64,000 nucleotides of DNA from an uncultured Gemmatimonadaceae bacterium (GTDB taxonomy: Bacteria; Gemmatimonadota; Gemmatimonadetes; Gemmatimonadales; Gemmatimonadaceae). The position numbers were made by a program, and so were the translations under genes. Shown in pieces: positions 1-64,000 of this stretch. The stretch spans positions 768,001-832,000 of the forward strand of contig CAVUDW010000002.1 of NCBI GenBank assembly GCA_963740355.1, read 5' to 3'. How positions within the stretch are numbered: the first letter of the stretch is position 1; every line of letters starts with the position of its first letter. The notes under the pieces are model-generated. The model made no database searches. It worked only from the letters and a program-made list of their open reading frames with translations, and had not been told where the DNA came from.

Positions 1-69
1 CTCAGCGCCACGGGAAATCACGATGCCCATCGGCTCATCATTCGGCAGCTGCATCTTCTTCTTCGCCAT
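1..69 (-). CDS. 5' part of a hypothetical protein running off the window edge (MAKKKMQLPNDEPMGIVISRGAE...)
   Basis: ATG at 69-67 on the minus strand preceded by a GGAGAGAG SD; open to position 1. Confidence 0.55.
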   Translation of the reverse strand, partial: MAKKKMQLPNDEPMGIVISRGAE

Positions 70-316
70 ACTCTCTCCGGATCGTCTCCCGGGATCACGA
101 TCCGCCACACATATGTATGAGTGTGATGCGGCCGGTAATCTGATGCCCGGGGCGCCAGCCTCTGGCGCGTGTCTGACGTGAGAAAGTGCATGACCGGTGC
201 CGCAAACTGACAATGCGTCTAAGTCATTGTTTGGCAATGACTTAGTGGACTTACGAGGTGCGAAATCAGCCTCGCCGTGTCGCCAAATGACACGGGAATG
301 TGTCTGGGCTGTGTCG

Positions 317-1102
317 TTACGCCACGCGTGGCTTGTGCAGCACGATCACGCCATCGCCGGTGTCTTCCGGCGTCCGCCAGCCGGGGTAGTTGGCGATCAG
401 GGAGCGAATCGACGCGGTCCCTCGCGATTCGTTCGGAACGCCTTCGATGTAGTGGACTCCACCCGCCGCGGTGGCATCCTGGAGGTGCGCGAGCACCCGT
501 TTCCGCCGCTCGGGCGACAGGGCGTCGAGCACCTGCGCATGCCAGATCACCGCTCGAACCGGCACCACCGGCAACCACTCATCGAGCCCATCCGCACAAC
601 CGATCACCTGCCCGGACAAGCCCGCCAGCGCGGCCGCGACCAACACCTTCGTCACCAGCTCCTCGTCGTCGAGCTCACCAATCGCGGTGACATGTGCCCC
701 GTGTGCTGCCAGATAGAGCGTGCGTTCCTCGACGTGCGGGCCCGCGACCACGACATGCGGATGATCCTGTGGCCGAACTGCATCCACCAGGTGCTGCGTC
801 GTCGCCATTCCCCAGTGGTCGGCGCGCCGAAACTGCTCGAGCATCTTGAGACGATTTCGCCGCCAGCGGTCATACGGCGGAATCTTCAGGCGACGCATGA
901 TCAACTCGTTCACGGCATCGCAGAGCACCAGTTCGCTCAACTCGAGCTGGGCGCCAGAACTCATCGCCGCCACTGCGTCATCTGCGAGCTTCAGCAGTGA
1001 ACTGCGTGGGATCGAGTCCTTGTACCGTTCGATCTCGAGATCGACGTAAGTCGCGTATTCGTGCTTGAGCGAGCGTGTCGGCGTCGACAGCAGCATAGGC
1101 AT
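317..1102 (-). CDS. Hypothetical protein with a degenerate SAM-methyltransferase-like C-terminal half
   Basis: ORF 317..1186, likely start MPMLLS at 1102; segment LYLAAHGAHVTAIG resembles TehB-type class I MTases but lacks a clean GxGxG. Confidence 0.6.
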   Translation of the reverse strand: MPMLLSTPTRSLKHEYATYVDLEIERYKDSIPRSSLLKLADDAVAAMSSGAQLELSELVLCDAVNELIMRRLKIPPYDRWRRNRLKMLEQFRRADHWGMATTQHLVDAVRPQDHPHVVVAGPHVEERTLYLAAHGAHVTAIGELDDEELVTKVLVAAALAGLSGQVIGCADGLDEWLPVVPVRAVIWHAQVLDALSPERRKRVLAHLQDATAAGGVHYIEGVPNESRGTASIRSLIANYPGWRTPEDTGDGVIVLHKPRVA

Positions 1103-1215
1103 CCGTGTGGTCAGCGTGCGCGGCAAGGTGCCTTGGCCGGTGCGTGAATGCAAGTGCATCGGGCATTCGTTCCCGGTCGTCGTCACTGGCGCGTCGTGCT
1201 ATTCATTCATGCCTG

Positions 1216-1995
1216 ATGCCAGAACTCCCTGAAGTCGAAGGTGCGGCGCGGTTCCTCAACACGCAGATCGCCGGCCGCACATTGCGATCCGTTGCATGGC
1301 TGCACCCGGCGCTCGAACGACATGTCGATCGACGCATCGACACGCTCGTCGGTCGCTGCGTGACCGATGTCGTTCGCGTGGCCAAGTGGCAGGAAGTCCG
1401 TTTTTCGGATGGCGCGGTGCTGGTGGTGCACTTCCGCATGACGGGCGACTGGGCGGTGTCGTCGCGCCCAGTGCCGCCGACGCACGCGCGCGCTCACTTC
1501 GCGTTCAGTGGTTCGCGCCACATCTGGCTGGTCGATCCGCGGGTGTTGGCGCGACTCGAACTGCGCCAGCCCGGTGATGTCGTGCGCGCCAGCCGCGTCG
1601 GACCGGATGCGCTGGACCCCGCGCTCGATGCCCGGCAATTGCGCGCCAGGATGGCGACGCGTCGAGCACCGATCAAGCAGGTGCTGCTCGACCAATCGGT
1701 GCTCGCCGGCGTCGGCAACATTTACGCGGCGGAGGCACTGTGGCATGCGCGAATCGACCCCGAGACGCCAGCGCGGCAGCTCTCGACGGCACGGGTCGAA
1801 CGTGTCCTCGCCGGCATTCGCTGGACGATGGGCCTCGCGTTCGAGCAGATGGGTCGTCACCAATACGGCGAAGCCACCGATCGATTCAGCGTCTACGATC
1901 GAGCAGGGCACCCATGTCCGCGGTGCACCACCCCGATCACGCGCATCACGCAAGGCCAGCGCTCCACATACCTCTGCAAACGCTGCCAGCGCTGA
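1216..1995 (+). CDS. mutM: Formamidopyrimidine-DNA glycosylase (Fpg)
   Basis: N-terminal MPELPEVE, HFRMTG, H2TH GVGNIYA and C-terminal CPRC...CKRC zinc finger. Confidence 0.95.
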   Translation: MPELPEVEGAARFLNTQIAGRTLRSVAWLHPALERHVDRRIDTLVGRCVTDVVRVAKWQEVRFSDGAVLVVHFRMTGDWAVSSRPVPPTHARAHFAFSGSRHIWLVDPRVLARLELRQPGDVVRASRVGPDALDPALDARQLRARMATRRAPIKQVLLDQSVLAGVGNIYAAEALWHARIDPETPARQLSTARVERVLAGIRWTMGLAFEQMGRHQYGEATDRFSVYDRAGHPCPRCTTPITRITQGQRSTYLCKRCQR

Positions 1996-2043
1996 TACTT
2001 ACGCGCAGTGTTCAATGTGATCACCGGCGATCGGGAGCGCGCT

Positions 2044-2143
2044 GGCAGTTTTGCGGCTGTCGCAGTTCCCCTAGGCAGTTTTGCGTTTAGGCCGTTCAGC
2101 CGTGCAGTTCTCTGCGTCTTTGCGCCCCTGCGATTCGCAGTTC
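2044..2143. repeat. Intergenic GCAGTT-rich repeat patch with a solo arm of the 8-nt-periodic IR family
   Basis: GCAGTT at 2045, 2062, 2075, 2104, 2137; GCAGTTCTCTGCGTCTTTGCGCCCCTGCG (2104-2132) resembles the arm at 49224. Confidence 0.6.
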
Positions 2144-2162
2144 CGTCGTGCGAGGAGTGCCG

Positions 2163-3344
2163 CTATGCCATTGCCTCGAGCAGCGCTCCCTTGAGGTAGC
2201 CAGTCTCGGGAACGGTGAGCAGGATCGGGTGATCGAGTGGCTGGGTGGTGATCTGGCGGATGGCGATGTTGCGTCCGCTTTCGGCGGCGGCGTATTCGAG
2301 CAGCTCGAGGAAGTCGGGGACGTGGACGTGGTGGCTGCAGCTAGCGGTGAACATCAGGCCACCCGGCGTGAGCAGCTGCATGGCGATGCGATTGATGTCG
2401 GCATATCCGCGCATCGCGTGGGAGACCGACGACCGGTTCTTGGCGAAGGCAGGTGGATCGACCACGATCGTGTCGAAACGATCGCCACGTGCCTTCGCTT
2501 CGCGGAGATATTCGAAGGCATCGGCGACAATCGGCGTGATGTTGCTGTAGCCATTGAGTGCGGCGTTTTCCGTGGCGCGATCGAGTGCGGCGGCGGAGGC
2601 GTCCACGGCGGTCACGTGTTCGGCGTTGCGCGCGAGGTGCAGCGCGAAGGAGCCGTGATAGCTGAAGCAGTCGAGTGCACGACCGCGCGCCAGCGATCCG
2701 ATCAGCACACGGTTCTCCCGCTGATCGAGGAAGGCCCCCGTCTTTTGGCCGGTGCGCAAGGCTGCCAGGTACTGGATGCCGTGCTCGTTGATCTTGACCG
2801 TGTCCGGCACCGTCCCGGCCAGCACTTCCACCGTGCGCTCGAGGCCCTCGCGTGTGCGGACGGCGGGGTCGTTGCGCGCGAGCATGCCGCGCGGCGCGAC
2901 GAGCGACTGCAGCGCCGCGATGATGTGCGCGCGCTGCGTCTCGAGTCCGGCGCTGAGGAGCTGCAGTACGAGGATGTCGTCGTAGCGATCGACGACGAGG
3001 CTGGGCAGGCCATCGCCTTCGCCATGTACGAGGCGGCAGGCGGTGGTGTGGGCGGCGAGCGGTGCGCGTCGTGCGATCGCGCGCGCCAGCGCGGCGTGCC
3101 ACCAGGCAGCATCGACGACGACATCGGGATCGGCTTCGAGCCGTCGGATCGTGATCTCGGAGGTCGGGCTGTAGAGCGCGGTGCCGAGCTTTCGGCCACC
3201 CGGGCCGCGGACATCGATCAGGCCGGCGTCGACGCGTGGGGCAGTGGCGATGTCGCTGCGGAAGATCCACGGATGGCCGCGGAGCAGGCGTTCGGCGCCG
3301 CGCGAGCCGAGGGTGGCGATCGGGAGTTTCGATGGTGGAGTCAT
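2163..3344 (-). CDS. rlmI: Class I SAM-dependent rRNA methyltransferase, RlmI/YccW-like
   Basis: PUA-like GHPWIF, GEGDGLPSLVVDRY, GQKTGAFLDQRENR, LDCFSYHGSF, DPPAF, SCS motifs. Confidence 0.85.
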   Translation of the reverse strand: MTPPSKLPIATLGSRGAERLLRGHPWIFRSDIATAPRVDAGLIDVRGPGGRKLGTALYSPTSEITIRRLEADPDVVVDAAWWHAALARAIARRAPLAAHTTACRLVHGEGDGLPSLVVDRYDDILVLQLLSAGLETQRAHIIAALQSLVAPRGMLARNDPAVRTREGLERTVEVLAGTVPDTVKINEHGIQYLAALRTGQKTGAFLDQRENRVLIGSLARGRALDCFSYHGSFALHLARNAEHVTAVDASAAALDRATENAALNGYSNITPIVADAFEYLREAKARGDRFDTIVVDPPAFAKNRSSVSHAMRGYADINRIAMQLLTPGGLMFTASCSHHVHVPDFLELLEYAAAESGRNIAIRQITTQPLDHPILLTVPETGYLKGALLEAMA

Positions 3345-3511
3345 GTCGACCGGAGCCTAGTCACCTCGTCGGTCACATGCGTGCTGCGGTGGGCTGCGGT
3401 GGGCTGTGGTGCCCTACGGTGTGCGGCCGTGTGTGCTCTTGCGAGCGGTGCATGTCGACGGCGCATCTCGGTGCATTTCGCCTGTCTCAGCAATTGATGT
3501 CCTCAGCCCCC

Positions 3512-3539
3512 TTGACCCAAAGTTTGAGTCGACTACTTT
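3512..3539 (+). promoter_or_regulatory. Sigma-70-type promoter of the 23S-5S unit
   Basis: TTGACC-N16-TACTTT about 200 nt upstream of 23S; boxA-like TGTTTGATAA at 3611-3620. Confidence 0.7.
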
Positions 3540-3740
3540 CTTCAGACTCCCCGGGACAATGACCCGGGACGCTGCACGGAAGGGCGCAAGCACGGAAGCG
3601 CAGCGGACGATGTTTGATAATGGAAAGAGTGTGGAGATCGTGGGAAGTGAATCCCATCGTTGACTGGGCACGGCAACGTGTCTATCGCGATGAAGTGATT
3701 GCAGTGTGCATGAATGCGCATGCACGGCTTGACCGGTTAG

Positions 3741-6690
<2,950 letters not shown>

Positions 6691-6932
6691 CAATACTGTG
6701 ACCAGCACGCAAAAGCCTGGTCACTTACGCAACTCGGTTGCGTCGCCGTGTATGCAATGCACACCGCGAAGACAGCGACAGCTGTCACCACTACACCATG
6801 ATCTCCACACACTTCCATTGTCATCTTCGCAACGACTGACACCACCGTCGTTGCACGCCATTCCCGATACGCGAACCATTGCGCATCGGTGGGCTGCAGG
6901 ATACTTTAGATGTATAGCAGTTTTTGACAATA

Positions 6933-7050
6933 CGCTGGCGACTAGAGCGTCGGGGCCACACTCGTTCCCATTCCGAACACGATCGTTAAGCCCGACAGCG
7001 CCGATGGTACTCCGGCCGCGAGGTCGCGGGAGAGTAGGCCGTCGCCGGCA
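6933..7050 (+). rRNA. rrf: 5S ribosomal RNA
   Basis: CCCATTCCGAACAC, GCGCCGATGGTACT, GGGAGAGTAGG motifs; terminal helix GCTGGCGAC/GTCGCCGGC. Confidence 0.97.
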
Positions 7051-7060
7051 CCTTTTGATG

Positions 7061-7096
7061 AAGCCCCGGATCACTCCACGTGATCCGGGGCTTTGT
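7061..7096 (+). terminator. Intrinsic terminator after 5S
   Basis: 14-bp stem AAGCCCCGGATCAC/GTGATCCGGGGCTT followed by T residues. Confidence 0.8.
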
Positions 7097-7168
7097 CGTT
7101 CCTGCATACTCGATCCGGCACAACACAACCACACCGATCGCGCCAACAAAGCCGACACCGCACGACCG

Positions 7169-7771
7169 TCAGCCGAACGCCGCCACCAGTGCCGACGCAG
7201 CCACACCGGGATCCGACGCGCCCAACACGGCCCGGATCACCGCCACACCCGACGCGCCGGCACCACGCAGCGACGCCGCCGACTCGGCATCGATCCCGCC
7301 GATCGCAATCGCGGGCCGGCTGCACGCCACCGCCAGGCGATGGAACCCCTCCACCCCAAGCGACGCGTCGCCAGCACCAAGTACAGGACCGATCGTCACG
7401 TAGTCCGCCAGCTCCGCACTCTCCAGATCCGACGCAATAGACACCGAGCCGCCCACCAGGAATGTCGGCGGTACCTGCGTCCGAACTGCCACGACCGGCA
7501 TGCTCGATGACGTCAGATGCACGCCCGCAGCGCCACACGCCAACGCGACATCGAGGCGTTCACTGACGATCACCGGCACGGTCAATCCGCGAACGAGTGC
7601 GCGACCGACTTCCACCAATGTCACGGCGTCCGCATGTTTCAGGCGCAACAGCACCATCGTGGCGCCGCCTCGCTCTGCCGCCTGCGCACGCAGCACCAAG
7701 CCCTCGGTGCCGTCGCGAAGGTCATCGGTGATCGCGCACAGCCGAAGCCGTGGGTCATCATGGTTGATCAT
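7169..7771 (-). CDS. thiE: Thiamine-phosphate synthase
   Basis: LCAITD, LRLK, RLDVALACGAAGVHL, DYVTIGPV, IAIGGI, GASGVAVIRAV motifs. Confidence 0.85.
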   Translation of the reverse strand: MINHDDPRLRLCAITDDLRDGTEGLVLRAQAAERGGATMVLLRLKHADAVTLVEVGRALVRGLTVPVIVSERLDVALACGAAGVHLTSSSMPVVAVRTQVPPTFLVGGSVSIASDLESAELADYVTIGPVLGAGDASLGVEGFHRLAVACSRPAIAIGGIDAESAASLRGAGASGVAVIRAVLGASDPGVAASALVAAFG

Positions 7772-7786
7772 GTCACCGAGGTTCGC

Positions 7787-8176
7787 GTGGACGGATTTTC
7801 GCTACCTGCCGGACCATTGGTTCCTGTCCGCCTCGCGACAACCTGTCGCGAAAACAGCGTGTCGGCAATCGACGATGCCGTCCGTGAGATGCTGCAGACC
7901 TTCCTCGATCGCAACACCTGCGAGCGCGGTGAGGTGCAGGCCGTGATCTTCACCGCCACCAGCGACCTGCGTGCGACGAAGCCCGCGACCGCCGCACGCC
8001 GCGCCGGGTGGGAACACGCACAATTTCTCTGCCTGGCGGAAATGCCGACGGATGACGACGTGCCGCTCTGTCTGCGTGCACTCCTGCTGGTCGCACGAAG
8101 CGCCGCGGCCGAGCCGCTGAAGCCCGTCTATCTCCACGGTGCTCGGGCACTCCGTCCCGATCTGGCATCCGAGTAG
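7787..8176 (+). CDS. aroH: AroH-type chorismate mutase
   Basis: RLATT, VIFTATSDLRATKPATAAR, EM, C.R.L, VYLHGARALRPDL match AroH; start is GTG 7787 (GAGG SD) or ATG 7760. Confidence 0.8.
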   Translation: MDGFSLPAGPLVPVRLATTCRENSVSAIDDAVREMLQTFLDRNTCERGEVQAVIFTATSDLRATKPATAARRAGWEHAQFLCLAEMPTDDDVPLCLRALLLVARSAAAEPLKPVYLHGARALRPDLASE

Positions 8177-8205
8177 CTCCACCCGCAAGCGATGACGAAG
8201 CGGAC

Positions 8206-9228
8206 CTACTTCGCCGTCCCTGCGTCTCGTGCGAGCCGAGAAGCCTTCACCGCCGCATTGTGTTCGGCCAGCGTGCGCGAGAACTGCGAGTGTCCGTCGG
8301 GGAACGCAACGAAGTAGAGCGCGTCCGTGTCAGCTGGCGCGATCGCGGCCGCCAGACTCTCCGTGCCCGGTGACGCAATCGGGCCCGGGGGCAGGCCAGC
8401 CACGCGATACGTGTTGTACGGTGACTCGGTCCTCAGGTCGGCATACAACACACGCTTGGCCACCAGCCCCATCGCGTACAGCACCGTCGGATCGGCTTGC
8501 AGTCGCATCCCTTTCCGCAGTCGGTTGAGGTACACCGCCGCGATCATCGGCCGATCGCTGCTGCGCCCCGCTTCCTTCTCCACGATCGACGCCAGCGTCA
8601 CCAGCTCCTGGCGACTCCGCCCTTGGCTCTTCAGCGTGCTGTCCCACGCGCTCTTCCATCGGCGGTCGAACGTGAGCAACATCGTGTCGACGACGCCGGC
8701 CGCCGTGACGCTCTCGAAGAACTCGTAGGTCGCGGGGAAGAGGTAGCCCTCGACGTCGGCCGCCGTGGTGGACATACGCGCGCGGCGGGCCGAGTCTTTC
8801 GTTGCCACCAGGATCGACTCCACTGGGATGCGCAACGAATCGTTGACCAGCTTTGCGATCTGGCGGATTCCCCATCCTTCGGGAATCGTGAGACGATGAA
8901 ACCGCCCAGTGCCGGTGCGCAGCTGCAGCAGCACGTCGCGTACGGTGCCGCCCCGGGTGATCAGGTAGCGGCCCGGTACCACCCTGCCTCCGCCGTTCAC
9001 CGCCGCCCAGACGCGAAACAACATCGCCGAGCGAATGACGCGTGCGCTGCGCAGGCTGTCGGCGGCCGATGCAAGCGTGGATGACGCAGGGAGATTGACG
9101 CGCGCCACGCTGCCGGCACGACCCACCCAGGTATTCAGCATGACCGCCGAGACGCAGGCGATCAACACGACGACAACGACAGCAGCAACACCCACGACAC
9201 CCATCCCGCGGTTTCGTCGGCGCGCCAT
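8206..9228 (-). CDS. mltG: Endolytic transglycosylase MltG (YceG)
   Basis: N-terminal TM, TIPEG, EGYLFPATY, LASIVEKE, NRL..GMRLQADPT, SPYNTY..GLPPGPI. Confidence 0.95.
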   Translation of the reverse strand: MARRRNRGMGVVGVAAVVVVVLIACVSAVMLNTWVGRAGSVARVNLPASSTLASAADSLRSARVIRSAMLFRVWAAVNGGGRVVPGRYLITRGGTVRDVLLQLRTGTGRFHRLTIPEGWGIRQIAKLVNDSLRIPVESILVATKDSARRARMSTTAADVEGYLFPATYEFFESVTAAGVVDTMLLTFDRRWKSAWDSTLKSQGRSRQELVTLASIVEKEAGRSSDRPMIAAVYLNRLRKGMRLQADPTVLYAMGLVAKRVLYADLRTESPYNTYRVAGLPPGPIASPGTESLAAAIAPADTDALYFVAFPDGHSQFSRTLAEHNAAVKASRLARDAGTAK

Positions 9229-9230
9229 CG

Positions 9231-9683
9231 TCAGTCCTCGCTCACGACGGCACTGGCGGGCATCACGGCCCCGCCATTGAGCACTGCCTGCAGCAGCATG
9301 GCCGCCGTCATCGCGTCGATGTCATGTCGGTGATCGCCGACCTTTCCGCCGGCTTCGTGTAGCGCGCGGTGCGTTCGCGCCGTCGAGTAGCGCTCGTCGA
9401 CGAACGACACGGGACGACCGCTGCGCTCGGTGATCGCCAGCGCGACAGCGCGCACCTCGGCGCAGCGCGGCGTCTCGTTCCCATCGCCATCGAGCGGCAA
9501 TCCCATCACCACCGCGTCAACCTCGCCAATCTCGTCCATCCGCCGGAGAAGCTCTGCCACCGGCGGTCGCTTGCCCGCGCGCCGCACGATCACACCGGCG
9601 GGCGTGGCGAGCATGCGCAGTTCATCACTGGCCGCCAGGCCGATCCGGCGATCTCCCCAGTCGATTGCGAGCAGGCGTCCCAT
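9231..9683 (-). CDS. ruvX: Holliday junction resolvase-like / pre-16S nuclease YqgF
   Basis: LAIDWGDRRIGLA, VMGLP, DERYST, IDAMTA motifs. Confidence 0.93.
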   Translation of the reverse strand: MGRLLAIDWGDRRIGLAASDELRMLATPAGVIVRRAGKRPPVAELLRRMDEIGEVDAVVMGLPLDGDGNETPRCAEVRAVALAITERSGRPVSFVDERYSTARTHRALHEAGGKVGDHRHDIDAMTAAMLLQAVLNGGAVMPASAVVSED

Positions 9684-9688
9684 CCCGG

Positions 9689-10993
9689 TCAGCGCTCCAT
9701 GTCGGCGAAGAATTCGCGATTGTTCGCGCTGCGCTTCAGTCGCTGGATGAGGAACGCCATGGCGTCTTCCTTCTCCATGTCGGCGAGGTAGCTGCGCAAG
9801 AGCATGATGCGATTCTGCTCGACCTGATCGAGCAACATCTCATCGCGGCGCGTGCCGGACTTCCCGATGTCGATGGCTGGGAAGACTCGACTCGCCGCGA
9901 TACCGCGGTCGAGCACGATCTCCATGTTCCCGGTGCCCTTGAACTCCTCGAAGATCACCTCGTCCATGCGTGATCCCGTGTGGATGAGGGCGGTCGCGAT
10001 GATCGTCAACGAGCCGCCGCCGGCAATTCGTCTTGCCGAGCCGAAGAACTTTTTCGGCTTCTGCAGTGCACGAGCGTCGACACCGCCGCTCATGATACGG
10101 CCGTTGTTCGGCAGCACGTTGTTGTGAGCACGACCGAATCGCGTGATGGAGTCCAACAGCAGAACTACGTCCTTGCCCTGCTCGACGAGACGCTTGGCCC
10201 GCTCGATGGCCAGGTCGCCGACGTGTACGTGACGGGTTGGCGGCTCATCGAAGGTCGAACTGATGACCTGCGCGCCGGGCACCGTGGCGCGGAAGTCGGT
10301 GACTTCCTCCGGACGCTCGTCGATCAACAGCACGATCACCGCGATGTCAGGATAGTTTCGGCGAATCGACGTCGCGATCTGGTGCAGCATGATCGTCTTG
10401 CCGGTACGCGGTGGTGCCACGATCAGTCCGCGCTGTCCCTTGCCGATCGGTGAGACCAAGTCGACCACACGCAGCGAGAGTGGGCAGTCGGGGTATTCCA
10501 GCCGAAGTCGCTCATCGGGATACTTGACCGGAAGCGAGTCGAACTCCGCACGTGCCGGCCCGATCTCGGGCTCTGCGCCATTGACCTCTTCGAGGCGCAG
10601 CAGCGCAAGGAACTTCTCCCACTGGCGGGGGGGGCGGATCGACCCGCGCAGCCAATCGCCAGCGCGCAGGTTGAAGCGCCGCACCTGCGCCGACGAGACG
10701 TACACGTCGTCGGGACTTGGCGCAAAGTTCCAGTCCTGATACCGGATGAACCCGTGCCCACCCTTCTCGAGGTCGAGCACCCCTTCGGCCACCAGCTGCT
10801 CGCGGTTACGCAGCATGGCGAGCTCGATGCGATGAATCAGGTCGGGGACACGCAGCCCGGGCTCGTTGGGAACTCCGAGCGCATCGGCACGCACGACCAA
10901 TTGTTCAAAGTGGAGCTTCTTCAGCTCCGACGTTTCGAGAGGCATTCGTTGGGGGCGCGTCGCGTCGGTGGCGTCGCGGGTACCGGCATTCAT
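9689..10993 (-). CDS. rho: Transcription termination factor Rho
   Basis: GFIR, DVYVS, PIGKGQRGLIVAPPRTGKT, LLIDERPEEVTD, FEEFKGTGNME, SGTRRDE. Confidence 0.97.
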   Translation of the reverse strand: MNAGTRDATDATRPQRMPLETSELKKLHFEQLVVRADALGVPNEPGLRVPDLIHRIELAMLRNREQLVAEGVLDLEKGGHGFIRYQDWNFAPSPDDVYVSSAQVRRFNLRAGDWLRGSIRPPRQWEKFLALLRLEEVNGAEPEIGPARAEFDSLPVKYPDERLRLEYPDCPLSLRVVDLVSPIGKGQRGLIVAPPRTGKTIMLHQIATSIRRNYPDIAVIVLLIDERPEEVTDFRATVPGAQVISSTFDEPPTRHVHVGDLAIERAKRLVEQGKDVVLLLDSITRFGRAHNNVLPNNGRIMSGGVDARALQKPKKFFGSARRIAGGGSLTIIATALIHTGSRMDEVIFEEFKGTGNMEIVLDRGIAASRVFPAIDIGKSGTRRDEMLLDQVEQNRIMLLRSYLADMEKEDAMAFLIQRLKRSANNREFFADMER

Positions 10994-11109
10994 GCGTGAG
11001 TGACGCGGCCGGGGAAGAAAACGGTGAGCATCGGCACAGCGGGAGTCGTGGCATCCCGTCGCTGCGTGCTCAGGCGGACAACGAGCTGAACGTGCGAACG
11101 GTGGAGCGA

Positions 11110-11183
11110 TGCGCCTGACAGGATTCGAACCTGTGACCTTCGGCTCCGGAGGCCGACGCTCTATCCAGCTGAGCTACAGACGC
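11110..11183 (-). tRNA. tRNA-Arg(CCG)
   Basis: GCGTCTGTAGCTCAGCTGGATAGAGC...CT-CCG-GA...GGTTCGAATCC; no encoded CCA. Confidence 0.95.
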
Positions 11184-11344
11184 GTTGCCGACGAATCGGC
11201 AGAACTCAAAACATAACCGTCCGGCCGAGCCCGCGAAACCAGAGAGGGCTGTTCGAAAGGCCCGTCGCAGGCTGGAGGCCGGCCGCCCGTGGTGGGGGGA
11301 CGGCGACCAGGCGAGCGACAATCAGCCGACTGACGCCCAGCGGC

Positions 11345-11833
11345 TTAGCGGGGGGCCGACATGTTGGGCGGGGCAAAGTTGCCGCAGGCGATCATCCGGT
11401 CGCTGTTCTCGTTCGAGGCGAAGACGGCCACCATGTAGTCGCCCGTGGTCGGGAAGGCCATGTCTGACGTCATGTCGGCCTTGGCCTTGCCGTCGCTTCC
11501 GACCTTCAAGCGGTTGCCATCGTTCACCCGAACCAGCTCGGCGCCGCTCATTCCGCACTGACCGGCGCGAAGCACCCATGGATGCTCGCCGCCGGGCACC
11601 ATGTTGCCGAGCTCGACATCGATGCGCGTGCGTCGCCCGGCATCCACCGACGTGATCCAGGAACGCCCCTGGGCGGAGATGATGCCCTGCATCGAAGCCG
11701 GCGTCGTCAGGTTCGCATTCCATCGTGTCGCGACGACGTTGTCGACCGGGGTGATCTCAGCCACCGGCTTCCTCGCACACGCGGACATGCCAACCAGTGC
11801 AATCGTTCCAAGCATCTTCAGTGTCGTGTTCAT
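11345..11833 (-). CDS. Hypothetical lipoprotein (beta-sandwich, possibly Cu/Zn-SOD-like fold without metal ligands)
   Basis: GGAGG SD, lipobox MSAC, HPW..R.GQCG and terminal IACGN motifs. Confidence 0.7.
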   Translation of the reverse strand: MNTTLKMLGTIALVGMSACARKPVAEITPVDNVVATRWNANLTTPASMQGIISAQGRSWITSVDAGRRTRIDVELGNMVPGGEHPWVLRAGQCGMSGAELVRVNDGNRLKVGSDGKAKADMTSDMAFPTTGDYMVAVFASNENSDRMIACGNFAPPNMSAPR

Positions 11834-11862
11834 ATGGCCTCCAAAGCCGTAACCACAAATGC

Positions 11863-11904
11863 AAAAAAGGCGACTCGGATCCGTGAGGATTCCAGAGTCG
11901 CCTT
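11863..11904 (-). terminator. Intrinsic terminator/attenuator 30 nt upstream of the lipoprotein start
   Basis: Minus strand AAGGCGACTC...GAGTCGCC-TTTTTT. Confidence 0.75.
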
Positions 11905-11973
11905 CGTCTCGCGGATCAATGATCTCCGCGCGATAAGGTGGGGCCCGTCGTGCGCCCTTGAGCTACACCCTGC

Positions 11974-12002
11974 AGCGTATCGGGTTCATGCGTGCGACAC
12001 AA
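11974..12002 (-). promoter_or_regulatory. Putative sigma-70 promoter for a ~105-nt leader or sRNA
   Basis: TTGTGT-N17-TACGCT on the minus strand. Confidence 0.45.
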
Positions 12003-12036
12003 GGCGCAGCGTGACACTTCACAACCGTATGCGAAT

Positions 12037-13056
12037 TTATGTCGGCAACGTCCTCGCCGCGGACGGCGTCACTCCAGTCCACTGCTTGAAGGCGCGGTGG
12101 AACGCCGCGGCCTCGGAAAAGCCAAGCAGGAAGGCGACCTGACTCACGGAATTCGACTCATCACTGAGATATCGCCGCGCCAACGCGCTCCTGACTTCAC
12201 TCAGCACGTCCTGGTAGGTGCGCCCTTCTGCCTGGAGCGCACGCTGCAGCTGTCGCGCGCTCATCGCCATCTCCGATGCGATCTCGCCGATCGGCGGCAC
12301 TCTCCCGCGGAGCTTTTCAGCAACGATCCGTGACACACGACCCACAATGGTCTGGTGGCCGCCGAGCTCCGAGAGCAGTTGCTCTGCGTGTTGCTCGAAC
12401 ACGGTGAAGAGGGCAGGATTTGCCGATGGGATGGGCCGTGCGAGGTCGGTCTGCGCGAGGACGAAGCGGTATTCCCGCGCGCCGAAGCGCACTGGCGCGC
12501 GGAGCACGCGTCGGTACTCACTGTCATCCGGCACACTGTGACGAAACGCCACCTCGAGCGGAATCACCGCGTCGTTGGTCATCGCTCGCAACTGTCGTGC
12601 GAGCCCCACCCACATGGAGTCGATGGCCTGGCGAGGGTCACGCTCCAGCTGATTGTCGAGGTGTGATGACACGATGTGCACGCGCACCACGGCGCGCGGT
12701 CCATCGTGCGTGAGGTCGACGCGCAGCCCGTCGTTGAGGAGGCCGGCATATCGGACGAGGCATTCCATCACGTCGCCAATCGTGCGGCAGGTCATCACCA
12801 CGTAGCCAAGGATGTCGAGGGCGGCCGGGTGAAAGACCTCTGCCATGTGGAGCCCGATCATCGGGTCGCCCGTGCGGCGTTCTGCGACCGCCCAGAGCCG
12901 CTCCATCTGCGAGCCGCGCAATCGCTCGTCCGGCCGCGACATGATCGCCGGATCAAGGCCGGCGTCACGACAGACCTCGACCATCGGATGACCTGCTCGC
13001 TCGAGATACTGGAGCATGTCGATCGCGAGTGTGGCAGCGACGGTGGTTTCGGGCAT
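12037..13056 (-). CDS. AraC-family regulator (Arabinose_bd_2/OruR-like N-terminus)
   Basis: Likely start MPETTV at 13056; C-terminal AMSARQLQRAL and VAFLLGFSEAAAFHRAFKQWTGVTP. Confidence 0.9.
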   Translation of the reverse strand: MPETTVAATLAIDMLQYLERAGHPMVEVCRDAGLDPAIMSRPDERLRGSQMERLWAVAERRTGDPMIGLHMAEVFHPAALDILGYVVMTCRTIGDVMECLVRYAGLLNDGLRVDLTHDGPRAVVRVHIVSSHLDNQLERDPRQAIDSMWVGLARQLRAMTNDAVIPLEVAFRHSVPDDSEYRRVLRAPVRFGAREYRFVLAQTDLARPIPSANPALFTVFEQHAEQLLSELGGHQTIVGRVSRIVAEKLRGRVPPIGEIASEMAMSARQLQRALQAEGRTYQDVLSEVRSALARRYLSDESNSVSQVAFLLGFSEAAAFHRAFKQWTGVTPSAARTLPT

Positions 13057-13076
13057 GCAGTCGTCCCGGTGCGAGT

Positions 13077-13143
13077 TCTGGCGCGTTTGGTCAATGATCT
13101 GGCGCATCCCGTCACCGTCGACCGGGTGGGGGAATCCTAGCCT
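13077..13143 (+). promoter_or_regulatory. Tandem AraC-type operator and -10 element of the divergent operon
   Basis: TCTGGCGC-N5-GTCA twice at a 21-bp period (13077, 13098); TAGCCT at 13138. Confidence 0.6.
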
Positions 13144-13203
13144 TGTGGTAAGCCGGCATCCAAGCGGATCCGCGCGATTTCCCACTCCAGCCAGAACCTC
13201 CCG

Positions 13204-13668
13204 ATGCCACTCCGCCACGCCTTCGTCGCCGTACTCGCCCTTGCCCTGACCATCCCCGCTGCCGCCGAGGCGCAGCGTAGCAGTGATCGCGCGATCTATC
13301 TCACGATTTTTCGCAATCCATCCTCTGGCGTCGAACTGCGCTTCGGTCGAGTTGGTGTGCACGCCGGCTTCTATCCCACGATTCTCAAGGCTGACGGCGA
13401 GGCGAAGGGAAAAAACACGAACTTTCTCCGCTTCGGCGCGACGATGTATTCGAGTGCGACCGGCACCGCGGCCTACATCTCCCCCAGCCTCGTGGTGAGC
13501 CTCGACAAGCGATTCAAGAGTGGCTTCCTCACCGATGCCGGAATCCGTGGGCGCATCGCGGGCCCGGTCGCCGGCCGACTGGGTGTTGGGCTTCTCAACA
13601 CGTTTGACGGTGAAGTGCGCGTCAACCCGACCGTTGGGCTCGACGTTCGGCTCGGGAAGGCACGATGA
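13204..13668 (+). CDS. Secreted protein, probable small outer-membrane beta-barrel
   Basis: Signal peptide ending AEA-Q; alternating amphipathic strands ending VGLDVRL. Confidence 0.65.
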   Translation: MPLRHAFVAVLALALTIPAAAEAQRSSDRAIYLTIFRNPSSGVELRFGRVGVHAGFYPTILKADGEAKGKNTNFLRFGATMYSSATGTAAYISPSLVVSLDKRFKSGFLTDAGIRGRIAGPVAGRLGVGLLNTFDGEVRVNPTVGLDVRLGKAR

Positions 13669-14252
13669 TCGCTTCGCCCGAATGGGTGCCGGTGACGAAC
13701 ACGGTCACCGGTGACCGGATGCTGGTGCTGCACCGCGGGCTCGATGCAGAAGGCGAAGTACTCGAGGTGCAATTCGACTTGCCGCCCCAGGCAACTGGCG
13801 GCCCGATGCATCGGCACCGGCGCATACAGGAGCGGTTCGAAGTGCTGGACGGTGCGCTGCGTGTCTGCGTCGATGGCCACTGGCGCACACTCCTCGCGGG
13901 AGACTCGGTCACCGTCGATCCGGGGCAGGCGCACAGCTTTGCGAACGATTCCAGTGCATGGGTCACGATCATCACCGAGTTTCGTCCACCATTGCATTTC
14001 GAGCGATCTCTTCGCACCTGGCACGGGCTTGCCAACACCGGCCGCGCAAGCGCCACGGGTGCACCGAGGAATCTCTTCCATCTCGCGCGCTGCCTGCAGG
14101 ACGCCGACGTCACCTTCACGGCAGCACCGGCGATGCTGCAACGCGCGATCATCTCCGCGCTGGTGTGGCTCGGCAACCTGACCGGAATCAACGCATCACT
14201 GATGGACTTTGACATTGCGCCGCGAACGCCGCGCATGGAGGTGGCATCGTGA
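13665..14252 (+). CDS. Cupin-domain protein
   Basis: PMHRH...QERFEVLDG and GDSVTVDPGQAHSF cupin motifs; ATGA overlap with the upstream gene. Confidence 0.85.
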   Translation: MIASPEWVPVTNTVTGDRMLVLHRGLDAEGEVLEVQFDLPPQATGGPMHRHRRIQERFEVLDGALRVCVDGHWRTLLAGDSVTVDPGQAHSFANDSSAWVTIITEFRPPLHFERSLRTWHGLANTGRASATGAPRNLFHLARCLQDADVTFTAAPAMLQRAIISALVWLGNLTGINASLMDFDIAPRTPRMEVAS

Positions 14253-14947
14253 GTACCGATTCAGATGGCCGGGTCGGAGGCAGGATTGCCGGCGCATCGC
14301 TGATCCTTGCTGCGGTGGCATTCATCGCCGTGTTCTCTGCGCTGGCCGGTTCATTCGACTATCCGGACGTGCTCGACAGGCCGGCGGCGGAGGTCCTGCC
14401 GCGATTGCTGGCACTCGGCGCACAAGGACGCGCAATCTGGGCCGTGTACGCCTGTATTCCGCTCCTGCTGATTCCGGCCGCTGCTGGCGCGGCGTCGTTG
14501 CATGACGATCCGCGATATCGGACCGTGGTGCGCATCGCGGAATGGTGTGCGTCGATCGCCGGTATCAGCATGTTGCTTGGCTTGGTGCGATGGCCGAGCC
14601 TCCAGTGGGAACTCGCGCGTGCGTGGGGAACGGCCACCATCGATCAGCGCGTGGTGCTGACGTCGATCTTCGATGGGGCGAACATGATGTTCGGCCGTTA
14701 CATCGGCGAGTTTCTGGGTGAAGTGTTGCTCAGCATGGCGTTCGTGCTCTTCAGCGCGGTGGCGTGGTGTGATCGCCGGTTGCCGCGCTGGGCGAGTGGG
14801 TTCGGGATCGTGGCCGGCGTGACGGGGTTGCTCGCGATGTGGCGGAACGTGAGCCCGTGGGTGGCGCCGATCGCGGAGGTGAACAATGCGGTACTGCCGT
14901 TGTGGTTGATGGTGTGGGGGGTGGTGTTGCTTCGGCGTTCACGGTGA
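14249..14947 (+). CDS. Multi-pass membrane protein (DUF4386-like)
   Basis: About 6 hydrophobic helices, FDYPDVL motif; GTGA overlap. Confidence 0.7.
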   Translation: MSTDSDGRVGGRIAGASLILAAVAFIAVFSALAGSFDYPDVLDRPAAEVLPRLLALGAQGRAIWAVYACIPLLLIPAAAGAASLHDDPRYRTVVRIAEWCASIAGISMLLGLVRWPSLQWELARAWGTATIDQRVVLTSIFDGANMMFGRYIGEFLGEVLLSMAFVLFSAVAWCDRRLPRWASGFGIVAGVTGLLAMWRNVSPWVAPIAEVNNAVLPLWLMVWGVVLLRRSR

Positions 14948-14952
14948 GCTGC

Positions 14953-17694
14953 TCACCGCCCGTGAAGCAGCGCGCGGCCCCGTGGTTCGCGCTCCAGTAC
15001 CGCAAAATCCCGGAACGCCGACTCCGCCAACCAGGGATAGTGCTCGATGCCATGATCGACCGCACTAGCCAGGAAGGTCAACGCCGACTCGGTCTTGCCG
15101 TTGATCGCAGCGATGCGCGCACAAAAGGCGAGGTGCTCGCCAATCTCGGTTGGGCCGGCGGGACCAAGCCACCGTTCGGCGGCGGCTTGGTCCTTCCGGC
15201 GCGCTGCGACGATCGCTGCCAACCCTCGGTACTCGATTCGGTCTGGGTAGTCTCTCGCCAGCGACTCGAAGTAGGGACGCGCCGCGTCGTAGCGCCCGAG
15301 GTCGTAGTAGACGCTGCCGAGCCAGTAGCGATGTGACCGGTCGTTGGGCGCGGCGATCAGGCGCTCCCTGAGCCATGTGATCGCGCGCGCCGCGTACCGT
15401 CGCCCCGCCGCTTCGTTACCGCGACGCATCAGCTCCTCGGATGCGACCACCAATGCGGCGCCCTGTGACCAGTAGACATCCGGTGGCAGCGATTGCCACG
15501 CCACCAGCGACGAGTCGAGCGCGCGTAGCTCGCCCAACGATGCGAGTGCGCGCGCCTGCAGCACCGTGGCCACGCGTCGATCGGGGAATCGTCGCTGGAG
15601 TTCGCGCGCGTCGGCGAGTTCCGCGAGATGATCGCCAATCAGGTAGTCGACATGCGCGCGCTGCGTCCAGTAGGGGCTCCAGCCCCGCAGTTCACCACGA
15701 TTCGGATCCATGCGCAGCAGTTGATCACGGGCTGCACTCACATACCCAGCGCTCAGGAGCGCCACGGCGTGCTCGAACCCGGCGCGGGAATTCGGTGCCA
15801 GCGCTGCCGCACGCGCAATCGCGGTGCGGGCAGCCGTGCCGTCACCCAGCAGACGCGCTTCGATGTACCGCAGTGAGGCGTCCTGGAAGGCACCAGGCGT
15901 CACGGTGCCGCTCGCGGCCCGCGCACGACGCGCCAGCGCGCCAGCTTGCGGGAGGGAGTCGGTGTTCAGCGCCGCACGAGCGCCCCAGAGCGCCGCCGCG
16001 CCGAACGTCGAGTCACGATCGAAGGCCTCGCGAAATTGTGCGAGTGCAGCCGTGTACTTCTGCGCGAAGAAGGCATCCAGTCCCGCATTGAACGCTTCAT
16101 ACGCCGGATATGACGGCGGATTTCTGGTTTGCCCCGGAATCGATGCCATCGTCTCGTCACGCGCCGACGCCACTGCGCCCATCACGCGATCACGCAACTG
16201 CGACACCGCATCCTCCGGCCGCGAGATCGGCACGACGATCGGAGCGAGCGCGGACACCAGCTCACCGCTCCGTGTGTCCACGAGTTGTGCTTGCAGGTGC
16301 AGTGAGTCGCGCACGCGGTAGTAGCTGCCGGTGACGACTGTGCCGGCCAGCGTTTCGTCCTTCAACGTGGTCACGATCGACGCATCGGTGGCGGCGGCGT
16401 GTTCCGAAGCGAGCAGCGCTCCCGACCAGGGCACAACCTTCGCAACGCCGAGTCGCTGCAGCCCATCGGTCACCCAATCGCCAGCGAAACGACCGAGCAC
16501 GGTGAGTGAGGTGTCACCCGTCTCGTTGCGCAGGACCGAGACGGCGACCGGTTCCGCGAGTGCGACCGGTGGTACTTGTCTCGCGGCGCGCACGGCGAAC
16601 ACGCCTGCGAGAAGGGCAGCGCTGACAGTCGCGCCTGTGAGGAATCGATGCGTGCCTGTTTGCCACGGTGCGGCGCGCGGTCGCGGTGCCGCGCGTTTCG
16701 CGTCCATCCGCTCCAGAACTGAGTGCATGTCGACCGGTCGCGACGCCGGATCCATCGCTAGACAGTCGAGCAGCAGCGCCACCATGTGCGCCGGCAGGCC
16801 TGCGCGCCGTGCCAGCTCGCGTCGCGCGACGGCCTGCGGCTCCCCGGCCGGCAGCGGCGCACCGGTGAGCAACTCAGCACCGAGGACACCCCACGCGAAG
16901 ATATCGGCGCGCGCGTCGACCGCGGCAGCGGAGTACGTCTGTTCCGGCGCCATGTATCGTCGCGTGCCGAGGGCAAAGCCGGGGGCCGTGATGCCGGTCG
17001 ACTCGAAGGAGTCGCTGCCCAGCTTCGCGATGCCGAAGTCGAGCAGGTATGCGTGACCTGAGGCGAGCAACACATTCTCCGGCTTCAAGTCGCGATGGAT
17101 CACGCCTGATCTGTGCGCACAGTCGAGTGCGAGTGCAATGTCGCGCAGAATCCTGGGCGCGGATGCCAGCGACGGACGCTCCACTTGCAACTCATCGCGC
17201 AGGCTGCGTCCCTCCATCCACGGCATCACGTAGTAGAGGAATCCAGCCGCGTCGCCCGAGTCGATCAGCGGGACGATGTTCGGGTGTGCAAGGGTGGCTG
17301 CGATGTGCACTTCGCGCTGAAAGCGCTCCTTCCCGCACAACTGCGCGATGAGCGGATTCAGCACCTTCAGCACGACCTCGCGATCGTGCTTGCGTTCACG
17401 CGCCAGGAAGACGGTTGCCATGCCGCCACGGCCGATTTCACGCAGCACCTCGTACCGTGACTCGAGGGCGGCCGCCATGGCGCGTTCGACGTCCGGCGGT
17501 GTTGCGGCATGCGGCGACTGCTCGAGGATGCCCTGCGCACTCCGTGAGGCGTTCAGCAGCAGCAGTGCTTCGCCTTCGAGCGCATCATCACCGGCGCAGA
17601 ACGCCTCGAGCCATCGCGTGCGATCTTCTTCCGGTTGATCCAGCGCTGCGTCGAAAGCTGCGAGCGCCCGTGCAGAGAGCGACGCATCGTTCAC
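14953..17694 (-). CDS. Membrane Ser/Thr protein kinase with TolB-N-like and TPR extracytoplasmic region
   Basis: IGRGGMATVF, VVLK, HRDLKPEN, DFGIAK, YMAPEQ; TM followed by TPR-like helices; GTG start overlaps the ECF stop. Confidence 0.9.
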   Translation of the reverse strand: MNDASLSARALAAFDAALDQPEEDRTRWLEAFCAGDDALEGEALLLLNASRSAQGILEQSPHAATPPDVERAMAAALESRYEVLREIGRGGMATVFLARERKHDREVVLKVLNPLIAQLCGKERFQREVHIAATLAHPNIVPLIDSGDAAGFLYYVMPWMEGRSLRDELQVERPSLASAPRILRDIALALDCAHRSGVIHRDLKPENVLLASGHAYLLDFGIAKLGSDSFESTGITAPGFALGTRRYMAPEQTYSAAAVDARADIFAWGVLGAELLTGAPLPAGEPQAVARRELARRAGLPAHMVALLLDCLAMDPASRPVDMHSVLERMDAKRAAPRPRAAPWQTGTHRFLTGATVSAALLAGVFAVRAARQVPPVALAEPVAVSVLRNETGDTSLTVLGRFAGDWVTDGLQRLGVAKVVPWSGALLASEHAAATDASIVTTLKDETLAGTVVTGSYYRVRDSLHLQAQLVDTRSGELVSALAPIVVPISRPEDAVSQLRDRVMGAVASARDETMASIPGQTRNPPSYPAYEAFNAGLDAFFAQKYTAALAQFREAFDRDSTFGAAALWGARAALNTDSLPQAGALARRARAASGTVTPGAFQDASLRYIEARLLGDGTAARTAIARAAALAPNSRAGFEHAVALLSAGYVSAARDQLLRMDPNRGELRGWSPYWTQRAHVDYLIGDHLAELADARELQRRFPDRRVATVLQARALASLGELRALDSSLVAWQSLPPDVYWSQGAALVVASEELMRRGNEAAGRRYAARAITWLRERLIAAPNDRSHRYWLGSVYYDLGRYDAARPYFESLARDYPDRIEYRGLAAIVAARRKDQAAAERWLGPAGPTEIGEHLAFCARIAAINGKTESALTFLASAVDHGIEHYPWLAESAFRDFAVLEREPRGRALLHGR

Positions 17695-18287
17695 GACGCA
17701 GGCTCCGTGGCGTAGAGTTGACGATACAACCATGCGCGCGCCTTGACCCAGTCGCGCTGCACGGTGCGGGTGGTGACCGCGAGAGCACTGGCGGTTTCTT
17801 CTTCGGTGAATCCGGCCAGGTAGCGGTACTCGACAACCTGACGCAGCCGTGGCTCGAAACTTCCCAGTTTCTCGAGTGCGTCGAACAGTTCGAGCAGATC
17901 CTCCGGGGATGCCGCGCCCGACTCGGCTGACTCGTCGAGTGTCACGCGACGAGCGCCAGCGCCACGCTTGTCGGCCATCCGGCGTCGCGCATGATCGATG
18001 AGGACGAACCGCATCGCGCGGATGGTGAGACCGAGGAAGTGCGCACGATCGGTGGCGGGCAGGGCCTGCGCGCCGTCTGTCGCGTCGAGTCCCAGTCGCA
18101 TCCACGCTTCATGCACGAGGTCGGATGGATTCAGCGTGTGCCCCGCGCGCTCGGACGACAGCATGCGCGCGGCCGCACGTCGCAGTTCCTCGTATACCAG
18201 CGGAAACAGCTGCTCTTCAGCGTGTGAATCGCCGTTGCGCAAGGCGGCAAGGAGCTGGGTGACGTCGGTCGGTTGAGTCTGGTTCAT
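17691..18287 (-). CDS. ECF sigma factor, kinase-associated (ECF43-like)
   Basis: DVTQLL, LFPLVYEELRRAA, GHTLNPSDLVHEAW, AMRFVLIDHARRR..KRG, TVQRDWVKARAWL. Confidence 0.9.
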   Translation of the reverse strand: MNQTQPTDVTQLLAALRNGDSHAEEQLFPLVYEELRRAAARMLSSERAGHTLNPSDLVHEAWMRLGLDATDGAQALPATDRAHFLGLTIRAMRFVLIDHARRRMADKRGAGARRVTLDESAESGAASPEDLLELFDALEKLGSFEPRLRQVVEYRYLAGFTEEETASALAVTTRTVQRDWVKARAWLYRQLYATEPAS

Positions 18288-18396
18288 GTGTGTGCTGTCG
18301 TAACCCTGACAGGAACTGCGCAGAGGGAGGTACACGTGGTCGTGTGGATCAGTGCCCAAGTGGGACGATGCGCGACCCCAACTCCCTGCAGGCCTC

Positions 18397-19230
18397 ATGC
18401 CCATGCACAGCGCACCATCTCTCACGTCTCTGACGTCACATCTCAGCCCAAGGTTTCTCGCTTCGTTTGCGGTCGAATGTCTGACACTCTTCGCTTCCGG
18501 TTCGATGTTGGTGGCACAGCAGCCCTCGTCAGGCGCTGCACGAGTAGCGATCGTGGCATACAGCGCACCGAGCATCGTCACTGTCCCTCCAGCCCGTCGG
18601 ATCGGACCACGCATCCATCGGGAGATTGGGACGTCCAACGCGCTGGCGAATCGCTTCTTCGACGAAGGCTTATCGCTGCATTACGCCTATCGTCACTCGG
18701 AGGCCGTGGCAGCATTCCGCGAAGCGCAACGCCGTGACCCGCGGTGCGTGATGTGCCTGCTTGGCGAGACGATTGCACTCGGGCCCACGATCGCGGGGCC
18801 GGTGTCGGCTACAGCGGCGGTCGAGGCCCGCGATGCCATTCGGAGAGCAGGGTTACTCGTGCGCGCAGGCGTCGGCAGCGTCAGCGATGCGGCATGGCTG
18901 CGCGCGGTATCTGCACGCCATGAATCCACCGGGATTGCGTCTCGTGCGGCCCTCGACTCGGCGTATGCGCGTGCGATGGGCGCACTGGCCGATGGAAATC
19001 CGATGGATGCCGACGCACAGACGTTGGCAGCTGAAGCGGACATGATCCTCACGCCGTACGACTACTGGTCGCCGTCGGGGGCTGCGCTACCTGCAACGCA
19101 GCGTGTGCTGGTGCGGCTTCGGCAGGCCATGCGCGTGGCGCCTGGGCATCATGGCGCGTGCTTCCTGTTCGTGCACGTGATGGAGTCGGTGCAGCCGGGT
19201 GTGCGGTGCGCTGAGGGCGCTGATCGTTGA
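18397..19230 (+). CDS. Secreted TPR-like protein, apparently C-terminally truncated
   Basis: FFDEGL.LHYAY.HSEA..AFREAQRRDP.CVMC.LGE.IALGP matches the N-terminal half of a longer TPR family; stops shortly after HGAC. Confidence 0.6.
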   Translation: MPMHSAPSLTSLTSHLSPRFLASFAVECLTLFASGSMLVAQQPSSGAARVAIVAYSAPSIVTVPPARRIGPRIHREIGTSNALANRFFDEGLSLHYAYRHSEAVAAFREAQRRDPRCVMCLLGETIALGPTIAGPVSATAAVEARDAIRRAGLLVRAGVGSVSDAAWLRAVSARHESTGIASRAALDSAYARAMGALADGNPMDADAQTLAAEADMILTPYDYWSPSGAALPATQRVLVRLRQAMRVAPGHHGACFLFVHVMESVQPGVRCAEGADR

Positions 19231-19300
19231 CCCTGACCGCTGACGATGGCGACGCAGGGAGTATGTGGCGCGAGGGCGCCCTCTGGGGGCTGCAAACGAC

Positions 19301-19326
19301 AAAGGGGAGCCAATCTGGCTCCCCTT
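19301..19326 (-). terminator. Terminator downstream of tRNA-Pro
   Basis: AAGGGGAGCCA/TGGCTCCCCTT stem. Confidence 0.7.
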
Positions 19327-19363
19327 CCTGCATCCGGCACAGCGCATCCAAGCGGTCCAACAA

Positions 19364-19437
<74 letters not shown>

Positions 19438-19473
19438 AAACCAGTAAGCATTTCTGACCTGACTGCGACTGCA

Positions 19474-19547
19474 TGCGCCCGGAGAGACTCGAACTCCCAA
19501 CCTTCTGATCCGTAGTCAGATGCTCTATCCAATTGAGCTACGAGCGC
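19474..19547 (-). tRNA. tRNA-Arg(ACG)
   Basis: GCGCTCGTAGCTCAATTGGATAGAGC...CT-ACG-GA...GTTCGAGTC. Confidence 0.95.
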
Positions 19548-19575
19548 GTTCTGTCACTTTGGGGACAGGCCGATC

Positions 19576-19604
19576 AAACTAGGCGAGTTCGGCTGGGAGG
19601 TCAA
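19576..19604 (-). promoter_or_regulatory. Promoter for tRNA-Arg/tRNA-Pro
   Basis: TTGACC-N17-TAGTTT on the minus strand. Confidence 0.65.
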
Positions 19605-19681
19605 CCCGAACCGCACTGCAGTCTCGAGATCGCGGCGAGCGGCCTTAACGGCGGCTGTTGCGTCGCGGAGCATCGGGAACT

Positions 19682-19876
19682 GCAATGAGGGGGAGGCCAC
19701 GGAGCTCACGGAGTGCGACCGCCGCAGCGCTCCGCGCATCGCGGCGCCTAGACGGCGTGAGGGAGGAGCATGGCGCGCGGCAACCCGAGGCAACGCCACC
19801 CTCTCCTTCAAAGTCGCGCTGCACGGCAGCTGGCTCCTGGAGCACTCCGTGAGCTCCGTGGCCTCCCCTCCATTGC
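19682..19876. repeat. Element bounded by 35-bp inverted repeats (REPIN/MITE-like)
   Basis: GCAATGAGGGGGAGGCCACGGAGCTCACGGAGTGC (19682-19716) versus the reverse complement of 19842-19876, 2 mismatches. Confidence 0.85.
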
Positions 19877-19944
19877 GGTTGCTGTTCGCCGCGCCCGAGG
19901 CAGATGCCGGCAATGTGTGCACTGTCACCGGATTGGCGGGAACG

Positions 19945-19975
19945 AAAATCGGGCCCCGGTTTCCCAGGGCCCGAT
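19945..19975 (-). terminator. Terminator after tRNA-Val
   Basis: ATCGGGCCC/GGGCCCGAT stem with a T-run on the minus strand. Confidence 0.65.
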
Positions 19976-20048
19976 GAGCGGTACAAGACTCGAACTTGTG
20001 ACCTCCACGATGTCAACGTGGCGCTCTAACCAACTGAGCTAACCGCCC
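19975..20048 (-). tRNA. tRNA-Val(GAC)
   Basis: GGGCGGTTAGCTCAGTTGGTTAGAGC...TT-GAC-AT...GTTCGAGTC. Confidence 0.95.
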
Positions 20049-20088
20049 GACAACAGCGCGTGCTGACCTCACACTGTGTTCCAGCAAG

Positions 20089-20161
20089 AGCGGGAAACGG
20101 GACTCGAACCCGCGACCCCAACCTTGGCAAGGTTGTGCTCTACCAACTGAGCTATTCCCGC
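20089..20161 (-). tRNA. tRNA-Gly(GCC)
   Basis: GCGGGAATAGCTCAGTTGGTAGAGC...TT-GCC-AA...GGTTCGAGTCCC. Confidence 0.96.
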
Positions 20162-20217
20162 AACTTTTCCTCATCCTTCCGGCCGGCGAAGCAAGCTCGG
20201 CCGAACCGTCCCGTCAA

Positions 20218-20290
<73 letters not shown>

Positions 20291-20354
20291 GGGACTGCCG
20301 CACGCAGGACTGCCGTACGCCCACGACGTCACAGCAAGTCGTCAGGAACCGCAA

Positions 20355-20383
20355 AGGGTAGCCGGGAGTAGGATGACTGTCAA
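20355..20383 (-). promoter_or_regulatory. Promoter for tRNA-Ala/Gly/Val
   Basis: TTGACA-N17-TACCCT on the minus strand. Confidence 0.75.
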
Positions 20384-20666
20384 GGCAAAGCATGAGGAAT
20401 TGCCACAATTCCACTGGCGAAAATCGACATTTCGCATAGATTGCAAGGCTAACGCCATGCCGTCCGGGTGGCGCAGGGAGTCGCTCCGGCAACCCTCTGG
20501 CCAGACCGTGCGTTGCTGAGAAGCACCGAGGAGCTCACTCCCTGGTGCCTCGCAGAAACGAAGATGCTGCGACTCGGCGCCGTTCCGGCGCTCGTGCACA
20601 TCGGGATCGCTCGCGCCCCCGACTTGCACTTCCAATTCGCGAGTTCCGACTGAGGTTTTTCAATAC

Positions 20667-21554
20667 ATGGCAGACGTGAAGCGCCGGCGCCGCAAGGCGA
20701 CGCCTGCGGGGATCGCCCCGACGGAGCCCGAACGCGACATCCTCGATCAATACCTCTATGAAGTCAGCACCTATCCGCTGCTCAAGGGGACCGAAGAAAT
20801 CGAGCTGGCGCGAAAGATCCGTGCTGGGGACCCTGATGCTCTTCAGGAGTTGGTGAAGCGAAATCTCCGCTTCGTCATCTCTGTTGCCAAGAAGTACCAG
20901 AACCGTGGCCTCCCGCTGATCGACCTGATCGGCGAAGGCAACGTTGGTCTGCTCACGGCCGCCCGAAAGTTCGATCCAGATCAGGGCGTCAAGTTCATCT
21001 CGTACGCCGTCTGGTGGATCCGACAGGCCATCCTCTCGTCCCTCGCTCGTCAGGGACGCACGGTGCGTGTGCCGCTCAACCGCACGGCCGATCTCTCCCG
21101 CATCATCAAGGCCTCGGAAATCCTGCGGCAGAAGCTGCGGCGTGAACCGAGTCCGGAAGAACTCGCGCAGCTCACCGGGCTCTCGGTGGATGTCGTGCAG
21201 TCGCTCGCCGCGCTCAACACCGGCGACGTCCGTCTCGATGCCCCGATGGATCCGGAAGGCGATCGCTCGCTGATCGAACGCTTCGTGGCCGACGAAATGC
21301 CGGACACGGAAGAGGAGGCCATGAACCGCTTCCTCAACGACGAAATCGAGCAGGCACTGAACACGCTGCCGCCGCGCGACGCGAAAGTCCTCCGCCTGTA
21401 CTTCGGGCTCGAAGGCGGACGCGAGCACACGCTCGAGGAAATCGGCTCCATGCTCGGCGTCACCCGCGAACGTGTGCGACAGTTGCGCGACCGCGCACTG
21501 AAGCGCCTGCGCGAAGGTGATGTCGGACGTGCGCTGGGGTCGTTCGCGGCCTGA
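20667..21554 (+). CDS. RNA polymerase sigma-70 factor, RpoD/SigA family, lacking region 1.1
   Basis: LDQYLYEV, NLRFVISVAKKY, DLIGEGNVGL, KFISYAVWWIRQAI, TLEEIG..LGVTRERVRQ. Confidence 0.93.
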   Translation: MADVKRRRRKATPAGIAPTEPERDILDQYLYEVSTYPLLKGTEEIELARKIRAGDPDALQELVKRNLRFVISVAKKYQNRGLPLIDLIGEGNVGLLTAARKFDPDQGVKFISYAVWWIRQAILSSLARQGRTVRVPLNRTADLSRIIKASEILRQKLRREPSPEELAQLTGLSVDVVQSLAALNTGDVRLDAPMDPEGDRSLIERFVADEMPDTEEEAMNRFLNDEIEQALNTLPPRDAKVLRLYFGLEGGREHTLEEIGSMLGVTRERVRQLRDRALKRLREGDVGRALGSFAA

Positions 21555-21581
21555 TCGGCGCCGGTTTTCCGAAACACATCA

Positions 21582-21612
21582 GGGGGCAGCCGGTGGTTTG
21601 CGGCTGCCCCTT
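21582..21612 (+). terminator. Terminator after the sigma gene
   Basis: GGGGCAGCCG/CGGCTGCCCC stem followed by TTGT. Confidence 0.65.
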
Positions 21613-21692
21613 GTCGTATTCTCACTCCTGACGATGCGGTCTGCACGATCACGCTCCCGCCTCCCCACGCTGCCCCTGAATCACGCGCTCTG

Positions 21693-22436
21693 ATGATCGA
21701 ACTGAAGGACGTCCACAAGGCTTTCGGACCCAAGCGCGTGCTGGCCGGCTTCAACCTCACGGTGAACGAGGGAGAAACCATGGTCATCATCGGCTTCTCC
21801 GGCACCGGCAAGTCGGTGGCGATCAAGCACATGGTCGGCCTGCTGCGCCCCGATTCGGGAAGCGTCAAGGTCGATGGCCTCGAAGTGCCAAAGTTGAACC
21901 GCAAGGAACTGACGGCACTCCGCGCCAAGATCGGCTACGTCTTCCAGTTCGCGGCGCTGTTCGATTCCCTGACCGTCGGCGAGAACGTGGCCATGGGCCT
22001 GCGCAAGCAAGGCCTGCTGTCGAGCGCTGAGATCACTGCACGGGTTGCTGAAGCGCTCGATCTCGTCGACCTGCCAGGCACCGAATCGCGCTTTCCGGCG
22101 GAGCTGTCCGGCGGCATGCGCAAGCGTGTGGGCATTGCCCGGGCCATCGCGCTGCGGCCGAAGTACATCCTTTACGATGAGCCGACCACCGGCCTCGATC
22201 CCGTCACGAGTGCCGTCATCGACGAGTTGATGGTGCGCATGCGCGACCGCCTCGGTGTGACTGGCATCGTCATCACGCATGACATGCGCAGCGCGTATCG
22301 CGTCGGCACCCGCATTGCGATGCTCTATGAAGGCACGGTGCGGCAGGTCGGCACCGTCGACGAAATCCAGCATACCAAGGATCCGGTCGTGCGTCAGTTC
22401 ATCGAAGGGCGCGCGGAAATGGATCCCGCCGCGTAA
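21693..22436 (+). CDS. mlaF: ABC ATP-binding protein, MlaF/Mkl family
   Basis: GFSGTGKS, FQFAALFDSLTV.ENV, ELSGGMRKRVGIARA, YDEPTTGLDP, ITHD. Confidence 0.85.
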   Translation: MIELKDVHKAFGPKRVLAGFNLTVNEGETMVIIGFSGTGKSVAIKHMVGLLRPDSGSVKVDGLEVPKLNRKELTALRAKIGYVFQFAALFDSLTVGENVAMGLRKQGLLSSAEITARVAEALDLVDLPGTESRFPAELSGGMRKRVGIARAIALRPKYILYDEPTTGLDPVTSAVIDELMVRMRDRLGVTGIVITHDMRSAYRVGTRIAMLYEGTVRQVGTVDEIQHTKDPVVRQFIEGRAEMDPAA

Positions 22437-22452
22437 GGGTGCGTCCACCGCC

Positions 22453-22998
22453 ATGACCACTCCCGTCGATGCACGTCGTGAAGTCTCCGCCGGTGGCGTG
22501 GTCTACCGCGTGGTGGACGATGTACCCGTGTACCTGCTGATTCGCGACAGCTATCGCAACTGGGGATTTCCCAAGGGGCATCTCGAGTGCGACGAAGAAG
22601 CGCCGGATGCCGCGGTGCGCGAGGTGCAGGAAGAGACGGGCCTGCCGACGGTCACGCTGCGTGCCGAAATCGATACCATCGATTGGTTCTTTCGCTTTCG
22701 GGGCAAGCTCGTACACAAGATCTGTCACTTCTTCCTGATGGAGACGGATTGCTCGGCCACCTTGCCGCAACGCGAGGAAGGCATCACGGCCTGCCGATGG
22801 GCGAAGTACGATGAGGCCCGTTCGCTGCTGGCTTACGAGAATGCGCGCGTCGTGTTGGAGCGTGCGCACGAGATCATCCGCACCAAGGCGATCGCCGCAC
22901 ACGACACACGTGTCGCGCACACGGAAGCGCCGACCTGCGCAACACTGAATGCGGATCAACGCGCACCTGACGACGAGCCGTCGGCCGAGGCGCCCTGA
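22453..22998 (+). CDS. NUDIX hydrolase (Ap4A-hydrolase-like)
   Basis: SAGGVV and Nudix box WGFPKGHLE.DE...AAVREVQEETGL. Confidence 0.9.
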   Translation: MTTPVDARREVSAGGVVYRVVDDVPVYLLIRDSYRNWGFPKGHLECDEEAPDAAVREVQEETGLPTVTLRAEIDTIDWFFRFRGKLVHKICHFFLMETDCSATLPQREEGITACRWAKYDEARSLLAYENARVVLERAHEIIRTKAIAAHDTRVAHTEAPTCATLNADQRAPDDEPSAEAP

Positions 22999-23069
22999 GC
23001 GTCAGTAGCACCCGCGGGCCGCCGCGTGGGTTCGCCGTTCCGCTGCGTGGTGCTGCGGCCCCCGCCACC

Positions 23070-23900
23070 GTGCTGCTGCTCTGCACCACGCGCGAACGGC
23101 CGCGACAGATGCTCGCCCGTGCGTTCCCGCGCGGACGGGCGCAGATCGTCGTGGTGCGAGACGCCGACGGCATCGACTCGGCACTCCGGACGACGCTGGT
23201 GGATGCGATCGTCGTCGACCTGTTGCCTGGCACGGCGGCGTCGGTTGGGTGGCGCGCCGTGGAACATGCCACGCGACACGCACCCATTCCTGCCGTCGGC
23301 CTGATCGCGCCGCGGGCGCTCGACGCCGCGCTGCTGGCGCGACTGCACGACGCCGGTATCGCCACCATCCTCGTGGATGGGGTGGATGACGCGATGATAC
23401 GCGTGCTGCTCCAGCCCGTGCTGCTGGCCACGCGCTTCACGATCCGCGCCGACATCCTGCTGGATTCGCATGGGGTCGGGCCACTGGCTGGGGCGGTCTG
23501 GCGGACGGGGGTGTCCCACGTTGGCCGCCTCACCTCGGTCGCCACCGTGGCCCGGCTGCTCGGGCTGAGTCGCGAGCACCTTGCCCGCTCGCTGCATGCG
23601 GCAGGCGCCCCGGGGCCCAAACAGCTGCTGGAACTGGTGCGCCTGCTGGTGGTCCAGACCCAGCTGTCGGCCGGGGTGCCCGTGGCCGTCGCGGCTGAAC
23701 GGTTGGGCTACAGCTCGGTTTCGCACCTCGCGCGAGCGGCCCGGACGGCCACGGGCATCACCCCCCGGAACTGGGGGGCGCTGACGGCCGAGGAGCTCAT
23801 CGAGGCGGCCATCGGGCGCAGCCGGCCGGCGCCGGCCGTTGCCGAACGACTTCCTGACAACGCAATCTCGTTACATTCGGCGTCCCCTCCACTTTCCTGA
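23070..23900 (+). CDS. AraC-type HTH regulator with a degenerate receiver-like N-terminus (start uncertain)
   Basis: VARLLGLSREHLARSL and AERLGYSSVSHLAR..R..TGITP; DAIVVD receiver-like strand. Confidence 0.75.
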   Translation: MLLLCTTRERPRQMLARAFPRGRAQIVVVRDADGIDSALRTTLVDAIVVDLLPGTAASVGWRAVEHATRHAPIPAVGLIAPRALDAALLARLHDAGIATILVDGVDDAMIRVLLQPVLLATRFTIRADILLDSHGVGPLAGAVWRTGVSHVGRLTSVATVARLLGLSREHLARSLHAAGAPGPKQLLELVRLLVVQTQLSAGVPVAVAAERLGYSSVSHLARAARTATGITPRNWGALTAEELIEAAIGRSRPAPAVAERLPDNAISLHSASPPLS

Positions 23901-23927
23901 CGTCCGGTGGGTTGCCTCTGTCGGGCT

Positions 23928-23945
23928 TTGTGATAATTTTCACAA
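23928..23945. promoter_or_regulatory. Rex/CRP-type palindromic operator upstream of atpA
   Basis: TTGTGA-TAATTT-TCACAA, overlapping an extended -10-like TGTGATAAT. Confidence 0.7.
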
Positions 23946-24001
23946 GCTAGACCAGAACCGCTTCCGATCGTCTCCCACGACGTTTACCGACTGTCTGCCC
24001 A

Positions 24002-25585
<1,584 letters not shown>

Positions 25586-25614
25586 TTCCGCGCATCACGG
25601 CAGCCTGACGCACC

Positions 25615-26478
25615 ATGGCCAAGGGTCGCGAGCTCAAGGGACGGATCAAGTCCGTCGAGAACACGAAGAAGATCACGCGCACCATGGAAATGGTGGCGAC
25701 GTCGAAGATGAAGCGCGCCGTCGATCGTGTGGCGGCCGCGCGTCCCTACGCGGCGGCGCTGGCTGAAGTCATCGGCGATCTGTACTCGGATGAACTGGCG
25801 GAGCAGTTTCCGCTACTGCGTCAGCCGGCGCAGATGAAGCGTGTTGCACACATCATCCTCACCTCGAACCGCGGCTTGTGCGGTGGCTTCAACGCCAACC
25901 TGGTGAAGGAAGCACGCACGCAGCTGGCCGCGCTCGAACAGCGCGGCTTGCAGGTCGAGCTGCATGTCGTGGGCAAGAAGGGCATCGGCTACTTCAAGTA
26001 CGTCAATCGTGCGATGGCGACGCAGCGCATCGACATCAGTGATCGCCCAACGGCCGCTGATGCGTCGTCACTGGTCGACTCGTTGATGGCCCGCTTCATC
26101 AGCGGCGAGCTCGATGCGGTGTTCGTCACCAGCTCGAAGTTCAACTCCGCCATCTCGACGCCGCCGCAGACCACGCAGGTGTTGCCGGTGAAGCCGCCTT
26201 CGGGCGGTTCCCTGAAGCGCGACTACCTGCTGTCGCCGTCGGCGGAAGCGATCCTCACCGAATTGCTGCCGGCTTATGTCAGCAACTCCGTGTATCGCGC
26301 ATTGGTGGAGACGGTGGCGGCCGAGCAGGGCGCCCGTCGCACCGCGATGAAGAATGCGACCGACAACGCCAGTGACATGTTGAGTACCCTGCGCCGCACG
26401 TACAATCGTGCCCGTCAGGCGCAGATCACGCAGGAAATCGCCGAGATCGTCGGCGGTGCAGCAGCACTGCAAGGCTAG
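25615..26478 (+). CDS. atpG: F1 ATP synthase subunit gamma
   Basis: KITRTMEMVA, RGLCGGFN, AMKNATDNA, RQAQITQEIAEIVGGA. Confidence 0.98.
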   Translation: MAKGRELKGRIKSVENTKKITRTMEMVATSKMKRAVDRVAAARPYAAALAEVIGDLYSDELAEQFPLLRQPAQMKRVAHIILTSNRGLCGGFNANLVKEARTQLAALEQRGLQVELHVVGKKGIGYFKYVNRAMATQRIDISDRPTAADASSLVDSLMARFISGELDAVFVTSSKFNSAISTPPQTTQVLPVKPPSGGSLKRDYLLSPSAEAILTELLPAYVSNSVYRALVETVAAEQGARRTAMKNATDNASDMLSTLRRTYNRARQAQITQEIAEIVGGAAALQG

Positions 26479-26491
26479 TACGCACCACTGA

Positions 26492-28215
<1,724 letters not shown>

Positions 28216-28280
28216 TTGCAGGTTTGGGCCGAGGTTGTGGCCTGACGAATTCATGAACTGATAGGACTTCGAGTCCGAAT

Positions 28281-28315
28281 GACGGCGAGCCAACGATGGC
28301 TCGCCGTCGTTTTTT
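28281..28315 (+). terminator. Terminator of the atp operon
   Basis: GACGGCGAGCCA/TGGCTCGCCGTC followed by GTTTTTT. Confidence 0.85.
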
Positions 28316-28543
28316 ATCGCCTGTCTGTGTAACGAGTTTCCTTGATCACTGGACCATGGCGTCCGTGAACGCGCGCTCATGTTCCGGAGGCTGGATTGCG
28401 TGACGGTGAAGATTGCATGGGGAACTTGTAACGGCCGCCTCATCTTGTATTGTGTCGGTCTGCGGTGCAGTCTCGCCGTTCTGTCACGTGATGGCCCGGG
28501 ATGGTAGTCCGGGCCGTGTCGCGTTCTCACCCGTGGGGGCCCC

Positions 28544-31500
28544 ATGCGATTTGGAAGGTATGCATTCGTCGCGGCGTTGCTGGCACTTGGCGTGCCACTC
28601 GCTGCACAACAGCCTGCAGGTGGTGCGGTCGTCGGTCGAGTGACCGATCGCATCAGCGGTCAGCCGGTCAGTGATGTCCGTGTGCAGATCGTGGGTACGC
28701 AGCGCGGTGGTTTGACGCGCACGAACGGTACGTATCGCATTGCTGGCGTGCCGAATGGCACGTACACGGTGCGCGCATCGCGCATCGGTTACGCGGCGAT
28801 GACGGCCAGCGCCACGGTCAGCGCGAATGGTGAAGCGACGGCGAACTTCGTGCTCGCAGTTGCCGAGAACGTGCTCGACAAGGTGACCGTGTCTGGTGCC
28901 ACGGGTGGTACGGCGCGCGCACGTGAAGTCGGTGCGTCGGTCAGCCGCATCGACACGACGCAGTTCAATGTTGCGGCCGTGACCAACCTCTCGCAGGTGC
29001 TCTCGGCGCGTACGCCGGGTGTCGCCGTGCAGTCGGGTGGCGGCACGATCGGTGTCTCGAACCGCATCCGTCTGCGCGGTCCGACATCGATCAACCTGTC
29101 CAACGATCCGCTGCTCGTGATCGACGGCCTGGTGTCGAACAACAACACCAACAACTTCTCGGTCGGTGTCGGTGGTGCGCAGACCTCGCGTCTCGACGAC
29201 ATCAACCCGCAGGACATCGAAGACATTCAGGTGCTGAAGGGCGCCGCGGCGACCGCGCTGTACGGCACGGGTGCGGCCAACGGCGTGATCCAGATCACCA
29301 CCAAGCGTGGCAAGGCGGGCAAGGCGCGCTGGGGCATCTACACGGAAGCTGGTTCCGATCGCACGCTGGTGCCGGAATCCGATCCGCTGACCACGACGAA
29401 CTATCGCCAGATCGGCTTGCTGGCGACGCCTGGCGCCCGCGGCGTGAACGGCAATTGCGGGATCGAAGCGCAGACGCTCGGCACGTGCGTCCGTCCTGAC
29501 ACGCTGTACCGCACGTCGCCGTTCGCGAATGCTTCGCCGTTCCGCGTCGGTGGCAGCACGCGCATGGGCGTCAACGTCAACGGTGGTAGTGAAGCCGTGC
29601 AGTACTATCTCGGCGGTGAGCTGTTCCGCCAGAACGGTATCGTTGGTCCGAGCGGTGCCCGTCGCACGAACCTTCGCGCGAACATCGGTGCGAACCTGCT
29701 GCCGAACCTCCGCGCTGATGTCACGGTCAGCTACCTGAAGAGCGTGCTGAACCTGCCGATCAACGACAATGCCTTCGCTGGCGTGATCAGCTCGGGCGTG
29801 CTTGGCGGCGCATTCGACTGCACGCCACAGTCGCGTGCCTCGATCTATGAGTGCCGCGTCGGCGGTGACTCGTCCTCGCGTGGTTATGTGAGCGCGAACG
29901 TGCCGGCGTCGCAGTACTTCGCCCAGAACCAGCAGCAGGACATCGATCGCCTGCAGACTGGCGTGACGTTCAACTACACGCCGAAGAGCTGGCTCACCAG
30001 CACGTTGCGCGCTGGTGGCGATTTCCTGTATCAGTACGACCAGTCGCTGGTGCCGCCGAACAAGGTGTTCCTGAACGCCGCGTCGATCGAAGGCAGCCGC
30101 TTCCAGGCGCGCGCCTATCGCCCGACGTACACCGTCACGGCGAACACCAAGGCGACGTATGACCTGACCAGCTCCATCCGCCTGTCGACGCTCGTCGGTG
30201 GCCAGTACACGAACGAAGCGAACCGCTTCACGAGTGCGTTCGGCGCGATCCTGTTGCCGGGTACGTCGTCGCTCAGCGGCACCAACGCGCGCTTCGCCGT
30301 CAATGAAGCGAACTCGCAGGTCGTCACGACGGCCGGCGTGGTGCAGCAGGACTTCGCATTCAACGACCGCCTGTTCCTGACGGTCGCAGCTCGCATGGAC
30401 AACTCGAGCGTGTTCGGTGCCGGCTCGCGCGACTTCGTGTTCTACCCGTCCGTCAGCGGTTCGTACGTGGTCTCGGACGAGAAGTGGTTCCCGAAGGCCA
30501 GCTTCATCGACCAGCTCCGCGTCCGCGGTTCCGTGGGTGAGGCAGGCAACCGCCCGACCTTCCGTCAGTCGGAGACGTTCTTCAACGCCGTGTCGGTGAA
30601 CGCCGCCTCGTCGGATGCCAGCATCCCGGCCGTCACCATCGGTGGCCCGGTGGGCAACGCGCTGCTGAAGCCGGAAATCACGCGCGAAACGGAAGGTGGC
30701 TTCGACTTCTCGTTGCTCGGCAGCCGGATCGACGGTGAGTTCACCGCCTTCAAGAAGGACACCCGTGACCTGCTCGTCGGTCGCATCCTGGCGCCGTCGC
30801 TCGGCGTGGCCGCGAACCAGCTGGTGAACCTGTCCAAGATGACCACCAAGGGTCTCGAGGGCACGGTGAACTTCAAGCTGATCGAAGGCAACAAGTTCAG
30901 CTTCGCACAGCGCTTCACGGCGACGGTCTTCAACAACAAGATCGGTTCACTGGGTCGCGTCGATGGGCAGCCGATCGCCCCGATCATCCAGGGCGTGCAG
31001 CAGTACCGCGCAGGGTATCCGGCCGCTGGTTACTTCCAGCGCAAGATCCTCGGCTTCGAAGACAAGAACAACGACGGCATCATCAGCCGCGTGAATTGCC
31101 CGGCGTACGGCGGCTTGGCGAACCCGATCCTGGTCGGTGGCCCGGCCTGCGAAATCCAGCTCTCCGATTCGCTGGAATACCTCGGCAGCCCGCTGCCGAC
31201 GCGGACCTTCTCGTTCCAGTCGGACATGCGGATCGCGAAGAACCTGCAGTTCAACATCCTCGTCGACTATCGCGGTGGCGCTCGCCTGTACAACCAGACG
31301 CGTGAGTTCCGCAACGACGGTGGCTTCGCGAACGGCCCGGACTTCTGGGATCGCAATGCGCCGCTCGCCGACCAGGCGAAGTCGCGTGCGAAGGCGATGG
31401 GTACCAGCGATGGCTACATCGAGGACGCCAGCTTCGTCCGTCTCTCGGAAGTGTCGATGACGTGGGTCGTGCCTGCGGCAGCGGCCCGTATCCTGAAGAC

Positions 31501-31669
31501 GGGTGGCCTGAGCCTCACGCTGGCCGGACGTAACCTCGGCCTGTGGACGAACTACACCGGTTTCGATCCCGAAGTCCTGACGAACCCGGGCAGCAACTTC
31601 GGCACGGTCGACTTCCTTACGAATCCGCCGTCGCGTTCCTATACGCTGCGCCTGAACTTCAACTTCTGA
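28544..31669 (+). CDS. SusC/RagA-family TonB-dependent transporter 1
   Basis: Signal peptide, CarboxypepD-reg-like domain, plug PLLVIDG...DINPQDIEDIQVLKGAAATALYG..AANGVIQITTK, C-terminal YTGFDPE...LNFNF. Confidence 0.95.
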   Translation: MRFGRYAFVAALLALGVPLAAQQPAGGAVVGRVTDRISGQPVSDVRVQIVGTQRGGLTRTNGTYRIAGVPNGTYTVRASRIGYAAMTASATVSANGEATANFVLAVAENVLDKVTVSGATGGTARAREVGASVSRIDTTQFNVAAVTNLSQVLSARTPGVAVQSGGGTIGVSNRIRLRGPTSINLSNDPLLVIDGLVSNNNTNNFSVGVGGAQTSRLDDINPQDIEDIQVLKGAAATALYGTGAANGVIQITTKRGKAGKARWGIYTEAGSDRTLVPESDPLTTTNYRQIGLLATPGARGVNGNCGIEAQTLGTCVRPDTLYRTSPFANASPFRVGGSTRMGVNVNGGSEAVQYYLGGELFRQNGIVGPSGARRTNLRANIGANLLPNLRADVTVSYLKSVLNLPINDNAFAGVISSGVLGGAFDCTPQSRASIYECRVGGDSSSRGYVSANVPASQYFAQNQQQDIDRLQTGVTFNYTPKSWLTSTLRAGGDFLYQYDQSLVPPNKVFLNAASIEGSRFQARAYRPTYTVTANTKATYDLTSSIRLSTLVGGQYTNEANRFTSAFGAILLPGTSSLSGTNARFAVNEANSQVVTTAGVVQQDFAFNDRLFLTVAARMDNSSVFGAGSRDFVFYPSVSGSYVVSDEKWFPKASFIDQLRVRGSVGEAGNRPTFRQSETFFNAVSVNAASSDASIPAVTIGGPVGNALLKPEITRETEGGFDFSLLGSRIDGEFTAFKKDTRDLLVGRILAPSLGVAANQLVNLSKMTTKGLEGTVNFKLIEGNKFSFAQRFTATVFNNKIGSLGRVDGQPIAPIIQGVQQYRAGYPAAGYFQRKILGFEDKNNDGIISRVNCPAYGGLANPILVGGPACEIQLSDSLEYLGSPLPTRTFSFQSDMRIAKNLQFNILVDYRGGARLYNQTREFRNDGGFANGPDFWDRNAPLADQAKSRAKAMGTSDGYIEDASFVRLSEVSMTWVVPAAAARILKTGGLSLTLAGRNLGLWTNYTGFDPEVLTNPGSNFGTVDFLTNPPSRSYTLRLNFNF

Positions 31670-31677
31670 ACATTGCC

Positions 31678-33090
31678 ATGACATTCTCATTCGAGACTTC
31701 GCGGCGATCCCTCGGTCTGCTGCTCACGGGTGCCAGCCTTTCGCTTGCCGGTTGCAACATCGACAAGACGCTGGCCGTGAAGGACCCTGACGTCGCCAAC
31801 CCGTCGTCGCTGAACGACGTGACTGTGTTGCCCACACTGCGCGCCAGCACCATCTCCGACCTCCAGATCTCGTTCTCGGCGAACGGTGAGGACGGTGTTG
31901 TGAACTACGGTGCGTTGCTGGGTGACGAGTTCACGTGGTCGGAAACCTTCCCGACCCGTGGCGAGATGGACCAGCGCAACATCAACCCGATCAACGGCAC
32001 GTTGAGCGTGTTGTACAACAACCTGCAGCGCGCACGCGCGACGGCGGACCGTACGGCGGCGTCGTACTACCGCCTTGCACCGAACCTGATCGGTCGCTCG
32101 GAAACGCAGGCGCTGGCGGCCTACACGTACATCCTGCTTGGCGAGACGTTCTGCAACGGCGTCCCGGTGTCGGATTTCGACGTCAATGCCGGCACGTTCG
32201 TGCTCGGCACGCCGCAGACCACGGCGCAGTTGTTCACGACGGCATTGGCCAAGCTGGATTCGGCCCTGGTCGGTGTGGACGTCTCGTTGGCCGCGAACGC
32301 GCAGGTGGTCAACCTGATTCGCGTCGGTCGCGGTCGCGCATTGCTCAACCTCAACCGTCCGGCTGATGCCGCGGCGGCCGTGGCTGCAGTGCCGACGACC
32401 TTCCGCTATCTCCTGTTCCACAGCGAGAACACGGCTCGGCAGAACAACAACATCTTCGCCGTCTCGTTGAACTTCCCGCGCTTCTCGGTCTCCGGGAACG
32501 AGGGTGGCACCGGTCTGCGCTACCGCCTCGATGGGGCGACGGACTTCCGCGTGTACGCTCCGCAGGGCCGGGGTGGCGCGCTGTCGCCGGTGGTTGGTGC
32601 CGACAACACGACCCCGCAGTTCCTGGTGACGAAGTATCCGTCGCGTTCTGCGCCGGTCGTCTTCGCCGATGGCGTCGAAGCACGCCTGATCGAAGCGGAA
32701 AACGCAGCTCGTGCCGGCGCTCCGTATGTCGGGATCCTGAACACGCTGCGCGCTTCGGCCGTGGCGCTAACGGTGACCCCGCCGGGCCCGTCGACGCTCC
32801 TCGTCAACCCGCCAGCCGTTGCAGCGTTGCCGCCGCTCACCGCGGGAGCGACTCCTGCGGCGCAGATCGACCAGGTCTTCCAGGAGCGCGCCTACTGGAT
32901 GTTCCTGACCGGCCACCGGTTGGGTGACATGCGTCGCCTCATCAAGCACCTCGGCCGCAATTCGGAAACCGTCTTCCCGACGGGCACCTACTTCAAGGGC
33001 GGCACGTACGGTGTGGACGTGAACTTCCCGGTGCCGTTCCAGGAGACGAACAACCCGAACTTCACCCAGTGCCTGGATCGCAACCCATGA
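31678..33090 (+). CDS. SusD/RagB-like lipoprotein 1
   Basis: Lipobox LAGC, EARLIEAE, ERAYWMFLTGHRLGDMRR, FPVPFQE; follows susC. Confidence 0.88.
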   Translation: MTFSFETSRRSLGLLLTGASLSLAGCNIDKTLAVKDPDVANPSSLNDVTVLPTLRASTISDLQISFSANGEDGVVNYGALLGDEFTWSETFPTRGEMDQRNINPINGTLSVLYNNLQRARATADRTAASYYRLAPNLIGRSETQALAAYTYILLGETFCNGVPVSDFDVNAGTFVLGTPQTTAQLFTTALAKLDSALVGVDVSLAANAQVVNLIRVGRGRALLNLNRPADAAAAVAAVPTTFRYLLFHSENTARQNNNIFAVSLNFPRFSVSGNEGGTGLRYRLDGATDFRVYAPQGRGGALSPVVGADNTTPQFLVTKYPSRSAPVVFADGVEARLIEAENAARAGAPYVGILNTLRASAVALTVTPPGPSTLLVNPPAVAALPPLTAGATPAAQIDQVFQERAYWMFLTGHRLGDMRRLIKHLGRNSETVFPTGTYFKGGTYGVDVNFPVPFQETNNPNFTQCLDRNP

Positions 33091-33635
33091 GGAACGCACA
33101 GATGAAGCGCATTGCGGGCATCGCCGCCCTGCTCGTCGTGACGGCATTGACCGTCACGGCCTGCAGCGAGGATTATCCGAATCTGTCCAGCCTTGCACCG
33201 GCGAAGAAGAACTTCGTTGCAACGCTGGTCGGCACGAATGAAGTGCCGTCGGTCACCACGACCGCCGCGGGCAAGATGGAACTGGTGCAGGAGGATTCCG
33301 TCAACATCCTCTACACCCTGAGCACGACGTCGCGCACCGACTCGATCACGATGGCGCACATTCACGCCGGCGCTGCCGGTGCGACTGGGCCGATCATGGT
33401 CTGGTTCTTCCCGACCGAGGCGTCACGCGCCGCCGGAACTGGTGGTGGCACGGCCGCAGCAGTCAACGGCATCGTGCGCGTCGGCCGCATCACCCGCGCC
33501 GGTACGACGTTCGTGGCGCCGTTCACGTGGGATTCGTTGCTCGTGCGGATGAACGCAGGCACTGCCTATGCGAACATCCACACCCGCAAGAACCCGAGCG
33601 GTGAAATCCGCGGTCAGGTTACAGCTGTTCCCTGA
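33087..33635 (+). CDS. CHRD-domain lipoprotein
   Basis: Lipobox VTAC, L.GTNEVP, MAHIHAGAAGATGPI, YANIHT..NPSGEIRGQ. Confidence 0.9.
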   Translation: MRNAQMKRIAGIAALLVVTALTVTACSEDYPNLSSLAPAKKNFVATLVGTNEVPSVTTTAAGKMELVQEDSVNILYTLSTTSRTDSITMAHIHAGAAGATGPIMVWFFPTEASRAAGTGGGTAAAVNGIVRVGRITRAGTTFVAPFTWDSLLVRMNAGTAYANIHTRKNPSGEIRGQVTAVP

Positions 33636-33659
33636 TCGACCCGCTGCTAGCATGTACGA

Positions 33660-33695
33660 CCACGTCCCGCTCGGCTTCGGCCGGGCGGGACGTGG
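33660..33695 (+). terminator. Strong hairpin after the CHRD gene
   Basis: CACGTCCCGCTCGGC-TTCG-GCCGGGCGGGACGTG; weak U-tract. Confidence 0.55.
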
Positions 33696-33815
33696 TGCAT
33701 TAGGGTGGCCCAATGTGAGGGCTGCTGGTCCGGCACGGTTGGTGCGAACATGAACTCCAGTGCACTTTCCTGCTGGCCCTGACACCGTGTTCCGTCCTTG
33801 TACACCCCACCCGCC

Positions 33816-34244
33816 ATGTCCGAGTTCTCGCCTGCGATCGGCGCGACCGCTGCAGCCACCCCGGAAGGACTTCCGGTGGTGAAGCCGCGGATCGTGGTCG
33901 CCGAAGATCACGCCGAGATGGCGGATGTGCTCCAGACGTACCTCGAGGCGGCGGGCTACGAGGTGCATCTGGCGCGTGACGGGGTGCTGGCCGCCTCGAT
34001 GATCGACGCCGTACAGCCCGCCCTGGCGGTTCTCGACGCCAACATGCCAGGGCTGAGTGGCTGGACGCTGTTGTCGCGCCTCAAGGAACGCGGGGCGGCG
34101 GCGCCATTGGTCGTCATGCTCACCGGCGACGATGATTTCCCGGCGGAATCGGCCAGTGCCGATGTGATCTTGCGGAAGCCCGCCGCATTGCGCCGCGTGG
34201 CGGCGGTCCTGGCGGAGTTGCTGGCAGGACGAGCCCAGCCCTGA
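33816..34244 (+). CDS. Single-domain response regulator (receiver)
   Basis: VVAEDH, LDANMPGLSG, MLTG, RKP. Confidence 0.88.
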   Translation: MSEFSPAIGATAAATPEGLPVVKPRIVVAEDHAEMADVLQTYLEAAGYEVHLARDGVLAASMIDAVQPALAVLDANMPGLSGWTLLSRLKERGAAAPLVVMLTGDDDFPAESASADVILRKPAALRRVAAVLAELLAGRAQP

Positions 34245-34771
34245 CTTGGGAGTACTTCAAGGGCGCGGGGCCTTTGGCCCGTGCCAGCACGCGCCGCACA
34301 ACGTGACCTGTCGCGCCGGTCACCGACGAATGATCGCCTGACCATTCTGGCGTCAGATCAGCCGACGGCCATGTCCGTTACACACCGGGCATAATCCACA
34401 AATATCACGCCTGTTTCTGGGATATCTCGAGCTTGTATCGAAGCCGAGTAGGGCGTACGTTCACCGGTTGAGGCAGGTTGGCGCGCGCGACACCGCAGCG
34501 CCCGACTTGCGTCGCGCGCCCTGATCCGGTCCGTCATTCTGGTGGTTTTCCACCTGCACGTTCGATACGAACGAATCATTCTCGGATGATTCGCCAGCAG
34601 CTCCCGTCTGCGGTTTCGCAGTCAGATCGTCTGTTGTGTCGTGTTACGCCAAGCAAGGGAAGAGGTTCCACCCCGGGCGGTCGGCTGCCGGGGTGACGTC
34701 GTCGGAGCGATTCGACGACGGATTCACCAGCCGACGGATCTCCACGTGCGACCGGATTCAGGAGTCCAGAT

Positions 34772-37700
34772 ATGACACGTAGTTCGTGGGTAGGGTTGCC
34801 TCGCGTCGCCGCAGTCATCGCCATGCTGTGTGGAACAGCGGCGATGGTCCAGGCACAGAACGCAACCATTCAGGGCAAGGTGACGTCCGACCAGGGACGT
34901 CCCATCGAAGGCGCGAACATCTTCATCACAGAGATGAACGTGTCAGTGGGCAGTAACGCTGCCGGCAACTACACGATCACCATTCCCGGGGCCCGCGTGC
35001 GTGGCCAGACGGTGGTGTTGCGTGCACGTTCCATCGGCCAGAAGCCGGAACAGGCAACGCTGGTGATCCGGCCGGGCGTGATCACCCAGAACTTCGTCCT
35101 CGTCGCTGACGTCAACCGTCTCAGCCAGGTCGTCGTGACTGGTGTGGCTGGTGCGACCGAGCAGACCAAGGTGACCTTCTCCCTCGCACGCGTCGATAGT
35201 GCTGACATGCCGGTTTCCGGCGTCAACCCGCTCACGCAGCTGCAGGGCAAGGTGGCCGGCGCCGCGATCGTCTCGAGCTCTGGACGCCCTGGCGCACAGC
35301 CGGCGGTGCTGCTCCGTGGACCGACCTCGCTCAACGCCTCCGGTCGCGGCCAGGATCCGCTCTACATCGTCGACGGCGTGATCCTCAACGGTCCGCTGCC
35401 CGACCTGAACTCGCTCGACATCGAAAGCATCGAAGTCGTGAAGGGCGCCGCCGGCGCGTCGCTCTACGGCGCACGCGCAGGCAACGGCGTGATCCAGATC
35501 ACCACCAAGACAGGCAAGGGTGGTGGAGAGAATGTCGTCCGCTTCGGCTTCCGCACTGAAGTCGGCGGTGGTGACATCTACAACAAGGTGCCGCTGGCGC
35601 AGAGCACGTTCCTGGCAACCGACGGCAAGGGCCAGGTGTATTGCTCGGCCGATGCCATTCCGGCCGCCGCGGGCACGTACTCGCAGCCCTGTGTGCGCAA
35701 GATCGACATTTACGCCGAGGCGCTGCGCGTCAACGAGCTCGGTGGTGACTTTGCACTCAATCCGCAGAGCTTCCGCTATGATGGCGGCATCGCCCTGGCG
35801 CTGTCGCAGCGCCAGCTCGCCGGGCTCTATCAGGTCAACCCGTGGCCGGTGACGTATGACGCCGTCGACGCCACGGTGACGAATGGCTCGTTCCAGACGA
35901 GCAACGTGGACGTGACCGGCAAGTATCAGGGTGCGAATTTCTTCGGCAGCATCTCGAACACCGGCCAGACCGGCTCGATTCGCGGCCTGACGGGCCTCAA
36001 GCGCAACACGGTTCGCCTCAACGTGTCGCAGCAGTTCGCGCAGAAGTGGACGGTTGGCCTGAACACGTTCTACAGCCGCCTCGGTCAGGATGGCATCAAC
36101 CAGGACGGCGGCAACGGCTTCTTCCGCCTGACGCGTGTGCCGGCGTACGTGAACCTGCTCGCCACGGATGCCTTCGGCCGCTACTACATCCGCACCAATC
36201 CGCTCAACCAGGGCGGCCAGAACGACAACCCGATCTACAGCTTCACGAATTCCGAGCGTGAAGACAGTCGCGACCGATTCCTCGGCAACGTCGACGTGAA
36301 GTTTACGCCGTTCTCATGGCTCGATGTGCAGGGCCAGTTCGGTTACGATCGCTCGAACGGCGCAGCATTCGGTCTGCAGGACCGCGGCTACCGCACCACA
36401 ACGTCGAGCCCGGCCACCAACAACGGCAACATCTTCCGTTCGTCTTTCGTCGACCAGTCGTACAACACCAGCTTCAACGCCACCGCGCGCCACCAGTTCG
36501 GCAAGCTGAGTGCAAAGGCCAATGCCCGTTACCTCTACGAGCAGCAGGATGGCTCGTCGATCAGCAACTCCGGCAGCAACATCCCGTTCCCGGGCCTGCA
36601 GAACTCCGGCTCGCTGGTGCAGAACCTCGGCATTGGCTCCGGCGTCTCGTCGGTGCGTGGCATCGGCATGTTCCTCAGCACGGACCTCGACTACAACGAC
36701 AAGTACATCCTTTCCGGCCTCATTCGCCGCGATGGATCGTCGCTGTTCGGTGCCGACAATCGCTGGGCGACGTTCGGTCGTGTCTCCGGCGCCTATCGCC
36801 TGAGCCAGGAAAAGTGGTGGCCGTCGAGCTTCATCAACGAGTTCAAGCTGCGCGCCTCGCAGGGATCGGCCGGTGGCCGTCCGAGCTTCGCGGCACAGTA
36901 TGAGACGTTCACGGTCTCGACCGGCGTCATCAACCCGACATTGCTTGGCAACAAGTTCCTGAAGCCGGAAATCAACACCGAGACCGAAGTCGGCATCGAC
37001 GCCGAAATCCTCAGCAAGTACGGCCTCACGGTGACGTACGCGCAGTCGAACATCCGCGACCAGATCCTTCCGGTCCCACAGCCGACGGTGACGGGATTCA
37101 GCTCGCAGTGGCAGAACGCCGGCACGCTGCAGAACAAGGTGTGGGAAGTATCGCTCAACATCCCGCTCATCAGCCGTCCGAACCTGTCGTGGTCCACGCG
37201 CGTGAACTTCGACCGCGTGCGCTCGCAGATCACGCAGCTCGGTGTGCCGGAGTTCTTCACGGCCACTGGCCTGCAGGGCGCTGACAACTCGTTCCGCTTT
37301 GCCGAAGGCGAGAATCTCGGCACGTTCTACGGTCGTCGCTGGGTCCGCGATTGCTCGCAGTTGCCGGCACCGTTCAACACGCAGTGTGGGGCGTACAACT
37401 CCGGCTCGACGTACGAGCCGAATCGTGATGGCTACATCGTCTACACGGGCGGCAAGAGCCAGGACAGCGCCTACACCAACAACTACTACCAGGCGCAGCT
37501 GGCGTCGGGTCCGTGGGCGCAGCGCCTGAACTACGGCATGTTGATCCAGCTGCGTGACTCAGCGACCGGCAACCTGACGCAGCAGAAGTTGGGCAGCGCA
37601 CTGCCGCAGTATCGCTGGAACTTCAGCAACACCTTCAGCTACAAGCGCCTGAACATCTACAGCCTGTTCGACGCGACGGTTGGCCAGAAGGTCTACAACC

Positions 37701-38119
37701 AGGGCCTGCACTGGTCGCTCGGCGACTTCGCGACACGTCAGCAGGACCAGCAGAATGAGAGCGTGACGACGGTTCGTCCGATTGGGTACTGGTGGCGCGG
37801 TGGCCCGCCGATCAACGGCGCGGGCATCGGCGGCTTCTACGACCTCTTGAGCGCTAGCGAGTACTCCACGGAAGACGCGACTTACGGTCGCCTCCGCGAA
37901 GTCTCTATGAGCTTCCGCGTGGGCAAGGTTGGTGGTGTCGGCAATTGGACGGTGGGCGTCGTGGGTCGCAATCTGTTCACGATCACGAACTACCGCGGCT
38001 TCGATCCCGAGACCGGCGTGGCCGGTGGCCAGCTGGGTTCGGCCGTGCTCAACGGTATCGATCGCTATGGGTTCCCGAACCTGCGCACGTTCACCTTCTC
38101 GCTCGGCTCGAGCTTCTGA
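34772..38119 (+). CDS. SusC/RagA-family TonB-dependent transporter 2
   Basis: PLYIVDG, DIESIEVVKGAAGASLYGARAGNGVIQITTK, LKPE, YRGFDPE, terminal Phe. Confidence 0.95.
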   Translation: MTRSSWVGLPRVAAVIAMLCGTAAMVQAQNATIQGKVTSDQGRPIEGANIFITEMNVSVGSNAAGNYTITIPGARVRGQTVVLRARSIGQKPEQATLVIRPGVITQNFVLVADVNRLSQVVVTGVAGATEQTKVTFSLARVDSADMPVSGVNPLTQLQGKVAGAAIVSSSGRPGAQPAVLLRGPTSLNASGRGQDPLYIVDGVILNGPLPDLNSLDIESIEVVKGAAGASLYGARAGNGVIQITTKTGKGGGENVVRFGFRTEVGGGDIYNKVPLAQSTFLATDGKGQVYCSADAIPAAAGTYSQPCVRKIDIYAEALRVNELGGDFALNPQSFRYDGGIALALSQRQLAGLYQVNPWPVTYDAVDATVTNGSFQTSNVDVTGKYQGANFFGSISNTGQTGSIRGLTGLKRNTVRLNVSQQFAQKWTVGLNTFYSRLGQDGINQDGGNGFFRLTRVPAYVNLLATDAFGRYYIRTNPLNQGGQNDNPIYSFTNSEREDSRDRFLGNVDVKFTPFSWLDVQGQFGYDRSNGAAFGLQDRGYRTTTSSPATNNGNIFRSSFVDQSYNTSFNATARHQFGKLSAKANARYLYEQQDGSSISNSGSNIPFPGLQNSGSLVQNLGIGSGVSSVRGIGMFLSTDLDYNDKYILSGLIRRDGSSLFGADNRWATFGRVSGAYRLSQEKWWPSSFINEFKLRASQGSAGGRPSFAAQYETFTVSTGVINPTLLGNKFLKPEINTETEVGIDAEILSKYGLTVTYAQSNIRDQILPVPQPTVTGFSSQWQNAGTLQNKVWEVSLNIPLISRPNLSWSTRVNFDRVRSQITQLGVPEFFTATGLQGADNSFRFAEGENLGTFYGRRWVRDCSQLPAPFNTQCGAYNSGSTYEPNRDGYIVYTGGKSQDSAYTNNYYQAQLASGPWAQRLNYGMLIQLRDSATGNLTQQKLGSALPQYRWNFSNTFSYKRLNIYSLFDATVGQKVYNQGLHWSLGDFATRQQDQQNESVTTVRPIGYWWRGGPPINGAGIGGFYDLLSASEYSTEDATYGRLREVSMSFRVGKVGGVGNWTVGVVGRNLFTITNYRGFDPETGVAGGQLGSAVLNGIDRYGFPNLRTFTFSLGSSF

Positions 38120-38190
38120 GCCGGACCGGAGTGGGCGCGACGCTGAACGGCGGCGCGCCTGATCCGGGCCTCATAAAACGAGACCATATA

Positions 38191-39831
38191 ATGAAGATTC
38201 GCCTTTCCCGACTGGTGACGCTCGTGAGCGTTGCCAGCCTGGCGGCCTGCGGTGACCCGCTCAGTGTGTCCAACAAGAACGTGGTGGACGTCACATCGGC
38301 ACAGCAGACCGCGCAGGGTATTGAACAGATCATTGGCAAGTCGTTCCAGGCCATGTTCGTCGGCCAGTACAACAGCGGCGGTATCATGCTGCAGGCGATC
38401 AACATGGCGCATGAGAGCAGTTCGTCGCTCGGCAACTTCGGCATGGGCCTGCGCAACGGCGTGCCACGGGTTGCAATCGACAACTCGCGCGCGAACTCGA
38501 CGGCCACGGGGACGAACGCCGACTTCTCGGTGCTGACGCGCCTCGCGCGCCAGAACGTGAATGCGCTGCGGGCGCTCGACAACATCTCGGCCAGCTCTGC
38601 CCCGACGGCCGGTCGCTCGCGCGCCTTCGGTTACTTCGTCCTCGGTTATGCCATGGGCAACCTGGCGGCCATTTACGACTCGGCTGCGATCCTCACGCCT
38701 TCACGGACACCGGAAGATTCGCTCTTCAGCGCGGCGGTCGTGAATGCTCAGGCGCTCGCCATGCTCGACTCCGCGCTCCTGACCGTTCGCGGTCCTGCCG
38801 GTGCGGCGCCGAACTTCCCGATTCCGGCCGACTTCATGACCGGCACCGCGATCGACACCACGCAGTTCATTCGCATGGTGCGCTCGTACAAGGCGAAGTT
38901 CCGCGCCGGCATCGCACGCACGCCAGCGCAGCGCGCTGCGGTGAACTGGGAATTGGTCCGCGCCGACGCCGCAGCCGGCATCACCGCCAACATCACCATC
39001 GCGCTCGATCCGTCCATCGGCTGGTCGAACAGCGACCTGACGACGCTGATGCAGTTCATCGGGTGGCACCAGACGCCGGCGTTCATCCTCGGCATGGCTG
39101 ACACCAGTGGCACGTACAGCTCATATCTGTCGCTGCCTATCACGGGCAGCCCGTCACGCAATGGCGCCACCGTGCTGATTCGCACGCCGGACAAGCGCTT
39201 CCCGGTTGGTGAAACGCGTGCGGCGCAGCAGACATTCCAGAGCGATGTGGTTCCTCTCTCGGGTGTCTACTTCCGCAATCGTCCCAGCGGCCAGGACACC
39301 GGCAACAACGCCGACCCATGGTCAAACTCGGTGTACGACAACTTCCGATTCCGACCGATTCGCGATGCGAACGGTATCGGGAGCTGGGTGTTGATGGCCG
39401 CCACGGAAATCCGGATGCTTCAGGCCGAGGCGCTGATGAATCTCGGTCGTACGGCCGAGGCGATTCCGCTGATCAACGTGACACGCACGGCCAACAACCT
39501 GCCGGCGATTCCGACGACGGCAGCGTCCACGGATCCGGTTCCCGGAGGCACAGCCTGTGTGCCGCGCGTTCCGCAGCCGGGCGTCTACACGACGGCGGTG
39601 TGTGGCTCCGTGTTCGAAGCGATGAAGTGGGAGAAGCGTCTGGAAACGCAGCTGACTGGCTACTGTCAGTGGTTCCTTGACGCCCGTGGCTGGGGCGACC
39701 TGCCGGTCGGTACGGGTCTGTCGTGGCCGGTGCCGTATCAGGAGCTGGATTCGCGCGCCAAGCCGCTGTACAACGGCATCGAGCTCGCTGGGGCCAGCAC
39801 ATATGGTCTCGGACGCGGCAACGGTTTCTGA
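38191..39831 (+). CDS. SusD/RagB-like lipoprotein 2
   Basis: Lipobox LAAC, EIRMLQAEA, WEKRLE, WFLDARGWG, WPVPYQE. Confidence 0.88.
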   Translation: MKIRLSRLVTLVSVASLAACGDPLSVSNKNVVDVTSAQQTAQGIEQIIGKSFQAMFVGQYNSGGIMLQAINMAHESSSSLGNFGMGLRNGVPRVAIDNSRANSTATGTNADFSVLTRLARQNVNALRALDNISASSAPTAGRSRAFGYFVLGYAMGNLAAIYDSAAILTPSRTPEDSLFSAAVVNAQALAMLDSALLTVRGPAGAAPNFPIPADFMTGTAIDTTQFIRMVRSYKAKFRAGIARTPAQRAAVNWELVRADAAAGITANITIALDPSIGWSNSDLTTLMQFIGWHQTPAFILGMADTSGTYSSYLSLPITGSPSRNGATVLIRTPDKRFPVGETRAAQQTFQSDVVPLSGVYFRNRPSGQDTGNNADPWSNSVYDNFRFRPIRDANGIGSWVLMAATEIRMLQAEALMNLGRTAEAIPLINVTRTANNLPAIPTTAASTDPVPGGTACVPRVPQPGVYTTAVCGSVFEAMKWEKRLETQLTGYCQWFLDARGWGDLPVGTGLSWPVPYQELDSRAKPLYNGIELAGASTYGLGRGNGF

Positions 39832-39834
39832 GTG

Positions 39835-40299
39835 ATGTCAGCGTCGACGTTTTCGCGCACGATCGTGGCTGCCGTCACGGCCTTCGGGTTGAGCGGTTGC
39901 TACGAATACGTCCCGATGCAAAGCACGACCGCGGCCAGCCCGCGGGTGGAAGTGCTGGTCACGGACCGCGGGCGCGTCGAGCTGACACCGCAGCTCGGTC
40001 AGGGTGTGCTGTCGTTCGAAGGCACGCTCGACCGTCGCAGCGACTCTTCGTACGTGGTTCGGGTGGCCGAGGTGACGTACATCAACCGGCAAACGAATCG
40101 CTGGAGTGGTGAACCAATCACGGTGTCGCAGGGTGCGGTGCGCGACATCCGGGTTCGACGTCTCTCGAAGCTGCGCACGTTTGCTGTGGTGGCCGGTTCC
40201 GTAGGTGCGGGAATCGTCTTCGTGGTGTCACGCGGCCTGTTTGGCGGCGGCTCCATCGATTCGGATCCCAATCCACCGCCGCCGCCGAACGGCCAGTGA
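39835..40299 (+). CDS. Hypothetical lipoprotein with a C-terminal hydrophobic helix
   Basis: Lipobox LSGC-YEYVP; co-oriented after susD. Confidence 0.7.
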   Translation: MSASTFSRTIVAAVTAFGLSGCYEYVPMQSTTAASPRVEVLVTDRGRVELTPQLGQGVLSFEGTLDRRSDSSYVVRVAEVTYINRQTNRWSGEPITVSQGAVRDIRVRRLSKLRTFAVVAGSVGAGIVFVVSRGLFGGGSIDSDPNPPPPPNGQ

Positions 40300-40348
40300 T
40301 CGGTCCCTCATCTTCTCCATTCATCGAATTCCTTTTTCACTGAATCCC

Positions 40349-41200
40349 ATGACCTTCCGTCTCTCCCCCGCGCTGCGCGTCGCGGTTGCCGTACTGGCAA
40401 CCGGTCTGATGGCCGCGTGCAGCAAGGACACTGGTCCGACCGTCAACACGCTCGGTCCCCGCGCCAGTGTGCGCGTGATCAACGCAGTGCCCGATACGGG
40501 CTCCATGGACTACCGGTTCGTCGACAGCGTCGAAGCACCGATCGAACTCGGTCTGGTGTTCCGCGCGGCCTCGGGGTACCAGCCGTTCAAGGTCGGTGCG
40601 CGTCGCGTGCGTGCCTTCGCCGCAAGCCAGTCACCGACCATCGTGTTCGGCGCGCCGATCATCGACCAGGTGATCAACCTCGAGGCGAACAAGTACTACA
40701 CGCTCATCCATGTCGGCCTCGCGAACACGGGCGGCACGGGTGACAGCATCATCGTGCTCGTCGACAGCATCCCGACGCTGGCGGCGTTGAACAACAGCGT
40801 CGCGATCCGCGGCGTGCATGCCGCACCGTCGGTGGGCGCCGTGAATGTCTTCACGACGCGCACGGTTGCTGCAGCGCTACCGGCAACACCGGCCTTCGCG
40901 AACCTGCAGTACGGTCGCACCACGGGCTACATCCGTCTGACGGCGCCTGATTCGGTTGCCGCGCGCATCTCCGTCGCCGCGAGCCCAACCACTGTGCTTT
41001 CCGCACTGGCACAGGTCGGTCAGGCCGGTACGTCGCAGCTGAATCCGATCGGTGGCTCACGCATCGCCGGCACGTCTTTGTCGGCAGTGGCATTCCCGGC
41101 CGGCCTCGGCGCACGCGCCACGGGCACGGCCACCACGCCGTCGGTCGTCTGGTTCGTCGATGGCGATCCGCCGGAGACGGTGCCGAGGCTCCGCCCGTAA
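40349..41200 (+). CDS. DUF4397-like lipoprotein
   Basis: Lipobox MAAC; two repeats VRVINAVPD / IRGVHAAPSVGAVNV. Confidence 0.8.
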   Translation: MTFRLSPALRVAVAVLATGLMAACSKDTGPTVNTLGPRASVRVINAVPDTGSMDYRFVDSVEAPIELGLVFRAASGYQPFKVGARRVRAFAASQSPTIVFGAPIIDQVINLEANKYYTLIHVGLANTGGTGDSIIVLVDSIPTLAALNNSVAIRGVHAAPSVGAVNVFTTRTVAAALPATPAFANLQYGRTTGYIRLTAPDSVAARISVAASPTTVLSALAQVGQAGTSQLNPIGGSRIAGTSLSAVAFPAGLGARATGTATTPSVVWFVDGDPPETVPRLRP

Positions 41201-41235
41201 TTCAGGCTGCAATCGCATTGAAGTAGCAGAAGACA

Positions 41236-41271
41236 AACGACGGCGTCCCGAGTTTCCGGGACGCCGTCGTT
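41236..41271. terminator. Bidirectional terminator between convergent genes
   Basis: 15-bp stem AACGACGGCGTCCCG/CGGGACGCCGTCGTT. Confidence 0.75.
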
Positions 41272-41297
41272 GCATTCGCCTACTACCACGATCGACC

Positions 41298-42443
41298 TTA
41301 CGGTTGCGCGGCGCGGAATGCGATGGTCATCCGCACACGCTGTGCGACGGGCTGCTCGTTGCGACGTGCCGGTTCGAAGGTGAAGAGCGGAAGCCCCTCG
41401 AGCGCAGCCTCGCCAAACGCCTTGTGGGTGCTGGCGACGACCCGCGCGGTGCGGGTGTACGGCCGCCCGTCGCTGGCTACCACCAGCTCGAGTTGCACTT
41501 CACCATCCAGAGCCTTGCGACGCAATGACGCTGGATACACGGGCGTCACACTACGTGCGGTGTCGAGCTGCGCCAGCGCGTCGACATCGGCTTCGCTGAA
41601 GATCAGCGAATCCGGAAGCGTCTCGCCGCGTGCGACATGCGGCTCCGGCAGGTAGGTATCCGATCGTCGCGACCAGATCGCAATGGTGCCGCACCGGCTG
41701 CCGTTGTTGAGTGCGAGGAACTCGGGCGGCGTGCGGGACGCGTCAGGGTAGACCTCCACCGCTGCCAGCCCTCGCGGGTCGAAGCCTTCGGTGTTGATCT
41801 CGCCGATGTTGGCCTGAGCCATCCCATCGATGATCAACAACGGATAGCACCGCTCGGCGACGCGTCGTCCTCCGCGCCCGGGGAGCGACGTGGGGCGCAT
41901 GCCAAGTTCGCCGAGACCGTTGACGGTGCGGAGCACGTCGCTGAGGCGCTGGGCATTGCGGGATAACATGTCCGCATGAGTAAAGAACACGCCTTCGCCC
42001 TTGGCACGCCTTTCGTAAAATGCGGCCAGAGGGCCACTATATACGGGGCGACGCGCGGCGGAGACGGTGACCGTGCTGAGGCGGGCGGCTATCGGGTCGA
42101 CAGTCACGACGGTGGCGATCGGTGCCACACCGCAGGATGGGAAGAGCATGATCCTCGCCGGCGCGAAGCCGAGTCGGCGAACGCGGGCGTAGATCGGCGA
42201 GCTGGAGGCGGTGGGGATTCGTGTCTCACCGAGTGAATCGGTCCGGTGCAATGCGTCGCCAATCACGACCGTTGCTTCCGGCAGTGCGGTACCGCTGCTG
42301 TCACGCACCTGCACCGACGCAGCACAGGAGGTCGCTGTTTGCGCCGACAGCCACGCCGCTGTCAGCGACTCGGCGACGAGCAGCGACAGCGCGCGAACGG
42401 AACGCGATTTGGTACAGGGAAAGGCACTCAGCAAGCGAAACAT
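41298..42443 (-). CDS. Secreted CarboxypepD-reg-like + barrel-less TBDT plug + TonB C-terminal domain fusion
   Basis: VRDSSGTALPEATV, VRRLGF, LSTVTVSA, FYERR.KGEGVF, CYPLLIIDG, VEVY, CGTIAIWSR, then PVYPASLRRKALDGEV.LELVV..DGR...FEPARRN. Confidence 0.8.
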   Translation of the reverse strand: MFRLLSAFPCTKSRSVRALSLLVAESLTAAWLSAQTATSCAASVQVRDSSGTALPEATVVIGDALHRTDSLGETRIPTASSSPIYARVRRLGFAPARIMLFPSCGVAPIATVVTVDPIAARLSTVTVSAARRPVYSGPLAAFYERRAKGEGVFFTHADMLSRNAQRLSDVLRTVNGLGELGMRPTSLPGRGGRRVAERCYPLLIIDGMAQANIGEINTEGFDPRGLAAVEVYPDASRTPPEFLALNNGSRCGTIAIWSRRSDTYLPEPHVARGETLPDSLIFSEADVDALAQLDTARSVTPVYPASLRRKALDGEVQLELVVASDGRPYTRTARVVASTHKAFGEAALEGLPLFTFEPARRNEQPVAQRVRMTIAFRAAQP

Positions 42444-42478
42444 CTGCGAACCCTTCAACCTCCTGTGGCGGTCGGCCG

Positions 42479-43591
42479 ATGACGAACGAGCAGCTGCGAC
42501 TGCGGTATGCTGGAATCTGTCATGCCGCCCTGAGGGCTGCTGCCGCCGGCGCCGTCCTGCTCTTCAGTTGGGCAGTACTGCCTGGTCAGACGACGGCGAC
42601 TGCGAAAATGGTTGCGGACCGCGATTCGACCGCAATCCTGGCCGGTCTCGTGCGCGACTCCCTCGGCCGTCCCGTCACGAACGCCACGGTGTCGGAAGTC
42701 GGCATCGATCCCATGAGCACAACGACTGACAGCGCTGGCCGTTTCCGACTGGTTGGCATCAGGGCTGGACACTCACGGGTCGAGGTACGGCGCTCAGGCT
42801 ACGCGATGTTGGGGTTCGATTTCGAGATTGCTCCAGGCATCACCGTCGAACTGGAACTGACGCTGCTGCCTGCCGAGAGAGTCCTGCCGACCTTCGTGAC
42901 GGTCGACGCTGTCGATTCTCTCGGTATTCCCGGTCGGTGGAATGTCGTTGAAGGGACGGTCACCGATTCGACTGGCAGACCCTTGAGCGGAGTGTCGGTC
43001 CAGGGCATGTCCACTGAGCTGGCAGCGACGACCGGCGAAGATGGCCGCTTCGCACTTCGCAAAGTCGCACCGGGGCTGCATTTCCTTCGTCTGCGAAAGC
43101 TCGGTCACCTCCCTGAATACGCGCCGCTTCGAGTGACGGAACGGCAGCGCGTGACACTGCGCGTCGTTCTTCGCCCAGCGTCCGGCGCTCCAATGCTGGC
43201 CGGCGTGACCATCCGGGAAGACGCACGAATGGCGGGCTTTTTCGAACGACGGCGCCGCGGCGGCGGGATCTTCGTGACCCGTGAGGATCTGGAACAGAAA
43301 TACGTCTTCGAGATCTCGGATGCGCTCCGTGGCCGGAAGGCGGTGGATGTGCGTCCGAATTCCGAGGGGGACCGGATCATCGTCGGACGGCGAAGCCTTC
43401 TCGAAGCTCGGTGCCCGCTGGGTCTCCTGATCGACGGGATGCCGTTCATCGGCCCGCCGATCTCGATCGACCGACTCGTCACCGTCAAGCATGTGCGCGC
43501 CATGGAAGTCTACACAAACGGCGCCTCCGTGCCGCTGGGTTTTCAGCAGTCGGCGACCGACTGCGGTGCGATCCTGATCTGGACGCGATGA
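42479..43591 (+). CDS. Secreted 2x CarboxypepD-reg-like + barrel-less TBDT plug protein
   Basis: GLVRDSLGRPV / GTVTDSTGRPL repeats, GFFERRRRGGGIF, CPLGLLIDG, MEVY, CGAILIWTR-stop. Confidence 0.8.
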   Translation: MTNEQLRLRYAGICHAALRAAAAGAVLLFSWAVLPGQTTATAKMVADRDSTAILAGLVRDSLGRPVTNATVSEVGIDPMSTTTDSAGRFRLVGIRAGHSRVEVRRSGYAMLGFDFEIAPGITVELELTLLPAERVLPTFVTVDAVDSLGIPGRWNVVEGTVTDSTGRPLSGVSVQGMSTELAATTGEDGRFALRKVAPGLHFLRLRKLGHLPEYAPLRVTERQRVTLRVVLRPASGAPMLAGVTIREDARMAGFFERRRRGGGIFVTREDLEQKYVFEISDALRGRKAVDVRPNSEGDRIIVGRRSLLEARCPLGLLIDGMPFIGPPISIDRLVTVKHVRAMEVYTNGASVPLGFQQSATDCGAILIWTR

Positions 43592-43689
43592 GGACGAAGG
43601 GAGGCTCGCGTGTCTGCTCGATTGTCGGCAGACCACAACTGCTGGCTCAGGCGTAAACTTCCAGCCCGGAATTGGGTATTCTGCAGGCA

Positions 43690-44826
43690 ATGCACAGACT
43701 TCCTTTTCTCGCGCCGCGCTTTGTCCGCGCCGCGGCGGCGAGCCTGATTCTGGCCGTGTCGGCGCCAGTATTCGGCGTGGCAACAGCACGGGCGCAGGGC
43801 GTTCCTCTGGCGAAGGACTCGGCCCCGAAGGCAACCATCGCGGGCGTGGTGGTCGACAGCCTGGGGAAGCCGGTCAGCAACGCGACGGTTCGGGTGGCCG
43901 GCGGCTCGCCTTCGACCACGACCGATAGCCAGGGGCAGTTCCGCCTCGAAGGGGTGCCCGCCGGCGAAGCCCGAGTTCAGGTCACCGGCGACGGCTACAC
44001 ACCGCTCGGCTTCGAGTTTGCGATTGCGGCGAATGTGACGGTGTCGCTGAAACTGACACTGCTTCCGGCACCGCCATCCGCTGCGCCGCCTCCGGCTGCC
44101 GCCGCAGTAGACGCGCCGGTGATCGCTGGCCCGCCAGACTCCTCAAAGGTCCCGCAAGGACGTACGATCGTTGCCGGCAAGGTCGTCGACTCGGCCGGCA
44201 AGCCGATTTTCGGTGCGTCGGTACAGGCGGTGTCGACAGCGATAGGGACCATGAGTGATTCGTCGGGCCGGTTCCGGCTCTCAAACCTTACGCCGGGCCT
44301 GATCTTCGTGCGCGTCCGCAAGATCGGATACCTCTCCGAATATTTCCCGCTGCAGACGGAAGCCGGCCGCGTCGCGTCGCTGACCGTGAAGCTGCGCCCG
44401 GCATCCAATGCACCGTCGCTGGCACGGGTCGAGGTCCGCGCCGATGCACGACGCGATGCGCGCATGGTGGGCTTCTACGAGCGGATGCGATTGGGCAACG
44501 GCGTGTTCGTGGAGCGCGAGGAATTGCTGCGCCGCAACACCTCGAACGTGACGGAGATCCTGCGCGGCCGGAATGGCGTGAACATCATTCGTGATGCCAA
44601 CAACAACGCAGTGGTGTTCGGGCGCAACCTGACGGGCGCGGGCTACTGCGCGATGGGTGTGCTGGTGGATGGCGTGTTCGTGAACACGCAGGGAATGAGC
44701 ATCGATCAGCTGGTCAACACGCAGGACGTGCGTGCGATCGAGGTGTACAAGACCGGGCCGAGCGTCCCGAACGAGTTTCAACGTCGCGAGACGGACTGCG
44801 GTGCGGTGTTGATCTGGACGCGGTGA
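43690..44826 (+). CDS. Secreted 2x CarboxypepD-reg-like + barrel-less TBDT plug protein
   Basis: GVVVDSLGKPV / GKVVDSAGKPI repeats, GFYERMRLGNGVF, CAMGVLVDG, IEVYK, CGAVLIWTR-stop. Confidence 0.85.
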   Translation: MHRLPFLAPRFVRAAAASLILAVSAPVFGVATARAQGVPLAKDSAPKATIAGVVVDSLGKPVSNATVRVAGGSPSTTTDSQGQFRLEGVPAGEARVQVTGDGYTPLGFEFAIAANVTVSLKLTLLPAPPSAAPPPAAAAVDAPVIAGPPDSSKVPQGRTIVAGKVVDSAGKPIFGASVQAVSTAIGTMSDSSGRFRLSNLTPGLIFVRVRKIGYLSEYFPLQTEAGRVASLTVKLRPASNAPSLARVEVRADARRDARMVGFYERMRLGNGVFVEREELLRRNTSNVTEILRGRNGVNIIRDANNNAVVFGRNLTGAGYCAMGVLVDGVFVNTQGMSIDQLVNTQDVRAIEVYKTGPSVPNEFQRRETDCGAVLIWTR

Positions 44827-44865
44827 CACATCCGCTGTGACCCGGTAGTGATTCACTCCTGCCAC

Positions 44866-44903
44866 GAGCGCCCGCGACATCACGTTGCGGGCGCTTTGTA
44901 TTT
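44866..44903 (+). terminator. Terminator after the plug-protein pair
   Basis: AGCGCCCGC/GCGGGCGCT followed by TTGTATTT. Confidence 0.65.
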
Positions 44904-45070
44904 GTGCATTCGATTTGCATTCGATGTGCACCATGCGCGCGAATCTGGAACATGGCTTTGGCCGGTGCGGTCGCACTGTGGCCCCGTCAGTCATACGTCG
45001 TGACTGACGTGGTGCACGCCTCGCCAGAGAGTCGCGCGCCGCCGATGCGCGACTCTGGCAGGAGGCGAAC

Positions 45071-46054
45071 ATGATGCGAACAAGGATTACAGGAGGGGCG
45101 CTGCTGATGTGTACGGCCATTACATTGGCTGCGTGCTCGGATGGGCCGTCGTCACCGGTTGACATCGGTCGCGGCAAGCGGTTGGCGACCATCGGTGATG
45201 GATGCGGCACCATCATGGCGCAGCGAGTGGTACCCACGCCAACACAGGCATCACCGTCACTCTCGGTTTCGACACCGCCGACCTTGCCGGTCGTGGTCGT
45301 GACGGCCTCGTTTCCCAGCGCGGGTTTGCCGTGGAACGTGATGCAGCAGATGCAGTTTCCACTGAACGCCGGAGCACAGCAGGCGCTCTGCCTGAACTCG
45401 CCATTGGCGACGTACCGTGCGGAGACACTCTACGTTGCGGCGAGCGACCCGATTCCCGCACCGGACGGGGTCGATCCAAACTTCTGGGCATCGCTTTCAC
45501 CCCGCGAGCAGCGGGCGCTGATCGCGAGGGCAAAGCAGCTGATGGAGCTGTATCCGAACAAGTATCCGACCATTGGCTCCACCATCGACGCGTTCTTCAA
45601 GCAGAAGATGCTGCCGGCCAAGTTCGAGGCGAAACTGCGAGGCATCGATTTTCTCGGAGGCACCAGCGAAGCCGAGATGATGGCGGGTGGCGTGTACGGC
45701 TGCTTGCTCTATCAGCGATTCGTGCGCGATCCAGACTGGTTTCTCTCGAATCGCGAGACGCTGGAGCTCGTGACGGAGCTGGTGACGGCATTCGCGGAAG
45801 CGGAGTTCGCGTCGTTCCCGCTCCGGGCGGTGCAGTTCGGGCGCAACGGCGTGTTTGGCGCGGCGATGGCCCAGTCCGACCCGTACGGCAGCGAATGTGG
45901 TCGCCTGGTCTTCGATTCGATTCCCAGTGGGCGCATCGATGTGCGTGACCCGTATTCAACACCGAGTGCTGGGGCGACCCCACCGCCGGGCAACCCGAAT
46001 TACTCGCCGGCACCGCCGTTCACTGGCGGACCTGACGGCTGGTGGGACCAGTGA
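45071..46054 (+). CDS. Hypothetical lipoprotein
   Basis: AGGAGG SD, lipobox LAAC, Pro-rich linker and tail; no recognised family. Confidence 0.7.
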   Translation: MMRTRITGGALLMCTAITLAACSDGPSSPVDIGRGKRLATIGDGCGTIMAQRVVPTPTQASPSLSVSTPPTLPVVVVTASFPSAGLPWNVMQQMQFPLNAGAQQALCLNSPLATYRAETLYVAASDPIPAPDGVDPNFWASLSPREQRALIARAKQLMELYPNKYPTIGSTIDAFFKQKMLPAKFEAKLRGIDFLGGTSEAEMMAGGVYGCLLYQRFVRDPDWFLSNRETLELVTELVTAFAEAEFASFPLRAVQFGRNGVFGAAMAQSDPYGSECGRLVFDSIPSGRIDVRDPYSTPSAGATPPPGNPNYSPAPPFTGGPDGWWDQ

Positions 46055-46151
46055 GATGACGGCGTGCTGACGCACGTCTCGACTGTTGCGGTGGGTGCGC
46101 ATGGCGCCGTGCGCGCCCACCTCCTTCTCCAAATCCAGACTCGACTCTTCG

Positions 46152-46730
46152 ATGCGCCTTCTTCTCATCTCGATCCTTGCGGTCTCCCTCACTGCACCCG
46201 CGCGTGCGCAGGGCGCGGTGTCACCAATGACGCCGGCGGCCGCCTTCGAAAGTTTTTCGCGCGTCGCAGCCACGGTGGGACAGCCGACGACGGCGCTGGC
46301 TCGTCTCTGGCCGCAACCGCTCGATGCGAGGGCCGAAACTGCAACACTCCAGGTCTCGGCCTCGCATCTCCTGACCGTGCGTACGGCTGGCGATTCACAG
46401 CGAACCGACGGTGTTCAACGGGTCACGGCGGCGGACTTTCATGAACGGGTGGCGGACACCCTCGTACTGCGACGACGAGTGATGGAGCTGATGCGGCTGA
46501 TCGCCAAGGGTTCGGTAGTGCCTGACCGGTGTGACACACCGCTGGGTCCACCCGCCTACCTGTTCGCGCCGCAGCGTGTCGCCCGTCACTGGCGCCGCGG
46601 CCTTGCCGACCAGCCAACGCAACTCGTGTGGGAAGTCGCGCCAGGCTCCGTGTATCTGATCTCAGTCCACGTGGGTGCATCACTGGATGCCGGTGCAGCG
46701 ATGATCGGGTGTGACGCGAGGATGCCGTAG
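46152..46730 (+). CDS. Hypothetical secreted protein
   Basis: MRLLLISILAVSLTAPARA-Q signal peptide; two Cys. Confidence 0.6.
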   Translation: MRLLLISILAVSLTAPARAQGAVSPMTPAAAFESFSRVAATVGQPTTALARLWPQPLDARAETATLQVSASHLLTVRTAGDSQRTDGVQRVTAADFHERVADTLVLRRRVMELMRLIAKGSVVPDRCDTPLGPPAYLFAPQRVARHWRRGLADQPTQLVWEVAPGSVYLISVHVGASLDAGAAMIGCDARMP

Positions 46731-46746
46731 CGGCGAATCGCAGTCG

Positions 46747-48042
46747 CTATGCGAGCAGTGACAGAACGAGGCTCGTAGCGCGGTCAGCGGCACCGAGTCC
46801 GTGCTGGACACGTTCACGTGCACGCGCGCCTGCAGTGTCGCGGGCGCTGGAGTCGGTGGGAGAGAGCCAGGTCGTGAGCACGTCGACCAGTTCAGCACTG
46901 GTGCGCACGCTTCGGGCGGCGCCGTCAGCGAGCAGCAACTCGGCGTCGCGGCTGTTTCGGAATTGAGGTCCGAAGATCACCGGCGCGCCGAAGGCCGCCG
47001 GTTCGAGCACGGAGTGCAACCCGGCGGAATGAAACCCGCCGCCGACGAAGGCCACGTCTGCGATCCCGTAGAGATCACCGAGTACGCCGACGCGATCGAC
47101 GAGGACAACGTCGGCCGTGGCGTCGTCAGTGGCGTCGAGGCGTGTACAGCGGAGCTTCTGTTGTGCGGCCCACGACTCGATTGGCGCCAGGTGTGCGGCG
47201 GTCGGCTCGTGGGGGGCGATGACCAGGCGCAGCGCGCCCGGGTACTTTCGCGTCAGTTCGAGCCACGCGGGCAGGAGCACGGTATCGTCGGCCGGCCATG
47301 TCGAGCCTGCGACCAGCGTGAGGCGTGTCGTCTCGCGGAAACGCGTGAGCCATGGCGCAGACTGTGCGACGGCCGACGCGCGGGCCCAAACCTGATCGTA
47401 CCGCGTGTCGCCGGTGACCTGGATCACTTCCGGACGCACACCGATTTCCACCAGTCGCGCCGCGTCGGCTTCATCGATCGCACCGACGGCATCGAGTGCC
47501 GCGTACGCATCGCGGGTCAGTGCGGCGGCGATGCCGTGGCGCCGCCCGGAACCTTCGGCGAGTGTGGCGCTGATCATGCCGAGCTTCACGTCATGCGCCT
47601 TGGCTTGTTCAACCAAAAGCGGCCAGACATCGAGCTTGCTGAAGATCAGTGCTGTGGGGTGCAGCGCCTCGACGGCGGCGCGCATGTCGTGCGTGGTGTC
47701 GAAGGGGAGGTAATCGCGGAAGTCGGCGCCGGTGCGTTGTGCGAACGCCGCGGCGCTTGGCGAGAAGTGCGTGTACGCCAACTGGATGTCGGGGCGGTGT
47801 TGCCGCAATTGCGACATCACGGGGACCGCTTGCAGTCCTTCACCAACACTAGGTGCATGGAACCAGACCAGGGGACGTGACCGAGCGCGCGCAGTTCGAC
47901 CAAACGCTGCGTATCGATCGAGCAGTCCTCGACGGCCAGATATCGTCCGCGCGAGTTTGCCGTCGCCAGGAACGCCGGTGGCAACGGCGAGTCGCGCAAT
48001 CGCGCCTGCGCCGGCGTACAATCCGCGCAGGAGCGGGTTCAT
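46747..48042 (-). CDS. waaA: 3-deoxy-D-manno-octulosonate (Kdo) transferase
   Basis: WFHAPSVGE, YLPFD, TGDTRYD, AGSTW, IAPH, AFVGGGF...HSVLEPA.FG.PVIFGP. Confidence 0.92.
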   Translation of the reverse strand: MNPLLRGLYAGAGAIARLAVATGVPGDGKLARTISGRRGLLDRYAAFGRTARARSRPLVWFHAPSVGEGLQAVPVMSQLRQHRPDIQLAYTHFSPSAAAFAQRTGADFRDYLPFDTTHDMRAAVEALHPTALIFSKLDVWPLLVEQAKAHDVKLGMISATLAEGSGRRHGIAAALTRDAYAALDAVGAIDEADAARLVEIGVRPEVIQVTGDTRYDQVWARASAVAQSAPWLTRFRETTRLTLVAGSTWPADDTVLLPAWLELTRKYPGALRLVIAPHEPTAAHLAPIESWAAQQKLRCTRLDATDDATADVVLVDRVGVLGDLYGIADVAFVGGGFHSAGLHSVLEPAAFGAPVIFGPQFRNSRDAELLLADGAARSVRTSAELVDVLTTWLSPTDSSARDTAGARARERVQHGLGAADRATSLVLSLLA

Positions 48043-48078
48043 CGCACGCGCGCGGTGGCGCCGGTCAGCGGCTGCCGT

Positions 48079-48777
48079 TCAGCGCGGGTGCGACGCGAGG
48101 TTGGCGTCGATCACGCGCTTGAAGTCGGGAAACGGATAAGCGCCGCTGAGCAGGCTGTCGCCGATGATGAACGCCGGCGTGCCATTGATGCCCGCGGTCG
48201 ACGAACGTTCTGCATCGCTGGCGATCAAAGGACGGGTGGCGTGTGTCGACTGGCAGGTACCGAACTGTTTCGCGTCGAGCTGCAGCGCGCTGGCGAAGCG
48301 CGCGAACATGGTATCCGGCTTCGCAATCACGGCCCAGCGTTCCTGCGCATCAAACAGCGAGTCATGCATGGCCCAGAACTTTCCCTGCACCGAGGCGCAC
48401 ATGGCGGCTTCAGCAGCGGGCCACGAATTCTGGTGGCTGCGCAGTGGCAGGTTCACGTAGGCCATGCGCGTCTTCCCGTTGTCGACGTAGGCCGCGCGCA
48501 GCTTGGCGTAGGTCGAGTCGTGGAAGGCCTTGCAGTACGGGCACTGGAAGTCACTGATCTCCAGCACGATGACCTTCGCGCCCGAGTCGCCAACGATCCG
48601 GCCGAGGTCGGCCTTTCGCAGCAACGCGGTATCCATCGCCACCGGGATCGCGTCCGGGCCGTACACCGCTGGCTTTGGTGCCCCCGCCGCGTCAGCCGGC
48701 GTGGCACTTTCGGCAGTCTTGGCGCAGGCGAGCAATACGGCTGCCACAAGGGCGCCCAGAGCGAGTCGAGCAGTCAT
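48079..48777 (-). CDS. DsbA/BdbD-family thioredoxin-fold lipoprotein
   Basis: Lipobox LLAC, SDFQCPYC, QGKFWAMHD, GINGTPAF; the upstream ORF extension to 48984 is repeat-derived. Confidence 0.88.
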   Translation of the reverse strand: MTARLALGALVAAVLLACAKTAESATPADAAGAPKPAVYGPDAIPVAMDTALLRKADLGRIVGDSGAKVIVLEISDFQCPYCKAFHDSTYAKLRAAYVDNGKTRMAYVNLPLRSHQNSWPAAEAAMCASVQGKFWAMHDSLFDAQERWAVIAKPDTMFARFASALQLDAKQFGTCQSTHATRPLIASDAERSSTAGINGTPAFIIGDSLLSGAYPFPDFKRVIDANLASHPR

Positions 48778-48849
48778 GGTCACAAGGGTCAGGGAATCCC
48801 GAAAACTACTCCTGCACCCTTTACGCACGCACCCGCCCCGCTTCCTTTT

Positions 48850-48980
48850 GCGGCGACGCTGCGTTTGCGCCTGACGGTCCGCACACTGCCGGTTCCGCGG
48901 CGACGCTGCGCTTTCGCCTGTCGGTCCACACTCCCGGTTCTGCGGCGACGCTGCGCTTACGCCTGACGGTCCACACTCCC
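48850..48980. repeat. Tandem array of three 45-47 bp REP-like units (fourth copy at ~49033)
   Basis: GCGGCGACGCTGCGYTT.CGCCTGWCGGTCC..ACT at 48850, 48897, 48942; internal GGCG/CGCC hairpin. Confidence 0.9.
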
Positions 48981-48983
48981 TCA

Positions 48984-49261
48984 CGCGGAGCCGCGGGGGA
49001 CGCGGAGACGCGGAGGACTGCCACCGCCTCCTCGGCGACGCTGCGCTTACGCCCGGCGGTCCACCGCGTCACGAGTTCGGGTGTGCGTCGCCGCCCCGTG
49101 TGCCGACCGGTAGGCTGATTTTTTGGGGAACTGCGCGCACAAAGCGTGGCCAGCCACACCTCCTTCAAAAAGCAGTTGCTCCTTGTCCGGTGTGGACCGC
49201 CCCGCCGCCGCCTGGCGTCCGGTGCAGTCCTCCGCGTCTCCGCGTCCCCCGCGGCTCCGCG
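48984..49261. repeat. Element bounded by perfect 38-bp inverted repeats (REPIN/MITE-like)
   Basis: CGCGGAGCCGCGGGGGACGCGGAGACGCGGAGGACTGC (48984-49021) is the exact reverse complement of 49224-49261. Confidence 0.9.
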
Positions 49262-49470
49262 GGTTTGACCGTGTGGACCGCCGGCGCGGCACGCGCGAGA
49301 ACCCTGCAATGCTGCACGGCGAGGGTGTTTGCGCGGCGCCTGCACCATCGTGACGCGCACGAGCGCTCGCGCGATTCGCTTTGGTTGGTAACGGGAACGT
49401 GGCGCGGGCGGGAACGTGACACTTCCGGGGCGCGGCGGCGTATTATTCGGCGTCACCTCAAGCCCAATCG

Positions 49471-50292
49471 ATGCACTTTCTCTCGGCGCTCGTCGCCGGT
49501 GTACTGGCCCTCTTTCAGGGCGTGAGCATTCCGGCGGCCCCAACGGGGTACGTCAACGACTTCGCCAATATCCTCCCGGCTGATCGCGTCAGCTTGCTGA
49601 CGCGGATCGCGGAGGACGTGAAGGCGAAGAGTGGCGGCGAGATCGCCATCGTCACGATGGCCGACATCGGCGATCGGCAGGCGTCGGAGATCGCGCTCGA
49701 GATCGGTCGACAGTGGAAGGTCGGCCAGAACGACGCCGTCGGGAATCGCTCGCGAAACGCAGGTGTCGTCATCCTGCTGGTGCCGAAGGAAACCAGCAAG
49801 AGCGGCAAAGGCTCGTGCCGCATCGAAGTCGGTCAGGGCAGTGAAGGGTTCATCACCGACGGCATGTCGGGCGAGATCTGCCGTGAGGCGACGCCGCTCT
49901 TCCGGGAGCAGGAGTACGCGCGCGGCTTGACCATCGTCACGACCCGTGTGGCCGAGAAATTTGCGGCAGAGTTCGGGTTCGTGCTGGATACCACGCTGGT
50001 GCCGCGACGGCAGGTGAATCAGGCGCCTGAGATCCAGATCAACCCGCTGGTCGTGCTGATCATCATCTTCATCATCATCTTCCTCATCTCGCGGGCAGGC
50101 CGCGGTGGTCGAGGTGGACGTGGTGGCGGGGGCGGCAGCTTCATCCCGGTCGTGCTGCCGAATATTGGCGGCGGCGGCTGGGGCAGCGGCGGTGGGTGGG
50201 GCGGCGGCGGTGGCGGCGGGGGAGGCGGTGGCTTTGGTGGTTTCGGCGGTGGCGGTGGCTTCAGCGGCGGCGGGGGAGGATCGGACTGGTGA
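49471..50292 (+). CDS. TPM-domain membrane protein (YgcG-like)
   Basis: GYVNDFANIL, EIAIVT, WKVG, RIEVGQGSEGFITD, TM helix, Gly-rich tail GGGFSGGGGGSDW. Confidence 0.9.
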   Translation: MHFLSALVAGVLALFQGVSIPAAPTGYVNDFANILPADRVSLLTRIAEDVKAKSGGEIAIVTMADIGDRQASEIALEIGRQWKVGQNDAVGNRSRNAGVVILLVPKETSKSGKGSCRIEVGQGSEGFITDGMSGEICREATPLFREQEYARGLTIVTTRVAEKFAAEFGFVLDTTLVPRRQVNQAPEIQINPLVVLIIIFIIIFLISRAGRGGRGGRGGGGGSFIPVVLPNIGGGGWGSGGGWGGGGGGGGGGGFGGFGGGGGFSGGGGGSDW

Positions 50293-51065
50293 CGAGTTCA
50301 GCGATGCAGGAGACGGAGCTGGCCAGCGAAATGGCCGTGCGCGATCTGGTGGCGGCCCTGCAAGGCCTCTACGGTGAATCGCTGCGCGCCGTCGTGCGCT
50401 TCGGGTCGGCCGTGGCCGGCGAAGTGCTGCCGGGGCAGTCGGACACGAACCTGCTGATCATCGTCGACGCCATTCCGCTCGGGAAGCTGCTCGACAACGC
50501 CATCGCCGTACAGAAGTGGACAGCCGCCGGCAATCCCGCGCCGCTGCTGCTGACGCTGGAAGAGTGGCGCTCGTCGTCGGACATCTTTGCGATGGAGTAC
50601 GCCGACATCCTGCACCGCCATCAGGTGCTGGTCGGTGACGCACCGTTCGAGGAGATCCATGTCGCGCTGCACGACCTGCGCCTGCATGTGGAACGTGAAG
50701 CGATGGGGAAGCTGCTGCAGCTGCGTCGGGCGATCATGGCGGTCGGTGGCGACGCGCCGTCGCAGCTCCGACTGCTGCTGAATGGCCTGTCGACGCTGAT
50801 GGTGATCTTTCGCGGCGTGTCACGCGTGTCTGGCAATGCACCGCCGATGGACTATGTCCAGCTGAGCCGAGAAGTCGCGACGCTGGCGGCATTCGACGCG
50901 AAACCCTTCGAACGGCTGGTGCAGCACGCACGTCGGGAAGTACAGATTCCTGTGTCCGACGTCACGTCAGTGCTGACCGGTGTACTGGATGCCATGGGGC
51001 GCCTGGTGGCGCACCTCGACCGGGCGGCGGCAATCGCGCGGTCAGACGCGACCACGTCGCAGTGA
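50289..51065 (+). CDS. Pol-beta-like nucleotidyltransferase-domain protein
   Basis: AVVRFGSAVAGE...SDTNLLIIV followed by a helical C-terminal domain; GTGA overlap. Confidence 0.75.
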   Translation: MTSSAMQETELASEMAVRDLVAALQGLYGESLRAVVRFGSAVAGEVLPGQSDTNLLIIVDAIPLGKLLDNAIAVQKWTAAGNPAPLLLTLEEWRSSSDIFAMEYADILHRHQVLVGDAPFEEIHVALHDLRLHVEREAMGKLLQLRRAIMAVGGDAPSQLRLLLNGLSTLMVIFRGVSRVSGNAPPMDYVQLSREVATLAAFDAKPFERLVQHARREVQIPVSDVTSVLTGVLDAMGRLVAHLDRAAAIARSDATTSQ

Positions 51066-51137
51066 CGTGATCGCAGCAGGTCCCCGGTGCTGCGTGTGGC
51101 GGCACCGTTCACTTCCGAACTTCGAGAGAGCGAAACG

Positions 51138-51812
51138 ATGCGTGCAATGACGATGGCTCGACCCGACACAGTGCGCGGCGCGCGCGCGCGTTGGCTGCGC
51201 CGCGCGGTACTGCTCCTGCCGTTGGCGCTCGGCGCCTGCGGCTACAACACCATCCAGTCGCTCGATGAGTCGGCGGCCAAGTCGCAGAAGGAGATCGAAG
51301 TCCAGCTGCAGCGCCGCGCCGACCTGATTCCAAACCTGGTGGCGACCGTGAAGGGATTTGCGGCGCAGGAGTCCAGCATCTTCATCGCCGTGGCCCAGGC
51401 GCAGAAGGGGTTGACTGGTGCCCTGGCACGTCCCGGCGGCGCGAACCCGGCCGAGCTGGCCTCGGCCAACGACGCGCTGTCGCGCGCGGTGTTGCCGATG
51501 ATGACACTGGTCACGAGCTACCCGCAGCTGAAGAGTGATGCCCAGTTCCTGAAGCTGCAGGATGAGCTGACGGGCACGGAGAACCGCATCGCCGTCAGCC
51601 GCACGGACTACAACAACTCCGTCAACGAGTACAACGCCTACATCCGCAAGTTTCCGGCGGTCATGACGGCGAAGGTGCTCGGCAGCAAGCCGCGTGAATA
51701 CTTCGAGGTGACGGATGCGGCGAAGCGTGAGGCGCCCACGGTGGACTTCAACGCCGCGCCGGCTGCGCCTGCCGCAACGGCACCGGCGGCTCCAGCCCCG
51801 GCGAAGCCGTAG
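51138..51812 (+). CDS. lemA: LemA-family protein
   Basis: CGYN, QLQRRADLIPNLVATVKG, YPQLK, LQDEL.GTENRIAVSR.DYN. Confidence 0.93.
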   Translation: MRAMTMARPDTVRGARARWLRRAVLLLPLALGACGYNTIQSLDESAAKSQKEIEVQLQRRADLIPNLVATVKGFAAQESSIFIAVAQAQKGLTGALARPGGANPAELASANDALSRAVLPMMTLVTSYPQLKSDAQFLKLQDELTGTENRIAVSRTDYNNSVNEYNAYIRKFPAVMTAKVLGSKPREYFEVTDAAKREAPTVDFNAAPAAPAATAPAAPAPAKP

Positions 51813-51838
51813 TCGCTCCAGCGGTACCGGTGTACGCG

Positions 51839-51873
51839 AAGGGCCAGCTCCGAATGAGGAGCTGGCCCTTTTT
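51839..51873 (+). terminator. Terminator after lemA
   Basis: GGGCCAGCTC/GAGCTGGCCC followed by TTTTT. Confidence 0.85.
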
Positions 51874-51914
51874 GTCATGTGGTGGAACGCCGAGATCGAC
51901 GTGATGCGTCGCAA

Positions 51915-52610
51915 TCAGTTCGGCGTGATGATGACCGAGTCGATGGTGGCACGCAGCGCGGTAATCGTGCTTGGCCACGGCACCTGACGCTTGTTGACGA
52001 CGATGTGTGGAAGCGCCCCGACGCGATTGGTATCGGCCCAGTCGATGTCCATACGGATCTGTCGCAGCATGCGCATGCTCGAGACACAGTTGCGATACTT
52101 GTAGTCCACCATGCCAGGCAGGCTCACCAGCGACTCCGCGAGGGCAGCGGTATCCTTGGCGGCGGCCCATTGATCCTGCGTCGAAAACAGGCGCGTACTC
52201 GCCTCCCAGAACTGCCCTTGGGAGCTGGCGCACATGGCAGCGTTGGCCGCGCGCACCGCCGCGGGATGTTTACGCAGTGGGTAGTGCACCCAGATCAATC
52301 GGGCGCGGCCTGTCTCGACGTATTCGCTGCGGATGACCGGCAGCACCTTCTCGAACCAGGTGCGGCACTCGGCGCACTGGTAGTCGCTCACCACGAGGAT
52401 GCTGACGGTGGGATTGCTCCCCAGCACTCGACCGGCATTGCCAGCCTTCACGATCACGTCTGGCGTCGTCGCCTTGCGGTCCTCGGGAATTCGCCTGACA
52501 TCGGTGGAGGGGACATCAGCGGCAGCGCTGCGCTGGCATGCGGCGGCGAGGAACGGGAGTACCATCATGGCAAGCCGCAATCGTCGGCGGCCGAAGCGGG
52601 TGCTGAACAT
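51915..52610 (-). CDS. DsbA-like thioredoxin-fold lipoprotein (CAEC active site; start uncertain)
   Basis: LAAAC lipobox, SDYQCAEC, HYPL, AAMCA..QGQFW, cis-Pro loop ALPH. Confidence 0.82.
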   Translation of the reverse strand: MFSTRFGRRRLRLAMMVLPFLAAACQRSAAADVPSTDVRRIPEDRKATTPDVIVKAGNAGRVLGSNPTVSILVVSDYQCAECRTWFEKVLPVIRSEYVETGRARLIWVHYPLRKHPAAVRAANAAMCASSQGQFWEASTRLFSTQDQWAAAKDTAALAESLVSLPGMVDYKYRNCVSSMRMLRQIRMDIDWADTNRVGALPHIVVNKRQVPWPSTITALRATIDSVIITPN

Positions 52611-52721
52611 GCCGAAGTGTAGTCGCCCTATCCTCGCCCGACCAACATCCATATCCTAGATATCGGAATGGATCATTTGACCACGTGTCATGACACTGCA
52701 GCACCGTCTGGAGCCTATTCG

Positions 52722-54194
52722 ATGACTGCCATGCGCCCAGGACCCGTCCGTCGAGTCGCGATCGCAGTGTTCGTGACGGCGATCGGCACGCTGACTGGCT
52801 GCAGGCGGGAGCGTCCAGCAGCGGATCCGCAATTCGTCGCCCAGTGGATGCGCACATCGCTGGCATTCGTGCGCAGCGAGCGGCTTGGCCCGCCAGTGGC
52901 ATCACGGATTTCGGCGTACGCATCGTTGGCCTTGTATGAAGGCTACGCGTCGGACTCGCGCTTCACGCTTCGCTCCCTCGGTGGCCAGTTGAATGGACTC
53001 TCTGCGCTGCCGGCAGCCCCAGACGGTGCACCGCTCGATGGCCCGGTAGTGGCGGCGATCGCCGAGCGAGTGGTGCTCGACTCGCTGTTTCGCGATGGCA
53101 TGCCGGGCACGAGGCGGACGATCGATTCGCTGGCCGCGGCGCAACTTGCAGCGCGGTCGGTTGCTGGGGTGACGGCGAACGATAGCGCACGCGCAGTTGC
53201 ACATGGCCGCGCGATCGGGAACGCAATCCTGGCGTGGGCGGCGACCGACAGCTTTTACGCGACGCGTGGTCGTGCGTGGGCGCCGTCGGGGAAGCGTGAG
53301 CAGTGGCAGAACACCGCCAACGTCGCCCAGTTCGTGCCCCAGACGCTTTCAGGCCAGTCGGACCTGGTGCAACTGGCGAACCCGAATGTGCATGTCGACG
53401 TCGAGACGGCAACCGCGAAGGGGACGTTCACCAACCGGCCGCGCGTTGACGGGCCGACCACGCTGCCGGCGTTCAACCCGATGAAGCCGACGGAGCCGTA
53501 CTGGGGCAAGTTGCGCCCCTTCGTGCTCAGTAGCGGCGATGAATGTGCGCCACCACCGCCGCCGCCGTATTCGGAAGCACCCGGCTCGGCATTCTATGCG
53601 ATGGGCAAGCAGTTTCACGACACACTGACAGCACTCACGCCGGAACAGAAGCAGATCGCGCTGTTCTGGGCCGACAACCCAGTCGCGACGGGCACTCCGG
53701 GTTTTCACTGGATCAGTGTGGCGAGCCTGATGGTGGCGCGGCGGAAGCTGAGCGCCGATGCCGCCGCCGAGTTGTACGCACTGACCTCGATCGCGATCGC
53801 CGATGCGTTCATCGGTTGCTGGCAGGAGAAGTATCGCTCCAACGTGGTGCGCCCGGTGGCGTGGGTACAGCGTGTGCTCGATCCGAAGTTCCAGACCGTG
53901 ATTCCCACGCCGCCATTCCCCGAATACACCTCGGGGCATTCGGTGCAGTCGGGCGCTGCCGTGGATGTGTTGATCTCGCTGCTTGGTGACAGCATTCCGT
54001 ACATCGATTCGACGCAGGTCGACATTGGCCAACCCGCGCGACCGTTCGCGTCGTTCAGCAAGGCGCGCGACGAAGTCGCGATTTCGCGCGTCTATGCCGG
54101 CGTCCATTACTTCCCGGCCGTGTTCGATGGCATGGCGCAGGGGCAGTGCATTGGTCGCAAGGTCAGTGCGCTTCACACGCGTCGAGACAGGTGA
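52722..54194 (+). CDS. Vanadium-dependent haloperoxidase / PAP2-superfamily lipoprotein
   Basis: KYRSNVVRP, TPPFPEYTSGH, SRVYAGVHY active-site motifs; LTGC lipobox. Confidence 0.88.
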   Translation: MTAMRPGPVRRVAIAVFVTAIGTLTGCRRERPAADPQFVAQWMRTSLAFVRSERLGPPVASRISAYASLALYEGYASDSRFTLRSLGGQLNGLSALPAAPDGAPLDGPVVAAIAERVVLDSLFRDGMPGTRRTIDSLAAAQLAARSVAGVTANDSARAVAHGRAIGNAILAWAATDSFYATRGRAWAPSGKREQWQNTANVAQFVPQTLSGQSDLVQLANPNVHVDVETATAKGTFTNRPRVDGPTTLPAFNPMKPTEPYWGKLRPFVLSSGDECAPPPPPPYSEAPGSAFYAMGKQFHDTLTALTPEQKQIALFWADNPVATGTPGFHWISVASLMVARRKLSADAAAELYALTSIAIADAFIGCWQEKYRSNVVRPVAWVQRVLDPKFQTVIPTPPFPEYTSGHSVQSGAAVDVLISLLGDSIPYIDSTQVDIGQPARPFASFSKARDEVAISRVYAGVHYFPAVFDGMAQGQCIGRKVSALHTRRDR

Positions 54195-54200
54195 TGCGCG

Positions 54201-57200
54201 CTGCCGACGTGGCGCCGTCGCGTAGTGTCGGTGACCGGTGCCACAGTCGCGGTGGCACTGGTTGCATGCTCGAAGGCACCGCCGGTGGACACGAGTTGGC
54301 ACCAGGAGTCGGGCTACCGGTGGCGCGCGCTCGCGGTTCCTTTGAAGGGCAAGGCCGGTTTCGAGTTGCTGACGTCATCGCGAACAGGCCTGTTGCACCG
54401 CAACGACATCGATGACACGCGCGCCCTCGACAATCGTGGGCTGCTGGACGGCGCCGGCGTGGCGATCGGTGACGTCGATGGTGACGGCCGTCCGGACATC
54501 GTGCTGGCATCGGAGGAAGTGCCGGCTGCGTTGTATCACAATGACGGCGAGTTCCGCTTCAGCGACGTGACGAAAGCGAGTGGGCTCGACTTCACGGGCC
54601 TGCAGACGACTAGCGTGGTACTGGTCGACGTCGATGGCGACCGGGATCTCGATCTGGTGGTGGGAACGTTCGGTGGGCCGGTGGTGCTGTTTTCGAACGA
54701 CGGCAAGGGGCATTTCACGAATGCCACTGCGGGCAGTGGGCTCGCCGGTGGCTACAACGCCACCACGATGACGCTGGCCGATGTCGACGGCAATGGATCG
54801 CTCGATCTCTACGTGGCCACGTACAAGACACGCAATGCGCTCGATGCCTACACACCGCAGCAGCGGGCGTTCGACCAGGTGTTGAAGAAGGTCGGCGATT
54901 CCGTCGTGGTGGTGGACGAGTGGAAGAAGGAGTTTCGCGTCGAGGCGAGGCCGGACCTGGGCGGGTTCATGCGCTCGCAGCGCGCCGAGCCTGACCTGTT
55001 CTTCCTCAATGACGGCAAGGGGCACTTTACGCGCACGCCGGTGCTCGGCCCGCGATTCCGCGATGAACGTGGTGCGCCGCTGACGGTCGATCCTGACTAC
55101 TTCGGGCTCGCCGCACGCTTCTACGATGTGAATGGCGACGGTGCGCCGGATCTCTACGTCTGCAATGACCTCGAAGACCCGGACCTGTTCTTCCTCAACG
55201 ATGGCACGGGTGGGTTTCAACTCGCACCGGAGCGTGCGTTGCGGGTGACAAGCAACACCTGCATGTCGGTCGACTTCGGCGATGTGAATCGGGACGGGCA
55301 CACCGACATCTTCACCACCGACATGCTGGCGCCCACGCTGGCGGCGCAGCAGCGCAGCATCCCCACACATACACCGCTGCAGAAGCCGGTGGGACTGTCG
55401 CCGGAGCGCACGCAATGGATGCGCAACATGCTGCAGCTGTCGCGGGGTGATGGGACGTGGGCGCAGGTCGGCGACTTTGCTGGCGTGACGGCGACCGACT
55501 GGACGTGGGGATCGGCGTTCCTCGATGTCGACCTCGATGGGTACGAGGATCTGCTGGCCGCGAATGGACATCGCTACGACCTGCGCGAGGCCGATCCCTA
55601 CGATCGGATTCGCAACAGCTTTCCCCGTGTGCCGTGGAATCGGGAGTCGAAGGAGTTTCCGCGTCTCGAGACGCGCAGTGTGGCCTTCCGGAACGGCCAC
55701 GACCTCGCGTTCACCGACGAGAGTGCCGCGTGGGGCTTCGGCGTCGACAAGGCTATCTCGCAGGGCATCGCGCTGGGCGACCTTGATGGGGATGGAGCAC
55801 TGGATGTGGTCGTGACGCGACTGGACGCGCCGTCGGTCGTGTATCGCAATACCTCCGCCGCGCCGCGTATCAGTGTGCGACTCAGAGGCAGTGGTGCGAA
55901 CACGCAGGGGATTGGTGCCGTGATCACGGTGCGTTCGCCGGCGCTGCCGGTGCAGTCCCGCGAAGTGACCTCGGGCGGCTACTACCTCTCGGGGAGTGAT
56001 GCACAGCTGACCTTTGCCGCACATCCTGATAGCGCCAGCCAGATCACGGTGCGCTGGCGGAGCGGCCGTGTGAGCACGATTGCACTTGCGGCGAGCAATC
56101 GACTGTACGAGATCGATGAAGCAGGTGCGGTCGAGGGTACACCAGCGAGAGACTCGAGTGCAAAGCGCCCAGCGCTCTTCGCCGATGCAACACCACTGTT
56201 GGCCGGCGCAACGCATGTGGATTCGTTGTACGCCGACTTCCGCCGCCAGCCGTTGTTGCCGAATCGCTTCAGTCAGCTGGGCCCAGGGGTCAGCTGGATC
56301 GACGTTGATGGCGATGGCCGCGACGACCTGGTCTTCGGCACTGGCCGTGGCGGTGCGTTGCATATTCTGCGTAACGCTGGCGGCCGTTTCGTACCGCTCG
56401 ACGTGGGGAAGGGCACGTCGGCGTACGATCTCACGACCGTGCTGCCAGCCTTCGGTGGAACCGGTGGGGTGTCCCTGCTAGTGGGGCAGTCGAGTTACGA
56501 GGCATCGGACAGCATCGTGCCTTCGACGGTGCCGTCGGTACTGGCGATCGGCGTTGGTGCGCGTACCGCGTTGCCTGCGGTGGCAGTCGCGGGGGACACG
56601 GCGAGTGTGGGGCCGATGGCGATGGCGGATGTGAATGGCGATGGGATGCTCGACTTGTTCGTCGGCGCGCGTGTGATTCCGGGCGCATGGCCCTTGCCGG
56701 CGCGCTCACGATTGCTGCTCGGCTCAGCCAGCGGCGCGTTCGTCGAGGATGTGGCCAATCGCGGCGCGATGTCGAGCCTCGGCCTCGTGTCGGGCGCGAC
56801 CTTCGCTGATCTCGACGGCGATGGACGCCCTGAGCTGATCGTGGCCACCGAATTCGGTCCGGTCCGTGTCCTGCACAACGACCGCGGGACACTGCGCGAC
56901 CAGACGAAATCACTCGGCTTCGGTGATCGATCGAGCCGCTGGAATGGTGTGACCACCGGTGACTTCGATGGGGATGGGCGTCTGGATATCGTCGCCACCA
57001 GCTGGGGGCGCAACGTGCCCTGGCAGACCTCTGCGCAGCGCCCCTACGAGTTGCTGGTGGCGCGCGTGGATGGTGACCGGCTCGGGCTGCTCTTTGCGCG
57101 CCGCGATTCGCTCACGTCGCGGGAGATGCCACTGGATGGTTTCGCGCGTATCGGTGCCGCGATTCCATCGGTGAAGGAACGGTTCGCGACGTTCGACGCC

Positions 57201-57926
57201 TTTGCCCGCGCCGATGCCGACGCGGTGCTGGGTGAGTCGGCCGCGAAGGCGGTGCGTGTCGGCGCAACGACGTTCGATCATACGATCTTCCTCAATCGCG
57301 GCGATCACTTCGAAGCGCATGCGTTGCCGACTGCCGCGCAGCTTGCGCCGGCGTTTGGTGTCGTGGTCGCTGACTTCGATGGCGACGGGCGCGAGGACCT
57401 GTTCCTGGCGCAGAACTTCTTCCCCACCGAGATCAACGCGATGCGTTTCGATGCCGGGGCGGGGTTATTGCTGCGCGGCGATGGCAAGGGCGGTTTTGAG
57501 CCACAGCCCATCCCCTCGAGCGGGATCGCAGTGCTCGGTGACCAGCGCGGTGCGGCAGCCGCCGACTATGACGGTGATGGTCGAGTCGATCTGGCGGTCT
57601 CGCAGAACGGTGCGCCGATGACGCTGTGGCACAACGTGGGCGGTTCCCCCGGCGTGCGCGTCCGGTTGCAGGGGCCGGCGAGCAATCCGCTTGGCATCGG
57701 CGTTCGGTTGCAGATCGTCAGCGGGGCAACGCGCGGACCGCTGCGCGAGGTGCATGCGGGCAGCGGCTACTGGTCGATGGATGCTGCGACGCAGGTGCTG
57801 GCGGTGCCGGCTGGAGCGACGGAAGTGCTGGTACGCTGGCCATCGGGTACCGAACAGCGTGTGCCGGTCACCGTTGGGCAGCGTGTCGTGACGGTGGTGT
57901 TTCCGACGCCCGCTGCGCCTCGCTGA
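54201..57926 (+). CDS. FG-GAP/VCBS-repeat lipoprotein with ASPIC/UnbV domains (CRTAC1-like)
   Basis: Many D(V/F/L)(D/N)GDG..D repeats, two N..GIG...GY.S ASPIC-like segments, LVAC lipobox; start CTG 54201 or GTG 54225. Confidence 0.88.
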   Translation: MPTWRRRVVSVTGATVAVALVACSKAPPVDTSWHQESGYRWRALAVPLKGKAGFELLTSSRTGLLHRNDIDDTRALDNRGLLDGAGVAIGDVDGDGRPDIVLASEEVPAALYHNDGEFRFSDVTKASGLDFTGLQTTSVVLVDVDGDRDLDLVVGTFGGPVVLFSNDGKGHFTNATAGSGLAGGYNATTMTLADVDGNGSLDLYVATYKTRNALDAYTPQQRAFDQVLKKVGDSVVVVDEWKKEFRVEARPDLGGFMRSQRAEPDLFFLNDGKGHFTRTPVLGPRFRDERGAPLTVDPDYFGLAARFYDVNGDGAPDLYVCNDLEDPDLFFLNDGTGGFQLAPERALRVTSNTCMSVDFGDVNRDGHTDIFTTDMLAPTLAAQQRSIPTHTPLQKPVGLSPERTQWMRNMLQLSRGDGTWAQVGDFAGVTATDWTWGSAFLDVDLDGYEDLLAANGHRYDLREADPYDRIRNSFPRVPWNRESKEFPRLETRSVAFRNGHDLAFTDESAAWGFGVDKAISQGIALGDLDGDGALDVVVTRLDAPSVVYRNTSAAPRISVRLRGSGANTQGIGAVITVRSPALPVQSREVTSGGYYLSGSDAQLTFAAHPDSASQITVRWRSGRVSTIALAASNRLYEIDEAGAVEGTPARDSSAKRPALFADATPLLAGATHVDSLYADFRRQPLLPNRFSQLGPGVSWIDVDGDGRDDLVFGTGRGGALHILRNAGGRFVPLDVGKGTSAYDLTTVLPAFGGTGGVSLLVGQSSYEASDSIVPSTVPSVLAIGVGARTALPAVAVAGDTASVGPMAMADVNGDGMLDLFVGARVIPGAWPLPARSRLLLGSASGAFVEDVANRGAMSSLGLVSGATFADLDGDGRPELIVATEFGPVRVLHNDRGTLRDQTKSLGFGDRSSRWNGVTTGDFDGDGRLDIVATSWGRNVPWQTSAQRPYELLVARVDGDRLGLLFARRDSLTSREMPLDGFARIGAAIPSVKERFATFDAFARADADAVLGESAAKAVRVGATTFDHTIFLNRGDHFEAHALPTAAQLAPAFGVVVADFDGDGREDLFLAQNFFPTEINAMRFDAGAGLLLRGDGKGGFEPQPIPSSGIAVLGDQRGAAAADYDGDGRVDLAVSQNGAPMTLWHNVGGSPGVRVRLQGPASNPLGIGVRLQIVSGATRGPLREVHAGSGYWSMDAATQVLAVPAGATEVLVRWPSGTEQRVPVTVGQRVVTVVFPTPAAPR

Positions 57927-57949
57927 GCGCGCGGGCTGGAGGCAGTGCG

Positions 57950-58753
57950 TTACGGCTGCTTCTTGCGCCGTGCGGGTCCGGATTTCGTCCAGATGACGAT
58001 CACACCGCAACCCGCATTGCGTCCCGCGTATTCGCCGGGCACGTCGGCGGGGCCAGTGTAAACCTCTAGCCCCTCGATGTCGCGCACAGGCATCGTCGGG
58101 CCAAACATGTTGTCGACGTTGTCGTCCACGATGTACTCGGGGGTGCAGCGCATCGGCGCCCTGACCATTCTGATCACGCAGCCCCCCTGCGCACCGCCGC
58201 CGCACTCGACGTTCACGCCGCGAAGCGAACGGGCGACATCCTGCAGGTTGGAGAACTGCCTCTGTTCGATCTGTTCGCGCGTCACGTATTGACCCGCGCC
58301 AGTCTTTCGGCGCCGTTCGAAGTTGGCGAATCGCGGGCCAAGGCTGCGCTCGCCTTCCACCGTCACCGGCGCGAGCATCTGCCCGCGTGAGGCCGATTCC
58401 GTTGGCGGGGGTGCTGGGCGGCTCGCAACAGGTGTCGAATCCAGTTCCACTCGGCTGTCGAGACTCTCACCGGGCGACAGAGCGACGACCAGTGCACCGG
58501 CCGGGAATCCGTCGGCGCGGATCAGGAATCGAGCGATTCCCATTGGGAGCTTGTCGAATCGGAACAGGCCCGTGGAGTCGGTCTTCTTCGCGCTGCCATC
58601 GCCGAGAAAAACGACAGTGGCGTTGGCGACCGGGGCACCGCTACTGCGATCGACGACCGAGCCGTTGACGCGCGCGTTCTTCGTCTGCGCACCTGCTGAG
58701 CGCGAGGCGCAGAGGGCAACCAGCAGCAGGAAGCCGACACGGAACCGACGCAT
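57950..58753 (-). CDS. Secreted CarboxypepD-reg-like + barrel-less TBDT plug protein
   Basis: Signal peptide, GSVVDRSSGAPV, LAPVTVEG, FERRRKTGAGQYVTREQI, CTPEYIVD, LEVY.G, CGVIVIWTK. Confidence 0.85.
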   Translation of the reverse strand: MRRFRVGFLLLVALCASRSAGAQTKNARVNGSVVDRSSGAPVANATVVFLGDGSAKKTDSTGLFRFDKLPMGIARFLIRADGFPAGALVVALSPGESLDSRVELDSTPVASRPAPPPTESASRGQMLAPVTVEGERSLGPRFANFERRRKTGAGQYVTREQIEQRQFSNLQDVARSLRGVNVECGGGAQGGCVIRMVRAPMRCTPEYIVDDNVDNMFGPTMPVRDIEGLEVYTGPADVPGEYAGRNAGCGVIVIWTKSGPARRKKQP

Positions 58754-58817
58754 AGATCACCAACGTGGGTGATGGCATCAGCGAGGTCAAGCGGGCGGGG
58801 CCGTGGAATATTTGCGA

Positions 58818-58837
58818 TGTGATAATGACATATCACA
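58818..58837. promoter_or_regulatory. Palindromic operator-like site between the divergent plug gene and susC3
   Basis: TGTGAT-N8-ATCACA in an AT-rich patch; contains GATAATGA. Confidence 0.45.
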
Positions 58838-59098
58838 CCACGCCGCGACCATTGCCAGCACGGCAGTTTGCGTTGATACTGTCACAAAGCGATGTCCGGC
58901 TGACGACGGTCGGACCGCAGGACAACCGAAAGCCACCGCACGCGACATGCTAGCGATTCTCTCCCTGACTTACGGCGTCGGGGATTGTTTCGTTGCAGGT
59001 CGCCTTGGTGCCTTTCGGAGATCGTCTGCTGTGTTCCATGCGTGAGACACAGCAAACGCGGTTGCAGTTTCCTCTCCTCCACCCCAAGAGGTTACACC

Positions 59099-62000
59099 AT
59101 GGCCGGTGTCTTGTTCAGAAGGTCGCTACGCCTTGCCGCAGCGATCGCGGCAATGGCCGCTAGCGCGCAAGCGGCCGAAGCCCAGACCGCTGTGTTCAGC
59201 GGTAAGGTCTCGTCCGCTGGCAATCCGCTCGGCGGCGCCAGTGTCGGCATTCCGGAAATCGGCGCCGGCACGATTACTACGTCGGACGGACGGTATAGTT
59301 TCACCGTCGACGTCTCGAAGTACGGTTCACGCGCGGTGAACCTCGTGGTGCGTTTCATCGGCTACAAGCCGAAGCGTCTGCCGATCACGCTCGCCGCTGG
59401 CCGCATCGAGAAGGACTACGATCTCGAGCGCGACATCCTGAACCTCGACCAGGTCGTGGTCACGGGTGTGAACGAAGCCACGTCGCAGAAGAAGACAGCC
59501 TTCGCGGTGGCCGTCGTCGATCAGACGCAGATCAAGGAAGTGCCGGCCATTTCGCCGGTGGGCAGCCTTGCCGGTCGCGTGGCCGGTGCCAGCGTCACCG
59601 CAGTGTCCGGCTCGCCGGGTGCAGAACCGGCCATTCGTCTCCGCTCGGCGACGTCGATCAGCGGCAGTCAGTCGCCGCTCGTGATCGTGGACGGTACGAT
59701 CACCCGCCTCGGCCTCGCCGATATCAACTCGCAGGACATCGAGCGGGTTGAAGTCATCAAGGGTGCCGCCGCCAGCTCGCTCTACGGTTCCGATGCCGCC
59801 AACGGCGTCATCCAGATCTTCACCAAGCGCGGCGCGAACCTCGCGGAAGGCGCGGTGAACTTCACGTTCCGTAACGAGTACGGCCAGAGCTACCTGCCGA
59901 AGAAGGTCGGCCTCAACACCTCGACCGCCTTCCAGCTCGACCCGACCAACACGACGCCGGGCCTGAACTACGGCTTCAAGCTCGACGGCAACGGCAACCG
60001 CATCTCGGAAGCGGACGATATCTCGGACAACACGTACCCGCGGATCTTCGATGCGCTGGGTGCGACGTTCAAGCCGGGCGCGACGATGAGCAACTACATC
60101 TCCATCGGCCAGCGCAAGGGAGCGACGAACTTCAACGCGTCGATCCAGAACATCCAGGAAACCGGTGTGCTGACGCTCCTCAAGGGCTACAGCCGCCAGA
60201 ATTTCCGCATCAACGTCGACCAGGCGATCACGGACAAGCTGAACCTGTCCACCGGCATGTTCTACGGTCGGTCGAGCGCGGACCAGACGAACGAAGGCTC
60301 GCTGTTCTTCGGCATCCGCTTCATCGAACCGAACGTCGACATCACCGCGCCGAACCCGGACGGTTCGCCGTACATCGCGAACATTCGCAACCCCCCCTCG
60401 TCGGGCAACCTTCAGAACCCGTTGTACCGCCTGGCGAACGAGCGTGTCTCGAATGATCGCAACCGCTTCACCGGCAACATCAAGCTGAATTACCGCCCGC
60501 TGACCTGGCTCACGGCTGAAGGCAACTTCAACTACGACCAGTCGACGGTGAACTTCAAGGACTTCACGCCGATCGGCTTCCAGAACTCGCTTGGTAGCGG
60601 TGGCACGGGTTCGCTCTTCCAGCAGTACACCTCGGGTCGCGCCTTCAACACGGGCGGCACGCTCACGGCGACGCACACCTTCGGCACCTGGCTCACGAAC
60701 ACGACCAAGGTGGCGGCGGTGTTCGAAGACCAGGAGAACAACCTGCTCAGCGCACGTGCAAACAAGCTGACGGTGGGCGCAGTTCCTGAGTTCAGCGCAT
60801 CGGCAACGGACCCGATTCCGCAGCCGGGTTCGCAGTCGATCACGATTCGTAACCGCAACTACTTCGCGATCACGACGTTCGACATCAAGGACCGCTACAT
60901 CATCGACGGCCTGGTGCGTCAGGACCAGTCGTCCCTGTTCGGTTCCGAACAGCGTTCTGCGATCTACTCACGCGCCTCGGCTGCCTACCGCTTCTCCGAG
61001 GACTTCAAGATCCCCGGCGTCGACGAAGGCAAGATCCGCGTGTCGTACGGCACCGCCGGCCTGCGCCCGCAGTTCGATGCGCAGTACGAGACGTTTGCAA
61101 TCGTCGGTGGCAGCCCGACCAAGGTCACCCTCGGCAACCCGAACCTGAAGCCGGCCTTCTCGCGTGAGACGGAAGCCGGGTTCAACCTGAACTTCCTCAA
61201 GAACTTCAGCCTCGAGTACAGCTACTCGAAGAAGAAGACCAGCGACCAGATCCTGCTCGTGCCGCTGTCGTCGGCCGCCGGCTTCCGCAATCGTTGGGAA
61301 AATGCCGCCACGCTGGAAGGCAGCACGCACGAAGTCGCATTCGGCGCCGTACTGGCCTCGAGCAAGGATTTCTTCTGGCGCCTGAACATCACCGGTGACC
61401 GCACACGCTCCGAGATCACGGCGTTGGCAGTCCAGCCGTACCTGACGGGCCCGGATGGCAACACGACGATCTTCCGCGTCGCCGCTGGCCAGCAGTTCGG
61501 CATCATCTACGGCGAAGACTGGATCCGCACGCCGGCGCAGTTGGCCACGAACATCACCAATGGTCGCCTGACGGGCACCGCGGCTGATTATCGCCTGAAT
61601 GAACTCGGCTACTACGTCGCCAACAGCGCGTACAACACGCCGGCAGAACGTCCGTTGAAGGACTTCGACGCCAATGGCGTTTCCAAGCGGCCGATCGGCG
61701 ACGTGAACCCCGACTTCACGATGGGCATCAGCAACAGCCTGCAGTGGAAGGGCCTGTCACTGAACAGCGTGTTCACCTGGCAGAAGGGTGGCCAGATCTA
61801 CAACCTGACGCGCCAGTGGCCGTACAACGAATTGCGCGACGTCGACTTCGACCAGCGCAATGCAGCAGTCAAGAAGGCCCAGGGCTTCTTCCAGGCCTTC
61901 TACAACAACATCGATCCGAATACGCACTTCGTCGAAGACGGTGGATTCGTTCGCCTCCGCGAGCTGGCCCTGAACTATCAGGTCCCGAAGAGCGTTGTTC

Positions 62001-62194
62001 GTTCGTTGCACATGGCGGTATTCGAGACGGCTCGCATCGGCATCGTTGGGCGCAACTTGTGGACGAAGACGAAGTACAGCGGCTACGATCCGGACGTCTC
62101 CGGCGGCAACGGCGATCCGTTCGGCTTCCGCGTCGACAACTTCACGTACCCTGCGTACCGCACGTTCACGCTGATGCTCGAACTCGGCTACTAA
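59099..62194 (+). CDS. SusC/RagA-family TonB-dependent transporter 3
   Basis: LDQVVVTG, PLVIVDG, DIERVEVIKGAAASSLYGSDAANGVIQIFTK, GNPNLKP, YSGYDPD. Confidence 0.95.
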   Translation: MAGVLFRRSLRLAAAIAAMAASAQAAEAQTAVFSGKVSSAGNPLGGASVGIPEIGAGTITTSDGRYSFTVDVSKYGSRAVNLVVRFIGYKPKRLPITLAAGRIEKDYDLERDILNLDQVVVTGVNEATSQKKTAFAVAVVDQTQIKEVPAISPVGSLAGRVAGASVTAVSGSPGAEPAIRLRSATSISGSQSPLVIVDGTITRLGLADINSQDIERVEVIKGAAASSLYGSDAANGVIQIFTKRGANLAEGAVNFTFRNEYGQSYLPKKVGLNTSTAFQLDPTNTTPGLNYGFKLDGNGNRISEADDISDNTYPRIFDALGATFKPGATMSNYISIGQRKGATNFNASIQNIQETGVLTLLKGYSRQNFRINVDQAITDKLNLSTGMFYGRSSADQTNEGSLFFGIRFIEPNVDITAPNPDGSPYIANIRNPPSSGNLQNPLYRLANERVSNDRNRFTGNIKLNYRPLTWLTAEGNFNYDQSTVNFKDFTPIGFQNSLGSGGTGSLFQQYTSGRAFNTGGTLTATHTFGTWLTNTTKVAAVFEDQENNLLSARANKLTVGAVPEFSASATDPIPQPGSQSITIRNRNYFAITTFDIKDRYIIDGLVRQDQSSLFGSEQRSAIYSRASAAYRFSEDFKIPGVDEGKIRVSYGTAGLRPQFDAQYETFAIVGGSPTKVTLGNPNLKPAFSRETEAGFNLNFLKNFSLEYSYSKKKTSDQILLVPLSSAAGFRNRWENAATLEGSTHEVAFGAVLASSKDFFWRLNITGDRTRSEITALAVQPYLTGPDGNTTIFRVAAGQQFGIIYGEDWIRTPAQLATNITNGRLTGTAADYRLNELGYYVANSAYNTPAERPLKDFDANGVSKRPIGDVNPDFTMGISNSLQWKGLSLNSVFTWQKGGQIYNLTRQWPYNELRDVDFDQRNAAVKKAQGFFQAFYNNIDPNTHFVEDGGFVRLRELALNYQVPKSVVRSLHMAVFETARIGIVGRNLWTKTKYSGYDPDVSGGNGDPFGFRVDNFTYPAYRTFTLMLELGY

Positions 62195-62220
62195 TCCATA
62201 CTCACACAGGATCTGACTAG

Positions 62221-63783
62221 ATGATTATGACACGATTCATGCGAGTGGGCGCCCTGCTATCGGCGGTAACGCTGGCAGGGTGTGGGTCGCTCGACGTGAC
62301 GAACCCGAACGCCCCGGACGCAAAGCGCGCGTTGTCCGACCCGGCGGCGCTGGAAGCAGTGGCTGGTGGCACGATGCGCACCTGGTTCAACACCTACGAC
62401 GGTTGTGAAGGCAACTGCGTGCTGGTGACGCAGGCACAGACGTACTCGGCGTCGTGGAACAACTGGAACATGAACTTCTATTCCAGCATCGATGCTGACG
62501 GCAAGCGCCTGACCCGGCCGTACCAGAACGATCCGGCGTCGGCTGGACGCACGAGCATCGAAGTGCCATGGATCGGCATGTACTCGACTGTCTCGTCTGC
62601 GGTGGACGTGCTGAAGGCGATCCGCGTGGACAACGTGGTGATCAACAGCGCTGCCGATACGAAGCGTGCCGAGGCCATCGCCGAGCTGATGCTCGGTGCG
62701 AGCCTCAGCTACATCGCGCTGAACTACGACAAGGGATACATCGTCGATGAAACGATCGACGTGACCACCTTGCAGTATTCGGATCGCAAGAAGATGCGTG
62801 ATGCGGCGATTCAGAAGCTGCAGTCAGCAGCCACGATCGCCGGCGCCAACACCTTTACGACGCCTGCGTCGTGGACGAACGGTCGCACGTACTCCAACAC
62901 CCAGATCAAGCAGATTGCCAACACGCTCTCTGCCATCACCCTGGCGTATTGGCCGCGCAACGCCGCCGAGAACACGGCGGTGAACTGGGCACAGGTGCTG
63001 ACGTACACGAACGCTGGCATGTCGAGTGGCACGCCGTTCGATTTCGTCTTCGTTGGCGACGGTGGTACGTCGTTCTATCACGAGATCCTGGCGTGGTTCA
63101 ACGCCTTCGACACCGGCCGTGTGCACACGCGCGTGGCCAACCTCCTCGACCCGGTTACGCAGGCTACGCCGTGGCCCGAGACGGGTAACCCGGTGCCGAA
63201 CTCGCCCGACAAGCGTCTCGGCGATGGTTCCTTCGGCGATGCCTCCATCGTCGATGGTTTCCAGACCAACCCGAAGACGGCAAATGCCGGCACGGACTTC
63301 GTGTACTCGCGCGCTGCAATCTTCCGCCCGAGCCGCGGTTCGTATCACCAGTCGAACATCGGTCACATTCGTTATGACTTGACCGGTTTGCAGGATCCGT
63401 CAGGCATCTGGGCAGGCTTCGGCCCGGCGCCGGTCATCTCGGCAACACAGAACGACCTGCTGAAGGCTGAAGCGTCGATTCGTGGTGGTGATCTTGCCAC
63501 CGCCGTGACGCTGATCAACCGGACGCGCGTCGGTCGTGGTGGTCTGGCCCCTGCGACAGTCGCTGACGGTGTCGCCGGCCTGACGACGAAGCTCGGTTAC
63601 GAAAATGAAATCGAGCTGCTTGGTCTTGGCGCCGCGTCCTACTACTGGATCCGCCGCACGGATCGCCTGATCGCTGGCACGCCACACGAAATGCCGGTTC
63701 CTGCGAAGGAGCTCGGTGTGCGTGGCGAAGCGCTGTACACTTGGGGTGGGACAGGCCCGGCCAATTCGCCGACGCCTCCCTGA
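62221..63783 (+). CDS. SusD/RagB-like lipoprotein 3
   Basis: Lipobox LAGC, NDLLKAEA, INRTR, YENEIEL, MPVPAKE. Confidence 0.88.
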   Translation: MIMTRFMRVGALLSAVTLAGCGSLDVTNPNAPDAKRALSDPAALEAVAGGTMRTWFNTYDGCEGNCVLVTQAQTYSASWNNWNMNFYSSIDADGKRLTRPYQNDPASAGRTSIEVPWIGMYSTVSSAVDVLKAIRVDNVVINSAADTKRAEAIAELMLGASLSYIALNYDKGYIVDETIDVTTLQYSDRKKMRDAAIQKLQSAATIAGANTFTTPASWTNGRTYSNTQIKQIANTLSAITLAYWPRNAAENTAVNWAQVLTYTNAGMSSGTPFDFVFVGDGGTSFYHEILAWFNAFDTGRVHTRVANLLDPVTQATPWPETGNPVPNSPDKRLGDGSFGDASIVDGFQTNPKTANAGTDFVYSRAAIFRPSRGSYHQSNIGHIRYDLTGLQDPSGIWAGFGPAPVISATQNDLLKAEASIRGGDLATAVTLINRTRVGRGGLAPATVADGVAGLTTKLGYENEIELLGLGAASYYWIRRTDRLIAGTPHEMPVPAKELGVRGEALYTWGGTGPANSPTPP

Positions 63784-63826
63784 TCGACTGAGTTTGCACG
63801 CGTAGTCAAAACACCCAGGATGGAAA

Positions 63827-63864
63827 CACAGCGGGGCCGGGAGATCATTCCCGGCCCCGCTGTG
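63827..63864 (+). terminator. Hairpin terminator after susD3
   Basis: 16-bp stem CACAGCGGGGCCGGGA/TCCCGGCCCCGCTGTG. Confidence 0.7.
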
Positions 63865-64000
63865 CGTTCGGATCGTACGAGTTGTGAGCCTTGTGCTCTG
63901 AGCCCAACACTCAAGGCATCAGCGTCGGTTGATGCCCGCGTGCCGCACGCCTCGCCGCGTACAACGCCGCCGCCGCAGTGAAGACGTGCAGCAGTGGATC

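Follow-up and report, generated by a model that had tools for sequence, protein, structure and literature searches.

What does a plug domain do where no barrel surrounds it? Plug domains of TonB-dependent transporters normally lie within a 22-strand barrel and are taught as inseparable from it. The window (the whole stretch of 64,000 nucleotides analysed here, from an uncultured Gemmatimonadaceae bacterium) was originally predicted to encode four secreted ORFs that share one or two CarboxypepD_reg domains, a TonB-box-like string, an F..ERR..G.G motif and two aligned cysteines, with no barrel to follow. All four are present at the predicted positions, each with a signal peptide, and the common architecture is seen in alignments. 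The ORFs and their parts are:

41298..42458, minus strand: P0001; signal peptide, one CarboxypepD_reg domain resembling an N-terminal extension (NTE), TonB-box-like motif, plug-like domain, TonB C-terminal domain (TonB_C)
42057..42080, minus strand: TonB-box-like motif LSTVTVSA of P0001, placed by alignments; pLDDT <50 at residues 130-134
41670..42026, minus strand: plug-like domain of P0001, residues ~145-263; family profile E 1.2e-34, strands and helices as in P0004
41304..41582, minus strand: TonB C-terminal domain of P0001, residues ~293-385
42479..43591, plus strand: P0002; signal peptide, two CarboxypepD_reg domains, plug-like domain at ~43184-43588; family profile E 1.8e-40
43196-43219, plus strand: TonB-box-like motif LAGVTIRE of P0002
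43690..44826, plus strand: P0003; signal peptide, two CarboxypepD_reg domains, plug-like domain at ~44401-44823; family profile E 6.6e-46
44419-44442, plus strand: TonB-box-like motif LARVEVRA of P0003
57950..58753, minus strand: P0004; signal peptide, NTE-like domain at 58442-58675, plug-like domain at 57968-58342
58352-58375, minus strand: TonB-box-like motif LAPVTVEG of P0004

For P0001 the ATG at 42443 is the probable start, and the likely starts of P0002 and P0003 are 42479 and 43690, as originally given. P0002 and P0003 are 45% identical. The Pfam comparison proposed for these ORFs supports the prediction in part. CarboxypepD_reg is matched in all four (E 0.0015 in P0001, 7e-11 in P0004, and two stretches each in P0002 and P0003, E 1.8e-26 and 2.5e-32). 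The gathering threshold of the Plug model (PF07715, 23.9 bits) is exceeded by P0003 (E 2.9e-8, 34.6 bits) and P0004 (E 1.8e-8, 35.3 bits), but P0001 falls below it (E 0.013, 16.4 bits) and P0002 has no Plug match at E<=1. Seven of 12 other paralogue ORFs match the model at E<=0.01. Only two of the four ORFs pass the cut-off. For the set as a whole the case is carried by the profile of the family, by hhalign and by the predicted fold. The hhalign comparison with canonical plugs of the same genome gives a probability of 88.9% (E 2.4e-6), and profile matches in the PDB include the plugs of Cir and BtuB (E 3.6e-5 to 5e-5). Structure prediction, another check proposed, returned a confident model of P0004, with a mean pLDDT of 86.2 and values of 84-96 in the plug region, and fold matches were obtained for P0004. 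The C-terminal domain of the family is confidently predicted to adopt a plug fold, and this assignment is strongly supported.

The plug regions of the four ORFs are alignable throughout, and share the F..ERR..G.G motif, two invariant cysteines and the ending CG.I.IW[TS][RK]. A family-specific N-terminal helix (F..RR..G.G) lies ahead of the plug. As had been claimed, both cysteines are absent from all three SusC plugs of the window. In the wider family both are kept in 162 of 165 domains, and the number of cysteines per domain is two in 147, four in 16 and odd in two. This conservation, together with the even counts, suggests that the pair forms a disulfide. The linker between NTE and plug is otherwise variable, and disordered in the models of P0004 and P0001 (pLDDT ~50), but contains a conserved motif, L(91%)-x-x-V(78%)-x-V(87%)-x-[AG](80%). 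Overall, the most conserved positions are those of the fold core, the cysteine pair and the TonB-box side, and not the loops. In BT1763, a SusC protein, the corresponding string DEVVVTG lies after the NTE, and growth on levan depends on it (PMC7782687).

The ORFs carry a plug domain of the TonB-dependent transporter type and, ahead of the TonB box, an N-terminal extension of CarboxypepD_reg fold, as in the SusC/RagA subfamily. However, a 22-strand C-terminal beta-barrel enclosing the plug is found in none of the four, and none has a full-length match to the SusC/RagA model TIGR04056 above 368.25 bits (the best is P0003, with 70.5 bits over model positions 3-182). Each was predicted to end at the plug boundary. 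This is so for P0002, P0003 and P0004, whereas P0001 is extended by ~120 residues that form the TonB C-terminal domain (Pfam TonB_C E 4.7e-11, residues 306-382); the ORFs end either in TonB_C or 0-14 residues past the plug. The next gene after P0002 is P0003; an unrelated lipoprotein gene lies 244 bp downstream of P0003, and a convergent gene 23 bp downstream of P0004. The neighbouring genes leave no space downstream, so no barrel can follow, and the predicted absence of one extends to the 150 best representatives of the family, none of which runs on into a barrel.

The genome contains 16 full members of the family (family profile E 6.4e-11 or better; best canonical plug 3.7e-5), and each of them ends either in TonB_C or at the boundary of the plug. 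Against the 35 canonical plugs of the genome they form one clade (SH-aLRT 99.7), whose nearest neighbours are plugs of SusC type (support 82). The plug domains of the 15 aligned paralogues are 21-34% identical to that of P0004. A search with the family profile returned 12,426 cluster representatives at E<=1e-3, and 8,862 at E<=1e-10. In 135 of the best 150 of these no more than 20 residues separate the domain from the C-terminus; another 11 have tails of 21-60 residues, and the four tails of >60 are all TonB_C. Sec signal peptides were read in all members, and the number of N-terminal Ig-like (CarboxypepD_reg) domains varies from one to four. The family is found in 100 of 151 sampled Gemmatimonadota genomes and in all 31 genomes of the taxonomic family to which the window belongs, with up to 27 copies per genome. 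Longer open frames that hold the domain (739-1484 residues) are mostly spurious read-through in high-GC sequence, and contain only CarboxypepD_reg/Ig-like domains and the plug.

The four genes were predicted to lie beside SusC/D loci. The three large transporters of the window are indeed SusC/RagA proteins by TIGR04056 (463, 466 and 462 bits; cut-off 368). However, the ORFs in the SusD position are not matched by SusD models (best Pfam E 0.23, none in NCBIfam, and none in the PDB for the two queried). The neighbours of the four ORFs are:

34772..38119, plus strand: SusC/RagA-type TonB-dependent transporter 2; TIGR04056 466.2 bits (cut-off 368.25), Pfam Plug and CarboxypepD_reg
38191..39831, plus strand: lipoprotein in the SusD position after SusC2; lipobox LAAC, no Pfam or NCBIfam match, SusD identity unconfirmed
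40205..41200, plus strand: DUF4397 protein between SusC2/D2 and P0001; Pfam E 7.2e-16, syntenic in a relative of the same genus
54225..57926, plus strand: 1233-residue FG-GAP/ASPIC protein, encoded convergently to P0004; Pfam FG-GAP_3 E 1.4e-75
58985..62194, plus strand: SusC/RagA-type transporter 3; TIGR04056 463.4 bits, divergent from P0004 across 231 bp
62221..63783, plus strand: lipoprotein in the SusD position after SusC3; lipobox LAGC, no family or PDB match, SusD identity unconfirmed

The SusC2 locus ends just ahead of P0001. Orthologues of P0004 are divergent from a SusC/RagA gene at 7 of 10 loci. An ORF of ~1,200-1,300 residues also lies beside the orthologue at 7 of 10 loci, convergent where the strands were read, and its likeness to the FG-GAP protein is one of size and position. 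Searching the genome contigs with P0004 gave three related loci, and the synteny is taken from a search of genomes. An inverted-repeat search of the intergenic region between P0004 and susC3 gave nothing usable. In three other genomes 13 of 38 family loci fall within 10 kb of a canonical transporter, compared with 5.5 expected (P 0.002), whereas in the genome of the window the corresponding 4 of 11 are not significant by permutation (P 0.086). The remaining 25 of the 38 are not near any transporter, and the neighbours of most family loci are unrelated. Linkage between the family and transporters is real but partial, being significant in the three other genomes and not in this one. One long paralogue is divergent from an ECF sigma gene; an anti-sigma factor role was considered for the long paralogues and rejected, since every long member opens with a signal peptide in place of a cytoplasmic domain.

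The model of P0001 contains three confident domains (mean pLDDT 79, pTM 0.37), and its own TonB box, where the pLDDT is <50, is not paired with its own TonB_C. Full-length orthologues that keep the TonB_C fusion are present in 24 out of 41 genomes of the family. P0001-type genes adjoin SusC at 3 of 12 loci and another TonB_C gene at 2 of 12. Ig-like domains aside, TonB_C is the sole fusion partner seen in the family. P0001 has the C-terminal domain of a TonB energy transducer, but differs from TonB and its dedicated paralogues in having neither an N-terminal transmembrane anchor nor a Pro-rich or Pro/Lys-rich spacer; its N-terminus consists instead of a cleavable signal peptide, the NTE and the plug. 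No ExbB or ExbD gene lies near P0001. A canonical TonB, with a transmembrane helix and a Lys/Pro/Glu spacer, adjoins ExbB and two ExbD genes elsewhere in the genome. Without an anchor, and with the ExbB/ExbD cluster elsewhere, P0001 cannot transmit proton-motive energy.

One account of such proteins would be that they are decayed or truncated receptors, pseudogenes or assembly artefacts. The absent barrel, and nothing else, speaks for this account, and the data refute it. Orthologues of P0004, which had been proposed as a check for continuation into a barrel, stay at 231-322 residues across 54-94% identity (the nearest at the DNA level is 63% identical in protein, a distance at which synonymous sites would be saturated), thousands of representatives share the same endpoint, the family forms one clade, the GC content by codon position is coding-like and there is no room downstream for a barrel, whereas the true broken receptors of this genome keep the barrel in an overlapping frame. 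That the family is autonomous, and not a set of decayed receptors, is well supported, and the original view of an evolved free-standing family is upheld by its 16 members in one clade, their common endpoint and the kept cysteine pair. A second account, also raised in the original prediction, has the proteins inserting in trans into separately encoded plug-less 22-strand barrels. A split FhuA plug and barrel can reportedly assemble in vivo. Plug-reduced SusC-like barrels, which exist in Bacteroides (bioRxiv 10.1101/2025.11.13.688124), also favour this account. However, every barrel frame of at least 700 residues in the genome has either its own plug match or enough N-terminal sequence to hold one; two shorter frames from frameshifted genes and one weak frame of 213 residues stand apart. 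As no population of plug-less barrels was found in this genome, supply in trans is unlikely. It is made very improbable overall by the two plug-like domains found in 15 of the 150 best representatives, by TonB_C in the position of a barrel in four, and by the extra helix and cysteine pair, which look like an adaptation to life without a barrel.

Two further accounts retain the free plug and give it a role other than binding TonB. In one, the plug-like module is a structural anchor unrelated to energy transduction, which would fix an Ig-like stalk to a partner in the outer membrane or cell wall, and the TonB-box-like strand would serve either as a linker element or as a beta-strand handle offered to some other partner. 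The fact that 135 of 150 representatives have the domain at their very C-terminus, its constancy behind one to four Ig-like domains with no other domain type there, and the unrelated neighbours at most loci are all consistent with docking. Nevertheless, this function seems unlikely given that the TonB-box-like motif is conserved as strongly as the fold core, that TonB_C is the only fusion partner other than Ig-like domains, that the nearest relatives are SusC plugs which use the same motif for TonB, and that one plug-like domain is internal in the 15 two-plug proteins. In the other account the free plug keeps its substrate face, captures oligomers beneath a cognate SusC and hands them on, so that the TonB box would serve only for positioning. 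The significant, if partial, clustering with transporter loci would agree with such a ligand receiver, as would the conserved divergent arrangement of one SusC lineage with the orthologues of P0004, and the diversity of the 16 paralogues would suit different ligands. However, conservation is strongest in the fold core, the cysteine pair and the TonB-box side and not in the loops, and two thirds of the loci are unlinked to transporters; this role is also unlikely.

The favoured role is one directed at TonB, as suggested by the conserved, apparently exposed TonB-box motif and the recurrent fusion to TonB_C. Most likely, the family members would act as soluble periplasmic modules that present an exposed TonB box to TonB-type domains. 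The family would have a single origin in a TonB-dependent transporter of SusC type, whose N-terminal module (NTE domain, TonB box and plug) it retains. After export the cysteine pair would be oxidised to a disulfide which, together with the extra helix, could substitute for the support of the barrel wall and allow the plug to fold as a soluble periplasmic domain. With neither barrel nor ligand gating, the TonB box would be permanently exposed and could be bound by TonB-type C-terminal domains through beta-strand pairing. If so, the proteins would act as competitors or adaptors, tuning which of ~44 TonB-dependent transporters is energised. Some copies, such as P0004 beside susC3, may be dedicated to the adjacent SusC locus, and in the P0001 subfamily the unanchored TonB_C could engage the TonB box of another family member or of a transporter while passing on no energy. 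As a whole, this explanation (an autonomous family derived from SusC, a disulfide-stabilised soluble plug, and TonB-binding competitors or adaptors) is given a probability of about 0.45. A bolder extension, possible but doubtful, is that the family constitutes an unrecognised regulatory layer on TonB-dependent transport in Gemmatimonadota, where dozens of soluble periplasmic front ends per cell would serve as TonB-box decoys or adaptors, the subfamily with an unanchored TonB head would be an anti-TonB factor, and both would jointly choose the importer to be energised. In that case free plug domains would count as periplasmic regulators of a new class, not as transporter parts.

Isolated plug domains of FepA and FhuA made in the laboratory are reportedly largely unfolded in solution. 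The natural family is likewise free of a barrel but adds the helix and cysteine pair, and is predicted to fold alone. Compared with the N-terminal module of SusC/RagA proteins (BT1763 and SusCdex of Bacteroides thetaiotaomicron), the family has neither the 22-strand barrel nor contact with the SusD lid, and adds the pre-plug helix, the near-invariant cysteine pair, the WT[RK] ending, up to four NTE-like domains and sometimes a second plug or TonB_C. MxcH-type transporters resemble P0001 in combining TonB_C and a plug in one exported polypeptide, and positions 1-87 of the MxcH model in NCBIfam are matched by the TonB_C of P0001 (E 4.2e-11). However, MxcH carries its TonB_C at the N-terminus and goes on into a complete barrel, and with the 792-position model P0001 scores 41.6 bits against a cut-off of 925. 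In Oar-type transporters of Myxococcus and Acidobacteria (for Oar see PMC6434023) an NTE-like domain also precedes the TonB box and plug. Approximately 10 Oar-type genes are present in the genome of the window. Oar has a large barrel, and in the tree the family plugs group with those of SusC type and not with the two Oar-type plugs included.

No description of barrel-less plug proteins was found in the literature searched, where passages on an 'isolated plug' or a 'plug domain alone' concern plugs within barrels; in this sense the system is undescribed, as originally proposed. Natural autonomous plugs, predicted to be disulfide-stabilised and still displaying a TonB box, indicate that the module can exist independently, and the family offers a naturally soluble plug for biophysics. 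If TonB is bound by its members, the Ton system would have its first endogenous soluble competitors or adaptors, and these would provide a handle on the open question of how dozens of transporters share a single TonB complex. Current annotation labels read 'carboxypeptidase regulatory-like domain-containing protein' or 'TonB-dependent receptor plug domain-containing protein', and hide a coherent family with thousands of cluster representatives.

The original prediction of one architecture common to four ORFs of the window is borne out by ORF reading, Pfam and alignment. Each carries a signal peptide, CarboxypepD_reg (NTE-like) domain(s), a TonB-box-like motif and a plug-like domain, and codon-position GC is coding-like in all four.

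P0001, 41298-42458, minus strand: one CarboxypepD_reg domain (Pfam), a weak Plug match (16.4 bits) and a TonB C-terminal domain
P0002, 42479-43591: two CarboxypepD_reg domains (Pfam), Plug model silent
P0003, 43690-44826: two CarboxypepD_reg domains (Pfam), Plug at 34.6 bits, above the cut-off
P0004, 57950-58753, minus strand: one CarboxypepD_reg domain (Pfam), Plug at 35.3 bits, above the cut-off

The CarboxypepD_reg assignment thus stands for all four, but the Pfam Plug cut-off is reached by P0003 and P0004 only. Despite the weak or absent match in P0001 and P0002, the whole plug region can be aligned across the four, with TonB-box-like strings, an F..ERR..G.G motif, two invariant cysteines and the ending CG.I.IW[TS][RK] in common. 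P0002, P0003 and P0004 stop at the plug boundary as predicted; P0001 does not, and continues for ~120 residues, in which residues ~293-385 match the TonB C-terminal domain PF03544 (E 4.7e-11).

A profile of the plug-like regions matches the canonical plugs of the same genome in hhalign (probability 88.9%, E 2.4e-6), aligning CGVIVIWTK of the family on their NGVIQITTK, and in the PDB it also matches Cir and BtuB over their plugs (E 3.6e-5 to 5e-5). The AlphaFold2 model of P0004 (mean pLDDT 86.2) has three parts: an NTE-like sandwich (residues 27-104, pLDDT ~97), a linker of ~30 residues containing LAPVTVEG with its motif positions L127, V130 and V132 (pLDDT ~50), and a compact domain (residues 140-256, pLDDT 84-96) whose first element is a helix from the F..ERR motif (residues 140-151), possibly covering the face that in a transporter plug meets the barrel. 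The aligned cysteine pair extends well beyond the window, both residues being present in 162 of 165 domains from 150 representatives. Cysteines number two in 147 of these domains and four in 16, with an odd count in only two, as is typical of exported proteins with disulfides. The expected pairs are Cys203-Cys249 in P0004 and, in its subfamily, Cys184-Cys192 as well. Two genes for DsbA-like thioredoxin-fold proteins (Thioredoxin_4; 48079-48984, minus strand, E 1.9e-27, and 51915-52652, minus strand, E 2.4e-23) sit between the window's two groups of Cys-pair plug proteins, and a link to the disulfides of the plug proteins is possible.

The linker is variable, but conservation of the TonB-box-like motif in it is strong (L 91%, V 78%, V 87%, A/G 80%). 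According to a study of the SusC protein BT1763 of B. thetaiotaomicron, the equivalent DEVVVTG comes after the NTE, and growth on levan is abolished by its deletion or mutation and likewise by deletion of the NTE, which the authors suggest may confer specificity for TonB paralogues (PMC7782687). This NTE-TonB box-plug module of SusC/RagA transporters is the closest known thing to the family. The family lacks the barrel that defines TonB-dependent transporters (TBDTs), and likewise the anchor and spacer of TonB. No account of plug proteins that naturally occur without a barrel turned up in full-text literature searches. The family is real, large and uncharacterised.

A search of the 5.45-Mb genome with the family profile identifies 16 full members and one 124-residue fragment. 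Members score at E 6.4e-11 or better, as against 3.7e-5 for the best canonical plug. Every member has a signal peptide and one to three CarboxypepD_reg-type domains, and in each except P0001 the plug-like domain lies 0-14 residues from the C-terminus. In a maximum-likelihood tree that also includes 35 canonical plugs from this genome, the 16 domains fall into a single clade (SH-aLRT 99.7), with SusC-type plugs as nearest neighbours (support 82). Two truly broken transporters elsewhere in the genome consist of overlapping frames with the barrel still there.

C3:299266-301889: split TBDT gene, plug in one frame and barrel in the other
C3:1133897-1136450: split TBDT gene, plug in one frame and barrel in the other

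Both genes are canonical, and their split is the product of frameshift or assembly error. Since the 16 members form one clade and broken transporters look quite different, a reading of the ORFs as pseudogenes or decayed receptors is rejected, and the predicted evolved family is upheld. In the 124-residue ORF (C3:1465293-1465664) the match is confined to the domain's C-terminal half (E 1.4e-9); the ORF is probably the remnant of a lost paralogue. One long paralogue (C2:1628589-1630304) is divergent from an ECF sigma factor gene (minus strand, 6457-7068 of its locus, L004), and 1.6 kb from it is encoded a CarboxypepD_reg protein of 931 residues that matches neither plug nor barrel models.

Among proteins of 146-468 residues, a search with P0004 alone gives 605 relatives at an E-value of up to 1e-3. 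The best 120 of these are 54-94% identical, have lengths of 231-322 residues and, where named, are mostly 'carboxypeptidase regulatory-like domain-containing protein' from Gemmatimonadaceae or Gemmatimonadota. With a profile of 15 paralogous plug-like domains the matches rise to 12,426 cluster representatives at an E-value of up to 1e-3, of which 8,862 also pass 1e-10. In the best 150 of the 12,426, the tail after the domain is at most 5 residues in 91, 6-20 in 44, 21-60 in 11 and more than 60 in four, and all four of these long tails are TonB_C domains. Two plug-like domains occur in 15 of the same 150 (the metagenomic P0125-P0128 and P0131, and others). In such proteins a single chain contains two copies of the whole unit of CarboxypepD_reg and plug-like domain; a 1079-residue example combines four CarboxypepD_reg with two plug-like domains. 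Eight very long open frames with the domain carry only CarboxypepD_reg or Ig-like domains ahead of it.

Within the phylum Gemmatimonadota, the family is found in 100 of 151 sampled whole genomes, a tally that takes in the unpublished genome G097. It is present in all 31 sampled genomes of the window's own taxonomic family and in 46 of the 71 from the next, and is nearly absent from families that belong to other classes (1 of 19). Copies per genome range from 1 to 27, a lower bound because no more than 27 candidates were scored per genome. Atlas look-ups likewise point to Gemmatimonadota.

The predicted placement beside SusC/D loci receives divided support. In the window's genome 4 of 11 family loci lie within 10 kb of a canonical transporter, which is not significant (1.77 expected, P 0.086), but another genus, represented by three complete genomes, has 13 of 38 (5.5 expected, P 0.002), and 9 of 38 lie within 5 kb (3.0 expected, P 0.0025); these three genomes are kin, so that the test overstates their independence. 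Linkage to transporters is real, but holds for only about a third of loci.

The suggestion that the proteins supply plugs in trans to plug-less barrels is unlikely, because a barrel-model search of this genome found no population of such barrels and because double-plug proteins and TonB_C fusions exist. Matches to the barrel models fall in open frames of at least 700 residues with a plug, or with enough N-terminal sequence to hold one, apart from the two frameshifted genes and a weak frame of 213 residues. Besides Ig-like repeats, the sole fusion partner seen with the module is the TonB head. Given this fusion, the conserved exposed TonB box and an origin in SusC front ends, the simplest explanation is a periplasmic module that binds TonB-type C-terminal domains. 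Its TonB box would be available at all times, since neither a barrel nor a ligand gate is present, and the proteins would then compete for the Ton system or serve it as adaptors. In the P0001 subfamily the unanchored TonB head, which is 32% identical to the canonical C-terminal domain, might cover TonB boxes and transmit no energy. A TonB-directed role of the family is plausible. Encoded in the genome are a single canonical TonB-ExbB-ExbD-ExbD cluster, a close paralogue of TonB at another site (61% identical) and other TonB_C genes; the TonB tally takes in the unpublished genome G156. The C-terminal domain of the genome's TonB (L033:6309-7016) covers residues ~140-236. In the taxonomic family, 24 of 41 genomes encode a full-length protein of the P0001 type (unpublished G175 and G176 included). 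At 12 P0001-type loci, SusC adjoins in three, another TonB_C gene follows in two, and at the others the neighbours are unrelated.

The three large neighbours in the window are SusC/RagA transporters (TIGR04056), which confirms the SusC part of the proposed SusC/D loci, but their partners are SusD by position only.

31543-33090: SusD-position ORF following a SusC gene
38191-39831: SusD-position ORF following a SusC gene
62221-63783: SusD-position ORF following a SusC gene

None of the three matches a SusD model of Pfam or NCBIfam (best Pfam E 0.23), and a PDB sequence search with those at 31543 and 62221 matched no solved structure. The two N-termini that were read, at 38191 (LAAC) and 62221 (LAGC), carry lipoprotein signals. 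These ORFs may represent a very divergent SusD-like lineage of Gemmatimonadota. Small exported accessory genes follow SusC1 and its partner (33069-33635, plus strand, a CHRD-domain protein) and SusC2 and its partner (40205-41200, plus strand, a DUF4397 protein).

Orthologues of P0004 at E 1e-40 or better are present in 7 of 41 genomes of the taxonomic family, the window's own counted. Of 10 loci inspected, 7 have the orthologue and a SusC/RagA gene in divergent arrangement, two are cut by contig ends and one has a different large receptor-like ORF. A 1233-residue FG-GAP/ASPIC (UnbV) protein (54225-57926, plus strand) is convergent with P0004, and an ORF of comparable length adjoins the orthologue in 7 of the 10 loci.

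A same-genus relative keeps the order SusC2, SusD-position gene, DUF4397, P0001 orthologue, one P0002/3-like gene, two exported proteins and KdtA. As it has one P0002/3-like gene, the P0002/P0003 pair (45% identical) is a local duplication. Directly after P0003 lie a lipoprotein (45071-46054, plus strand, lipobox LAAC) and a secreted protein (46086-46730, plus strand); neither has a match to any protein family, and both are syntenic in the same relative, at 50% and 45% identity.

Follow-up and report, generated by a model that had tools for sequence, protein, structure and literature searches.

The window analysed, a stretch of 64,000 nt from an uncultured Gemmatimonadaceae bacterium, harbours a gene whose product combines in one chain a signal-peptide-like N-terminus, a transthyretin-like NTE, the strand LSTVTVSA, a plug fold, a linker of about 40 residues and a TonB_C domain, in this order (Table 1). 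The ATG at 42443, which fits the N-termini of the relatives, is the best predicted start; the same ORF taken from its first TTG covers 41298-42458 on the minus strand, and a start at 42458 would give 386 aa. In the window, the gene lies tail-to-tail with the operon encoding SusC, SusD, the 155-aa protein and DUF4397, and is thus convergent and not co-transcribed with it. At its other end, the initial annotation had placed a paralogue head-to-head with the gene, with only about 35 bp between their starts, which proved accurate with two ATG starts (35 bp between both ATGs, or 20 bp if the TTG at 42458 is used). The homology to this first paralogue was confined to the NTE and plug part (29% identity, E-value of 2.8e-13).

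Table 1. Features of the gene encoding the fused protein and of its surroundings, with positions counted from the first nucleotide of the window.
Feature	Residues	Position	Strand	Basis
Whole gene		41298..42443	(-)	381 aa + stop; ORF list
Signal-peptide-like N-terminus ending A-Q	1-35	42339..42443	(-)	Conservation, hydropathy, likeness to SusC
Transthyretin-like / SusC NTE-type domain (CarboxypepD_reg), Cys40 + Cys104	40-114	42102..42326	(-)	pLDDT ~97, fold matches
TonB-box-like strand LSTVTVSA	122-129	42057..42080	(-)	Alignment with SusC TonB boxes
Plug-fold domain ending CGTIAIWSR, Cys199 + Cys251, no barrel after	140-261	41661..42026	(-)	Fold matches, Pfam
Start of flexible plug-to-TonB_C linker, low Pro	262-287	41583..41660	(-)	pLDDT <50 at 266-273
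TonB C-terminal domain, invariant Y303-P304	288-380	41304..41582	(-)	Pfam, fold match
Divergent paralogue 1: two CarboxypepD_reg + barrel-less plug, ending ILIWTR		42479..43591	(+)	Pfam, plug profile
Paralogue 2: two CarboxypepD_reg + barrel-less plug, ending VLIWTR		43672..44826	(+)	Pfam, plug profile
Convergent operon: SusC-like 34772-38119, SusD-like 38185-39831, 155-aa protein 39832-40299, DUF4397 40346-41200		34772..41200	(+)	Pfam

The plug motif CGTIAIWSR occupies residues 251-259, from where the reading frame runs on into the C-terminal domain. Pfam TonB_C (PF03544) matched residues 301-377 (E-value of 4.6e-11, 43.5 bits for a cut-off of 24.6), and NCBIfam tonB_Cterm (TIGR01352) gave 39.2 bits for a cut-off of 27.1. 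At the fold level, the domain matched the P. aeruginosa TonB C-terminal domain (CTD) solved on FoxA (6i97; Z 11.0, rmsd 1.9, 89 residues) and 2gsk_B (Z 9.7), and it superposed with an rmsd of 1.5-1.9 on TonB CTDs solved with TonB boxes. Moreover, the TonB_C of the protein shared 32% identity with the CTD of the genome's own TonB. In the preceding part of the chain, the Pfam matches to CarboxypepD_reg (residues 44-98, E-value of 0.0015) and Plug (residues 155-236, E-value of 0.013) were both below threshold. These weak matches were secured by the counts at the family level and by the Z scores at the fold level. A total of 108 aligned family members (10 close relatives and 98 of the best 150 representatives) were scanned one by one, and CarboxypepD_reg was found in 100 of them, Plug in 106 and TonB_C in 105. 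The NTE matched the transthyretin-like domain 5aq0_B (Z 12.8) and the SusC NTE 9hfj (Z 11.7), and the plug (model residues 140-261) aligned over 96 residues with that of Fiu (chain residues 58-177; Z 8.8, rmsd 2.9). Furthermore, an unbiased fold search with the model of residues 115-381 recovered plug domains from about 30 different transporters, with FyuA as the best match (Z 7.2), and the matches above Z 3.3 were of two kinds only, TonB/TolA C-domains and plug domains. No match to a 22-strand outer-membrane beta-barrel was found in the 381 aa, nor was TIGR04056 matched, and a search for longer homologues with a barrel found none, which is a weak negative.

The TonB boxes (L-x-x-V-V-V-T-G) of the window SusC and of nine SusC proteins adjacent to family members aligned column by column with the strand LSTVTVSA. 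In the SusC proteins neighbouring the fused proteins the box reads L-x-E-V-V-V-T-G, and the strand of the fused proteins, with the family consensus LxxVxVxA, retains the L-x-x-V-x-V alternation, being degenerate in some members (e.g. LPTVYAQA). The AlphaFold2 (AF2) model, built on the alignment of the 108 members, had a mean pLDDT of 84.7 and a pTM of 0.50, and a second model limited to residues 115-381 had a pTM of 0.48. Both models, the one including the NTE and the one lacking it, drew residues 125-128 as a strand, with pLDDT values of 61-76 (about 61-63 in the model of residues 115-381). The initial annotation had also proposed a self-inhibited chain that could regulate SusC gating; at such low inter-domain confidence, the models speak neither for nor against a docking of LSTVTVS on TonB_C in cis, and both proposals stay conjectural. 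The linker between plug and TonB_C (residues 259-300) was 42 aa long with 7% Pro, the family median being 47 aa (range 40-54), and a periplasm-spanning spacer was absent, as two folded domains fill the space between the N-terminus and TonB_C. Regarding the cysteines, C40 and C104 were conserved in ≥90% of the close set, and C199 and C251 in ≥90% of the family. Such conserved pairs would fit a periplasmic protein in an oxidising compartment, and the plug probably holds a disulfide.

The N-terminus of the family presented A34 and Q35 as its sole conserved feature (≥90% of the 108 relatives), the A-Q junction sitting a few residues ahead of the first NTE strand. The three full SusC-like transporters of the window have the same junction before the NTE, with signal peptides of 1.2-1.71 in hydropathy; such transporters must have their signal peptide cleaved. 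The hydropathy over 19 residues was 1.28 for the N-terminus of the protein (family median of 1.57) versus 2.39 and 2.11 for the anchors of the genome's two TonBs, both of which present a strongly hydrophobic helix with S-V-[IV]-L-H. In TonB, the N-terminal helix couples to the motor and is needed to draw energy, and an S-x3-H (SHLS) motif has been defined for it (PMC12204202). S-x3-H was absent from the protein and matched in 5 of the 108 relatives, and SHLS was found in none of the 108. On the basis of the low hydropathy, the lack of S-x3-H, the SusC-like A-Q junction and the conserved Cys pairs, we infer that the protein is exported by Sec and anchor-less, and the composition and analogy of the N-terminus suggest that its signal peptide would be cleaved at the A-Q junction. 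A helix was drawn by AF2 at residues 17-30. A lipoprotein was also considered and rejected, as no consistent lipobox precedes Cys40 and this residue is not conserved in the wider family. Overall, the initial annotation had read the ORF as continuing in frame past the plug motif into a TonB_C-like domain, so that a TonB-box-like strand, a plug and TonB_C lie in one chain, and this three-part fusion was confirmed by the Pfam, NCBIfam and fold matches. Its description of the N-terminus as signal-peptide-like agreed with the hydropathy and the A-Q junction and that of a chain with neither a TonB-type anchor nor a long Pro-rich spacer agreed with the absent S-x3-H and the Pro content of the linker; the N-terminus was, as far as its sequence tells, unlike an ExbBD-coupling helix.

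The fusion was conserved well beyond the window. A word-indexed search retrieved 39 matches, about 30 of which, 367-389 aa long and at 65-82% identity, support the gene; several were annotated as 'TonB family protein' in Gemmatimonadaceae MAGs. An exhaustive search of 1.84 billion representatives (50% clustering) gave 7990 matches at E-values ≤1e-3, 32 of them at ≤1e-30. Of the best 150 representatives, 98 were 363-423 aa long and gave a single unbroken match that starts in the NTE and reaches the TonB_C end, and the rest were mainly proteins with 3-8 tandem TonB_C stretches; a Peptidase_M56 fusion was also among the TonB_C proteins matched. The taxon labels encountered among the relatives were only Gemmatimonadaceae or Gemmatimonadales, and the cluster data for 10 distant members gave 'Gemmatimonadaceae' or no taxon. 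An assembly chimera or a frameshift was rejected in view of the conservation of the fusion in the relatives, and the architecture, far from being unique to this assembly, was found widely in other genomes.

A search with the family profile was carried out in 201 sampled genomes of the phylum (including the unpublished G097, G182, G057 and G157), in which nine candidates were scored per genome, the resulting counts thus being lower bounds. At least 192 of the 201 genomes had a profile match at an E-value ≤1e-20. Among the best 150 matches listed, at least 29 full-length places appeared in 21 genomes, so that full-length members were present in at least 21 genomes, comprising this genome, 19 of the 38 other genomes of its family and 1 of the 96 of the sister family. 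The remaining 121 of these 150 matches ended at about profile position 258, 112 of them in open frames of <700 aa; these are barrel-less NTE-plug proteins without TonB_C. In the literature covered, chiefly titles and abstracts, no account was found of a plug-TonB_C fusion or of barrel-less or stand-alone plug proteins. The protein belongs to an uncharacterised but widespread family built from known domains.

When the family plug profile was run over all the ORFs of the genome, 16 ORFs of <600 aa ranked ahead of any full transporter: the protein itself at the top, as expected for a profile from its own family, followed by 15 ORFs of 258-567 aa. Thirteen of the 16 end at, or no more than 6 residues from, a W-[ST]-[RK]-type motif, and the ORFs at 42479, 43672 and 57950-58753 (267 aa) of the window belong to this barrel-less clade. 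The kinship with barrel-less plug proteins put forward in the initial annotation was therefore upheld by the grouping of the protein with these 15 ORFs. The barrel-less NTE-plug proteins of the Gemmatimonadota share with it the same N-terminal module, the Cys pair and the ending C-G-x-[IV]-x-[IV]-W-[ST]-[RK], and the protein presents the features of the class, namely a signal-peptide-like N-terminus, CarboxypepD_reg, the TonB-box strand, a plug with a Cys pair and no barrel. In contrast, these proteins stop at the plug, while the fused protein adds TonB_C, being the only one among the 16 that also matched the TonB_C profile. Besides it, four ORFs of the genome matched TonB_C, namely both TonBs, a 166-aa protein and a 557-aa protein. 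Proteins of the barrel-less class are uncharacterised and annotated at most as carboxypeptidase-regulatory-like or Plug.

The gene neighbourhoods were compared in related and distant loci. In four loci from related MAGs, compared with the window proteins only, the operon side was kept in three (L006, L007 and L008), and in the fourth (L009) the genes for the 155-aa and DUF4397 proteins adjoin the orthologue, the contig ending after the 155-aa gene. On the paralogue side, the divergent layout was found in L006 and L007, and L009 had a single gene of the paralogue-2 type there. The distant set comprised 20 full-length members of about 30% identity from 16 genomes. In nine of these 20 loci, the member is followed directly, on its own strand, by a complete SusC-like gene; in five of the nine a SusD-like gene could be detected behind SusC, and a GDSL/TPR protein lies upstream in five. 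One of the nine (L024) has its member upstream of orthologues of the window SusC, SusD and 155-aa proteins (50%, 46% and 46% identity, respectively). The SusC genes adjoining family members retain their own NTE and plug. The other 11 distant loci had no SusC neighbour: in two of them barrel-less multi-NTE plugs follow, one lies beside another TonB_C protein, and eight are varied, with peptidases, PLD-like genes and cytochrome c biogenesis genes among their neighbours. Neither exbB nor exbD turned up among the neighbouring genes examined in the 20 distant loci, and the canonical exbB-exbD-tonB cluster of this genome is on another contig, with the second TonB elsewhere.

In a tree of 25 members, the SusC-linked loci, 14 in total, appeared in three places, these being the window clade of five, a well-supported clade of eight and L024. 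Because of this clustering, with eight of the nine co-directional cases in one clade, the 14 loci are not independent events. As a background, positions no more than 1 kb away from a SusC-like gene make up about 0.4% of this genome. Judging from these gene orders, the SusC link has survived rearrangement, and the functional link to SusC suggested in the initial annotation is supported by the nine distant loci and by the conserved locus of the window.

Compared with known systems, the protein resembles TonB transducers (E. coli TonB, P. aeruginosa TonB1) in its C-terminal fold with the Y-P motif but, unlike them, lacks an S-x3-H anchor, a periplasm-spanning domain rich in Pro/Lys/Glu and a linkage to exbBD. 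On the other hand, it shares with SusC/RagA transporters (BT1763 and the window SusC) the signal peptide, NTE, TonB box and plug in the same order, while lacking their 22-strand barrel, since the last motif of the plug is followed by the linker and TonB_C; its plug also clusters with barrel-less plugs and not with those of transporters. Lacking the anchor and spacer of the former and the barrel of the latter, it is neither a TonB nor a transporter. The closest architecture found in print is that of B. thetaiotaomicron TonB7 (BT3192) and TonB11 (BT4460), which share with the protein a CarboxypepD_reg-like domain N-terminal to TonB_C, a likeness of domain order; they are uncharacterised, and the accessible text reports no Plug for them (PMC10350073). 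MxcH-type transporters (NCBIfam NF038079) also have TonB_C and a plug in one polypeptide but, unlike the protein, in reversed order, with TonB_C first, and with a full barrel. Residues 298-380 matched positions 7-87 of NF038079 with 41.7 bits for a cut-off of 925, so the protein is not a member.

TonB-dependent import is seen as a contact of two parties, an anchored TonB and a barrel with its plug. With TonB box and TonB_C united in a single soluble chain that is often encoded with SusC and SusD, the family points to an unstudied third party, which could modulate energy coupling, extend it or block it in a phylum with many such transporters. The reading that we favour, and to which we give an even chance, is that of a passive periplasmic 'hook-and-eye' accessory of SusC-like transporters, exported by Sec and anchor-less, in which the periplasm-facing front end of the SusC class (NTE, TonB-box strand and plug) would be joined through some 40 flexible residues to a canonical TonB_C. 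The CTDs of TonB and TolA are described as binding their targets by beta-strand addition (PMC12204202), and the TonB_C of the protein, the hook, would in the same way grasp an exposed TonB box, whose candidate owners are the neighbouring SusC, the barrel-less paralogues next door or the protein itself. Its own NTE and TonB box, the eye, would stay available to an energised TonB. With neither an ExbB/ExbD-coupling helix nor a periplasm-spanning spacer, the protein would be unable to transduce energy itself, and a hook and an eye without contact to the motor would thus make it a passive accessory linking into the contact between TonB and SusC. Such an accessory may take the form of a bridge or relay, of a brake or competitor, or of a self-capped reserve. 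The architecture, the folds, their conservation, the missing TonB anchor features and the SusC linkage are observed here, and every one of the binding steps is inferred.

A genuine energised TonB paralogue, whose uncleaved N-terminus would couple to ExbB/ExbD and whose NTE and plug would replace the spacer, is quite unlikely. The 'TonB family protein' of the source annotations, the AF2 helix at the N-terminus and the placing of a CarboxypepD_reg-like domain before TonB_C in TonB7 and TonB11 (PMC10350073) are in line with it, but not so the scarcity of S-x3-H and SHLS, the hydropathy below that of both genome anchors, the variability of the N-terminus save for an A-Q junction common to SusC signal peptides, or the neighbourhoods examined in the 20 distant loci, in which no exbB/exbD appeared while the canonical cluster lies elsewhere. 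It is also improbable that the protein is self-contained, either closed or oligomeric head to tail, with a role unrelated to SusC, and that its TonB_C would bind, in cis or in trans, the TonB box of the protein itself, for instance as a reserve or buffer for TonB-box/TonB_C interactions. Having hook and eye in one chain, with the plug and the linker between them, implies a high effective concentration, the modelling of residues 125-128 as a strand irrespective of the NTE would suit such pairing, and more than half of the distant loci are without a SusC neighbour. However, no docked state could be read with confidence from models of low pTM and modest pLDDT, and the recurrent SusC/SusD linkage would be left unexplained.

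A further reading holds that TonB_C only docks the protein, e.g. to peptidoglycan or another envelope protein, and positions a ligand-sensing plug and NTE without any binding of a TonB box. The invariant Y-P, the close superposition on TonB-box-bound TonB CTDs and a fusion partner bearing a TonB-box-like strand make this distinctly improbable, despite the many non-transducer contexts in which TonB_C occurs, such as the tandem stretches, the Peptidase_M56 fusion and the 166-aa and 557-aa proteins mentioned above. As for a barrel-less plug acting in trans for a separately encoded plug-less barrel, with TonB_C aiding the docking, the fold of the plug is complete, stopping at the point at which a barrel would start, and at two places of the genome the Plug match and the barrel match fall in different frames. 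In contrast, a Plug match of their own sits just upstream, on the same strand, for 31 of the 34 barrel matches of the genome, and the other three are in frames of >1000 aa, so that by these counts the 16 barrel-less plugs have no set of orphan barrels to fill; moreover, the SusC genes adjoining family members keep their own NTE and plug. The idea was rejected on the genome counts and is regarded as highly improbable.

Unlikely as well, a substrate-gated clutch or force relay between TonB and SusC would give the accessory a more elaborate part. At rest, its TonB_C would cap its own TonB box; a loaded SusC would then expose its TonB box, the hook would switch to SusC, and the NTE and TonB box of the adaptor would be freed for TonB. 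Force would thereby be passed on to the transporter through two beta-strand additions in series, the adaptor plug, with a conserved Cys pair that may be disulfide-bonded, serving as a mechanical element in the line. If true, the clutch would mean that TonB-dependent transport has a further layer, both soluble and modular, and the barrel-less plug proteins would gain a role as alternative eyes for the same hook.

Returning to the fusion on which the hook-and-eye accessory is based, the logic of domain fusion suggests that barrel-less plug proteins probably meet TonB CTDs, which is a first functional hint for a large set of such proteins. Furthermore, the NTE of SusC stands ahead of the TonB box, and its deletion abolishes growth in Bacteroides, a role described as unexplained in the accessible text (PMC7782687), on which the fusion family also bears.

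The barrel-less plugs of the window group around SusCD loci, since the fourth of them is arranged head-to-head with a further SusC-like/SusD-like pair. The spacing between these two units was 232 bp. For the remaining 12 barrel-less plugs of the genome, no SusC-like barrel was found within 6 kb. At the start region of the fusion gene, an AGGAGG motif was located 15 nt upstream of its ATG on the same strand, directly abutting an alternative TTG start, and the promoters of the fusion gene and of the divergent paralogue must both lie inside the adjoining coding regions.

Coordinates of the features considered (positions in the window unless a locus or genome contig is indicated)
Feature	Location	Strand	Remark
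Ser/Thr kinase with TPR	14953-18105		1050 aa
F-type ATP synthase alpha, gamma and beta	24002-27961
155-aa protein and DUF4397 protein	39832-41200	+	downstream of SusD
Gap between divergent ATG starts of fusion gene and paralogue 1	42444-42478		only 35 bp
Kdo transferase	46747-48042
FG-GAP/ASPIC protein	54225-57926		1233 aa
Barrel-less NTE+plug protein, fourth in window	57950-58753	-	267 aa
Further SusC-like/SusD-like pair	58985-63783	+
Barrel-less multi-NTE proteins	L020:7545-10516 and L028:1168-5566		~485-595 aa (longest ORF call)
Adjacent Plug and barrel matches, different open frames	G000:C3:299770-301817	same strand	497/583 aa
Adjacent Plug and barrel matches, different open frames	G000:C3:1134398-1136369	same strand	547/368 aa

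Moreover, the two genes following SusD were both kept in all four related MAG loci, and that of the 155-aa protein was additionally present in the distant locus L024. Both genes seem to be constant accessories of SusCD systems of this type. The 155-aa protein had a lipoprotein-like N-terminus.

Among the distant fusion-family loci, the gene immediately preceding the fusion gene and SusC encoded a GDSL-lipase-like protein (614-694 aa) in L017, L018, L021, L023 and L025, which represent different genera; this protein showed TPR matches in L018, L021 and L023, and a SusD-like gene was found in L017, L018 and L025. This arrangement suggests a conserved operon, the substrate of which might be an ester-bearing polymer. 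Furthermore, multi-NTE barrel-less genes came after the fusion-family gene in two genomes (L020 and L028). The 485-aa product, the single one scanned, presented three CarboxypepD_reg stretches and then a divergent plug, and the others had three NTE-profile matches.

The representative-protein search with the fusion protein also returned many matches of 450-1017 aa (P0077, P0099 and P0122, among others) with 3-8 tandem TonB_C-like stretches, a repeat architecture that has no counterpart in any TonB. In the genome itself, Plug and barrel matches were adjoining but in different open frames in two places; a split transporter, a frameshift or an error of assembly might account for such cases. Finally, the ATP synthase, Ser/Thr kinase, FG-GAP/ASPIC and Kdo transferase genes of the window are ordinary.
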